Origin: Geosiphon pyriformis uo1
Taxonomy: Eukaryota > Fungi > Glomeromycota
NCBI GenBank assembly: GCA_016748015.1
Contig: JAAOMT010000096.1
Coordinates: 195,955 to 259,954 of the forward strand
DNA: 64,000 nt
Direction: 5' to 3'
Below the pieces are notes generated by a model. The model saw only the letters and a list, made by a program, of their open reading frames with translations. It was not told where the DNA came from and did no database searches. This document shows positions 1-64,000 of the stretch, one piece after another; position 1 is the stretch's first letter, and each line of letters begins with the position of its first letter. Both the position numbers and the translations under genes were made by a program.

Positions 1-3000
1 AATCGGAAAGCTATTTCCGCGAATATTTCAAGAGCAAACTTGAAAAGCAAAAGTGTGCCCTTTTTCTAAGTCGTCAACTAAAAATGCGAGAATTGGAGAT
101 TATTGTCAAGGATGGATTGAAGCTGAATGATCTTTTCACACCTTTAGAGGATGAATTGAAAGTTTTGGAGAAGGAAAAAAAAGAGATCAAGATAAAGCAA
201 AAAGCAAGTTTAAAAGAAGATGCGGCACTCGTCGAAAAATTTGGACGGCGTTCTTTAAAATACGCCTACAGGTAACAAATCTGAATGAAACTCCTCTGAG
301 TGAACTTAGTTTCAAATATTAATCATACCTATTTTCACAGTTTTTTCGAATCACTCTTGCAAGAGGATAAGGAAAAGATGCCCGAATCTGGTATATTCAA
401 TTTTCATAGCTCGTTAAACCTTTCTTTGATCTGTTGAAAAGGCAAATAACTCCTGAATCAACACATCTCGAACTTCAATCAAGGTACAAAACTTGGCCAA
501 AATGAAGGACAAACTGACGGTCAAGGGGGATTCAATGAGTCACTATCATCTGGTTCGAGCAAAGAAAAAATAGAAAGCGAGACTGCAGCAGATGAAATTA
601 GTAAGAAAATTTGCTTTTGAAATTTTATAAATGAAACTATATCTTCTAAATTTAAACCATATTATGCATCTTTAAAATTATAACTTAGTGGCTGAATATA
701 TAAAAGACAATTACCCAGATATTATACCAAAATTTGAAGAAGCTATTACTGCTATAAACTATAGACCATGGTTTGATATGAAATGCCGTTTAACCTTTGC
801 AAGACATATTGGTTTGTCCTCAGATATTCCTTCCACCCCAACAAATAATTCGGACAGAGCGGCCGATGAACCAGCTTTCACTGTATCACAAATATTTTTG
901 GATAAAGAGAAGAACCTCTTTAATTTAGTAAAAAAATATACCAGACAGCCCGATGAAACTGGGGCAAAAGCGGTTCTGAGCTTCTTCGTTGGAGGTAATA
1001 TGCAGTATAGGCAAAATATTATTGACAAAGTAATTGAAGAAGCCAAAAACCTTGGAGATATTGACTTCGTCCGTCAAAAGTTAAGCCAGGAAGATGAGGA
1101 TATTGTCTTTGCATTTTTTGAAGAATATAAGCGTTGGCGAAAACAAGTTTTTCCGAGTAATTTGAAAAATGTCATCCAAAAGATCGATTCAAATTTAAAC
1201 CTTTCCAAGCTTCATAGCAAGATTGATACTGAATTTCAACAAAAGGAACAAGCCTTGTCAAAACGACATTTAGAAAGGATTTGTACTGAGGTCGAACTCA
1301 GATATCCCACCGGAGAAAAGCTAATTATTTTAAACCTGGAAGGTAATAGTAAAATAATTATACATATTTTTTGTCCTTTTCGAAAAATTTTAATCACTGA
1401 ATTCATTCCTCATTTACAAATATAGCAAATTCACCATACTCATACCGTCGTCATTTTAAAATGCTTCGTGAATTCGAAGTTGTTCGGCCTGCTTTGCTTC
1501 GCTTCACAATTTATACGACTCAATTGAGTGCAGAGGATAATATGCAACTCGATAAAGATCATTACTTTATACCACAACCGCGCTTGCATTTTTTTGGAAG
1601 AAATTTGGAAACTTCATTTGAGCTTGATCCTGAGGCATATGAACTGAGGTTGCTTTGGCTTGAATTTTGTTTTCGAAGTTTTATCACCAACTCACTTGAT
1701 TATTTTTTTAGACACATAGCACAATTAGAAAATAAAAAGTTCCTAGTATTTCTTTGGCATAAATCGACCCACAGGCTTGAGATTTACTTTGATACAATTC
1801 AACGGCTGCCTAAGACTATTCACGATCAATCTCCGTTGAAAAAACTCAATACGGGTGAACACTTCCTTTTAGCGGTTAATGAACCTAAAGGTTTAATAGC
1901 CATATATAACACTGAGAGGGCTGTGGTATGCATAGGTCACTTTTGAGTCGTCTGTAAAAATTATTACCTGCATGAAATTAACCCGTTATCTTATTGTTTT
2001 CTAAGCTCAATACTTATGGCTTTGAGCAAGAGCAATCGAGTCTCTATTTGCATTATCGCAATATACAACTGTTGCATTGGTATAATGATGCGATTCCCGA
2101 AATATCACATTTTTTCTTCATTAAAAACACCGAGGATATTTGCTTTGTAGAGAAGGATGGTAGAGCCAAAATTTATAACTTGGTAAATGACAATTTTCGA
2201 CCTGGAATTTCTCATTTTCCGGCAAACTCCAAGAAAGTCATGAGCACCCCTGATGGCACGTGTATCGTCGCTTTTGTAAAAGAGCGAATGAACATATCTT
2301 TTGGGAGCCATCAAGATGAAATCGAGGATCAAAATGTGCCAGACGAATGTGACTCGTCAACAGACACTGCTTCTGAGGATGAACCGATAGCTAATGGTTT
2401 GGAGGATGAAGTTTTGAGAGATTTAGCTGGTGCAGAACCTGATGTCATAGGAAAAGAAGTAGATAATTATATCGCCAAGGGGTATATATACTTTTGCGAG
2501 AACTTTACACGAGATGCTAATAAAATTGTTGAGATTCCATTACTGAATCCTTCAATTGAAATTTTCGAGTTTTCCATGTTTGATAAACGACAAATCCATC
2601 TTACAACAATCGATCAGGAAAAGGGTATTTTCCATTCAGCCATGGTCAAAATGACTCACGCAAAAACTCAATACAGATTTGAGCGCCAGTCACGCAACAA
2701 ATCTTTGGGTCAAATCAAATTAGAAGGCCGACGACCCTTTACAATTCATGGCAAAGGCACAAAATTCATGCGTGATATTCGCATCGGGGACTATTTGGTT
2801 TTGGGCCAGGAAAAACGACAAGTAGCTGAGATTTTGTCAGACACACTCCTTAAAATATCCCCTCAGGCTCCTCAATTTGTCAAATTTGAATACGGCGTAT
2901 GGAAAGATTTCGGCATTGAACAAAGAAATACAGTTAATGGACTGATCGATGTTTACTCCATGGTATTCACAAAATATGCCATCAACAGCCCAATCGGTCG

Positions 3001-6000
3001 TGTAGATCAACCTTTGACGCTGACTATTGTATTAGAAATTTCTCCCGAGAATCCTTTGAATTTGAAAGAATGCCACAAAAGATTCCGAAAATATGTGGAT
3101 AAAATGTTTTTGAAGTTTAAAAAAGACACGAAAAAACCAATTGGCCATTTGAAACATTTTAATACTAACTTCACGACTTTCCAAGCATTTGATAATTTCG
3201 AGGTACATGCTAACACGTACCAACTCGGCGAGTAGGTTTCCCGATTGTTTTCTTTGTTCACTGCCATCGCTTTGTTGCTTTCAGTGCTGGTCAAACTTAA
3301 AAATCTTCACTGAATATGTACAACAGATGGATGGTCGATTTCTTTTGCTTGATTCCTCTTCAGATCGCTGTTGCCCGAGATAATGAATTCGTTCCATTGC
3401 AAGATGGTCTATTTTCTCTTGATATCGAAAAACCTTCATTAGATGATGGATATGGATTCATTGGCAGCGTCAGCAAGGCTATTTCTTTTGGTTGGTACGA
3501 GGCCATATTCGAACATTATGCTAATCTAGAAGTGAAAGTTGTTTCATCAATGGGGGAGCAATCATGTGGTAAGTTTTATTATACGCCGTGAAAATTTCCA
3601 TTGAAAATATCGTCTGATGTTTTATTTTTGAAATCGAAAAGGGAAAAGCTATTTATTAAATCATTGTGTCGGTTCAACCTTTGATGGATCTGCAATGGTT
3701 TGTTTAGAGTGGTATATCAACTTTGAAATTTAAAAATGGTATTAAATTTGCTTCAAATCAATTCTCCAATTAGCGTTGTACTGAAGGCGTTTGGATGTCT
3801 TTGGGTGAGTATTAGTCAATCTATGTTCAAAGTCTTTTCTACTCGTAAAAACTTAGTCGTAATATAACGATGATTATGCTTCTCGACACTAGTCAAAACC
3901 GACGACGTTCTTTATGTAGCGCTTGATTTTGAAGGTAGGTAGATTTTTGAATTTCGCACCTTGAATTAATAGCTTTCAAATTCATGAAAATCATTTACAA
4001 TTCCAGGACTTGCCAGTATCGAAAGAACGCCTCAAGAAGAAACCTTTTTACAACTCTTGAATGCTGCACTTTCTAACCTTGTTTTGTTCAAAAGTCAATT
4101 CGCCGTGAGTCGCGATATCTCAACAATGTTTCAACGCTTTCAGGACGGGACGAATTATTTTGGTGATGATCCAGACATTTTCCAGGTGATGAATATTTAA
4201 CTAGTTTAAACTTATTTTCCTTTTGAGATGGATTTAATCCTCACGGTTTGCATCTTCAAAATAAATTTCAATGAATAGGCAAGATTTTGTATTATTATTA
4301 AAGATGTAGCACGGTCAGATCGAGAAGATATTGTATCCGAGTTTCAGTCAAAGTTTTCAAAAATCGTTGACAAGGTTCGTCAAAGTGTTGAATTTTCTCT
4401 TTTAAAATATGAACGAATAAAATTCTATATATTTGAACACTGCAGGAAGAAGAAGATAATTTCATAACAAAACTCTATCGCAATGAAATGAGCATTGTCC
4501 CATGGCCAGTTTTCAATGAGGCTTCCTTTTACACAACTTTTAAGCAATTGAAGGTTAAATTGGATGGACAAAATTCCAAGTATAAGAATGCACGAATTTT
4601 TGTTGAAAAAATTAAGGTAAATTTAAGAATAAGAATTACTGAATCTTCACATGTGCACCATGTTTAATTAACAACTTAAAATTGTGGCTTACAAGGTTCT
4701 GATGACAAAGCTAAAGTACAGTAAACTATTTTGCTTCTCTTTAGTTGCTTTATTTTTACTTTGATTTAATTTGCTTTGATTTTCGTTGTATATTCAGAGT
4801 TTGCGATTGGGGCAGTGTCCAAGCAACATTAATTACTATGCGCACTTTGGAATTGAAGAAATTTTTGAAGGATGCAATATCATGTGGATTTGAGCAAAAA
4901 GAAGATTTTGAGATGGATATTTCCGCCGACAACACAGTATCAAACACTAATCCATTTGAAAATCAATCGACATTGAATACCAAACACCTTATGGTATATT
5001 TCGAAATTTATTTAATCGTTTTTTTTGCAAAGTAGCTACTGGAGCTTAGAATTTGTCACTTTATTAGAGCCGTGACGATGGCCAATTAATTCCTGACCCA
5101 GAAGTTTCACTCGTTGAAATATTTCATGACATTGAGAATGACTCAACAAAACTAATGCCCGATGCTGGCTTGGTTTTATTGAAGGATGGGATGACGCTAA
5201 CAAACCTTTCCTCGGGTTAGTAATATAATATCACTATCAATTATAATTGCCATTTTATAACTCGTTTCGCAAAACTTACCTTTTCTTTATTTAATGCGCA
5301 GATCTGAGAAGCTTTTTTGAGGAAAAAGTACAACCACGTGGTCAGATTCCCGATTCTCAATGGCTAGAGGAACTCGAGATTTTTGTCAAATTTATTATTC
5401 AAAGGCGCATCAAACGTGTACAGCAATGGTTTGCACGAAACACTAATCGCTTCGAGAAGGAACAGAATGAAATTGTTATTACAAACTATGCACTCGAGCA
5501 AGAAATCAGCAGACTAAGTTTATTCTGGAATTTTTGTCGTCTTCGATGTAATGATTGTGGGCTTTTATGTATGAAAGCGAGTCGTCACAGTGACAACGAG
5601 CAAGATATGACTCATGACTGTTTAACTGATCACAAATGTCATTCAGAATGTCAATTCAGCGAAGCTCATTTAGATCAGACTATACCAAAATGTAATAAGT
5701 TTGCAGGTCACGAGGGTCGTCATGCTTGTGAACAAAGTCATGCCTGCGGTGCTCCTTGCGTTTATGATGGGAAAAGAAATTGCCAGTCAAGATGTACTAA
5801 AGACATTGGCCATGAGTCAAATAACGGAAATGAAATTCATTTATGTGAGGCTACACGTCATTATTGTGGATCCCCATGTTCATTGAAGGCCGAGACACAA
5901 AAGGGGGAATACGAATGTCATAATACTTGTATTGTAAGTTTCTATCTCAAGTTTTTCCTTCAAAGTTCTTAAAAGCTTATTACATTTATTTCTTCTTAAC

Positions 6001-8587
6001 TTAATTTATCAAACAGATTCCATGTGAGGAAGTGCATTCAGTACATAAATGTGAAAACGAAGTTTGCCCTATTGAATGTCCAATAAGCAATTGCCATCGG
6101 CGGTGCGAAAGCAAAGAACATTTTCATGACCTAGAGGGAAGCATTGACCATTTTTGCGGGTAAATAAAAATGGTTCTAAATGACCAATAAAAATTACCAA
6201 TTTGGAGATCTTATTTTTTTCCCAACTTTATAATAATTTAGTGGAGAGCATCAATGTGTCGAAAAATGCGAAGAAAATGGGATCTGCAAGATTATTACTG
6301 AGCCAACAGCCATTGTAAAAGAGGAAGCTGAATATGTCAACAAATTTGGGAGTTTCATGTTTACTAAAGTAAAAGTTTTTAGTTTGAATTTAATTAAAAA
6401 TCTGCAACTGTTGTTATATTAAGGCTCAGCTAATTAAATTACCGCTTGGAAAATATTTAGTATTCCCAAAGCCCTGAACGACTTCCATGCTGTATTAAAA
6501 TTCCTCCCTACAAATTCAAACATGATGGAAAACATGTACATGAAGAAAAAAAAGAACATAAATGCTCTCGAGATTGTCCGTCTGATATGGGGCTCCACAT
6601 AAAGGAGGAGGATAAAAAGCAATACAATTTTCATTATTGCAATGTAAAATGCCCAAATTGCGGTTATTATGTAAGGTTTCATTTTAAAGTAATTAATTTA
6701 TGATTTTTGAACACTCTTAATCGTTTTAAATTTACTTCAGTGTATATCACCATATGATCATGGCCGGGATTGCAACAGCAAGCATGGTAAACAAAAATTT
6801 CGATATAACTTTTGAAGTTACCAAAATTTCAATTTATAATTTAATCAAATATGGAATTTCTAATTAGCCACTGTACACGGAAATATGTATTTGACAACTT
6901 TCACCTGCGAAGAAGAAGAATTCGAATTTGAAGGTAACTTAACCCTATAACATAAAAAGAAGACCTTGATCATATTGCATTATGCATTCAAGAAAAGTCA
7001 CTTTATGTAAAATCTTCAACTTTAGGACATCGATTAACTGTTGGAGACCATGGTGATTTTGTTCTCTGTCATAAAGTGGGTGTTAAAGCAAATTTTAAGT
7101 TTTAGTTATTAGTTGTATCCAGAAAGTAATCAAATTGAATTGTTCTGTAGCTTTGTGAAAACATAGGCAGGCATCGTCATATCGATTACTGCAAAGATCC
7201 TGATGTTTGCAAAACCCATGGTGGATTGAAAAAGGAAGGAATACTTGAGCATATTAATGGTAGGAAAATCTCTTGAATTTTCACAAGTGAAGATGCTGAA
7301 TTCATTACAATTTTTTAATATGAACAGCTAAAATTAGTCCAAGCCCTCTTCGAGAGAAAGATTATATTTCCCACAAAGTGTATTGGGAGCGAACTGACTT
7401 CCAAGGTAAAGCTTTTGGAGCCATTTTCCATATGGCTTGGAACTTATCTCAAATATGAATTCTCTTTTAAATTCTTTACATATTTTGTTAAGACCCATAT
7501 AATAAGGATCAACGAGAAAATTTTAAACAATGCGATCATGAATGTGCTGATGAAAAGCATCATAAGATTGACGACGTTACTGGAAGAGATCCTGTCAGAT
7601 CATTTTGCACTCAAGATATCTTCCATGCAAAATTAGATCATACAAAGGCTCCTCCCGGAAATACTGGATATGTTACAGTAGACGGTCATCATTTTGCCTG
7701 TGAGAATCCGGTAACAAATATTGGAAACTTCCATATTATATTTGTCGTTGATAGAAGCGGCTCAATGGGTGACCAGGATTGTCAACCTCGTTGTAGCAGT
7801 ACCAAAACAAGTCGACTCTTGCTTTCTCATAAAAATCGGCTCGGAGCTGTATATGAAGCTTGTTATTCATTTATTGAGACGCGTAAAAATTCTCGTCAAA
7901 ATACAAGTGCTGGCCAATCAGCCATTGATCGTGACACAGTATCTCTTGTACTCTTTGATACCGGGGCAATAATACCATTTGAGAATCGAAGTCTCTCGAA
8001 CTCTGACGAACTTTTGCGAATTATGATGCAATATCACCCATCGGGTGGAACCTGTTATCAAGCAGGAATACTGAAAGTTGCTGATATAATTAATCAATAT
8101 CATGACCCCACAAGGTAAGTTCAGTCTTGATCTTACGATTCTTTTCAAAGTTTGGATTTTATTAAAAAAGCAAAAAAAATTTTCCAGGACCAATATCGTT
8201 CTTTTTTTATCTGATGGTGAAAGCTATGGTTCTCATGATCAAGAATTGAGAGATTTATGTAATCGGGAGGCGAGCCGAGGGTAATTCTTCAATGATGCTG
8301 AGTTATGATTGTATTCATTCGTTCGTGCTAAAATGAATATTTCATTTGCATCTCTTTAAAGCTCCCCATTGTTCTTGTATACAGTTTTGTTTGCGGCCGA
8401 TGGACATAGCGGTCAATCACTCAAGACCATGGTCGATATTGCGAATCAATATCATCCAAAAGGCAACGCAAAAGATGCGCTCAAATGTCAGTATGCGCTG
8501 GCGGTAGACGAAATCAAGCTTGCCATGCATTTTACTCAAGTTGCCGAAAGTTTACGCAAACATCAACCAATGTTGATCAAGAAGTGA
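1..8587 (+). CDS. Giant multi-exon GBP/RHD3/VLIG-type GTPase + Cys/His-rich region + C-terminal vWA protein, copy A (5' end outside the window)
   Basis: Track ORFs 84-275, 688-1425, 1461-1946, 1994-3235, 3316-3591, 5571-5972, 7765-8118 and 8369-8587 join in frame through GT..AG introns. The P-loop SSMGEQSC|GKSYLLNH is split by intron 3569-3641. It is followed by GSAMRCTEGVWMSL (G2), LDFEGL (G3) and IIIKDV (G4-like). vWA motifs: FHIIFVVDRSGSM (DxSxS), PSGGT, LFLSDGE. No internal stop was seen in the exons checked. Collinear with copy B. Confidence 0.9.
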
Positions 8588-11095
8588 AGGAACCTTGCGA
8601 AATATAAAGGAATAGCAACAATCATAGAATCGCAATTAAAATGAGTCAGATTAATTATCAAGGACACTGATCGATATTTTTCTTGAAAGTTTTTAACCGA
8701 TCCCCACCTAACCCACAATAATAAACTTTTTCTGCTCCTAAAAACGAAGACATCTGTGATTTGAGAATATAATTGCTTCAAATTGAAACTTTATTGGACT
8801 AAATAAGATAAAATTTTTTTCAAGTTTGAAAACCAATTTAAATGGTGCTATTTTTTAGAGCAGAAATGATAATTGCGTTGTGATCAAATTTTTATTATAT
8901 ATATTCTACATAATTTCTAAACGCCTACATTCAAACCCAATTAAACTCCATATTACCATGCAAGTCCAATTAGGCTCCGCGTCGGCCTAAACCGACTCAT
9001 TTTTAGCAAGATAGCAAAGGAGCACCTTGATATTCTTATCGAGCTCTGTTTTGTATTGAAGGCAGCGAAACACTTTGGATCCATTACAGAATCCACCAAT
9101 TTTGCTTGTGTATCCTCCTGTGCAAATAACTATTTAACGCCATGAATGCTCAGGTATCTTGTCTATTACACATAGCTTGTCATATACATGACAGAAACAA
9201 TGAATCATATGACAACCAAACTTTGGTTATCATTGACAATTAGTGACACACATTATCGTAATCAAATTGTGTTTTTTTTGAAATGGTTAAAAACAGTGTA
9301 ACAGTAAAAAAATATGAAATCAAATTATGGTTTAAAGTTATTTTTCAATATTTCGAGGAGTCTTGAAAAGGTTTCATGTTACGTGTACATAGTTTGAATT
9401 AACCCATAAAAAGTACTTTGAGAAATGGTTTATTAATTAAAATATTAAATGGGCCATTAAAATCTATCTTGTGAATATCAGATTTTTTATGCATGCCAAC
9501 CGGAATAAAAATAGAACCATTGAAAAGATTAAGCAACGGAGAATTTAAAAATAGGATATATATATTTTTTGGGTAATCCTATTGCATACTTTTAGTAAAA
9601 CTTCAAGTTAAAAAACCATGAAGATAGGTGAAAAGATAAAAGGCTTAACCTTTTTTTTTTTTTTTTTTAATAAGTGTATATTGCGCCTCACATCCTGAGA
9701 AGGTACGACTAACTACAGTTATAAAGTTAATGGTTAAGCGATTCCTATTCAGATAAGAAAATTTATTTATGACCATAAGAAATATTTATTCGCTTCCAAA
9801 GATTGGATAATAGTGTCATTATAAAATATAGCTTGTGAGAATACTTTTTATAATAATAAATTGAAAAAATAAAAATTATATTTTTTAAAATATTGAAATT
9901 AATATTTTAAACATTAATTCATCCTAACGAGTTCGGCAAATGCGATACTCAAAATTTTCAACTTTTTTATAGTTCTTTGTCTAAAAATTTTTTGGGTTAA
10001 AATATAATAAATTTATTAGTAAAAAATATATACACTCTAATACATGTACATTTATCCTTGAAGAGATTAATATAATTAAAGTTTTTTTTTCAATATATTT
10101 TCTTTTAAAAAAGATCACCTAATCGAAATAATAACTAATAAAATTAATCATACAAATAGAATATCAAAGAGATGCTCAATCTATTTTAAACTCGTCTAGA
10201 TACAATATATAGGATAATTCACTTTAAATTCTCAAATTCAGGTAAATAGATTAATTCTTTAATATATCATTTATAAAGTAAAAGTGAATAAATTCAATGG
10301 ACAAATCTGTTGAAAATTTAACTATTTGAGCATTTAAAAACACAACTTGTATAAAATTCTCTTGGTTGAATTATTACTCTTGTTGAGTCGTTTCTACCAT
10401 TTAATTTATGAGTTTCTCTGATTCTCTAAAGAATAATTATTTTATAAGCCTTAAATCATAAAGATATTAAAAAATTCCACCAAATACCATTTAAATTTTC
10501 TGGCAGTAGAACGATTCTCAGGGAGGTTAGCATAAAGATCAAAGAAAACCTTGATAATGCTATTCAACATGTTACACAATTTTTAATTGAGATTATCCAA
10601 ACTAATTGTCCTAGAAATTCTATTTATAATGGAGAAAGGGAATCAATTTTTTTTACAAATTCCCGTGTTTTAAAAAGGAAATCTGTGAATTGAACAAAAA
10701 GTTTTAAGAAAAATTAAATGATGATAAATAATATTAATCATGATCTATATTTGGTAAACGCCTCATCTCAATGATCGATGTTTAAGTTTTTCCAGGTTTC
10801 ACACGAAAAAGCAATCACAATTTCTCCTTTTTTTTGTTTGTTTTTTCTTTTTGTTTATTTATAAAATTTACAGGGATTTTCAGGATTGAACAGGTAATCG
10901 TAATTGAAACATAGAATGATTTGTTGTTATATGAATCATATGATAAACAGAGTATGAACGGGAGGATTATATTTTTTCCCAATTATGGGTTTCGGTTGGT
11001 GTGTAAAATGCATAGAAAAGATAGTGAAGAAAAAAAAAAGAAAAAATGCGGATAGTAGAAAAAATGAAGAAGAAATAAATATCTAGTTTTTTAAA

Positions 11096-11109
11096 CATTA
11101 TCTTGGTGT

Positions 11110-11148
<39 letters not shown>

Positions 11149-11509
11149 CGATGCTGTTGTTGTTGCTGCTGCTGTTGTTGGTTTTGATGTCCTATTGATG
11201 ATTTAGAAATACGTGACTTTGGAGATGAGATTAGAGACCGAATAGTATTTTAATATGAATTAGAAATTCCGCTTAGACTCAAGGGAGATGGTTTGTTGGG
11301 ATGAGTCATCGAGGAAAAACGGAAAGAGATTGATAAAGGAGCAATGAGCAATTCGAAGAAAACGGATGAGAGCTGGGTGAATGAGCAAGATAATTGGCTG
11401 CTGTAATGGGAATAAACGATAATTGAATAATAAAAATTTTAATATTTTAGATTAAAGAAAAGAAGCTTACCATGACCATTATCGATGGAGGGGGAATTGT
11501 AGCTTGCAT
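11096..11509 (-). pseudogene. Degenerate low-complexity (Ser/Pro, poly-Gln, poly-His) coding remnant
   Basis: GC-enriched island. The minus strand has an ATG, a GTAAGC..TACAG intron, and a frame reading MTHPNKPSPLSLSGISNSY*NTIRSLISSPKSRISKSSIGHQNQ(n)HRH(n)QHQDNV*. It carries an in-frame stop and the frames do not join across the intron. Confidence 0.3.
11107..11180. repeat. Compound trinucleotide microsatellite (GAT)n + (GCT/GTT)n
   Basis: Directly visible. Reads as poly-His and poly-Gln on the minus strand. Confidence 0.9.
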
Positions 11510-12321
11510 ATTTTTTTCAATTTAAAAAATTGAGCTGGTTAAGTTTTTCTTGAGAAATTTGCTTAGAATTTAAGAAACAAGATTTTGCTTGTGATTTAAT
11601 AATTTCATTTTTAGAATTTGTATAAATTAAAAAGTAAAATTTTATGATAAGATCAAAGCTGTTTGTAATTATTTTTCAAGACAAAACTCTTAAAAATCAA
11701 AGTAGACAAAAAGAGAAAATTAAAAATGAGGACTCAAAACAAATCTAAAATCAAGAAATTGAGATTTGATTGATTTAGTTTTTTAAACACACGAGATGCA
11801 TTTGAGTAGTGAAAGGAAAAAGCCTTAGCAGATCCCCTTTGTATATATATAAAATTTCAGGAAATATGTAAATATTTAATTTGAATATAACGTTTTAATT
11901 TTATAAATAGAAATTAAAATCTTTTTAAAGTAAAGTTATTATAAAACACTAGTTATTTTCTTTTTTGAAATTATTTTTGATCTTCAAGACACATAAGAGC
12001 ACAAAAAATCGTGAAGCAAATCATTTATTAAAAAAAGATACCGTAAACTATGTAATTTCAATCAATTTTTTAGAAAAGAAATAAAATTCTATTGATTTTG
12101 ATCCAATTAAAAGTGATGGTATGATTGTTTGTGTGGTTGTATGTGAGGTTTTGTGTGTGTGTGTTTTTCGTTTTCTCTTTTCAATACTTCTTTTATTTCA
12201 ATGAACACTCCTGTGGGGCTGGGACACAACATTAAGATTGGATTCACAACAGGATGGCTCTAATAATATTTCCATTATATATAAAGAGAGTCTGTATGAA
12301 GAGATACCATAGTTCTTCCTA

Positions 12322-13930
12322 AGTAATATTAATTATAAAAAATGAATCCACCTTATTCACTTGATAACTCGCAATCTCAAAATCTTAATGTTTTTTCTAA
12401 TAATCAGGATATTTCCCTTGGAAACCGCTATGAAAACATCAATTATAACGGCTTGAATCATATAACTCAAGATCACGCGGCTAATCTTTCATCTGCACCT
12501 TCAGAACTAGCAGGAACTCATTCAAACCAGCCATCTACTCCACGAAATACGGAAGTACAATATATTCAGCAAGGTTTAAATTCTAGATTTATGGATCCTT
12601 CAGCTCAAACGCTTAGGCAAAGACAAATATACAATCAACAAGATCTTTTACAACAAATTGCAAACATAGAGCGGGATCTTTTAAATTCAATACAAAACTT
12701 AGCTCAATTAAGAAATTTTATTTCTGGTACAGTCTGAGAATTGACCTCCTTATAATGATAAATATAACTGAGGATAATCTTGACTCTCAAAACCCTTTTT
12801 CATTCAGATATGAATTTAGAGAGTTATTAGACTCATCTTATCCTGGCTTAAAACTTTGAATTTAACATTAGAAACTAAAATTGTATATTATAAATAGAAA
12901 TTCTATAATATATATTAAGGGAATAAAATATTAAACTTACGCAAAGTTGTTTCTAATTCAAAATATCTTATTGCTTAATAAAAATATTATAAGTCCAGTG
13001 ATTATTTATTTACTTAATCACCAAATCTTTCATGATATCAGACTGCGTTTTTCATTCAAACAGAATCTATGATTTCAATTAGGTGTGTTCGCAGCTATGC
13101 TGCTCTGAGAAAATATATTTATCATCTATATATTTCAAATCGCTATTTAACTGGTTCCTCTTTAGCTTGCTCAATAATAATAATAGCACCCATATTCGAA
13201 CTTTTTCAAATGCATTCATACTCTATTTTTGTGGCAAACAAACTGCCTGCTATTGTAGCAAACAATTAAGAATAAGATTTCAAAAGAGATTAGTAGAATG
13301 TGGCACGAAAAATGACTGAGATTCGAATAAAATTTCAAAGGATGGCTGAGATCACCAACAAGAGCATATAAAAAATTAGGAATACCCGTTAATGTACAAG
13401 AAACCTATAGCTCAACACTGTGAATTCCTAAACGTGATGGTTCTTAATCCTAAAAAAATTCTTGATAATTTTAGTATTTACCGGAAGCCCTTAACAATGA
13501 CGAGTTCTTCATATTCTCAAATGATGTTAACAACAACTCTGACATTTACATTCAAACTCCAACGATTAAATTATATAAAAAGTTTTAACAGATTACTTTT
13601 CAAAAAATAAATGGGTAGATGAATTTTTTAAGGCGTATAATTGCAACTTTTTATACCTCAAACAATTAAACTGTGAAATTTATGGTTAAATGTGTTTTTT
13701 CATGGTACAGTTTAACTGATTTTTGTAAGCTATTATTTTTTCTCATAAAATAGAGAGTTGGCTTTAATTTCTATTACCAGCACTTTTTGAAGATATTTAA
13801 GAAGTAAAAATTTGAAATGGCCAATGATTCCAAAAAGGCAATCAAATAAGGGTCTTTTCAAAAATCTATAATTGGCAATAGCAGTAATAAGGAAATTTCC
13901 AAGGAAATGATCAAAAAGTCTTTATTGTAA
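12322..13930. repeat. Inverted segmental duplication, left copy (partner about 62005-63512)
   Basis: Reverse-complement alignment by eye covers the ORF and about 1.2 kb downstream (e.g. 13620-13820 vs 62105-62310). This copy has an extra segment at about 13022-13294; the partner has one at about 62312-62622. Confidence 0.85.
12342..12737 (+). CDS. 131-aa Asn/Gln/Ser-rich protein with a C-terminal amphipathic or coiled-coil helix; function unknown
   Basis: Single-exon ORF with AAAAAATG start context and TATATAAA about 60 bp upstream. A paralogue at 63098-63492 (-) keeps the same start, stop and C-terminus (QQIAxIERDLLNSIQNLAQLRNFISGTV). Confidence 0.6.
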   Translation: MNPPYSLDNSQSQNLNVFSNNQDISLGNRYENINYNGLNHITQDHAANLSSAPSELAGTHSNQPSTPRNTEVQYIQQGLNSRFMDPSAQTLRQRQIYNQQDLLQQIANIERDLLNSIQNLAQLRNFISGTV

Positions 13931-14970
13931 CCTGTGTCTACTATGTCAACTGAGCATTCAAAAAATTGGGGAATGAGTGTACAGCATGCAAATTCATATT
14001 TATTGGAAAACTTTACAACAATTTTTCAGCGTGGCAATAAAGCAATTGATAAAATTAAGAATTATATTGTGTTATGCAATTTTTTAATTCAAGTTATGTT
14101 ATATAATACATTAAAAAACATTTTGATTTGTTTTTTTGTTAAACTTTTTGTATATTAACAGTATATAATCCTTAATTATGTATGTTGTTATCTGTTATTA
14201 CCTGTTTAAGCCAACTATGTTAGCTGGTTTTGAATAAAAGTGTTAATTTGAATATATAACTTCAAATTGATGTTGTTTGTTTAAATAAATTATTGTTAAT
14301 TTATATATTAATTTTTTGTATAATATTAGAATATAATATTCATAATATTGACAAGAAAAATTTGGATTTCACTATTCTGGAGTAGCTTTTTCATTTTGCT
14401 TGCTTAAAAAACAAAATTATACAGATATCTAAGAATGTAAAAATAATTTGTAAATTTTGAAAACCTTTTTGCTAATCACTCAGAGACTTGAATTGGTGAT
14501 AACTTTTGGTCACTTGATTTGCAAAAGGGTTATCATCCTCATTACATTAAGTATGCAGCTTAAAGTGACTAAAGAAAAAATTACACCATTATATTTTTTT
14601 TTATAAGACAGTCGGCAGAATATCTCCGATTAAATGGCCTCGGGAAATTTCTGCAGGATCTCATCTTAGATTAATCATGTTATTACTATTATTATTATTA
14701 TTGTTGTTGTTGTTATTAGAACTTCTCATCAAAATCATTATTTAATAGCTAGGAAAATTATTCATTAATTAAGAATAAATTAAATTAAAAAAGCCAAACA
14801 GCGTTATATAACTTGTTTTTGTTTTTGAGAACAATAATAAGAAAAAAGCTTCCATTCTGACTGAAATTTGAGAGCTAATATTTCTAACTATGAAAATAAA
14901 AATAAAAATAATAGTAGAAAACCCTATTTTTGAAAAATTGAAAATTTTTAATGTGGTTTTGGGTATTTGG

Positions 14971-15361
14971 TTACCCCTTTGTTAATTCATGTGGTCTATG
15001 GTATTTTGGTTTCTCCCTTTCTTTTTCACATATGGCAGTAGGACAGGCAGTAGTCGTTCGTGACAACCTGACACATTTTTCACCCATGGAAACAGGTAGG
15101 ACATACTGGCATGACGTTTGGGCAAACCAAACGTTTCTCAAGCGAACCTACTATTGATGTTTGCAATATGAAAAATACAATTAGCATTTTTCCATTTGCA
15201 TAATTAGAAAAATTCCGAAACTTTTAACTTTTGTTAAAAATAGTAATTTATCAACTCATACTTTTTTCCTTTGGGAACGCATCTGCCAAAGTTAATAGAA
15301 AAGCATAAGCAAGAAAAGTGGATATGAGAAGAGTTTTGAAAACTAATTTTCTTTTGGTCAT
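14971..15361 (-). pseudogene. Small secreted Cys-rich (Opy2-like) peptide gene, two exons, with a single +1 frameshift (pseudogene or sequencing error)
   Basis: Exon 1 (15361-15262): MTKRKLVFKTLLISTFLAYAFLLTLADAFPKEK, signal-peptide-like. Intron GTATGA..GCTAAT..TAG. Exon 2 from 15150: IGSLEKR-LVCPNVMPVCPTC, then one extra T at 15090-15092. Removing it gives SMGEKCVRLSRTTTACPTAICEKEREKPKYHRPHELTKG*. Confidence 0.75.
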
Positions 15362-16239
15362 TGTAAAGACCCACTTCCTATTGATAATTCAAATAACTGC
15401 GCTGTAGAAGGATTCATTCACTATGTTGGTCCAAATACAAAACGGCTTTTTATCCAGATGCAAAGCTAACCGAGGATTTGCTATTGATAAATTACCTCTA
15501 ATTAAATAATTTAAACACACCCTTCACTGTTTCCTTACATAAATTTGAAAGTTTTCGGAATGATTGCTTAATTACTTTCTTCTAAAAATTTAGTAATTAG
15601 ACTTTTTAATGATAAAATTATTAAGAGTAAAGCGCTATTTTTTATCTGAAATTGAAGAAACTCTAAAGTTATATTTGGCGAAAATGATATTTTTAACATT
15701 TAGATAGAGTTAGGAAATCAACAATTTATTAATCAAATACTTTTATATCATGGAATTTTCAACACGTTTGTGAAATTTAACTTGAAGATTTAACGAAATA
15801 TATAAAGCGTATCTTCGCTAGATAACTCAATTTGATATTTATAGGTTTAATAGAATTTGAAATTATGTTGAAATATTAGGAACGATTGGATATGTTTAAC
15901 ATATTTGTATTTTATTTTATTTTATTTAAAGTCATAGCTAAATGTTATTGATGCTTTCACCGAGTAGATGACTTAACTCGAATCCTTTTGCTTTTAAAAA
16001 TAGGGTTTTATAGAACATATTTTAAAGTTTAAAACGTTTCTCTTTTGGTATTTATAAACGTCAATTTCATTTACAATATACAAAATAGCAACAGTTTAGA
16101 ATAATAAAATCAACATAAACAATATATCGAGTTATATATATCATTCAATAATCCTTTTGTCCATCAATCAATTCCTATTTCATAAATAGAACTCTGAAAA
16201 TTTGTGTACTTTAGGTCATATTTCAATAATCCTCACATG

Positions 16240-17085
16240 GGCCTTCTAAAATTAAAAGTAGAAGAATTAAGGCATACTATATCTGATCAGAATCTCGAAT
16301 CGCTTCCTGATTACGAGGAAAGAATCGCTGTTCTGCGAAAGCTCAATTCAAACAATATCTTCCTATGATAGATTAATTCAGCGGATGAATTGATTATCAC
16401 CGAATTAATACTTGATAATATCTTGGGTGACTTCAAACCTGAGGAGATTGTGTTTTTACTCTCTTGCTTCTTATTTCAAGAAAGAAAATAAGCGAACCTA
16501 CCTTGACATACCATTTGGAAATGGTATGATGGCAGAATCAGGTACAATTAACCAGAAAAACTAAAATTAATATTTTTATTAGGTTAAAAGAAAATTATAC
16601 TTGATGTTACTCAACATGTTGGAGAAATACAGAGCAAATGTGAATTACCTATTGGACCCAAAGATTACGTTTGTGAACTCAATTTTGGGCTTGTGGAAGT
16701 AGTATATGAATGGGCTAGAGGAATAGTAAAATTATCATATTTACTCTTGGATTAATATCATATCTAATTAGATCATCTCTCTAATACAACCTCCTCGAAA
16801 TTAAAGACCTTTAAAGATATTACCCAACTTACGGATATTTTAGAAGGCTTAATAGTACAATGTATTACTCGACTTGACGAAACTTGCCGCGAGATAAGAA
16901 ATGCTGCTAAAATCATTGGTGATTCATCTTTATATAAAAAGATGGAAAATACGCGAGGCTTGATCAAACGCGATATTGTATTTGCTGCTAGTTTGGTAAG
17001 CCAACTTTGTTTGAAGGAAATATTTATTTGTTTCATGATAATTTGACCCTATATATATATATAATGTTTTTTGTAGTATTTTTGA
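16240..17085 (+). pseudogene. SKI2: SKI2-like RNA helicase C-terminal (DSHCT) fragment
   Basis: Spliced segments read LRHTISDQNLESLPDYEERIAVLRKL, INSADELIITELILDNILGDFKPEEIVFLLSCFLFQE, NFGLVEVVYEWARG and FKDITQLTDILEGLIVQCITRLDETCREIRNAAKIIGDSSLYKKMENTRGLIKRDIVFAASL|YF*. There is an internal deletion near 16348 and a frameshift/stop near 16490. No helicase core is present upstream. Introns are retained. Confidence 0.88.
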
Positions 17086-17102
17086 AGAAAAATATATAAT
17101 TT

Positions 17103-17217
17103 TTACTTGACACGGGACTTTCATGACAAATATTTTTGTTTGAATGGCTCAACGTCATCAGGTATGTTGTCTATCGGTAATTCAAGGGCACTAGGCACCG
17201 CAATGTGTAGAGCAGAC
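17103..17217 (-). pseudogene. Orphan terminal exon of an unidentified convergent gene
   Basis: CAG acceptor at 17220-17218, then SALHIAVPSALELPIDNIPDDVEPFKQKYLS*KSRVK*. GC-enriched and tail-to-tail with the SKI2 fragment. No upstream exons were found. Confidence 0.35.
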
Positions 17218-18915
17218 CTGTGGAATTAAGATAATAAAACATCATTGCTGTGCATTATCTGTTATGTATTATAGTAAAACACTAAATCTCTATCTGAAAA
17301 GTTGGCATAAACAATAGATGAAGCCATGATTGACTGTTAGTATAAGATTATGTTAACCGAAAAAGTAATCTATGAAAGCAGACAACTAAAAAATTTTAAT
17401 CATCGCAAATCGCATATCAACAAATTCAATTTTCAAAATATCTCTTAGATATTACTTTCGCTCTCTGAATATGTTCCCAAGTGAAAATTCCCAGTCAATT
17501 TATTTGAAGCTGCTATATCAAATAGAAGATTCTCTTCCATTATTAATATAAACGAATTCTCTTGGCCAATATCAAGGGTTCTTAGGGTTGAAGCTTGAAT
17601 GCGATAAATCCTTTTATACTTTTTATAATTTGAGAATTTTTATGAAAATTCCAGTTTTAATGTTGAGGAAACATGAATTGACGGTTGGTTTTATCTTTCG
17701 CATTTTGATTTTGAATTCACAGTGAGTTGATAAATTTATTTTGCATATAATAGTAGAAAATGTTAGCATCGATCCAAAGAATCCTAAAAATGAGTCTGAA
17801 AAGTGAAACAGAGAAACTGTTTCACTAATTAAGTAAAAAGATGAGCAATTTTTTTTTTACATTCATCTCTTTGGCATCAGATAAATCAGATGTAAAATTC
17901 TGAAATAAAATCTAACCTTTTCAATGATAAAAAAATTGGGTTTTCAAAGAAAAGAATTTTGAAAATTATGTCAAGTAACGCAAAAATTTTATTCTAAAAA
18001 TCAAAAAGTATGTTTCATATTAACGATACATTGAACTTCAGAGTAGCGTTAAAAAATTATTTTTTGCTTAATTTCAAAGCATTACCATATTACTAAGACA
18101 CTATTATCAATATACAAAGATAAAACTATTTATACTCTTCTTCAAGTAAACTTTCAATGTGATAAAATTTAATGAAGTACAAAATGAGATTCTTGAAAAT
18201 TAAATGTAGATATAAAATTTACTTTATTACAAATATAAATTTGCTTAGATCTATACTAACATTCTAATATTCAAATTTTTTTTGTAATTTACCTCTATTT
18301 GATATAAAAATAAAAATGTGTATTTGTAATTGGAAAAAGTATTGATGATAAATAAATCAGGTAAAGGAAGATTAAAACAAAAATTTCAAAATATTATCTT
18401 ATCAAAAAAGTCGTGATTTTTTAGAAAATATTTTAGTGTTAAAATTTAATTTTAAAATCCTATATTATCATATCTTGGATTTTTTTGACCATCAAAATTT
18501 GTTAAAAAAATTAATTGTCCAATTATACAACAAAAATATTATTTTATATTAATCAAATAAAATTTTTAAAAATATCTATGTAAAAATAAAAATCGCAAAA
18601 TTTTAACTTTATATTATGATAAAAAATTTTCTTTAAATTTGGATCAAGAAGTATTGAACTATTTAAGATTCTAATTTCTGATGATAGTAATCCTTAAAAA
18701 TAACAAATATCGCCTGAATGGGTCTGAAAGCTGTGCATTCATTTAGATTTAAACTATTTTAATTAGCATGTTCGGGTGCTTTGAAGCTTCAAGATTAGTT
18801 AATACATGTATTAAGTATAAAGTTCTAATCTTCAAATATTTTCTTCAGGCTACTCGATCGAATAGGATCAACCATATAAGAGTCAAAGGTGTGCCATATT
18901 CAGGTTCCTGAGGCA

Positions 18916-20216
18916 TCAACATATCCCCATTAAATAGCCGAAATATGGACCAAAGTGTGGCTCTAGTCTTAAATTATTTGGTGCTTGAGAAATTTGTGCC
19001 ATTTCGTTGCATTCCTTTTATATAAATGGAAAAATTATGTCATATGAAGTTAAAATTTCTAGAAAATTTAAAAAGTTTAAAAACTATCACCTTGGGCTCT
19101 TCAAATCTCTGTAAATATTCATTCCAAAATTCTTTACATGCATAAAGATTAAAATGTACTGAATTTATGTCAGAATTTTTTGAGATAGATGGATCTGAGC
19201 ATTCGCAATCTTGTTCAATCCAATATTCATACGCAGAATGAAAATATCCTTTTAAATCTTCGCTTCTGGGAGGCATTTGTGGGATAAAATCATCTTGATA
19301 GGTGATCCGGTATATAGCTATCCAATCATTTAAAAATCTTGATAAAGGAAGTTCTCCCATTCGTGGTTGACCAAATGTAAAGACAGATATCAATCTAGTA
19401 TTCAAAATTCTTGAGATCCTGAAAGCACCTATGATAGCGTAAACTCGAAAAGAAGAAGAGCCAGGAAATATAATTAAAGTCTGAAATATGCGGCTATATA
19501 AAATTATAACTGTAAATTAAATAAAAAGCTTACCACCACCTTCACCATGACCGGTTGTGATTATCGCGTACTTAAGAATGTCTATTTTTCTAACCAAACT
19601 CTTCATCATTTTCTCTATTTGTGGCCAGGCTTCTTCAAATGAATTCCACCAAAATTTATCCGCTTTATATTTGTAAATAATTGGGATGGGAATTAATACA
19701 TTTTCTCTGTTTTTCCATTGATCCACACTCAAATTCATCCGTCCTCGAAAATAAATGATGATTTCTTTAGTTTCCTCCAGTTTTATTGCTTTAGCTATTA
19801 AAAATTAAAAGACATCAATGTAAAATCAAGTTCTTATAAATGCGTCTTGTCTTACCCCAAACAAATGGCCCTTTTCTATCAGTTGAATCTTTCAAACAAT
19901 AAGCTTTTTTGGCGTATTGAGCAAATTTCTTGAATGTAAAAAGAAGAGGAGGGTTATAATTAAGTCCAAGTAGCCTCTTATTTGACCACCGGCTTTCTCG
20001 AGGAAATAAATTTATCGTTGAAGCATTTTTCAAATATTCCTGATTACTTTTGTAAAGTTTCACAGGACTTGAAATTTGACTTTCAAATGTCTTGAAAATT
20101 TCTGTTTTTTTCTTTGGCAATCGATTAAGTGAGAATAATGTAACCAAGCTTAAAATTAATAACAATATGTAATAAGATTTAAATTTTCGCACCGATGATA
20201 AATTGAGAAAGCTCAT
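18916..20216 (-). CDS. Class-3 lipase-like alpha/beta hydrolase with N-terminal signal/anchor; nucleophile Ser replaced by Gly
   Basis: Four exons: 20216-19856, 19794-19534, 19443-19091 and about 19015-18916. Motifs: AKKAYC, IIIYFRG, TGHGEGG (canonical GHSxGG), VFTFGQPRMG, RITYQDDFIPQMP, YFHSAYEYWI, ECN...PHFGPYFG. Confidence 0.88.
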
Positions 20217-23037
20217 TACTATAATTGAGAATTGGGAATTTCTAGTTCTTGTTTATTTAGATAAGCTATTTAGATAAGTTATTTATATAAATTGAACGAC
20301 GATTATCCGGAATAATAAAAGGTGTCTAGAAATACATGAAGAAAATCCCTGTGTTTCAGTTTAAAATCGAGCAAATTTATTTCAATATCAAAATAACCAA
20401 TGTAAAATTCTGTTGTTGCAAATTGACCATAGCCTTTTGCCAAACTTTTTTAGATTTAATTGTTCTCATACTGGATCTCATAACTAAAAAATTACTTTAA
20501 TACAAGTGGAATTCTTTTATTTTAAAATATTGAAAATTTTTTCATTTTAAATATCGATCGTCAAGAGTAACTAGGAGCAAAGTGTAATGAATAACATTTT
20601 TTTGATATGCAATAGTATGATGGAGATGCATATCATGAATGTATTTTAAACAAGAAAACATACCTTAACTATCGCGATCATTTATTGATACGAATTCAAA
20701 GCAGTGTATTTATATGTTTCTGCAAAGCGTTTGGTCGATGAATTAAATGTGCGTGACTTAAAACTTTTAATGTTACTTGTTAAATATTTATGAGTTATGA
20801 TTCAATTTGATTTCTTGTTATCCAACTCTATCTCGAATACTTTAAAATTCAAAAGATTTAATTTTCGTGAATCAGAAAAGATGTTTGTCCTTATGCTTTA
20901 GTGAATCCAACTGCTCTCTCAATAAAGATATGGATATAATAAAGTTAATAATATTTCTCGTATAAGAATAAAATGTAGAAGTTTTTTCTTAATATTTTAG
21001 AGCAGTATTCTGTCGGGAACAAAGAATTTAAACTTTATGTTTTTTCAATCAAAAATTCATTTATCGAGTTTTCAACATATATTGATTATGCAGTTTCAAA
21101 GAGATTATGAAAACTCCTTTTAATTCCTGATCCAACATTTAATTCATAATGGATTACATTTTGGTATGCTAAATTCTGACAAATGATTATGTTTAAAAAT
21201 TGACTGCTATTTATTGTTGAAAATACTTTTTGTAAGATTTTTTTGAATCAAACAAGATTTAATATTTCAGCATATCATTGTTAAAATTATTTAAAAAGAC
21301 TTTGTTTTTTTTTGGTTTTTTTTTTAGAAAATAATCAAAGATTTTCTATTATTTATTTAAAAATATTTATTTTTTATTATTGATATTATGAAAATTTTAA
21401 TTAAAAATGTTGTTTATAAAGATTAAAACTGCTTTACATCTTTGATAATTTTTTATAATTTAATAAATTAAATAAAAATAAAAAACTAAATATTCATGTA
21501 ATATTATTAGACATAATTTAAATTCAATTTATTAAAATTGTATTTTTTAATATAAAATTGTATTTTTAATTAATTAAATTATTATTTTTTATTAATACAT
21601 TACATATATTTGATTTTTAAAAGGCGTTAAACTTTTAAATTGGTTTTTTTAAAATTTAAAATTTAAAATTTCCGAGATAAATTTAATATAGTGATAATTT
21701 TAAAATTATTATATAATATTAAAATGGTTTTTTAATAAATTATAATTAGTATGATTTTAAAAAAAAGATAAAAACATTATTTCATTTTTATAATTATAAC
21801 ATGGTTGAAACTTCAAATTATATAAATACAATTAATTGCCATTAATATATTGATCATTTGTTTTATTTACAATTTCATTTCTATTCAATATTAATTTTTA
21901 TATATAATATTTGAATTTAATATTAAATAATATGTTAAATATATTTTGGCTATATATTTAAAATTTATAATTGAAAATTTTTAAGGTTAAAATATATTAT
22001 ATAAAAATAAAAAACATGCTTTTATTTGGTTTTTGAATTACTGTTCGAAAAAAATGATTAAAATTTTGTTTAAGCTATTCAAAATAATATTTTAAAAGAC
22101 TTTTTAAAATAATGAATTATTTTGTGATAATTTTGGACCAAATGAATAAAAAAAAAGTAAAAATGTTATCTTATAGCAAAAAGATTATTAAAATCATAAA
22201 GATAAAATAACTATTATTACAATTATTAGAAATGAATACATATTAACAAAGAATTTTTTAAGTAATAAAAAAATTATAATTTTTATAAAAGATATTACAA
22301 TTACAATTTGTTTTTTAGTGATATCCAATAAAGGAATTTTTCTTAAAAACAATTCATAAACCAATTGGTTACAATGCAAAAAAAGCTTGACGTATTAGAG
22401 TCAATTATTAAATGCTTTCATATTATGAAAGGTTCAAAATTCTTTCATTTTTCCATTTAGCAATTGACGTAAGCAGAAACATCCCACATGGCAATCTTAT
22501 GCTGAATTTAACGAGTAAAGACAGAAAGGTTATTTGATTATGGGTGAAAAAGTCTTAGAAAAATCAACCTTAATTTTTGTTGTGATATAATTATTTCTGT
22601 ATCTTTGCCGCAAAAATATAATCGATTAATCCATTTCAGTCGAGGAACTAATTCGACAAAAGTTATCATATCGATCTCTGTTAATTTCTTTATCATGATC
22701 AAACTAAGGATAGTATTCTCTGTATAAAATTTTACCCATCATTTTTTTTCTACTATACATAAAAATTTTAAGTAATTTATATGATTTAAAGCGCTGCAAA
22801 GACATTTTGAGTTGTAATATAAGCATAAAGCGTTGCCAAGAAATCTCGAATTGTAGTTAGACATTATTAAAAATCTCTTTAGCGGTCATCTTGGGTTTGG
22901 TTAAATTTGTAGAGGGAATTTTCCTCTTCAATTATAGAGCTAAATAAAATAATCTAATTAAAAAAGTTTAATATAAAGATACGGTTTCGTTGGTTCAAAA
23001 TTTAATAAGGAGCAAATTACATTAATGGACCAAAAAA

Positions 23038-23426
23038 ATGTACAAAATCCAACATAAACTGTTTTTAAGTTTTATTATATTATTTCTCATTATTGCTCTA
23101 GCTTAGAATCGCCAACTCCCATTAGGTAAAGAAAATTTTGGGGTTTTCAATTATTAATTTATTTTATAAACTAAAAAATCGGCAAATTGTTAAAATTTAT
23201 TCTATTTACATCTGACAAAATTTTATACTCTTGCTACCAAAAAGATGTTCGAGAAAAGTGTATCAAATGCTTGATAGTTAACCACTGTGCAAATAATTCG
23301 TGTCGGCCATTCCAAAACTGTATAGATATTCCAGAAACGTATCAAAATTGTAAAGTTTATGAATGTTTAAATTCATGGATAGGAAATAATTTTAAAAGGT
23401 TTTTCAAAATATTTTTGGAATCTTAA
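23038..23426 (+). pseudogene. Second small secreted Opy2-like Cys-rich peptide gene, two exons, premature stop
   Basis: Exon 1 (23038-23125): MYKIQHKLFLSFIILFLIIALA*NRQLPL with TAG at 23104-23106. Phase-1 intron GTAAAG..AAG. Exon 2 (23245-23426): DVREKCIKCLIVNHCANNSCRPFQNCIDIPETYQNCKVYEC, with Tyr (TAT) at an expected Cys position. Confidence 0.65.
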
Positions 23427-24287
23427 GCATGAAAAATATGATATATCTGTTTGGAATCTTATTTCTAATTTCTTTATTCAATTGAAATTAAAATAATAGA
23501 TATCCAAGACCAGTCGGTTACATGTGTCATACTCAAAATAGCTGTTTTAAGCGGGATTTCTTTTTGAAAGATTCAGAATTTAGATAAATTATTTTTAAGA
23601 AAAGGTTCCAAATTTTTTTTTTTAAAAATCAAAATCCTTTATAATATATTTTTAAAATTGAATTTGGACAATTTTATTAAAATCTTATTTATTAATTTAA
23701 AATTTTAATCCCACTTTAAAAAATTAAAGACTTTTAAAGATAACTATTAACTTTGTAAAACTTGGAAATTAAATATTATTCTCTACTTAATTATTAAATA
23801 TACACTTTTAATTAAATAAAAGAACAGTTATACGAATAGCAAATCTTTTAACAGTACAAAGGAATACCGTTTATTTTAATATCTCTGACTTTTCAGATTC
23901 AAAAACACCAATTTTCTCTATTTATTAAAGGATTTCATATCTTTGATTTTAAAGAAAGTTCTATATGAAATACTTGTTAAATATAGTTTATTTATTGTCT
24001 TTTGAACCGTTAAAACTGCATCCTACTTTTATCTATTTATTGATAAATGATCGACAAAAACTTTTTTAAAATTTAAAAAGTTACGATCTTATTTCATATC
24101 GTAATATTATCATTAAATTATTATTTCTTGTAAAATTTAAGACCTCTATAAGAATATACTAATTTTTTTGGCAAAAATATTATTAATTAAAAAACCATAC
24201 TAATACTTATTATCTTATAAATCACTACAAATAATTTTTTTTACATGGTTATTATTAGAATAATAGATATTTTTTTTAAAGTTGGCC

Positions 24288-24323
<36 letters not shown>
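24288..24323. repeat. (TAT)n microsatellite
   Basis: Directly visible. Confidence 0.9.
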
Positions 24324-24324
<1 letters not shown>

Positions 24325-25726
24325 AAAACTATTGTAAATTTATATAACACAATAAAATAATATTACAAAATAATTTAACTTAACATATTTATATTGTAAA
24401 ATAAGATTTTATTAAAATTAATTAACAAAATAAATAAATTCAAAAATAAACAAGATATAAAAGATAATTATTAATGTTAATCAGAATTAAAGAATTTTTG
24501 TTAATAATAATAAAGTTATATATATATAATAATAAATGAATTATAATATAAAATAAAAATTTTGTTATTTATAACATAAATAAAAAGATATATATAATAA
24601 TGTAATTAAAAGTAATTAAGAATAATTAATCAAAATTATAATAACTGAAAGAATAATTACTTGAAAATATTACTAATTATAATAAAATAAAAAATCTTGA
24701 TAATCAATTTTGATAACCAATCTTATAAAAGAGAATCAAAGATTTAAAATATATCAAATAAATATAAGGTAAAACAATAAATATTACAATATTTGATTGT
24801 ATATAATTTTGAATCAAATAAAAGACAAATTTCTTCAGGCTTTTTTAAATTAATCATAATTTTTTTGCCATTGAACTAAATTTAAATTTGATATTTATTC
24901 CAAATTTCTCTATCAGAGTAATAAACAGTAGCGAATCAAAATTAGGCTTTCCACAAACAGACTAGAGATTTCATTTTGCCAATATCAGCTAGTTTTTACT
25001 ATTAAATACGACATATTTCGTCATATAACTCTTTTGAACAAAACCTCAGCCGAACCGATTATTTGTTTCTTTGGTATTCGTGAGTTTTCCAAATTCATCT
25101 TTTTTTTCCAAATGTTTACATTATTAAAAAAAAAAAGTTTCATATTACCTAAAACGAAAGATAATAATCTTTTAATTGTTGTATTTATTTAATGAATAAT
25201 AATAATAATGAAAAATAAACAAAGACTTTGCGCCACCATTTTATAGGAACTCATATAATAAACACCTATTGATAAATCTAAATTTGATAATTAAGTAAAA
25301 AGTTATCACATAATATAAATATCTTATATGTATCTGGAAACCTTTTTATCAACATGTGAAAAGGGCATTGTTATTATCGTTTACTGTGACTTCATTATTA
25401 ATATTTACTCCCGACGAAACTTATCTAATGATTATTACTTCACATATCTTGGCAAGATTTTGATCTCTCACGCTCGGTTTTAAGACAAAATTCCAAAATT
25501 CATGTGAGCTTCCCGATAGAGTTTCATTGACATTGCTTTAAGAAAGAAATGGTTGGAATTTGATCAGTTTACTCCGTTGATAAAATTTGATTTGACTTCC
25601 GACAATGTGATTATGTTTAACGTGAAGGGTGAATGATTTGTGAATGATGAGAAGTACATGTAGAATATCAGAGCCCAGTAAAAATTTTTTATGAAAGTGA
25701 CTGAAATCAGTAAAATATCCACTTGG

Positions 25727-25728
<2 letters not shown>

Positions 25729-25773
<45 letters not shown>
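25729..25773. repeat. (ATT)n microsatellite
   Basis: Directly visible. Confidence 0.9.
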
Positions 25774-26259
25774 GATAAATTAGTTTTCAACATATCATTG
25801 AAAGGATAATTCAAAGATTCATGTCAAATTTTTAATGATGATCGAGAAAAATGATAATACTTCAAAATGTCAATATTCTATGCTAATATATATTATTCAA
25901 TCTTCTTTTAAAAAGTCAAATTCACTAAAACATAATCTTTTTGGATATTAAAAATAATAATAATTTAATGTTTTTATAAATAAAAGATTTAGAATTTAAT
26001 TGCTCTGACGGAGTTTTTATTTTACTAAACAGTCATCATCAGAGGGAAACATATTAAAAAGATCGAGTAAAAATTATAATTGTAAGAGGAGTTGATGTAA
26101 TCATTCCAAGAAACTGCCCACTAAGATATATTTTGATTAATTATGTGTTTAAACAATAATGATGTAATGTTTCTGAGCCTAATTGTGCTTGCGCAAAAAT
26201 CTTTAAATACCTTAAGTCGAAGTTTGTAAATTTTCTCAAGAATTCGGTTTTCTATCGTC

Positions 26260-29200
26260 ATGCATCTCCCGCTTGACACTAAGAAAAAAGCTGGTGAATA
26301 CCTGAAAATTCAGATTCGCCCCATGAATTTTACAATATAGACAACTGCTCATCACATTCTTTTTTTTTTGTCGAAAAAGAGGAACCTACCTCGGTTTTGG
26401 AATCGATTTTTTTTTCCACTGAAGAAAAAAATGAAGCTGAAATACAATCAAGTTTACACATAGCCACAAATACAGCTGTTACTTCTTCCCACCCGTCTTC
26501 ACCCGACAAAACTCTTCTTAATGAAGAAGATTTGACCAAAGGTATGATAAAATATATAATTACTATTTCTACAATCACAGCGTAGGATACAACTTTTGAC
26601 AAAAGTGTTTCATAAAGACCAGAAACCTGTCGATATTGACTCTTCATCTGAAGAAGATGAAGGAGTTGTCACAGATGAGATGGATATCGACCCTCTTGAA
26701 CAAAAAAATCATCAAATTAATGGCGAGAGCGCTAGCAGTCGTGATTTCTGTGAATCAATTCCCGGGCTTTATCGTCTACTAGACCTTTGCAAAGACGAAG
26801 GGTCAAATGGTCTTGGTATGTGATTGCTTTCTGAGATTCTTCATTATTAAGCTTGGATTTATATTGACTGTTAATTTACTCTTAAATGTCCATAATTTCT
26901 AGTTGATAAAATTATTATTTCTCAAGAGTTTGTAAAGAAGCTTTGTAACGAGATCGTACCAAACAGTTTCAAATCAATTTCAAAAGTCAATTATAAAAAG
27001 CTAAATTCCAAGGCGATTTCCCTTGTTGGAGTTTATGGTCGGAACGAAATGATTGCAAACTTTCTTTTGCACCAAAACATAATTAACCATTCAATGTAAA
27101 TTTCGGGTTTTCCCAGTCAAGTTTTTTCTTGATTTAATGGGATGAACTTTTTACGCTCATAATTCCTTCAATCTTCTATTCTTAGTCATGGATCGCTCCT
27201 TAACAAAACTTCCCAAACAATAAATCAAGGGGGATCTGATGAGGAGCTCGATACCCTGCGACCTGGAATCTATCTTTTACGTAACCCTCTCAGATCCAAT
27301 GCTTTCAATCCTGCTAAACTTCAATTTTTAGTCATACATTGGAGCGAAGAAGGTTGTTATGAAGATTTGGCATCTTCTCATCGAAAGAAAAACTTGACCA
27401 ATATGCATCGGTATGCTTTGTCAAAGTTCATGGGATTCTCTTTAATTTCAGCTTAACTAATATCTAAAGCTAATGTATTTTTATTATCAAAAGTTATCTT
27501 ACCAAACTGACGGAACATCAAATTTGTTTAATGAATGAAAGAGATTTGGAAAATATTAATTGGCAGGTTTTCGGCAAGGAATTTGACGACGATGAAAAGG
27601 AGTCTGATGAGGAAGATCAAAGTGACGATGATATCTGCTATGATTTTGAGGTTACAAAGAGACAAGAACAAAAAGAAGATTTTGAGCTTTTCCCGGGATT
27701 TGAGGTGTTTAATTTTTCTTTTTTTCTATCCTAAAGAAACTCAGGTCCCCTAATAGATTTAACTCATTCCAAAATTGATTCCTCGCCTTTTGAAATATAC
27801 AAACCTTTATTAGATGCAATTACCGAAAAATATGACTCGTGAACATATTCATCAGAACGAGCAATCTGGAAACCTGGGTCTGGATTCTCTTATCGTTGAA
27901 TCTGTTACCAATCAAACCTTTTTAACGCGAGAGATTGTCCCAGCAACCAAAGTAACCGAAAAAGGACCCATACATTTTGACTCGGAAATCAAATTTCGCG
28001 AATACTTCGAGAGTAAACTTGAAAAGCAAAAATGCGCCCTTTTTCTAAGTCGTCAACTAAAAATGCGAGAATTGGAAATAATCGTCAAGGATGGATTGAA
28101 TCTGCATGATCTTTTCACACCTTTAGAGGATGAATTGAAAGTTTTGGAGAAGGAAAAAAATAAGGCCAAGATAAAGCAAAGAGAAGATCTAAAACAAGAT
28201 GCAAAACTTGTTGAAAAGATGGGATGGGTGCTTTTAAAAGTTCCCTATGGGTAAGATATTGGAAATTCCTTGAGTTAAACTCCGTATCAAAAACTAAAAA
28301 GAACTGTTTTCACAGTGGCTTCGAATCACTCTTGCAAAAGGATATGGAAAAGATGCCCGAATCTGGTATATTCAATTTTCTTAGCTTGTTAAACCTTTTC
28401 TTTGATCTGATTAAAAGACAAAAATCTTTAAAATCAAAACATTCCGAAACCTCAATAAAGGTATAAAGCATGGCCAAAATGAAGGACGAACTGAGTCACC
28501 AAACCTATCATCTGGTTCGAGCAAAGGAGAAATTCAAACTGAGGTTGCGGCAGAAGATTTAAATCATGAAGCTAGTAAGAAAACCAAACTTTGGAACTTT
28601 TTCTAAATGAAACGATATTTTCTAATTTTAAAAACATTTTCTTATCTCTAAAATTTCAACTTAGTGGCTGAATATATAAAAAAAAATTACTCGGATATTC
28701 TGCCAAAACTTGGAGCAGCTATTTCTAATATCAACTATGAACCATGGTCTGAGATAAAATGCCGCTTAATCTTTGCAAGGGAATGTGTTGAGTGGTACTC
28801 GAAGAATTGGGAAAACTCAGCCGATGAGCCAGCTCCAACTGTATCACAAATATTTTTCGATAAAGAAAGGAGCATGTTCAATTTAGTAAAAAAATATATC
28901 AAACAATCTGAGGAAGGTGTAACAAAAAGGTTTTTTAACTTTCTCACCGGAACTAAAGCGCTATATGTAGGAGATATTTTGGACAGTGTAAAGAAAGAGG
29001 TCAAAAACCTTGGAGATGTTGACTTTGTACGTCAAAAATTGAGCCAGGAAGATGAACTTATTGTGGATGCATTTTTTGATGAATATAAGCGTTGGCGAAA
29101 ACATATTTTTCCAAATAACTTGAAAAATGTCATCCAAACAATCGATACAAGTTCAAACCTTTCCAAGCTTGATAGAAAGATTGAGACTGAATTTCAACAA

Positions 29201-32200
29201 AAGGAACAAGCCTTGTCAAAACGACATTTCGAAAGGATTTGTACTGAGGTCGAACTCAAATATCCCATCGGAGAAAAGCTAGTTATTTTAAACGTGGAAG
29301 GTAATAGTAAAATAATTTTACATATTTTTTGTTCTTTTCGAAAAATTTTAACCTCTGAATTCATTCCTCATTTACAAATATAGCAAATTCACCATACTCA
29401 TACCGTCGTCATTTTAAGATGCTTCGTGAATTCGAAGTTGTTCGGCCTGCTTTGCTTCGCTTCACAATTTATACGACTCAATTGAGTGCAGAGGATAATA
29501 TGCAACTCGATAAAGATCATTACTTTATACCACAACCGCGCTTGCATTCTTTTGGAAGAAATTTGGAAACTTCATTTGAGCTTGATCCCGAGACATATGA
29601 ACTGAGGTTGCTTTGGCTTGAATTTTGTTTTCAAAGTTTTATCACCAACTCACTTGATTATTTTTTTAGACACATAGCACAATTAGAAAATAAAAAATTC
29701 CTGGTATTTCTTTGGCATAAATCGACTCAGAGGCTTGAGATTTACTTTGATACAATTCAACGGCTGCATAAGGCTATTCATGATCAATCTTCATTGAAAA
29801 ACCTCTATACAGGTGAACACTTCCTTTTAGCGGTTAATGAACCTAAAGGTTTAATAGCCATATATAACACCGAAAGGGCTGTGGTATGCATAGGTCACTT
29901 TTGAGTCATCTGTAGCAATTATTATCCGTATGAAATTAACCCGTTATCTAATTGTTTTCTAAGCTCAATACTTATGGCTTTGAGCAAGAGCAATCGAGTC
30001 TCTATTTGCATTATCGCAATATACAACTGTTGCATTGGTATAATGATGCGATTCCCGAAATATCACATTTTTTCTTCATTAAAAACACCGAGGATATTTG
30101 CTTTGTAGAGAAGGATGGTAGAGCCAAAATTTATAACTTGGTAAATGACAATTTCCGACCTGGAATTTCTCAGTTTCCGGCAAACTCCAAGAAAGTCATG
30201 AGCACCCCTGATGGCACGTGTATCGTCGCTTTTGTAAAAGAGCGAATGAACATATCTTCTGGGACCCATCCAGAAGAAATCGAGGATCAAAATATGCCAG
30301 ACGAATGTGACTCGTCAACAGATACAGATTCTGAGGATGAACCGATAGCTAATGGTTTGGAGGAAGAGCCTCATGTCATAGGAAAAGAAGTAGATAATTA
30401 TATCGCCAAGGGGTATATATACTTTTGCGAGAACTTTACACGGGATGCTTGTAAAATCGTTGACATCCCATTAGCACACTCCTCGATTGAAATTTTCGAG
30501 TTTTCCATGTTTGATAAACGACAAATCCATCTTACAACAATCGATCATGAAAAGGGTATTTTCCATTCAGCCATGGTTAAAATGACCCACGCAAAAACTC
30601 AATACAGGTTTGAGCGCGAGTCACGCAACAAATCTTTGGGTCAAATCAAATTAGAAGGCCGACGACCCTTTACCATTCATGGCAAAGGCACAAAATTCAT
30701 GCGTGATATTCGCATCGGGGACTATCTGGTTTTGGGCCAGGAAAAACGACAAGTAGCTGAGATTTTGTCAGACACACTCCTTAAAATATCCCCTCAGTCT
30801 CCTCAATTTGTCAAATTTGAATATGGCGTATGGAAAGATTTCGGCATTGAACAAAGGAATACAATTAATGGACTGATCGATGTTTATTCCATGGTATTCA
30901 CAAAATATGCCATCAACAGCCCAATTGGTCGTGTAGATCAGCCTTTGACGCTGACTATTGTACTAGACATTTCCCCGAATAATCCTTTGAATTTGAAAGA
31001 ATGCAACAAAAGATTCCGAAAATATGTTGACCAAATGTTTTTGAAGTTTAAAAAAGACACGAAAAAACCAACCGGCCATTTGAAACATTTTAATACTAAC
31101 TTCACGACTTTCCAAGCATTTGATAATTTCGAGGTACATGCTAACACGTACCAACTCGGCGAGTAGGTTTCCCGATTGTTTTCTTTGTTCACTGCCATCA
31201 TTTTTTTGCTTTCAGTGTTGGTCAAACTTCAAAAATCTTCATTGAATATGTACAACAGATGGATGGTCGATTTCTTTTGCTTGATTCCTCTTCAGATCGC
31301 TGTTGCCCGAGATAATGAATTCGTTCCATTGCAAGATGGTCTATTTCTTCCTGAAATCGCCAACAATTCATTAGATGATGGATATGGATTCATTGGCAGC
31401 GTCAGCAAGGCTATTTCTTTTGGTTGGTACGAGGCCATATTCGAACATTATGCTAATCTAGAAGTGAAAGTTGTTTCATCAATGGGGGAGCAATCATGTG
31501 GTAAGTTTTATTATACGCCGTGAAAATTTCTATTGAAAATATCGTCTAATGTTTTATTTTTGAAATCGAAAAGGGAAAAGCTATTTATTAAATCATTGTG
31601 TCGGTTCAACCTTTGATGGATCTGCAATGGTTTGTTTAGAGTGGTATATCAACTTTGAAATTTAAAAATGGTATTAAATTTGCTTCAAATCAATTCTCCA
31701 ATTAGCGTTGTACTGAAGGCGTTTGGATGTCTTTGGGTGAGTATTAGTCAATCTATGTTCAAAGTCTTTTCTACTCGTAAAAACTTAGTCGTAATATAAC
31801 GATAATTATGCTTCTCGACACTAGTCAAAACCGACGACGTTCTTTATGTAGCGCTTGATTTTGAAGGTAGGTAGATTTCTGAATTTCGCACCTTGAATTA
31901 ATAGCTTTCAAATTCATGAAAATCATTTACAATTCCAGGACTTGCCAGTATCGAAAGAACGCCTCAAGAAGAAACCTTTTTACAACTCTTGAATGCTGCA
32001 CTTTCTAACCTTGTTTTGTTCAAAAGTCAATTCGCCGTGAGTCGCGATATCTCAACAATGTTTCAACGCTTTCAGGACGGGACGAATTATTTTGGTGATG
32101 ATCCAGACATTTTCCAGGTGATGAATATTTAACTAGTATAAATTTATTTTCCTTTTGAGATGGATTTAATCCTCATGGTTTGCATCTTCAAAATAAATTT

Positions 32201-35200
32201 CAATGAATAGGCAAGGTTTTGTATTATTATTAAAGATGTAGCACGGTCAGATCGAGAAGATATTGTATCCGAGTTTCAGTCAAAGTTTTCGAAAATCGTT
32301 GACAAGGTTCGTCAAAGTGTTGAACTTTCTCTTTCAAAATATGAACGAATTAAAATGACATTTATTCGAATAATACAGGAAGAAGAAGATAATTTCATCA
32401 CGAAACTATATCGCAATAAAATGAGCATTGTTCCATGGCCAGTTTTCAATGAGGCTTCTTTTTACACAACTTTTAAGCAATTGAAGGTTAAATTGGATGG
32501 ACAAAATTCAAAGTATAAAAATGCACGAATCTTTGTAGAAAAAATTAAGGTAAATTTCACTATGGTAATTTGTTCTCTTAAAAGCATTGCTATAATTGAC
32601 TATGCTCTGTCTTTAATAATAACTCTCCCTTACAAGGTTCTGATGACAAAGCTCAAGTTCAGTAAAATTTTTGTACTTTGCTCATGCATTTTTTGATTTT
32701 TCTTTAATTTAATTGGTTATATTTCTTTTGAATTCAGAGTCTGCGATTGGGGCAGCGTCCAAGGAACATTATTAACGATGCGCACTTTAGAATTGAAGAA
32801 ATTTTTGAAGGATGCAATATCATGTGGCTTTGAACAGAAGGAAGATGCTCTACATGTTGAGCTGGATTTATTTGAAAATCATTCTGCACTGAATATCAAA
32901 CATCTTATGGTAATCTTTTAATATAGCTTTATGAATTAGCTGTTTAGCTTTAAAAACTGGTAAAGCGTTATTGAATTCTTAGAGCCGTGATGATGGTCAA
33001 TTAATTCCTGACCCAGAAGTTTCGCTCGCTGAAATATTTGATGAAATTGAGAATGAATCAACAAAACTAATGCCCGATGCTGGCCTTGTTTTACTGAAAG
33101 ATGAGTCAACGCTTACGGACCTTTCCTCAGGTTAGTAATATATTTCCCAAATCAAATAACTATCCATAGGAATTCTAATTTTTATCTTCTTGTAGACCTG
33201 AGAAGCTTTTTTGAGGAAAAAGTACAACCACGTTGCACGATTCCTGATTCTCAATGGATAGAGAAACTCGAAAATTTTGTCAAATTTATAATTCAAAGAC
33301 GTATCAAACGTGTACAGCAATGGTTTGCACGAAATACTAATCGTTTCGAAAAGGAACAGAATGAAATTGTTATTACAAACTATGCACTCGAGCAAGAAAT
33401 CAGCAGACTAAGTTTATTCTGGAATTTTTGTCGTCTTCGATGTAATGATTGTGGGCTTTTATGTATGAAAGCGAGTCGTCACAGTGACAACGAGCAAGAT
33501 ATGACTCATGACTGTTTGACCGATCATAAATGTCATTCAGAATGTCAATTCAGCGAAGCTCATTTAGATCAGACTATACCAAAATGTAATCAATTCGCAG
33601 GTCACGAGGGTCGTCATGCTTGTGAACAAAGTCATGCCTGTGGTGCTCGTTGCGTTTATGATGGGAAAAGAAATTGCCAGTCAAGATGTACTAAAGATGT
33701 TGGCCATGAGTCAACTAGCGGAAATGAAGTTCATTTATGTGAAGCTACACGTCATTATTGTGGATCTCCGTGTTCATTGAAGGCCAACACACAGAAGGGG
33801 GAATATGAATGTCATAATACTTGTATTGTAAGTTTCTATTTCAGGTTTTTCCTTCAAAGTTCTTAAAAGCTTATTACATTTATTTCTTCTAAACTTAATT
33901 TATCAAACAGATTCCATGTGAGGAAGTGCATTCAGTACATAAATGTGAAAACGAAGTTTGCCCTATTGAATGTCCAATAAGCAATTGCCATCGGCGCTGC
34001 GAAAGCAAAGACCATTTCCATGACTCAGAGGGAGGCATTAACCATTTTTGCGGGTAAATAAAAATGGTTCTAAATGACCAATAAAAATTACCAATTTGGA
34101 GATCTTATTTTTTTCCCAACTTTATAATAATTTAGTGGAGAGCATCAATGTGTCCAAAAGTGCGAAGCAAACGGGATCTGCAAGATTATCACTGAGCCAA
34201 CAGCCATTGTAAAAGAGGAAGCTGAATATGTCAACAAATTTGGGAGTTTCATGTTTACTAAAGTAAAAGTTTTTAGTTTGAATTTAATGAAAAATCTGAT
34301 ATAAGCCCCAGCTAATTAAATTACCGCTTGGAAAATATTTAGTATTCCCAAAACGATGAAAGACTTCCATGCTGCATTAAAATTCCTCCCTACAAATTCA
34401 AGCATGATGGAAAACATGTACATGAAGAAAAGAAAGAACATAAATGTTCTCTAGATTGTCCGGCTGATATGGGGCTCCACATAAAGGAGGAGGAGAAAAA
34501 ACAATACAATTTTCATTTTTGCAATGTAAAATGCCCGAATTGCGGTTATTATGTAAGGTTTTATTTTAAAGTGATGAATTTGCTATTCTGTCATGATTTT
34601 TTGAACATTTTTAATCATTTTAAATTTACTTTAGTGTACATTACCATATAATCATGGCCTAGATTGCAACAAGGAACATAGTAAAGAAAACTTTCCATTT
34701 TTAAATTTTTAAAATTTCCACAATTCAGTTTATAATTTAATGAAACATGGAATTTCTTAATCAGCTACTGTACACGGAAATATGTATTTGACAACTTTTA
34801 CGTGTGAAGAAGAGGAGTTCGAGTTTGAAGGTAAATAATCAATTTTGATCAGTCTTCGAGTTAGAAAGACCTTATTCATTTTCTAAAATCTACTATTCAC
34901 CATTTTAGGACATCGGTTGACTGTGGGAGATCGTGGTGATTTTGTTCTCTGTCATAAAGTGAGTATTAAAGCAACTTTTGTTTCTTAATCATAAGTTTAT
35001 CTAGCAAGTAATCAAATTGAATTTTTCTGTAGCTTTGTGAAAACATAGGCAGGCATCGTCATATCGATTACTGCAAAGATCCTGATGTTTGCAAAACCCA
35101 CGGTGGATTGAAAAAGGAAGGAATCCTTGAACACATCAATGGTAAGAAAATACTATGGAGCTTTTAAAATTTTCATACCCAGAGTGAAATTAATGAATTT

Positions 35201-36464
35201 TTATGAAAATAGCCAGTATCAGCCCAAACCCTAATCGACAGAAAGATTATATTTCCCACAAAGTCTATTGGGAGCGAACTAACTTCCAAGGTAAGTTTTT
35301 GCTTATTCCATGAATTGTTGCTCTACTTAATACAAACTTAATAGAGAACATGTAACATTGCTTTAAGACCCATACTCTAAAGATGATCGAGATATTTTCA
35401 AAAAATGCGATCATGAATGCAAAGATGAGAAACATCATAAGACTGACGCCGTTACCGGAAGAGATCCTGTCAGATCATTTTGCACTCAAGATATCTTCCA
35501 TGCAAACCTAGATCATACAAAGGCTCCTCCTGGAAATACTGGATATGTTACAGTAGACGGTCATCATTTTGCCTGTGATAATCCGATAACAAATATTGGA
35601 GACTTTCATATTATATTTGTGGTTGATAGAAGCGGCTCAATGGGTGGCACGGATTGTCAACCTCGTTGTAGCAGTACCAAAACGAGTGCACTCATGCTTT
35701 CTCATAAGAATCGGCTCGGAGCTGTATATGAAGCTTGTTATTCATTTATTGAGACGCGTAAAAATTCTCGTAAAAATATAAGTGCTGGCCAATCAGCCAT
35801 TGATCGTGACACAGTATCTCTTGTACTCTTTGATAGCGGGGCAATAATACCATTTCAGAATCAAAGTCTCTCGAACTCTGACGAACTTTTGCGAATTATG
35901 AGGCAATATCACCCATCGGGTGGAACCTCTTATCAAGCAGGAATACTGAAAGTTGCTGATATAATTAATCAAGATCATGACCCCACAAGGTAAATTCAGT
36001 CTTGATCTTACGATTCTTTTCATAGTTTGGATTTATTAAAAAAGCAAAAAATTTTCTCCAGGACAAATATCGTTCTTTTTTTATCTGATGGTGAAAGCTG
36101 GGGGAGTTCTCATGATCAAGAATTGAGAAATTTATGTAATCGGGAGGCGAGCCGAGGGTAATTTTACAATGATGCTGAGTTATGACTGTATTCAATCGTT
36201 CATGCTAAAAGGAATATTTCATTTGCATCTCTTTAAAGCTCCCCATTGTTCTTGTATACGGTTTTGTTTGCGGCCGATGGACATAGCGGTCAATCACTCA
36301 AGACCATGGTTAATATTGCGAATCAATATCATCCAACAAGCAACGTAAAAGACGGTCTCAAATGTCAGTATGCGTTGGCAGTAGACGAAATCAAGCTCGC
36401 TATGCATTTTGCACATGTTGCCGAAAGTTTACGCAAACATCAACCTATGTTATTCAAGAAATGA
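26260..36464 (+). CDS. Giant multi-exon GBP/RHD3/VLIG-type GTPase + Cys/His-rich region + C-terminal vWA protein, copy B (complete; about 35 exons, about 2,500 aa by manual splicing)
   Basis: Proposed start ATG at 26260 (MHLPLDTKKKA|E, spliced in frame to 26380); the start is less certain than the rest. N-terminal block GLYRLLDLCKDEGSNGL|VDKIIISQEF..LVGVYGRNE..LRPGIYLL..IHWSEEG..RYLTKL. P-loop GEQSC|GKS is split by intron 31501-31573. vWA motifs VDRSGSM, PSGGT, LSDGE. Stop TGA at 36462-36464. Confidence 0.9.
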
Positions 36465-39400
36465 AAGATGTCTGTAGAAAGTATTAGAAATCATAAATAA
36501 ATATGAACTTTCTTGATATGTTAATTCAAAGGTGTTTTTGTGCTATTTTACAGATTATTTGTGAAATCAAGTATAAAAAATTTATTTTGCAAAATTAGAT
36601 TTTGAAAATCAAAATCTTTGAAATGTAAAACAGCAATATCGATTTAATCAAACATATTCATCAATGGATTGATAATTTTTTGGTAGTTTTATAGCAAACC
36701 GATAATAATATATAGAGGAATGAACAAGAAATAAAATCAAGTAATAAATACAGTTTTTAATTTTAAAAATAGAGTAGATTTAAAGATGTAAGAATAGTTT
36801 TTGAATGTTATATAACCAATATATATTTATGCACAAGCCAAAAAAATCTTGGATTTGAATATGAATATTTTTTTATTCAAAAACTGTTATTTCAAAAAAG
36901 CAGCTCCATAAATCAAGTAGAAAAAAAAATTAAGTTTTAAAAATTGGGCATATAGACATTCCAATGTTTACTTATAAATAATCTATTTAATAGAAGTTAA
37001 ATTCATTTTATTTACAGTTCACTTATTTGATGTAATAAATATAATAATTATTTTATACATTTGTTTTAATTTTAAAATCATATTATAATTAATGAAAAGT
37101 AAAATCAACAATATATTACTAAATATTTAAAAAAATTTTTCTTTTTATTAATTTATAAATATTAAATTATATTTAGCAAAAAATAATAATCAATGAATAT
37201 TTTCATAATTTTAAATTGATATTAAAATTAAAATATTTTATGATTTTATTATTTAACTATTTTTAATTGTACCATTTTTGCAATATTATTTTTTTAAAAT
37301 ATTTTAGCATTTTATGTTGAAGTTTAAATATCAAAAAATTATTTATTTAACAAAAAAAAGTTAATAAAAAAATTAATAGTAAACTTATTTTCAACAAAAT
37401 AAATATTATAAAATAATATTGAGCAATATATATAAAAAATAATTTCAAGTTTAGAAATTTAAATAAAAAAAAAGTAATGCAAGAAATTAAAAAATCTAAA
37501 AATAATTTTTTTTTTAAAAATACAAAAAGTAACTAATTACATAGAAATAAATATTTATTATAGTAAATATTGGTGAACTATTCAGATTTATTTGCTCGAT
37601 TTATAATTAGTCCAATTAAAAATAGCTGCTTACATATTTCTAACTATTATGCTTGCTTATGAAATAATTGATTTACAAAAATTTAAATCGAAACTTAAAA
37701 ATGCATCCTATTAGCTATTTTTCATTGTAGCATTCACCATTTAACTCTGTTATTTTCATAAACACTGCAACGTTTAAGGAATTTTCTGCTAATATTTAAA
37801 GTAAAAACCTGTAAAATGCCAAGACTTCTGGAAAATAATTAGCATTTCAAACAGCTAACCTTTAAAAAATATTAAATGTGTAAGAGATCGTATAGTATTT
37901 AATGATAATGTCGAATTGACTGTCTTACTGCTGCACCCTTTGGTTTTTCAAATTTAACTGAGGGGACATTCGCATTGAAATTTTGAGTACCCCATTAATC
38001 ATAGACGTAAATTGTGTGACATCACATGAAACTTGAAGGCTAAACAATATTCCAGTCATCACATCTCTTGAGCACATGATAAAGTCAGCCCATTAATTTT
38101 TAAATTCAAGAAATGTAACTAGTGATCGCTATTTTCCTTATTTTTCATTTAAAGGTTTTAATATGTGAGCAAAACAGTGTCCTAGTTTCATGAAATCACT
38201 ACGCTGCGCATATACGAAATTACAATTTGTTTGCCACATATAGGTCAACGATCGATAAGAATTATTCGTTCTGCAAAAAAAGTTTCAGCATTAAAAATTT
38301 TCAAAAATTACTAGAGTTACAGATTGTTATCCTAATGCTTAAGTTCGAGAAATAATACTATTTATTTATACCACTAATATGTGACCAGCTACACAGAATA
38401 AAATTGCTTAAGGATTTATATGGTAAAGTTCAAATCTTTTTGAGAGTCACTAATCTAGGATTGGCACAAATCCCATATAATCCTATCATTTGCTGAATAA
38501 AATATTTTTTAAAGCAAAATTATTAAATATCTACTTTAAGAGATAAAATAACCTGCAAAATCTCGATTTTTAGGGAAATTAGTACGAAACAACGACTGAT
38601 TTTTACTGAAAGTTATTTTTTATAAGATTCAATCCAACGATATACAGCAAAAATAATTTATTTTTAACTTTCTAAACTATACTCTTTGGAATATAAAATT
38701 TTAGAAATTTAATTTCAATTTTAAATTAAGTAGTTTAAACAAAACACTTTAAAAAAATATACATCTAGTTTCTTTAAATCCCAATATAGCTAATCGTATT
38801 TCAAGAACAGAGTTCATGACGAAATCTGTGTGAAATGATTTTCATCAAAGTAAAAAGGTTTCATTTGCTGACAAATTATAATAGTCTAACCTTTGATAAG
38901 AAAAAACTTTTTAAGACAAATTAACTGAAACATTTTTATCGTTAATAAATAATCTATTATTAGATAAAATTCGATTTAAAAATCTAAATTTTATTTCCAT
39001 CTTAAGATCAAATACATCATTTTCTCAACTTTTGAATGAGCTTTTTATTCTTGGTAAAGGAATTTTTCTTCATTGAGAAAACCTTTTAAATATTTATTCT
39101 AGCTATGTACTGCTTAATATTGAAAACTCAATAAAAATCTCGGTAGTTTCTAGCAATAATATTTAGCTTCATATATTTGCAACAAAGTAAATATTCGCAA
39201 AAATATTTCCCCATCAGCAAAAGCTTTGATAATCGAAAAAATTATTTATACAAAAATGTTTTAAAGAATTATTATTCTATATGACCTAAATGGTTTGTAA
39301 GTCGAAGGTGTACAAACCTTTTTTTGGAAAATGCATTTTTGGGTATCTTAATTTTAAAGCGAATCACCGATAAGTATCGAAAAAAAAATTCCCCTTAAAA

Positions 39401-42390
39401 CATTTTTTTTTAAGATCCATATTTTTCATAAGGGGCATGTGTAGTTCAATAATTCTATACCTTTATGTCAGAGAGTTATAATCAGTCGCTTTAATCTCTT
39501 CAGGTCCCTTCAAAGAAACAGCACCTAGATCAATCAAAACAATTCCATTCTAAATGAAATTTTTTTTCAGGAGAAATCGGCACGATTTGATATTAATTAT
39601 CAAAGAATATTTTTCATTATAAAAATCTATTTCAATATATTGAACGAAGCTTCTTCGAAAAAGGGTTCCCTTTCTAATCGAGATCGAAAAAATGAGAACT
39701 TTAAAAATAAATTCTGAAATAAATACAATTGCCAAGGTTATTTTTAAAAAAAAAATTTACTTCAATTAGAATATCATTTATAAATATCGATCCAGAGATT
39801 ATCATCATGAAGTTTCAGAACTAACCTTTCTTACAAAAACTGAAGAGTATTATCGCAAAGATATTCATTACAGAATTGGAAAAAATTGTTAATTAGATTT
39901 TTTCGAAAGATTAATAATAAGGGTTAGTTGGTTAATTTTGAAGCGAGGAATTTTGCTACCAACTTTATTTACAAAGTAATTTAACTTTTCTAATTATTCG
40001 TTTGATTGGTTAAATCTACGATTTTTTAGAAGACTACCCGATTCAGAGAGTTACAATGCTTAATGATATCATTATTTCCCATGTGCTTAATTTTCCGAAT
40101 TTGGTAAATTTTAATGGGGTGATCTTTCATTTCATGAGCGAAGGAAAATTCAAGTCTCAAAACTAACTTTCTATCACACATCTTCTGATTGACAAATTCC
40201 AATGACATTTTCACCACGGCTTGTAGAAATCTTTGATCTCATGAGTATTTGGTCCTCAGATAAAATAAGAAAAATCTTTTTGTATTTAAAGTTTTGTCTT
40301 CCTCGAGATTATACATACTTCTATTTTATGAAAAAATTCGAATTCCTTATTTTTTGACAATGAATTTGTTGAGACTCAATAAAAACTTTATAAGATAAAT
40401 TTCAAAGATTGTAAAATGGACAATGTCAATTAAAAATTTTGCTCGAATTTCATGACTTGAAATTATTAGCGATTGATGATGGTCCAAACTTTACCAAAAA
40501 GGGAGAAAATAAAGAATGATGTGTTTATGTAAATAGATTTGCACGCTGATCTACATAAAATGCTGTGTAAGGCAATCCCTAAAATGTGTGCAAATTATAC
40601 CAAAATTATTATCAACTTGACAAAAACAGTAGTAAAATATTACTAATTACTTATCTTTTGCCCAACAATCGAGGACAAAATTGCGAATAGAAAAAAAAAT
40701 ATATCACAGAGGTTACAATTTGAATGTATAAAAAATGTTTTTAAAAGCTTGATTTTTGCAAGATTTTCTAATCTCAAAAAAATAAAACTAAAAATCATGT
40801 GAAACTTTAACCATTATTAATTCGGAGACCAATAATATGGTTTGAGTCTATAGATGGATTTTTGGGAAAAATTATAATCCATTGAAAAGTTTCTCTTTTA
40901 CTCGGTCCAGATCTTGGTTTTTCTCATAATTTAGCTTTTAACATGCCTGGATTCGTAAAATTTAAATGTTTTGTTAACAGAATATTCCAAAAAAATTCTG
41001 GTTTGAATTTACTTGTAAACAAACAATTTTTATCCGGAAATACTTTTAATAGTAAGCTTTTTTCTTTATTATCAACCTTGCCCGAATCCTAAGCAATATT
41101 TATTTATCAATTTTACAAAAGAAGTAAAGTTTCTTTTTTGTCTAAAGTAAAAGAACCATTCAATTTAAAGTTTTCTACAATCTGGTATTTCGGTCCATGT
41201 AAAGATATACTTTCTTATCAAGTATATATATTTGAAAATGTTTCTTCTTTTAACAGATAATTCTTTTAAAAAGATTTAATTTCAAGATAACCAATGAATT
41301 CATAACAGACGTCTGATATTTTAATATCTTTTATTTATAACTACTTTAAGCTTCATGTTACTGATAAAATAAGTGTCACTAAATGGTAGATATTTTGTTT
41401 GACATGTTATCAATGGCTTACACAATCAACTCCACTGAATTTTATGGGTTTTTGGGCTCTTTGGGTTAATTTGCGCATCCAGATTTTGACGATCTGGGGA
41501 ATTCGGTGGAACTTGTGAAACTATTTTCTATAGTAAATAAACAATATTTGATGTAACTGGATACCAATTGAAGCGGTTTTATCACAAAAGGCTTTCGTTT
41601 CAATCAATTAGCTTATCAAAATGGTGACTTGTAAGGGTCAATATTTTGTCCAAAGATATTCTTTTTTTCCGAAACTATGAAAGTCGCACAAGAAACTTGA
41701 GAAATCCATTTTCGGTAAATCTCAAACCAAAGAATTAAGGCTGCAAAATGAAACCAAATCAAGTTACTCAAAAAGAGATCAAAATAAGGCTTAAATTTTT
41801 CCACCAGGATCAATGAATTTTCAACATGATCCACCCCCAAAAAACATTTTCGAAAAAAGAAACCGTTTTCAAAATAGAATATTACGGTAATCTAATCAAA
41901 TTAAACGTGACAATTATTTTGGCTCTTATTGCCATAAATTTGGTTTAGGTTTATGCTGGTGATCATTGGATCAATCGCATGTTATGCTCTTTTAATCATA
42001 CTAGAAATTTTAATTTTATGAAACCATGGCGAGCGATTGGCTCTTCTGAAGCATTTTATTTAAACTAGCTATATGGAGAACATGTGCTCAAGGAATATCA
42101 GGAATCGTAAAAAAAAAATTACACTGGATTTATTTATTTTTGCTAGAGGTTGGGGAGCGAGAATGTAATTAATTTTAGACGGAAAAACTGCTCTTTTTTC
42201 ATTTAGAAAAATTTCGAAACTTTTGGCGATTGATCTAGATAATTTTTTGAATATTTACAAATTTTGAGCTAGCTTATAGAGGAAAGACAAAAATAAATCA
42301 TTCGTCACTTTATGGCGATCAATTTTAGACGTCATTGTAGGGGTATTGTAAGCGTTAATCTTGCCAAGTAAGAGGATCCTATCTTATTTA

Positions 42391-44359
42391 TTACCCCTTG
42401 CTTGATTTCTCTTTGTCGATCCATCTCTGTATAGCTCTACGAGTTTCTATGGGTTTTGGTACAGCGATACGTCGCATCATTGTTGAAACAGAACCTTGAG
42501 ACATTTTACATGTATCACTATTAGATAATGCAATTATTTCTTCGGCGATATGTGATTGGGTACATTTTGGGTTATCAAGACGAGGAGTGGCATATTTAAT
42601 GAATTCTTCGATCAAGTCATGATCTTCTGGTTTCAGCGGTTTTGGGGTATATATATGAGTTTTAGCTTCTCGAAACCAATCAGCAGCAGAACCGCTTCGA
42701 TGTGCAACACCATTCAAGAAAAAACTGTGCAGGGTGGGGCCAGTGGTTGTTGGTAAATCATCTCTCAGTTGATCCATAAAGGGTTCAAGAGCTGAATTTG
42801 GCTGATCAAGAGTCGAAAATTGATAAGGAGTTGATGGTCGGCCTATAGGGGATGGTGATTCATTAAATATATTGTGCGGATAATTCGGAAAGGCCGATAT
42901 GGTTTTCGCTGATGTTTTAGTTTGTTGTTGAGATGATGCCATATCAAAAGTTCCCTTTTCTAATTGCGGCACCACAATTATAGTTTCTTCCCAACGATTT
43001 GTTAATTTTCCCTTTTCTTTTCCTGGATGCCCTGCTAAGCGTCGCTTTTTTGTTGTAGGAATCGAGGCAACAGTAGATTGTGAAACAGCCGTGCTTTGTG
43101 ACATAGCAGTGGACTGAGAGGCAATGGTATCAATTGTTGATTCTCGTTTAAAGGATTTTCGTGATTTGAAGAACCCATTCATATTCTTCGCCTGCCCTCT
43201 ACTGCTCAATTCAGTTGGTGAACTTGAAATTTGTGTGAAAGTCGAATTCCCCATCTGAGGAATAGATTTAGGAGCATGAAACATTGAGTCGTTAGGTGAG
43301 ATTTTTGCGACATCTGTCAAAATCGTATCAATCTGTGGAATTGTTATAAAAGTTGAGTTGATCCGAGGAACTGGTACATAATCTCTGGGACTGTCAAACT
43401 GTGGACTTGAAGATGGGGATGTTTTGAAAGTTGAATCGATTTTGGAAAGTCGGGGCGTGATTGGTAAATCAAAAGAACGTTCCTGAGATACTACATCTAC
43501 AGGGTTTGCTATTTCTGCAACTTTTATAGCGTTTTGGGTGTTTGAAACAGGTTCATCCCATCTGCTCATAATTAGATTTGGTAAAGAGTTTTTCTCATTG
43601 ATAATTGATTTTTCGATTTTATTAATGGCAGAATTTCCCGAAACATCCATCCATATATCAAGTTTATTTTCATTTGTTTCTTCCTCGCTGATAATTTCCC
43701 TAGTCTTTTGATAGCCTTGTTCAACGTGTCTTTTTTCTTTAATTTGCCTTCCTGAAAAATTTTCTTCAGCAGATAGGTTTTCTGGCTTCTCACTGTTCGA
43801 TGATACCGATTCTTGTGTTACTTGTGAATATTCAAGAGGCAAATTTTCAATTTCAAATTCATCGGTATCAGTTTCAAATTTTGGTCTAGGTCTCTTTTTA
43901 TGCCGCCTATTCTTTTGTATTCTTTGATATTTCACCCGTGATCTTTGCTTAAAGTTCTCGAAATTTCTTTCAGCAGGATTGATTTCATGGGGTAAAAGGT
44001 GAATTGATGAATTTGTCAAGTTATTGAATAAGTCTTCAGGCAATTGTATACACATATCATCGGGTAGAAGCCCTTTTAATTCGTCAACTTTTTTTGCTGC
44101 ATAACGTAACGACTCACTTGCATTCTTAAATGCTTCACCGGCAATTTGATAGGCTTTTAATACCTGAGATTGACGTTAATTAATTTAGTCCAGCAGTGAA
44201 AAATCATTATTAAAGGAGAAATCACCTTTAAGAACTTTTGTAAAGGCTTACCTCATTTGTCTTTGCTACTATTTCTTCATGCAGAAGCGGTTCTTCACTT
44301 TCGCTTTCTGAACTTGTTTCATTTTTCCAATTTTGATCACTTTCTGTTCCTTCACTCAT
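42391..44359 (-). CDS. 626-aa mostly disordered protein with a C-terminal lambda-repressor/POU-specific-like helix-turn-helix; putative transcription factor
   Basis: Exon 1 (44359-44252; MSEGTESDQNW..KTNE), intron GTAAGC..CTCAG, exon 2 (44163-42391) in frame with the 554-aa track ORF. Basic NLS-like runs KNRRHKKRPRPK and TKKRR. C-terminus LIEEFIKYATPRLDNPKCTQSHIAEEI..MSQGSVSTMMRR..RRAIQRWIDKEK. The gene model is confident; the domain call is moderate. Confidence 0.8.
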
Positions 44360-45121
44360 ACTAAATATTGGGTTACTTGTGAGGTGTGAAATGTTCAAAT
44401 GCTTTTTTCCTAATTTTTAAAATCTTTTAAATCTGTTAAAGTAGAACAATCCTTGTTGAGTTTTATTTGCCACAATTTATTCGAAACTCTGTGACCAGAA
44501 TATTATAAGAAATAGAACAAAGTCCCAGTAGTATATTTCGCACCTTTTTTTGGCTTTTACGAAACATAAGGTATCAAAAATGAATCAGGAGACCAATCGA
44601 TCAACATATTTACAATGCCACCGTTCATTTTGGCTAAGCGATAATAACAGATAATAGTCATATAGAGACTAAGAATGGATTTATTTGGTTTTTGATCAAT
44701 GTGATACAATCATCTATGCTATTAAGATGCTATATGTTAAATAAATGAATATAAAAAATAAACTGTTATACATTCATAGAATTAGATGTTCATTAAATAT
44801 CTATTTGGATGGTGGTGGGAGACAAATTTGCCCATTTAGGAAGGACAAAGTTTTGGTAATGAACTTAGATTTCTGATAAGAGGTAATTTAAATTAGGAAA
44901 AAAATTGTGTAAATCTCACATGCATATTCCCATTTTGGGGTTCGAAAATATGAGAAAATGTTAAGGGCCAAAAGCGGACATTTCTGTCGTCCTCCCCTAA
45001 AATTATAAGACAGTCTGGTCCAATAAAATTTTTGGGAATTCTTTTTAAAAAAAAATTTGATTTTTTTTTTCACTTTTTATTTTAATGAATTTTCAATCAA
45101 GTGGCTAAACTAAACGACTTG

Positions 45122-46191
45122 AAATTCAGAGAGAGTAGATGATTCAAAAATTCTCAAGATAGATAGCAATTCAACGATTCTGAGACAATTTCTCACACAC
45201 AGCCCCGATGCAGGCTTACAATGGTTTACGATTTTGGAAGGCTTGCAAAAAAACTCTTTGTTCCCATTAACTATCCCGTTTTGGTTAGGAGACACCGGGA
45301 CAAATCAAGTTTAACTTGGCTGGGCTCGCCCTATTTGGAAATCGCAATACTATTTATTGTGTGTTGTATAACGTCACCAATTATTAAAAATCTATGCCTA
45401 AATCACTTAATTGTAATAGGTGAGAATCATGATGATCACTTGAATTCAACCTTTAGATGTAGAATGGCTGTTCAAAGACTATTATCCCTTTTATTTGGCA
45501 TATGTTCTTTTACAAATCTAGGTTTCGTCAAAAAATATGTTTTGAATTTGATTCTTAAATATTCAAAACCTAACACAGAATTTACCCGATGAAAAGCATA
45601 ATGAAAGAAGTTTAATTTCTAGTTAAAAAAAATAATATTGCTACATCATTTGCAAAATATATTTAATGTTTAGAAAATTTTTTGTTACTTTTGAATTAGT
45701 TGCTAACCCATTTCAATGACTCTGAACGTTTTGATCTTTTTACCTTCAAAAGGATTGCGAAGGATTTACTGGATCGAATAATCTCAACAGCATATGAATA
45801 CAGTGTGAAATATTTTTTCAAAGGAATACCGGAGGATTTTGCAACATTAAAAATTTAAAACATTCAGCATAAAATGACTTTAAATTCAGCACCATTTTTA
45901 TAATGCATGAAAATTTTACATTATATGAGGCAGAAATATTTTAAAACTCACTGGGATTCAACATTTTTAGCTTTATATATATTTGGAATTAGTAACAAAC
46001 CTAAAATACGTATAATATACATAATTGCAAAGGAAAATTTACAAATGGCTTGAATTTTTACGTGCTTCAATATCAAGCTAAGCAAGAGAAGGAATCGAAG
46101 ATTTATGGGAAAAGAAACGTAAAGTTCAGATGACAACTATTAATCCTCGAAAGAAGGTGTCCAAGAATATATGGAAATATTTTTTTTTATA
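45122..46191 (+). pseudogene. Possible decayed multi-exon gene of unknown family
   Basis: Several GC-enriched, protein-like frames broken by stops, e.g. ILRQFLTHSPDAGLQWFTILEGLQKNSLFPLTIPFWLGD, RFDLFTFKRIAKDLLDRIISTAYEYSVKYFFKGIPEDF and KIYKWLEFLRASISS*AREGIEDLWEKK. No family was recognised. Confidence 0.25.
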
Positions 46192-46279
46192 GCTAGGGAA
46201 AATCCCTTTCTTTGTAATGTATATATTTCTTGGAATATTTTAGTTTGATAAAATTTCAATTTCACTAATTCTTTATTCT

Positions 46280-46679
46280 ACAGCCCTCGATATTTTTACT
46301 CAATTTTTTAGATTCCTTTAATGAAAACGATTGTAAGACTTTTTGATTAGTCTTTTGGCTGCACGATTTTTCCTTATAATTTTTTATTATTATTATTATT
46401 AACTTTACGCTGGATTCATGCCAATTTTTCAGTCTTCAGGAAATGAATTTAACTCCTCTTTTCGTTTTGGATGTGATTTTGAAAAGTGATTTGTTCCTTT
46501 CCAACTGATTCTATTGATATTTAAGCCGATAAAAAAGTCATAAAGATTCGAAGATAAAATTCCTTGATTGCGATGGTCAACAGAATTTCTGAACTGTTCA
46601 TAGACCTTTAAAACAATGAAAAGCGATGAAGCTCATTCCAATTATACCGATCAAACAAAATTGGCTAAACTTTTGTCAT
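46280..46679 (-). pseudogene. Probable 5' fragment of a third lipase-like paralogue
   Basis: Frameshifted hydrophobic N-terminus (FSQFCLIGIIGMSFIAFHCF). After splicing it reads MNPAKNRAAKRLIKKSYNRFH*RNLKN*VKISRA, comparable to FPRESRWSNKRLLGLNYNPPLLFTFKKFAQYAKKA and WNPKESKFGERLVHK..LSDLRYYAKFANRA in the two intact genes. No catalytic domain follows. Confidence 0.35.
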
Positions 46680-49600
46680 AGTAGTAAGAAAGATAGAGAT
46701 TTTCAGGGAAAGGAAGAGTATTTATAAGTGGAACAAGGCAAAAAATCGTTAATTCAGTATAAACTATTTTTTGTTTTATCATTCTATAAATGAATAGGGA
46801 TGCAATTGAGAAGATGATTGATCAATCTTTTCACACTAAGTCTTGCTTTCATTTATATCGATCAATTTTTTTAGCATTAATACTTTTTAAAGTACCACAA
46901 TCCTCCAAGTTGAATAAATTTTTCTTTAATACAGAGGTTTTTATTTCGCAAGGTTCAGATCCAGGGCCAAAGTATGAAAAAATCTAGATTCAGTTTGAGA
47001 CTGCATGCATTTAGTTTTTTGAAATTTATAATAGAAATATGAAAAATATTTTTTGGCCAATTTTCTCACTTGATATGAATATATTGATTCAAAGCGTAAT
47101 AAGATTATTATCTCTGAACCTAAATTGGAATAGTCCGACTCTAACCCCTTATTAATAAACCATTAAAACTAACCGCTTTATCTCTGTATCAGAAATTCCA
47201 AATTAAGTCAATTTTACAGTCAGCTGTTTGAACTTAATTTATAGTTTTTTAATATAATATCAAAATTTAAAATTGCTTGAAAGCTAACAGTGCAATAATA
47301 TAAAATATATTTGTGATGCCAGAAATTATAACCTGTATAAATCTGGTTTCTATTCGGATTCGGGATGAATGAAATAAAATAGAATTTTTTAGTATCATAA
47401 AGACATGTTTAGTAATTAAAAGCTATGTTGAAGTAAAATTATCCTGAATGGTGAGTTAAATCATATTGTGAAGATGCATATTAATAATCAAATTTTTCTT
47501 CAATAGAGTAAAAACCGGGAATATGTTTGTTCTACAGATAAAAGCTTTCAAAATATTTTTTACCGGCTGCAACTTATTGATGGCACAAAGTTTCGCCAAG
47601 AGAAGGATTACTTTAGATTATAAAAGATAATTAATTATGAAGATATTCTGGTTTAATTTATTGATGTAAAACAATAAAATTGTCAGTTAATATTTCAACC
47701 CCTATATTTTAAAATGAGTATTTTAAATCTTCAGATTTGAGTGAAAGTTCTCTTGGTAACTTGCTTTGTTTAGTCGTTTCTTGGAAAATATTTTTCAGAT
47801 AAGAAAAAAAAAGAAAAAATAAATGAGTGCTGTTTTATTTGCAAGAAAAATTAATGATAACTTTCAAGTAAATAAAAAAAAGCACCAATAATCCAAAATC
47901 TAAATGAATTAAAGAATGAATTAATATTCTGGTGTTTTAAAATTTTCAATTTTTATAATTATGTAAAATACTCATTTTGATTTCACATCTGTAACTAAAA
48001 AATCTGATAAAAATGTGATTCAAAATATTTTTTAAATTATATACAATTATTAGTCAACTTCATATATCTATTAATTTTACTATAATAAAAACATAAATTT
48101 GTACAAAATTAATATAAAATATTTAACAATTGATCACAAATAACAAAATTTCAAAACTGAAAATAAACAAAAATTTAATAGAGCTAAAATAAGAAATCAT
48201 ATTAATAAAAAAAAAATTTATTATATAATATAAAAAATATGTTAAATTATTATAAATTATAATGTTTTAACGAGTAAAAAAGAAACTGACAATGTTTTAA
48301 TTTAGAAAGAAAAGTAAACAAAGATCAAAAATAAATGAAATTAAAAACAATAATTAATATTACTTAAATTAAGAATTTGTTATTTAAAATAATTGGTAAG
48401 ACGAGTAAAAATTTAAAATTATTATTTTTTGTTGTATTTTATTCAATTTTTATATCAATACTTGATTAAATTCTTAATATATATTATTTTTTTTTCAATT
48501 TTAATAATACTAAATTTTTTTTTGTAATAAACACAGCTACTAACAAATAATTAAAAATAAATAAATTTAAAAGGTTTTATTGATAGCACAATATATGAAT
48601 TTATAATATTATTACAATTCTTAAACTAATTATTTAATAAATTGAAACTTGAAAAAATTCTTTTTGTCATATTTCAAATTTTCGGTTTTTAAAATACTTT
48701 TGTTTATTTTTACTAATTTTGTGTGTGTGTGTTTTATAATTTTCATTTTTTTTTACAATGTTTTCCTAGAATTTTCAAATCATATTTACAATAAATTCAT
48801 ATCTATTTACAATATTTTATAAAAATATAACGAACGAACCTAATGTAATAAAAATATTAAACCAAAAACAAAAACAAAAACATTTATATTTATATTTATA
48901 TTTATATTTGAATATTTGTTTATAAGAATACAAATCCAAAAAATAATTTTTTGTTTAAAAAATTAAACTTAAACATAGTCTTTGTATTTATTGTTTTTCA
49001 ATTTACCTTTTTTTTTTTTCAAGTCAAACATATATACATTCATAATTTCATTAATAAGTTTAAAATGTAAAATATAATAAAATTATTTGTGTTAAATGAT
49101 ATAATAAAAAAATATGTATGTGAGAAAATCAAATAACTATTAAAAAGAATGTGTGAGAAAATTCAAAATAATATATTTGATAATTATTTTTCTAAAAATA
49201 CTCTACAATTAAATCTTTTCGTATTTATTGCGCCATTGAGTGTAACTCTTTCACAATTTACATATATAGCACATGTACATGCCTAAAGTAAACATGAACT
49301 CTACATTTCTTACATGTGATTAGCCATTTAAAATCAATCAGGACTACACTATGTTCCATTAAGTAAATTTAAAATTTGAACGAAACATCAAAAAATTATC
49401 TTGCAACAAAAGACCTTAAAATTAGTTATTTGAGAAAATGTGTCAACACCCAAAAAAAATTATGGCCAAATTTAATCGCAAAAAATTCCAAAATATTTAG
49501 GTTTTTTACCTAATGAAGTCATGAAAATTCAACAAAATTAGTCCACTTTGTTTTAACAGACCATGATTCTTTATCTAATATTAATTTTCATTCACTAAAA

Positions 49601-50401
49601 GTGTTACTAAATCTATTACACTAGATCTTTCCAAGGTAAAAGAATCTTTTGGCCGATGATTCATGCTCAAATTTTGTGGTCTTGAAACGATTTAGGTTTT
49701 CTTAGTATGTTAGGCTGAGTTAGATGTGCATCCATCTAATGTCAACTGTTCTATCACAAATTCAGTATTTTTAGTGTTTGAATCAAAATCCGCCATACAT
49801 GCAAAACATGAAACTCTAATTATTAAATATTCAAATTATTTAATAAAATACATTATAATTGATAAAGTTATACTTTTTATTTATTATTATATGTAATAAT
49901 ACAAACCTTTTTAGAAAAGTATTTTAACCAAGGCTGAAATTTTATTTTTCCTTTTTTTGTGATTTATTAAAAAAAATTTGAAACAGTTTATTGCGCTATT
50001 TAACACACTCTTTCGAAATTCATTTTTTTCAATTAAATTTTCTTGATTCATAAATAATCCATCGAAAACAAAAATTTCGGATCTCTTTTTTAAGTTTATA
50101 ATGGAACCCTATTTTGTATATTCACGAATTAACAATAGAATAAAGTAAAAAGTTTTCAATAGAGCTAGATTTTGTAATTCTCTAAAAAGGTTCACTTGAA
50201 AAATTATTACAACATTCACAGCTTCTAACAAGAATTAATAGTTGGTTCACCATCACAGAATTTATGAATAATTTAAAACAACAATTTTCTTCACAAGAAA
50301 ATATACAGTTTTCAGATGATTTTTTTGAAAAACAGCAAATCTCAACTATACTTGAATTTCTTCACTTGACAAATATTTTCTTTAATCAATATTTTTAGGT
50401 G

Positions 50402-51265
50402 TCAAAATATCAAATCATCTTCCCCACATTCACCCATCTTCACTCCAAAGTAAAGGCCATAATGTGATTCCAAATTCGGGATTTCATTTTCAGAGACTTG
50501 GAAAGCAGCGTTACAGTCCTAGAAGTTAATATAATAAAATATCAACTTGAATTGTATTTTATTGACAGTCATAGTGATTGAGCAAAAATATTTTGAACCT
50601 ACATAATTTTCTTCAATGAAATCATACTGTGCTGACTTGATCCCTGGACAGACTAATACAACATCTTTGCAGTCGCAAGAATTAATCCATATTTCTGTTT
50701 GATGGTGCATGTATCCATAAAGATTTATTCTTTTTGGTCTTTGCGAAACATAATCATCAAATCGAGTGACTCGGAAAAGTTTTTTAATATTATTGTTAAC
50801 ATACTGTGCGAAAAAGGCATCGCCTATACGTGGTTGTCCGTATGTGTATATTTTGATATCAGAAGTGTAGCCTCTTTCTTTACAATAAAGACCGAGGAAA
50901 ATAGCATAAACTTTGAAGAAGTCAAAAAAATGATGGTTGTAAATATCAATTAATTTCTTTTTTCAATTTTATTAGACGTTAAAATATGATTTAAAATCTT
51001 ACCACCACCAATTCCATGTGCAGAGATAGTAAGGCTTGAATTTTTAGTTAACAAACTATCTAATTTTCCCATTAATTTATCCTTCCATCGTAGAAATTCA
51101 GTATAAAAATATTTGTCGACCATAGCAAATTTTGCTGGCTTATATTTGACCATTTGATTCTTTCTGGTTTCCCATTGTATTATGGAAAGTTCAGAAGCTT
51201 TCATAATTACATATATTTCATGGCTATTATCCAAATGGTAAGTTTTAACTGCGATTATATGAAAA

Positions 51266-51330
<65 letters not shown>

Positions 51331-51845
51331 CCTAGTTTTAAAAAATATTTTTAATTAACAAGAAATTACTTACCAAAAATTTCCTCATGAATTCTATCCT
51401 CTTCTTTAAGACAATATGCACGGTTTGCAAATTTTGCATAATATCTCAAGTCACTCAATAAATCTTGATCATCGAGATATATCTTATGAACTAATCTTTC
51501 TCCAAACTTTGATTCTTTTGGGTTCCAAACACTTGACATAATTTCTTCGAAACTTGATTCACTTTTTCGCAGCTCAGAGTAATAAATTCTTTTTTTTATA
51601 TGCCTCGTTGGTATTTTATTTTTAAAATTTTTAAAAATAGTAGAAAAATTATGAATGGTTTGTTTTTTTCGAAATTCAGAAGTAAGGTCATGATCCCTTG
51701 TTGGATTATGATATTTTTTCAAGCAACATGGCTTTCCACTGATAAAATATTCTCTATTTCGTAAATATTTCCAAATTTCTTTGAAAGGAGATATCAAGAT
51801 TAACACTATCATTAAAAATATGACTGTTTTTGATTTAGAAAACAT
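50402..51845 (-). CDS. Class-3 lipase-like alpha/beta hydrolase with N-terminal signal/anchor; nucleophile Ser replaced by Gly (paralogue 2)
   Basis: Four exons: 51845-51374, 51248-51003, 50910-50603 and 50518-50402. The three intron positions and phases match the 18.9-20.2 kb gene. Motifs: ANRAYC, SAHGIGG, IYTYGQPRIGD, RVTRFDDYVSQRP, YMHHQTEIWI, DCN..SHYGLYFG. Confidence 0.88.
51267..51330. repeat. (TTA)n microsatellite inside intron 1 of lipase-like gene 2
   Basis: Directly visible. It explains the spurious poly-Tyr ORF 51154-51354. Confidence 0.92.
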
Positions 51846-53040
51846 TTCTATGTATTTTAAGAAAAATTTTTTGCTTTGAAATTCTGCATTTCATTTTATA
51901 TATTTTTTTTTGTGAAAATTTATTATTATTCTAGGAATCGAAAGCCTTTTCAAATTTTCACAAAAATTTATTTATAAATACTTAACCTTTTTCGATATGT
52001 TCAAAATAGACTATTGATAAATTTTTAATTGTCACGAACAGAACAAATTTGTTCAATAGAGGATCATATTAAAGATCGATAATTTTGCCCAAAATTAATG
52101 AAATAAATCAACAAACGGAAATTCAATCGAGTCAATAATATCAGGATTTGCTCCGCGTGACAAACAATGAGAAGTGATGATAGCAAATATTATTGTTTGT
52201 TTAGAATCTTCCTATTACCAAATTTGTGATACAAGTTGATAAATTAACACCCCAAAAGACCCCTTTCAACCAATAATACTTTGAAATTTTTGTTAGTTTG
52301 CTTTGGAATTTAATTTTTATTATTACAATGGTGCAAATATTTCCAAAACCTATTTCAAATATGTATTCAAATGACCATTATTTTGAAATCCTCTTCCAAA
52401 AATAAACAAAACTGGTTGATTAAACTTTAGATCCATGATTGAACTCATAATTTGAATGAAGTTTAATTTTTGAGATTTATTCAATTTAAAAAAAATTCCC
52501 ATCATTTTTTACTTTATAAAGCGAGACAAAAATTATTCGATTTGTAATGCTGACTAGCATTTTCATAAATGTGGTTACAAGGGATATAAAAAATCAGTGT
52601 TTTGTAAAAAATGCAGTTGTTAAAATTGTTTAAAAAGTCTTGATAAAATGAAACCACTTTTAATAGCAATTTTCAAGTGTTAAAAATTTAATAGATATCC
52701 ACATGATTTTCTTGCAATAATAAAAAATCGGATCAAAATTAATCGTGTTTTCTTTTAAAATTTCATTTTTCAATTCAAGATTATCAAGATAATTTAACGT
52801 ATTTCTCCTAGAATAAACTCTTTGAGGAAGATTATTTGAGCAATCCGATTTATGGACCATTGCCTAAATTGATGAGATGAGATTTTGAGTTATAAACAAA
52901 TTCCCTATGGAATGTATGAAATAGTAACTTAAAATGCAGGAACCATGTTAATTTAATGGCTTTAACAAAAAATTTAAATTATGTAAAATTAGTGGAAGGT
53001 GGAAACAAACTTGAAATTATTTTTTATTAGACATTGCTTT

Positions 53041-53068
53041 GTTTTGTTTTGTTTTGTTTTGTTTTGTA

Positions 53069-53095
<27 letters not shown>
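53041..53095. repeat. (GTTTT)n pentanucleotide repeat
   Basis: Directly visible. Confidence 0.9.
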
Positions 53096-53100
<5 letters not shown>

Positions 53101-54864
53101 AATTCGTATACCTAGAAACTCCTTTCTAAATAGGACTGAGTGATTAGATTAAATATAAAATCTGTGACAAATGCAAAGAAAATAAAAATTTTGAAATCGA
53201 TAAAAGCTAGGTGTACCATTTTCAACTTGTCTCTTTTGCACCAGTGTTATCCACCGGAAATTTAAGGAATCTCAGAAATGAGATAAGATACCCAGATTGT
53301 CTTCATAAAATTAATACAAAAAATTTATAAAAAGAAAAGTGTAACACGGAAAAACCATCTATGTCATGGATGAATTATTGGAACAAAATTATAGGAGATA
53401 ATAAAAGAGGAAGAAAACTTTGTTCATCTTAATAAAATACAATAGCTTAAATCAAATCTCAAGATTAATTATTCCCCGATTGTTTATTGAATAACTAAAT
53501 AAATAAAAGATTGTTTGAACTAATTTCATGATGAATAACACTCAAATATTTTCATATATTATAAAGCTTAAATTTAACAGGATAAATTTTCTGACACGTG
53601 TGTTTACTTTGATGAAAAAACAAATACGATTGCTCAAAAATTTGTCAGCAATTTTCATATGGGAATAAATTGGATTTGATTCATAGTGGTGGGGCAAGAG
53701 AGTGCTTTCATGAAGTAAGTTCTGAGCCCAGCAGTTTAAAAAAAAAATTTGATCATCTAGAAAATTTTTTAGAACAGTTTACTACATATATTAATAACCA
53801 TAGGTCAACTAAAAATTCACACTCGTGACCTAATCAACAGAGATTACAAAGAAACAACTTTGGTATCTTTTTTTTTTTTGAGAAAATAAAATATTGACCA
53901 AATTCAGAGGCATTTGGTAACATTTTTTTTGGAACGTTCAAATTGAATATCTTTTACTTTTCCTCGGCCTCATACAGCTATTGTAATTACGATTTGTGCA
54001 AATTTGCAACACTATAATCTACGAATTAAAATTTTCTAAAAGCAAATTTTAGCCAGATTCTATTAATAATTTAGAGTTTCAAGTTATTTTTCATATACAG
54101 CGATAAAATTAAGCTACTTAGTATTTAACCAGTTAAATTAATAATTAAATTTTTTATTTTTCATTTTTATACATTCTTAATTTTGTTTTTATATTTTATT
54201 TTATTTTTAGTTGAAGTTTTGTCAATTTTTCTTAATAAAAGAAATTGATAAAAAAAATTTATTTAGTTGGTAATTTATAAAACTTTTTTGTTAATTTTAT
54301 CAATTTATTTTGTCACTCAATTACTTTTTTAATTTTTAATTATCAATTAAAAAACATTATATTTTAAAATTTTCTTTTATGTAATTATAAATTATGCAAT
54401 AATTAAACAAATTAAAAACCAATATTCTATTTATTAAAGCATTATTATTTAAATTATTAAGTAAAATTCAAAATTTGAGTAAAATTTTTATTAAAATTTG
54501 AAATTATTTAAAATAAATAATTATATGATTTATTACAGTTTTAAGATTTAAAGATTTACAAATTCAATATAATTTATTAGCTATTATACATTCTAAAATT
54601 AATAAATCTTTTTTAGTAAATTAAATTTAGAAATTTGACAAAATTTATGTCTAATCTTAAAACATATGGACAAAAAAAAACAAAACATTAATTACTTAAA
54701 TTCTTACAATTATTTTTAATGTTCAATTAATAATAATAATTAATTTTTCATAAACTTAATCTTTTAAAATTTTAATAAATTCAACTTTATTTTATTTATT
54801 TTTGACCAATTATCAAAATAATACGTTTTTAATAAAATATTAAAATTTGTAAAAGTCTAAGATA

Positions 54865-56020
54865 CACTAAACAGAAAAAAGTTATGAGACCCCTTTACAA
54901 TTTTAATATAGCAGCTTTAAAATTTTATTTATAGATATATTAATTATTTATAATTAGTAAAAAATATACTAAAATATAATTAATCCTATTTATATTATAC
55001 TTTTTGAGTTTAATATAAAAATTTTCAGAAATTTTTAATGATTTTAATACATTTTCAAAAAATCTAAAATTGAATAAAAAAATTAACTGATTTTGGTGTA
55101 TAAAAATTTTTATTTTCAAAAAAAAATGAAAATCTATATTTAAAATATCAACACAACTCAATTATTCTAAATCAATTATTACAAATATGCTTTCTCATCA
55201 TAAAAAATCGATAATATTAAAAACTGGTCTTTATTCAAGAATTCTTTAAAAAAACTTTTATTAGTTCAAACACACCAAAAAAACCGACTTAATTGATATA
55301 TTAAACATTCTTAATAAACAATTCAAGATTAGAAAAAAGTTATTTTGAATAACAAATTTAAATTTTGTCTTTTCTCTAAAACTTTAAAGAATATTAAAAG
55401 AAGATTAAACAAGATTTAATAAAAAAACATCTAGTACCTATTGTAAAAAATTTTAAAAGAGAATTATAATATGAGAATTTTTTTGTAAAACTGGATTGAA
55501 TCTTTTAGTTTTAATAAAAAAACATTAAATTAGTTTGAATATATTAAACTATTAAAAACCCATTTATTACAATAAATTCAATACAAATTTAATCATCAAT
55601 ATTTATCTTTTTCAATAAGATAATGCTCCAAGTTATATCGTTCAAGATGTTAAAACTTGGATAATTTAAAAACATCTTAATTTACTTTTCAAATAACCAA
55701 CACAATTACTTGATCTTAATCTTATTAAACATTTATGAAATTATTTACAAACACAACTTACAAAATAAAACCGCTCTCTGTAAATACTTGCAAATCATTT
55801 GTTGCATTACAAAAAAATGGGAAATAAATTCACAAAATATTTACACAAAATTAATTATTAATAAACTTATTAAGAAATGTATTAAGAAGAAGAAATCTAA
55901 CTAGTTATTAAATATTAACTTTTTTTATTTAATATATAATAAATTAATTAATATTCATCAAGTTAATAACTAATTAAATTTAAATTTATTAGATTCTAGT
56001 TTAATAAAATAGATCTCAAA
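54865..56020 (+). mobile_element. Fossil Tc1/mariner DNA transposon (DDE transposase about 55140-55910)
   Basis: Degenerate motifs appear in the correct order: KTGLYSRI; D*KKVILNNKFKFCLF (consensus WKKVIxSDESKFCLF, 55327-55374); FQ*DNAPSY (FQQDNAPSH, 55610-55636); *PTQLLDLNLIKHL*NYL (WPAQSPDLNPIEHLWDYL, 55694-55747); terminal RNLTSY*. A candidate left end TA|CACTAAACAGAAAAAAGTTATGAGACCCC starts at 54863. The right end is uncertain. Confidence 0.85.
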
Positions 56021-56879
56021 TGAAAAGTTTTTGTTTTTGTTAATTATTGTTTAAGCAAAAAATGTTTGTTTTTAGTAAATTATATTTATTTTGAATATTA
56101 AAATTTCTAAGCTATTAATTAATTTTTACAAAAAAACTCTTTATATATATTTCTAAATAATATTATTTCAAATTTTAATACTATTATTTTGTAATAATTT
56201 TGGCAAATTATTCAATATTTTGCTCAAACTATTTACATTTGAGTAAATTTCTTTTTATTACATGATTTGAAATATCAAATAATTTAATTATAGCATTTAA
56301 TTACATTAATATAATTGAACAAATTAAGTTGTTTACTAAGAATTATAAACAATTAAAATAAATAACAATTAAATAATAAATGTAAAATATAAAATAATAA
56401 TTTTTGGGTTAAATTTTAACTGAAAATATTGATTAAAAAAAATTATAAATTTAACATTATGTTTTTTTGAATAAATTAATACTTTTATAATATTTTAACT
56501 TTTATAAATTAGTTTTTGTTTATTTGAATAACAATAATATTTATTTCTATTTTATGTTTAATGATTTTTTTTAATACTTTTTAATAATTATGTTATTTTT
56601 ATTTAATTATATATAATTAAGCATATTATATGCTTAACCCACTTTATTTTTAGAATTAATTAAATATTTAATTTTTGGCTTAATTATTAATTTTCTTAAT
56701 AATTTGTTTTTTTTACTAATTATATAAATATTTTTTTAAAATTATAAAAAAATACTATTATCATTTAAGCAAACAATAAAAAATTGATCCAAAAACAGGA
56801 ATGATAAAATTAAGATTTTAATTCACAACTGGCATTAATCTACTTAAAAACTGGAGAAAATTGTAAATCAATTATTAAT

Positions 56880-58820
56880 CAAATTAAGTAAGCTGATTTA
56901 TGAATTTTTAGAATAGTTTGGAATTTTCTTAATCAACTGTTTTCGAGTAATATTCCTTTAAATAAGTAAATTTGTTTGGATACCAAACATGAAATTCTCA
57001 AACTAATTAATAGGTATTTGTTACATTTTTTACAAGTTCCTAAGTAGTATTTAAAAAAAGGTATTCTTTTCAACAAACTAGGTATCTTATTTCCAACTTT
57101 TTTAAATTCCAATATTTTTTAATTTCAAATTTGATGCCATTTTTGAATTGAATAATTAGAATTAACTTTTTGTTTGTTTACATAAACTTGGATAGTAATA
57201 AAAATTTAATAAAGAAACATAAAGACTATTATGAATGTTAAAATATGCTGACAGTTTCAACTTATAAATCGTAAGAATAACTTAACAAGTTATTTTGAAA
57301 TTAACTGAGTTTCTTATAATTTAATTTACTATAGAGTTGAATTGATGTTATCTTTCAAAAGTCAAACTTTATTCCTTATTTCAAATTTGGGTGCTTTTTG
57401 ATGCTGTTTATCTGTTCCTTTTTTATACTTCTTGATACTATTCTGAATCTTAATAATATATTCTCTACCAATAAAATTTATTAATTTTCTGACCACAAAA
57501 ATATTAAATCAAGAATTTTATTTATAATTAATAACAAATAAAATTGTTTTAATTAAAGTTTGCTAATTAGAATAGGTTAAACCAATCATATTGCTAATAA
57601 TCACAAAATATTGTAAGTACTATTTCAGAATTTAACTAATATGTTTAGTTTAATCGTTGGTTTGAAAATATAATATTAAAGATAACAACATCTCAAAAAT
57701 CTAATTGAGCTGTTTTCTTTAAGATTATATTTTTTAAACATAGAATAAAGTAAGCTATTTTAGTTAAATAATATACTATGATTAAAACTACATTTTTTTT
57801 ACCATGAGTAAATTTGTTATAAAATCTATAAAATTAATTTAGAATAGACAAAAGTTGTAATAAATCAAAAAAAAATTATAAAGTAGAAATCTAATAATAT
57901 GCTCATATTTTGCAACTGATAAAATAAAATTATCAATATTTGTAGCTTGTTTAATTTCTTTAAAAAGCTTTAAATCAATACAAAAGAAAAAAAGAGCAGT
58001 AATTTTCAATTACTTAGCTTTAAGTAACATAGTTTTTTGTTAACCATAAATTTTATCATTAGATTCAAATTATAAATAATGTTAAAAAACATCTGCTTTG
58101 TTCGATAAAAAACTGAAATAATAAGAAATTTTAAAAATTAAAATTTGTCAAAAAACTTGATACCAAATTTGACCTTGATTAAATGTTTAAGTTACCATAA
58201 AATACTGAAGATTTTCATAATTACAAAAAACAACAACTGAATGCTAAATGCTAATAAAATGATAATGTTATTGTTTCAAAGTAACAAAAATTACCAAAAA
58301 ATCTTTTATTATAAATCTTATAATTAATTTTTTGAGCAAAAAATTTATACAAATAAAAAGCAATTAAGTGTAACTGGCCGTCCAATCTAGATTGTAATAA
58401 AATAGCACACCAAGTAAGAGTCATATCTATAAACAGCTACTAATAAGCTAAATCTGACTAATGTAATTTGGATAATAATAAAGTTAAAGCTAAATAATGA
58501 GTCAAATTTGATTTACAAAATTTTGAAACATAAAACAATCATTGAACTTTTTATGTAAGCTAATATTTGATTTGTAAATGGTGGAGTAGCTTGAATATAT
58601 TGTAGTTGTGTAAAAATGTTCTTTAATTAAATTTTTTTTGTTGAACTATTTGTAACACTCAACAATTTGAGCAAAGTCAGTTATTTTTGAAAACATAGTA
58701 GGCAATTAAAAAAAGTAGATCAATTAATAACTGAATTAGTAAGCTAATTTACAAATAGTTTAGAATAGTCCAGAATTTTTTTGATCAATCGTTATCTCAT
58801 AACAAATAAAAGCAATTAAT
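56880..58820 (-). mobile_element. Fossil Ty3/Gypsy (chromovirus-like) pol fragment: RT end, RNase H, integrase, GPY/F module, chromodomain
   Basis: Minus-strand degenerate motifs in Gypsy order: AILLQ..DGQLHLIAFYLYKF..KINYKIYNK (HPIAFYSRKF..EINYEIYDK, about 58300-58410); NKADV; IDFITNL; YLTKIAYFILC (RLTKMAHFIPC, about 57740-57775); FCDY*QYDW; APKFEIRNKV*L..SKLNYKKLS*F; YKLKL..FNIHNSLYVSLL; FEIKKILEFKK..KG..ENS*L. No LTRs were identified. Confidence 0.8.
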
Positions 58821-59445
58821 TTCTGTTTTGGTTTTATAAATTAATACTTTTTTAATCTTTTATTTGTTTTTTATTCTAAACATCTTAAGATAAAATATTA
58901 AATTTCTTTTTATAATTTGTAATTGTTGCTATAACTTGAATTGATTAAAAAATAATAATTGAATTAAAATTATAGCAGTTTTATTATTATTTTTAATAAT
59001 CACAAATTATTTTCTATTTCAAAATTTTTAAGAACTATAATTTTGAAACTGATTATATTAATCAAATTACTTACTCATTTAATTTACTTTTTATATAAAT
59101 TTCATTTGTTTGTTTTCATTGTTATATAATAATAATTTTTTCTGTTATCGATATGTTTTATTATTTCAACTTGTAACAATATTTACAATATTTCGAAAAA
59201 AAGTGGTAAAATAACTATAAAAAGCTGATTAAGTTAAACATGAAAAAATATTATTTTGGAAAAACAGTTAAACAATTTTGGACCACATTATTAGCAAAAA
59301 TAATAATCAGTTAAATTCTAAAAAAACTAAAAAGTATAAAGTTTTACAGTTTTTTTGAAACATTGATTAAAAAAATTTATCAAAAGATTTTAAAAATTGC
59401 AATAAACATTCATATTTTGACTAATAATTTTATTAAAATTTCTAA

Positions 59446-59514
<69 letters not shown>
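59446..59514. repeat. (ATT)n microsatellite
   Basis: Directly visible. Confidence 0.92.
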
Positions 59515-59699
59515 GAATTAAAAATAGCTTACTCTTACAGCAAATTGAAGTCAAATGTTTTATATAAATTGAAATTAACGCAAATTATAATTATTTATGT
59601 AATATAAACCAGAAAGTTATTGATAATTTTTCAAAATAAAACAAAATCACATACTTCAATTACAAATAATAATTTTATCAACATAAATAATATTAAAAA

Positions 59700-60350
59700 G
59701 CATTTATATATTGCAAAAATAGTCCTCAAATAAGAAAATAATTTTTTGAAATACATTTTATATTGTAAATGCCAAAAATTCCAGCAATTTACTTAGAGTA
59801 ATTAAAAGGCATTTTGGAAAAAAACTCGTTTAGTCCCAAATACAAAAGAATATATTAACTTTTGTGAACTTTGTTAAAAAATATTTTGTAATTCATAAAA
59901 GTTAAAAAATAGCTTGATGAAGTTTAAATTAATTTAATTAGACTTTTACTTATTACAACCAAAAATATTTGTCATACTGTATAAATTATTTTACAAATAA
60001 ACAAAATTACAGCTATTCAAACAACAAATAATTATTTGCAACAGATTTTATTATTTACAAACAAATAAACTTGTAAATTATTAAACTAAAATTTTGAGCC
60101 AAAATATTATAAGCATTTAAACACTAAAACAAAATACAACCAAAATTATATTATTTGACTTAGCATCCAAAAAAAAACAATATTAACAGTCAATTTTTTA
60201 GTGAAAATTATTCAATTCAGCCTATTATCAAAAAAAAACTAATAAAAAACATATATCTTTTATAGTACTTTAAAAAAAATGACAAATTACTACTTTTTAC
60301 ATTAAAAGTTTCTAAGCTTAGCAAAAAAATTTTAATAATTTGTTTTTAAT
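59700..60350 (+). mobile_element. Second, more degraded Gypsy-type integrase remnant
   Basis: KEYINFCELC*K (integrase Zn-finger CxxC), INLIRLLLITT (IDLxGPLPIT) and NYFTK*TK-like (DYFTKWxE) segments appear in order at about 59840-60020. Boundaries are approximate. Confidence 0.55.
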
Positions 60351-62004
60351 TACCGACAATTTTAAAATAGAAAAATAAAATGAAAAATTTAAACCAAAAT
60401 AAAATCAAATATTTTTTATATACCAAGTTTTAAACTTAATAATAAAACTGAATAAAAAAATAGCACATAATAATAATTTCACAGAAAAAACAATTTAAAT
60501 TTTTTATGTTTCAAATTAATATATACCTTTAATTAAGTTTTAAAAACATTTTACAAGACTTAAAACCAAAATTTTTTAAAAAATCTTCAAGTATTAATAC
60601 TTAAGTAATTTAATTTAGAAAATTTTCAAGTTAAAAAATGTTTTTTTAACAAATAATTTGAGAATTTTTTATTTTTATAAAAATTAATAACTTTAAAGTT
60701 AATTAACAAATATGTTAAACAAATTTATTTTTGATTTTTCTGGCTTTAAAATTAATGTTTTTATAAAATTAAATTATTATACTTTAATATAAAGTATAAT
60801 ATCATTGAAATATTGTTAAATAAATTGAAATCAGTTGGCCTTATAAAAGTTTATCTAAAAATTATAATTATTAAGAACTTTTAAAAAACTTATAAAGAAA
60901 TCAGTAATTTTTAAAAATATTGTTATTGATATAAATTTGAAACACAATATTAATTTTAATTTTTATACTATAGGTTTTTTATTTAGAAATTTTTATTTTA
61001 TAATCAAATATTCAATTTTATAAATGTATAATTTTTTATGTTAAAAAATAAATAAAACCTTTGCAATTTATAAATAGATTATATTTAAAAAAATTACATT
61101 TAATTTAAAGTTAAAATTCTACCTATAATAATAATAACAATTGTTTGTATCTTAGTTTTTTAACATGCAATTGTTTTAAACTGCTTATACAAACGTCCAC
61201 ATATTTGATTAAGTTTATTGTTAATTTATTTTCACCCAGATCCCGAATTGTGCATCACATGGCTTAACTTCTTTTGGCCGTTCTTTGTGGCATAGGCCAG
61301 AAAAACTGTCATACATTGTCAATTATGAAGATAATTCTATTAAGTTGCAATCTATATTTTTTCAGTTCAAAAATGTTTAGAGCAGATCTAGAAGCATTAG
61401 AAATGGCTATAAAGATGAATTTAATTTTCTAGTTAGTTTTTATCGAAATTTAGTACAGTGAAAAGTAGTTGAATGACATCAGATTCTTATGCGCAAAACA
61501 AAATTAAGAAATATGCGAACATATAGTTTTGGGCTCAAATTGTCAAAAAAAATATGGAAAAAATTGAAAACCAAATACTTTTAAAGACGCTTATCATGAT
61601 AATTAATAAGATGATCACTCGCAAAATTTTCAAATATTCTGTCCAAATAATAATGACTAGTTTTCATTCCAAAAAATGTAACAAATTAATTAAGGTTTTG
61701 GTTTGAAGTCAAGAAAATTCCAAAATTTATTAGAAATAGATATGAAAGTCAATGGTTTTGATAACTAATACATGTAATAAGCTTAATTAGATTACCTTAC
61801 AACACTATTAAATACTAACTGGAAATTCTTTCATTGTAAAAAGAAAATATTTAAACAAATTCTTTAAAAGTGAAAAGTTCTTAGCAATATTAATTTTCAC
61901 ATAACTATTAGTTATTTATAATCCCAAACTCCAAATATTGTTGTTTTTTATCCAAAGTAAATTCTAAAAAAGAGCCTAAATGAATCACAAAAATACCAGA
62001 GATA

Positions 62005-63512
62005 AATACGATAAAGACTTTTGGATTATTTCAGGTATCGCCATTTTAGATTTTTGAAAGACCACCATTTGCTTGCCTTTCTTGAATCATCTATACAGCT
62101 ATCGCGATTTCAAATTTTTACTTCTTAAATATTTTCAAAAAGTGCTGTTAATAGAATTGAAGCCAACTCTCTATTTTACGAGAAAGTATAATAGCTTATA
62201 AAAATCGGTTAAAATTGTACCACGAAAAAACACATGTAACCATAACTTCCACAGTTTAATTGTTTTTCGTATGAAAAGTAGAAATTATACGCCAAAAAAA
62301 AGTCATCTAGCATAGCTCCTTTTTATTGGTGGTTCCATAACCCCAATTGAAGATACTATTAGAATGCTTTTTAACAGCTGTACTCACACTAATCTAATCT
62401 TAAAATTCAATTTTCAAACAGATGTTTTGTCTCTTGCAGAAAACTAAAAACGAATAGTATTATAATATTAAGAAATTAGTTTTTATATCAACTGAGACTG
62501 AACCGTTGACGCAAAAACAGCTACAGGATTTATTAATTTTAACTTATAACTACTCAAAACTAAACTTTTTAAAAGTACAGATCTATTTTTTGCAAAAAAC
62601 ATCTTAAAGCAAAATAGAAAACTTATTTTTTGAAAAGTATTCTGTTAAAAATCTTTATTTAAGTGTAATTGTTGAAATTTTTATCACAATCATTTAAGGA
62701 TATGAAGGAAGCCCGTCGTCTTCAAGGGTTTCCACTCTAGAAGATTCACGGGGTTGAATTATTTGTTTCTTGGACAATGTTTTTTATATGCCCTTGTTTA
62801 ATGGCCTCAGCTATCTTTTGCAATTTAATCGAGCCTCAATCGATTCTTCGTGCTACATTTTCATTTGATTAATTTAAAATAATCACTGGACCTATAACAT
62901 TTATTAAGCAATGAGATATCTGAATTTAGAAAAAACTTTGCGTAAGATTAATATTTTATCCTCTTAATACAATGTAAAATAGTCTCTATTTTGGTCTCTA
63001 ATGTTAAATGCAAAATTTTAAGCTAGAAAAAGATAAAAAGGGTTTTGGGAGTTAAGATTATCCTCAGTTATATTTATCATTATAAGGAGGTCAATTCTCA
63101 GACTGTACCAGAAATAAAATTTCTTAATTGAGCTAAGTTTTGTATTGAATTTAAAAGATCCCGCTCTATGCTTGCAATTTGTTGTAAAAGGTCTTTTTGA
63201 TAGTATATTTGCCTTTGCTGTACCATTTGAGCTGAAGGATCGATAAATCTAGTATTCAAACCTTGCTGAATATATTGTACTTCCATATTTTGCGGAGTAG
63301 ATGACCGGTTAAATGAGTTCCTGATAGTTCTGGAGGTGCCGATGAAACATTAACTGCATGATGTTGACTTATATGATTCAAGCCGTTATAATTGAAGTTT
63401 TCATAACCGGTTTCAAGGGAAATATCCTGAATATTAGAAACAACACTAGGATTGTGAGATGAGGAGTTATCAAGTGAATAAGATGGATTCATTTTTATAA
63501 TCAGTATTACTG
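62005..63512. repeat. Inverted segmental duplication, right copy (partner 12322-13930)
   Basis: Reverse-complement similarity to 12322-13930. Similarity stops about 20 bp upstream of the ATG. Confidence 0.85.
63098..63492 (-). pseudogene. Frameshifted paralogue of the 131-aa N/Q-rich gene
   Basis: Track ORFs 63256-63492 and 63098-63286 are the two halves. There is a 1-nt deletion near 63310 (TCA AAC CAG in the intact copy vs TTA AC CGG here). Confidence 0.75.
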
Positions 63513-64000
63513 ATTTGTGCTATACAAATCTGTGCAATTAAAAACCTATAAGAGTAAAAAAATTGATCTCAAAATTCAATCTAAAATATGTGTCTACAGT
63601 ATATGGTTTCTTTAAATTCATATTAATTAAAATAAAATATAAAATAATTTTTTTTTCAATATCCTAAATTGATATCAATAATTTCTGCAAAATAACAGCT
63701 GTTTTAATAATTTTGATGAACTATTTGAAAAAAATTTGCAAATCCAAAAAATATTTGATTATTTTTAACATTGATAAAATAAAATAGCGTTGATTTTTTT
63801 GAATTTATTTTAATAATATCAGCTATAATAATATATTTATTTGCTTTTAATCAAATTATATTGAAAAAGTTTTTTTGATCTTTTAAAAATACTAAAATAT
63901 TATCCAAAAGAATAACTTCAAATTAGTTTAAATATATTGAAAATTTTACTTATAAGTTACGAAAATAACATATTAAAAAGGTAATAATAACTGATGTTGA

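Follow-up and report, generated by a model that had tools for sequence, protein, structure and literature searches.

The window, a stretch of 64,000 nucleotides of Geosiphon pyriformis DNA, carries two same-strand copies of a very large gene, 27,980 bases apart. Both are probably (we would put it at about 0.65) intact, recently duplicated members of a soluble giant-GTPase family that occurs in several fungal phyla. In their encoded proteins a GBP-like fold without P-loop is followed by an indel-prone linker, a middle domain, an LG-type G domain, a Cys/His array and a vWA domain (Table 1). The family is annotated solely as hypothetical or "VWFA domain-containing" proteins and our literature searches returned no description of it; in the original prediction, similar architectures were given as uncharacterised fungal hypothetical proteins. 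It is an unstudied family whose layout recalls animal immune GTPases, and we know of no functional study of GBP-like proteins in fungi.

Table 1. Positions in the window of the two gene copies, their domains and motifs, and the tracts compared among paralogues.
Feature	Copy 1	Copy 2	Strand	Basis or remark
Giant GTPase-vWA gene	1..8587	26260..36464	+	Copy 1: P0160, 2,505 aa, 35 exons, exact exon mapping with translation identical to P0160; copy 2: annotated protein P0161, G9A89_007419, 2,428 aa
N-terminal GBP-like fold without P-loop (candidate pseudo-GTPase)		26750..27600	+	Predicted structure
GVYGRNEM, LRPGIY, HWSEEG of N-terminal fold		27028, 27256, 27337	+	Motifs
Variable linker (copy 1 exons 8-10)	341..1342	28316-29300	+	dN/dS
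Middle domain (copy 1 exons 11-13, ~550 aa, aa 758-1312)	1426..3231	29384-31162	+	Conserved across family
LG domain (copy 1 exons 14-20)	3327..4616	31259..32549	+	Same G1-G4 motifs in both copies
G1 GEQSCGKS, intron-split	3553-3649	31485-31581	+	Motif
G2 RCTEG	3774	31706	+	Motif
G3 DFEG	3925	31857	+	Motif
G4-like IIIKDV	4291	32223	+	Motif
Near-identical tract, copy 1 vs copy 2, introns included	3617..4205		+	Identical runs of 255 and 258 bases
Block with copy 1 = C788 at least as often as copy 1 = copy 2	4521..5270		+	Informative sites 41-44 vs 22-40
Block with copy 2 = C788 more often than copy 1 = copy 2	6818..7573		+	Informative sites 41 and 32 vs 29 and 31
Cys/His-rich region (copy 1 aa 1784-2270)	5535..7725	~33429-35600	+	Composition
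vWA domain	7735..8584	35610..36461	+	Complete MIDAS in both; copy 1: Pfam VWA_2 37.3 bits vs cut-off 27; copy 2: SDGE exon 36062-36157 intact, its start omitted by the annotation
MIDAS DRSGS / SGGT / LSDGE	7750, 8041, 8207	35625, 35916, 36081	+	Motifs

By blastn, the copies give a single direct match of 8.6 kb (window 3-8591 against 27982-36468, 88% identity). Their common unit of 9.95 kb includes upstream DNA and begins 1,455 bases upstream of the window for copy 1 and at 26523, inside the gene, for copy 2. The tandem paralogues of about 2,500 residues that had been proposed from the DNA alone, and their architecture, are real. One correction concerns copy 1, whose first base precedes the window by 1,777 bases, leaving exons 1-6 and the beginning of exon 7 outside it. 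The annotation of copy 2 leaves out an intact exon (26903-27095) and shortens the exon at 36062-36157. Searches were run with single exons or with the database proteins P0160 and P0161, and the exons of copy 2, in the corrected 35-exon model, were concatenated solely for the computation of frame, stops and dN/dS. Copy 1 has 34 introns, every one of the GT-AG type, and its exons 3-35 map onto copy 2 with the splice sites kept and every length difference a multiple of three. Open frames of 2,441 codons (copy 1) and 2,419 codons (copy 2) are free of internal stops, protein identity is 88.8% and overall dN/dS is 0.33; both copies are under purifying selection. That the repeat-rich region holds one or two decaying pseudogenes, or mere artefacts of annotation, a reading encouraged by the annotation errors in copy 2 and in the paralogue on contig C788 and by a decayed fourth copy, is contradicted by these frame and selection tests and hardly credible.

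Family loci in Geosiphon comprise three intact genes (copy 1, copy 2 and the C788 paralogue) and the decayed one, on contig C589. URGCP-like loci also occur on contigs C453 and C666. The three intact copies form their own clade in the tree. Copies 1 and 2 share a near-identical tract that is a recent gene conversion: none of 1,000 simulations gave an identical run of more than 106 bases, the mean of the longest runs being 56. In two other blocks the C788 paralogue agrees with copy 1 or with copy 2 (Table 1). Copy 1, copy 2 and the C788 paralogue are a Geosiphon-specific clade exchanging sequence by gene conversion.

The G domain has intact motifs in both copies. Its P-loop fits GxxxxGK(S/T), in which G, Q, S, G, K and S reach 90% conservation or more across 34 family members. 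The switch I Thr lies in TxG(I/V)W (RCTEGVW), DxxG is present as DFEG and the G4 (R/K)D as IIIKDV; across the family, T/E/G/W of switch I, D/F/E/G of G3 and the Asp of G4 are either conserved or invariant. The predicted fold aligns with SMG9, GBP2, Sey1p, atlastin-1/3 and GBP1 at Z 16-17 over 215-236 residues, after which Z falls to about 10, and the top Foldseek matches are RNF112, GBP1 and atlastin (E 1e-9 to 1e-7). The family profile matches GBP1, GBP2 and GBP5 at about 1e-6 and Sey1p at 1.7e-6, the last extending to the G4 region. Pfam matches to URGCP, RHD3 and GBP occur in 26-31 of the 34 members. The best is URGCP_GTPase (PF25683), at 34.2-35.8 bits against a curated cut-off of 55 and spanning at most profile positions 169-243 of 396; RHD3 reaches 20-23 bits (cut-off 42.4) and GBP 17.9-21.1 bits (cut-off 21.1). 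The motifs, profile matches and fold scores support membership of the GB1/RHD3-type LG clade (GBP/atlastin/Sey1/URGCP/RNF112/SMG9), as had been predicted from the intact P-loop, RCTEG and DFEG. RCTxG had been likened most to VLIG/URG4; URGCP_GTPase is the best Pfam family, below its cut-off.

The N-terminal domain is a candidate pseudo-GTPase with a predicted GBP-like (LG-like) fold, GVYGRNEM standing in copy 2 in place of GxxxxGKS; the copy 1 counterpart lies upstream of the window. Both AF2 models are moderate in confidence (pLDDT 69 and 75, the latter being the mean for the N-terminal fold). Three structural searches agreed on LG domains with middling scores. The top Foldseek matches were nearly all GBP, atlastin or RNF112 (E 1e-3 to 0.1, none better than 1e-3). 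The best eight VIA-align matches had Z 5.2-7.3 (GBP1 7.3, atlastin-1 6.9, Sey1p 6.3, GBP2 6.0, SMG9 6.0, RNF112 5.9, atlastin-3 5.8, SMG9 5.2). The first row of the ESM Atlas shape search was a GB1/RHD3-type G domain cluster. Profile-profile comparison with the true G domain (hhalign) detected no similarity, so that the LG-like assignment derives from predicted structure. The N-terminal family profile against PDB sequences, and Pfam on this region, returned nothing meaningful, and the ESM Atlas feature search was uninformative.

Between this fold and the middle domain lies the fastest-changing part of the protein. DNA identity between copies 1 and 2 is 69-79% in the linker against 93-100% in most other blocks, with dN 0.2-0.33, dS 0.28-0.58 and dN/dS 0.55-0.95, and for most of the linker no counterpart was detected in the C788 paralogue. 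Given this dN/dS and the missing counterpart, the segment is more suggestive of a relaxed linker than of a surface used in recognition. The local hypervariable segment of the original prediction is this linker, with a dN/dS below 1. The middle domain had no match in Pfam, nor, with its family profile, in PDB sequences, and phmmer with the whole protein P0160 gave zero matches in PDB sequences. Linker, middle domain and Cys/His region together make up about 1,300 residues to which no fold was assigned.

The Cys/His region (about 490 residues, 9.4% Cys and 8.8% His) has at its start five tandem units, about 36-44 aa long, in each of which eight Cys/His are conserved. It is among the most conserved parts of the protein: 70 of 90 Cys/His positions reach 90% conservation or more among 33 family members from chytrids to basidiomycetes. 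The region had no match in Pfam (33 members), PDB sequences or ESM Atlas, where the feature search was uninformative, and a profile search with its alignment, meant to find shorter proteins with the module in other surroundings, gave only fragments of the same family. Its five tandem C-x3-6-H-x-C-x3-4-C cores resemble the finger core of NFX1/ZNFX1, a resemblance only: the strict pattern, which we take to be C-x(1-6)-H-x-C-x3-C(H/C)-x(3-4)-(H/C)-x(1-10)-C, is not matched, and no NFX1-type Pfam match occurs in the 33 members. The vWA domain scores above the VWA_2 cut-off, with DxSxS...T...D present as DRSGS, GGT and SDGE in both copies. Neither a signal peptide nor a membrane segment was found, the highest Kyte-Doolittle 19-residue mean being 1.53. 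Several hundred Cys/His-rich residues, an intact MIDAS vWA domain, and the lack of a signal peptide and of a C-terminal membrane hairpin had all been noted in the original prediction and are confirmed.

GVIN1 is described as containing two LG domains, with dimerisation through them predicted (bioRxiv 10.1101/2025.03.24.645074). Set beside that paper's description, the fungal protein has a similar layout, in which linkers separate a candidate LG-like fold at the N-terminus from a second, LG domain. Its first fold is only weakly LG-like in the three structural searches, is null by hhalign and has no P-loop, and its Cys/His array and vWA domain do not feature in GVIN1 as described there. GVIN1/VLIG-1 and URGCP are also alike in very large soluble proteins and in the Pfam family that best fits the fungal G domain, PF25683, at its sub-threshold score. 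With GBP1-7 the family shares the LG fold, the profile matches, G1, the switch I Thr in TxG(I/V)W, DxEG and the (R/K)D G4. It is not a GBP: the protein is about four times longer with extra domains, the GBP_C helical domain has no match, Pfam GBP is not above its cut-off, and GEQSCGKS has Ser where the P-loop arginine finger of GBP1 would presumably fall. GBP genes are also known as multi-copy clusters with gene conversion.

Sey1p/RHD3 and the atlastins likewise share the LG fold, and the P-loop is of the GxQSxGKS type, presumably that of Sey1p. However, the fungal family has no membrane hairpin, RHD3 stays below its cut-off, and Geosiphon has its own Sey1 orthologue on contig C630 (44-86 bits per exon); the protein is not Sey1, as anticipated. 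SMG9 ranks among the top structural matches of the LG domain (Z 16.9) and also of the N-terminal fold (Z 6.0). In the kinase complex of nonsense-mediated decay, SMG8 and SMG9 are two distinct small proteins; they offer a precedent for a G domain paired with a G-like fold, with no sequence similarity to the fungal family detected. As regards fungal NLR/STAND receptors, no NACHT or NB-ARC Pfam family was found in any segment of the protein.

The family is present in Glomeromycotina, Endogone, Basidiobolus, chytrids and Agaricomycetes, and its clades largely track fungal phylogeny, with core domains strongly conserved across phyla. Glomeromycotina show lineage-specific tandem expansions, clusters being numerous in Rhizophagus, Diversispora and Funneliformis; these arrays and the lineage-specific clades in the tree agree with the multi-copy state predicted, as opposed to a single-copy one. 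Agaricomycetes have a few copies per species among the named matches, and none of the named matches, in searches that were not exhaustive, is from Ascomycota or Mucorales. The setting in Geosiphon is repeat-rich and low in GC and adjoins fast-changing secreted-peptide genes. It had been called TE-rich, which holds only in part; the segment 12300-13900, with only 2-3 copies, is not a high-copy transposon. Two class-3 lipase genes 3' of the copies were rejected as part of the same recent duplication because they are only distantly alike.

By analogy to GBP, atlastin and the proposed GVIN1 model, the LG domains would pair on GTP binding and larger complexes would assemble. The LG-like fold at the N-terminus, itself dead, would probably act within the chain as a regulator or pairing partner, in the manner of SMG8-SMG9; the Cys/His array probably forms a rigid module stapled by zinc; and through its MIDAS the vWA domain probably grips an acidic residue on a partner or target protein. 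From sequence and predicted structure we infer GTP binding and hydrolysis, assembly and zinc binding in the fungal family. Its cellular role may be accessory and non-essential, control of intracellular microbes or another conflict being the most attractive guess.

An accessory role apart from conflict is possible, if tentative: remodelling of membranes, organelles or ribonucleoproteins in coenocytic hyphae, with the vWA domain as a fixed docking site. Purifying selection, clades that follow fungal phylogeny, the few copies in named Agaricomycete matches and a structural kinship as close to atlastin, Sey1 and SMG9 as to GBP would all suit it. It fits less well with a protein that has no membrane anchor and has duplicated repeatedly within lineages (the Rhizophagus, Diversispora and Funneliformis clusters), and the lack of Ascomycota and Mucorales among the named matches of these non-exhaustive searches would be odd for core machinery.

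The original prediction saw innate-immune or non-self sensor-effectors, which would recognise a microbe, a virus or an incompatible hypha and then assemble on it. The LG clade does include the immune GTPases GBP and GVIN1, and expansions with tandem arrays in Glomeromycotina, gene conversion among paralogues, the repeat-rich, low-GC surroundings beside fast-changing secreted-peptide genes, and a patchy distribution without named Ascomycota matches all point the same way. We nevertheless regard this reading as doubtful. No recognition module with signs of diversifying selection was found, the sole fast segment having dN/dS below 1 and being largely absent from one paralogue; conservation of the core domains between phyla is strong; overall dN/dS is 0.33; and the LG clade members atlastin, Sey1, SMG9 and RNF112 have roles other than defence.

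GBP/GVIN-type large GTPases are central executioners of animal cell-autonomous immunity, GBPs and GVIN1 coat bacteria, and GBP-like proteins occur in plants and amoebae. It is conceivable, though improbable, that fungi carry an ancient counterpart of these defence GTPases: a double-LG giant GTPase that would assemble on endobacteria of arbuscular mycorrhizal fungi, on Geosiphon's Nostoc symbiont or on viral structures and hold them via its MIDAS vWA domain. If true, the Glomeromycotina expansions would reflect endosymbiont management. The family combines an apparently active and an apparently dead LG domain with a vWA domain that carries a MIDAS and with what is probably a zinc module, and has multiplied in the obligate-symbiont Glomeromycotina. 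Its architecture supplies the mutants (P-loop lysine, MIDAS aspartate), and it raises the question of whether GTPase coats serve fungi in fighting intracellular microbes or in keeping them under control. A role unrelated to conflict would still leave the family as a new arrangement of dynamin-superfamily parts.

Comparison of the window with itself (blastn) gave a single long match in direct orientation, between 3-8591 and 27982-36468 (88% identity). When the limits of the repeat were traced with an additional 10 kb of DNA upstream of the window, the unit was found to start 1,455 bases before the window in copy 1 and at 26523 in copy 2, which gives it a length of about 9.95 kb and a spacing of 27,980 bases between copies. 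The largest exon (404 aa), used as query in a HMMER search of the whole library, retrieved a family of long proteins, and a word search seeded with P0001, the protein of a third intact Geosiphon paralogue (locus L009, contig C788), retrieved the annotated proteins of both copies, P0160 and P0161 of contig C597. All 34 introns of copy 1 are GT-AG and 63-153 bases long. When exons 3-35 of copy 1 were projected on copy 2, all splice sites were kept and lengths differed in-frame only; the reading is open over 2,441 codons in copy 1 and 2,419 in copy 2, with zero internal stops. The predicted gene models are based on these conserved splice sites and open frames, and on protein conservation across species. 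Public annotations of the family are error-prone: that of P0161 omits an intact exon of copy 2 (26903-27095) and truncates the exon with the MIDAS aspartate (36062-36157), and that of P0001 omits two small exons, which span from the terminal Lys-Ser of the P-loop to RCTEG.

Features of the two giant GTPase-vWA genes and of their proteins
Feature	Residues of P0160	Position in window	Characteristics
Copy 1, P0160 (2,505 aa)		1,777 bases before window to 8587	35 exons; exact protein-to-DNA mapping
Copy 2, P0161 (2,428 aa, G9A89_007419)		26260-36464	protein-to-DNA mapping
N-terminal fold	~110-300		AF2 model, pLDDT 75
Linker	484-757	341-1342 (copy 1), 28316-29300 (copy 2), coding DNA	
Middle domain	758-1312		
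G domain	~1375-1600		GEQSCGKS, RCTEGVW, DFEG, IIIKDV
Cys/His region	1784-2270		9.4% Cys, 8.8% His
vWA domain	2274-2505		VWA_2 37.3 bits (cut-off 27)

The G domain is a large GTPase (LG) domain of GB1/RHD3 type, and its motifs are kept across 34 family members. The family profile found PDB matches at about 1e-6 to GBP1, Sey1p, GBP2 and GBP5. Foldseek searches with an AF2 model of the domain (pLDDT 69) returned RNF112, GBP1, atlastin and Sey1p, and VIA-align gave Z 16-17 for SMG9, GBP2, Sey1p, atlastin-1/3 and GBP1, and 10 or less for the remaining GTPases. These model-based scores favour no single LG member family as the nearest. In Pfam, RHD3_GTPase (20-23 bits, cut-off 42.4) and GBP (18-21 bits, cut-off 21.1) were matched weakly, and membership of the URGCP family failed, URGCP_GTPase scoring 34-36 bits against a cut-off of 55. 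URGCP_GTPase-like exons (37-39 bits) also occur outside the family at G000:C453:181128-181373 and G000:C666:480476-480712, and probably belong to other giant GTPase genes. Identity with Sey1 was rejected: the protein has no membrane segment and the genome has its own Sey1 orthologue on contig C630. The most hydrophobic stretch, GEWMVDFFCLIPLQIAVA (aa 1310-1328 of P0160; window ~3327-3380, copy 2 ~31259-31312), lies about 60 residues upstream of the P-loop; it is conserved in the family and falls below the membrane-span threshold applied.

A second fold of this type may be present near the N-terminus. Leading Foldseek matches of its model were nearly all GBP, atlastin or RNF112, with weak E-values. 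In an independent all-against-all structural search, the best 8 of 48,161 chains were GBP1 (Z 7.3), atlastin-1 (6.9), Sey1p (6.3), GBP2 (6.0), SMG9 (6.0 and 5.2), RNF112 (5.9) and atlastin-3 (5.8), and a shape search of the ESM Atlas gave a GB1/RHD3-type G-domain cluster as top match. The P-loop position is occupied by GVYGRNEM, with no Lys-Ser/Thr conservation there across the family, and hhalign detected no sequence similarity to the G domain. With moderate confidence, the model points to a degenerate LG fold, probably nucleotide-free.

At its start, the Cys/His region has five units in tandem, 36-44 residues in length and each with eight Cys/His positions that are conserved. Of its 90 Cys/His, 70 show at least 90% conservation from chytrids through basidiomycetes, and the region is therefore a conserved, probably zinc-binding module and not a hypervariable one. 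No match was found in Pfam, PDB sequences or named Atlas clusters, and the likeness of the units to NFX1-type fingers is confined to the motif core. In the vWA domain, the MIDAS residues (DxSxS, Thr, Asp) were all found in both copies. The original prediction, which had proposed tandem same-strand paralogues about 28 kb apart with an intact P-loop (GEQSCGKS), RCTEG and DFEG, a G domain of the GBP/atlastin/Sey1-RHD3/VLIG clade, several hundred residues of Cys/His repeats and an intact MIDAS vWA domain, was correct in its architecture.

Searches of Pfam and PDB sequences gave no match for the linker or for the middle domain. The middle domain bears a motif of about 40 residues, TIxGxGTxF...GD...R.V..I.SDT.L (~2738-2860 in copy 1, 30609-30821 in copy 2), resembling a unit that giant bacterial proteins repeat 12-22 times at a period of about 70 residues; these proteins include an FCB-group MAG protein and a cyanobacterial 'baseplate assembly protein'.

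The three paralogues undergo gene conversion, including exchange between contigs. The proteins of copies 1 and 2 are 88.8% identical (dS 0.186, dN 0.061, dN/dS 0.33), and identity across the unit is a mosaic: the majority of blocks, introns included, are 93-100% identical, and three stretches (74-1050, 4430-5370 and 6590-7530) fall to 69-88%. The longest runs of identity measure 258 and 255 bases, as compared with a mean of 56 and a maximum of at most 106 bases in 1,000 simulations in which the differences were distributed evenly. In a three-way comparison of informative sites with the C788 paralogue, copies 1 and 2 group together in the majority of blocks. Within 4521-5270, copy 1 agrees with C788 at 41-44 sites versus 22-40 shared by copies 1 and 2; within 6818-7573, copy 2 agrees with C788 at 41 and 32 sites versus 29 and 31. 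The linker is the segment that had been described as hypervariable. Between the copies its dN is high (0.2-0.33) and its dS is the highest too, which gives a dN/dS of 0.55-0.95, and most of it has no counterpart in the C788 copy (tblastn). It behaves as a relaxed, indel-prone segment un-homogenised by conversion, and does not have the look of an established target of diversifying selection.

The window is AT-rich (GC 15-38%) and its contig belongs to a 128-Mb assembly. GC is low in the 17.7 kb separating the copies and in the downstream DNA; both contain dispersed, degenerate repeats (622 and 1,015 first-look candidates). A very AT-rich, degenerate repeat at 54860-58724 has dozens of copies of 65-80% identity on many contigs. 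An inverted pair about 50 kb apart (12322-13890 and 62026-63511; 82-83% identity by blastn, best arms 87-93%) has just one additional weak genome copy. The setting had been called TE-rich, which is partly right: degenerate repeats are present, yet the 12.3-13.9 kb element is low-copy. One class-3 lipase frame (Pfam Lipase_3) lies downstream of each copy (19040-20216 and 50950-51845, both minus strand); these share only a remote resemblance, which excludes them from the recent duplication. An uninterrupted 554-aa frame at 42391-44055 (minus strand) has no Pfam match, and its final ~165 residues recur at about ten other genome loci with 28-56% identity.

The named relatives, every one of them from fungi, are uncharacterised and are annotated as "hypothetical" or "VWFA domain-containing". 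They come from many Glomeromycotina, from Endogone and Basidiobolus, from chytrids (Phlyctochytrium, Dinochytrium) and from Agaricomycetes, among them Suillus, Paxillus, Serendipita, Tulasnella, Rhizoctonia, Cantharellus and Phellopilus; none of the named matches in these non-exhaustive searches was from Ascomycota. Family members in Diversispora, Rhizophagus clarus and Funneliformis carry adjacent locus tags, which shows that they stand in tandem arrays. In a maximum-likelihood tree built from 72 G domains, clades were recovered for Basidiomycota, Basidiobolus and chytrids, and the Glomeromycotina clade (52 rows, support 96) is composed of two well-supported subfamilies with expansions at species level. 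A single clade (support 98), with Ambispora as its sister, unites the three Geosiphon copies. Profile searches of the Geosiphon genome found only these three intact loci and a decayed copy, a middle-domain exon with stop codons at G000:C589:94338-95306 (minus strand; L005-L007).

Taken together, homology gives reasonable grounds for reading the protein as a soluble GTPase that would assemble via its LG domain, with the dead LG-like fold as partner of the active one, the Cys/His region as a zinc-stapled module and the vWA domain as a docking domain acting through its MIDAS. The two LG-type folds recall the layout of GVIN1, which has been described with two LG domains but without the Cys/His and vWA parts of the fungal protein (bioRxiv 10.1101/2025.03.24.645074). 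As to function, purifying selection and strong cross-phylum conservation fit a role unrelated to conflict equally well. All that suggests an immune or symbiont-control role for these giant GTPases is analogy, together with their birth-and-death, gene-conversion style of evolution.
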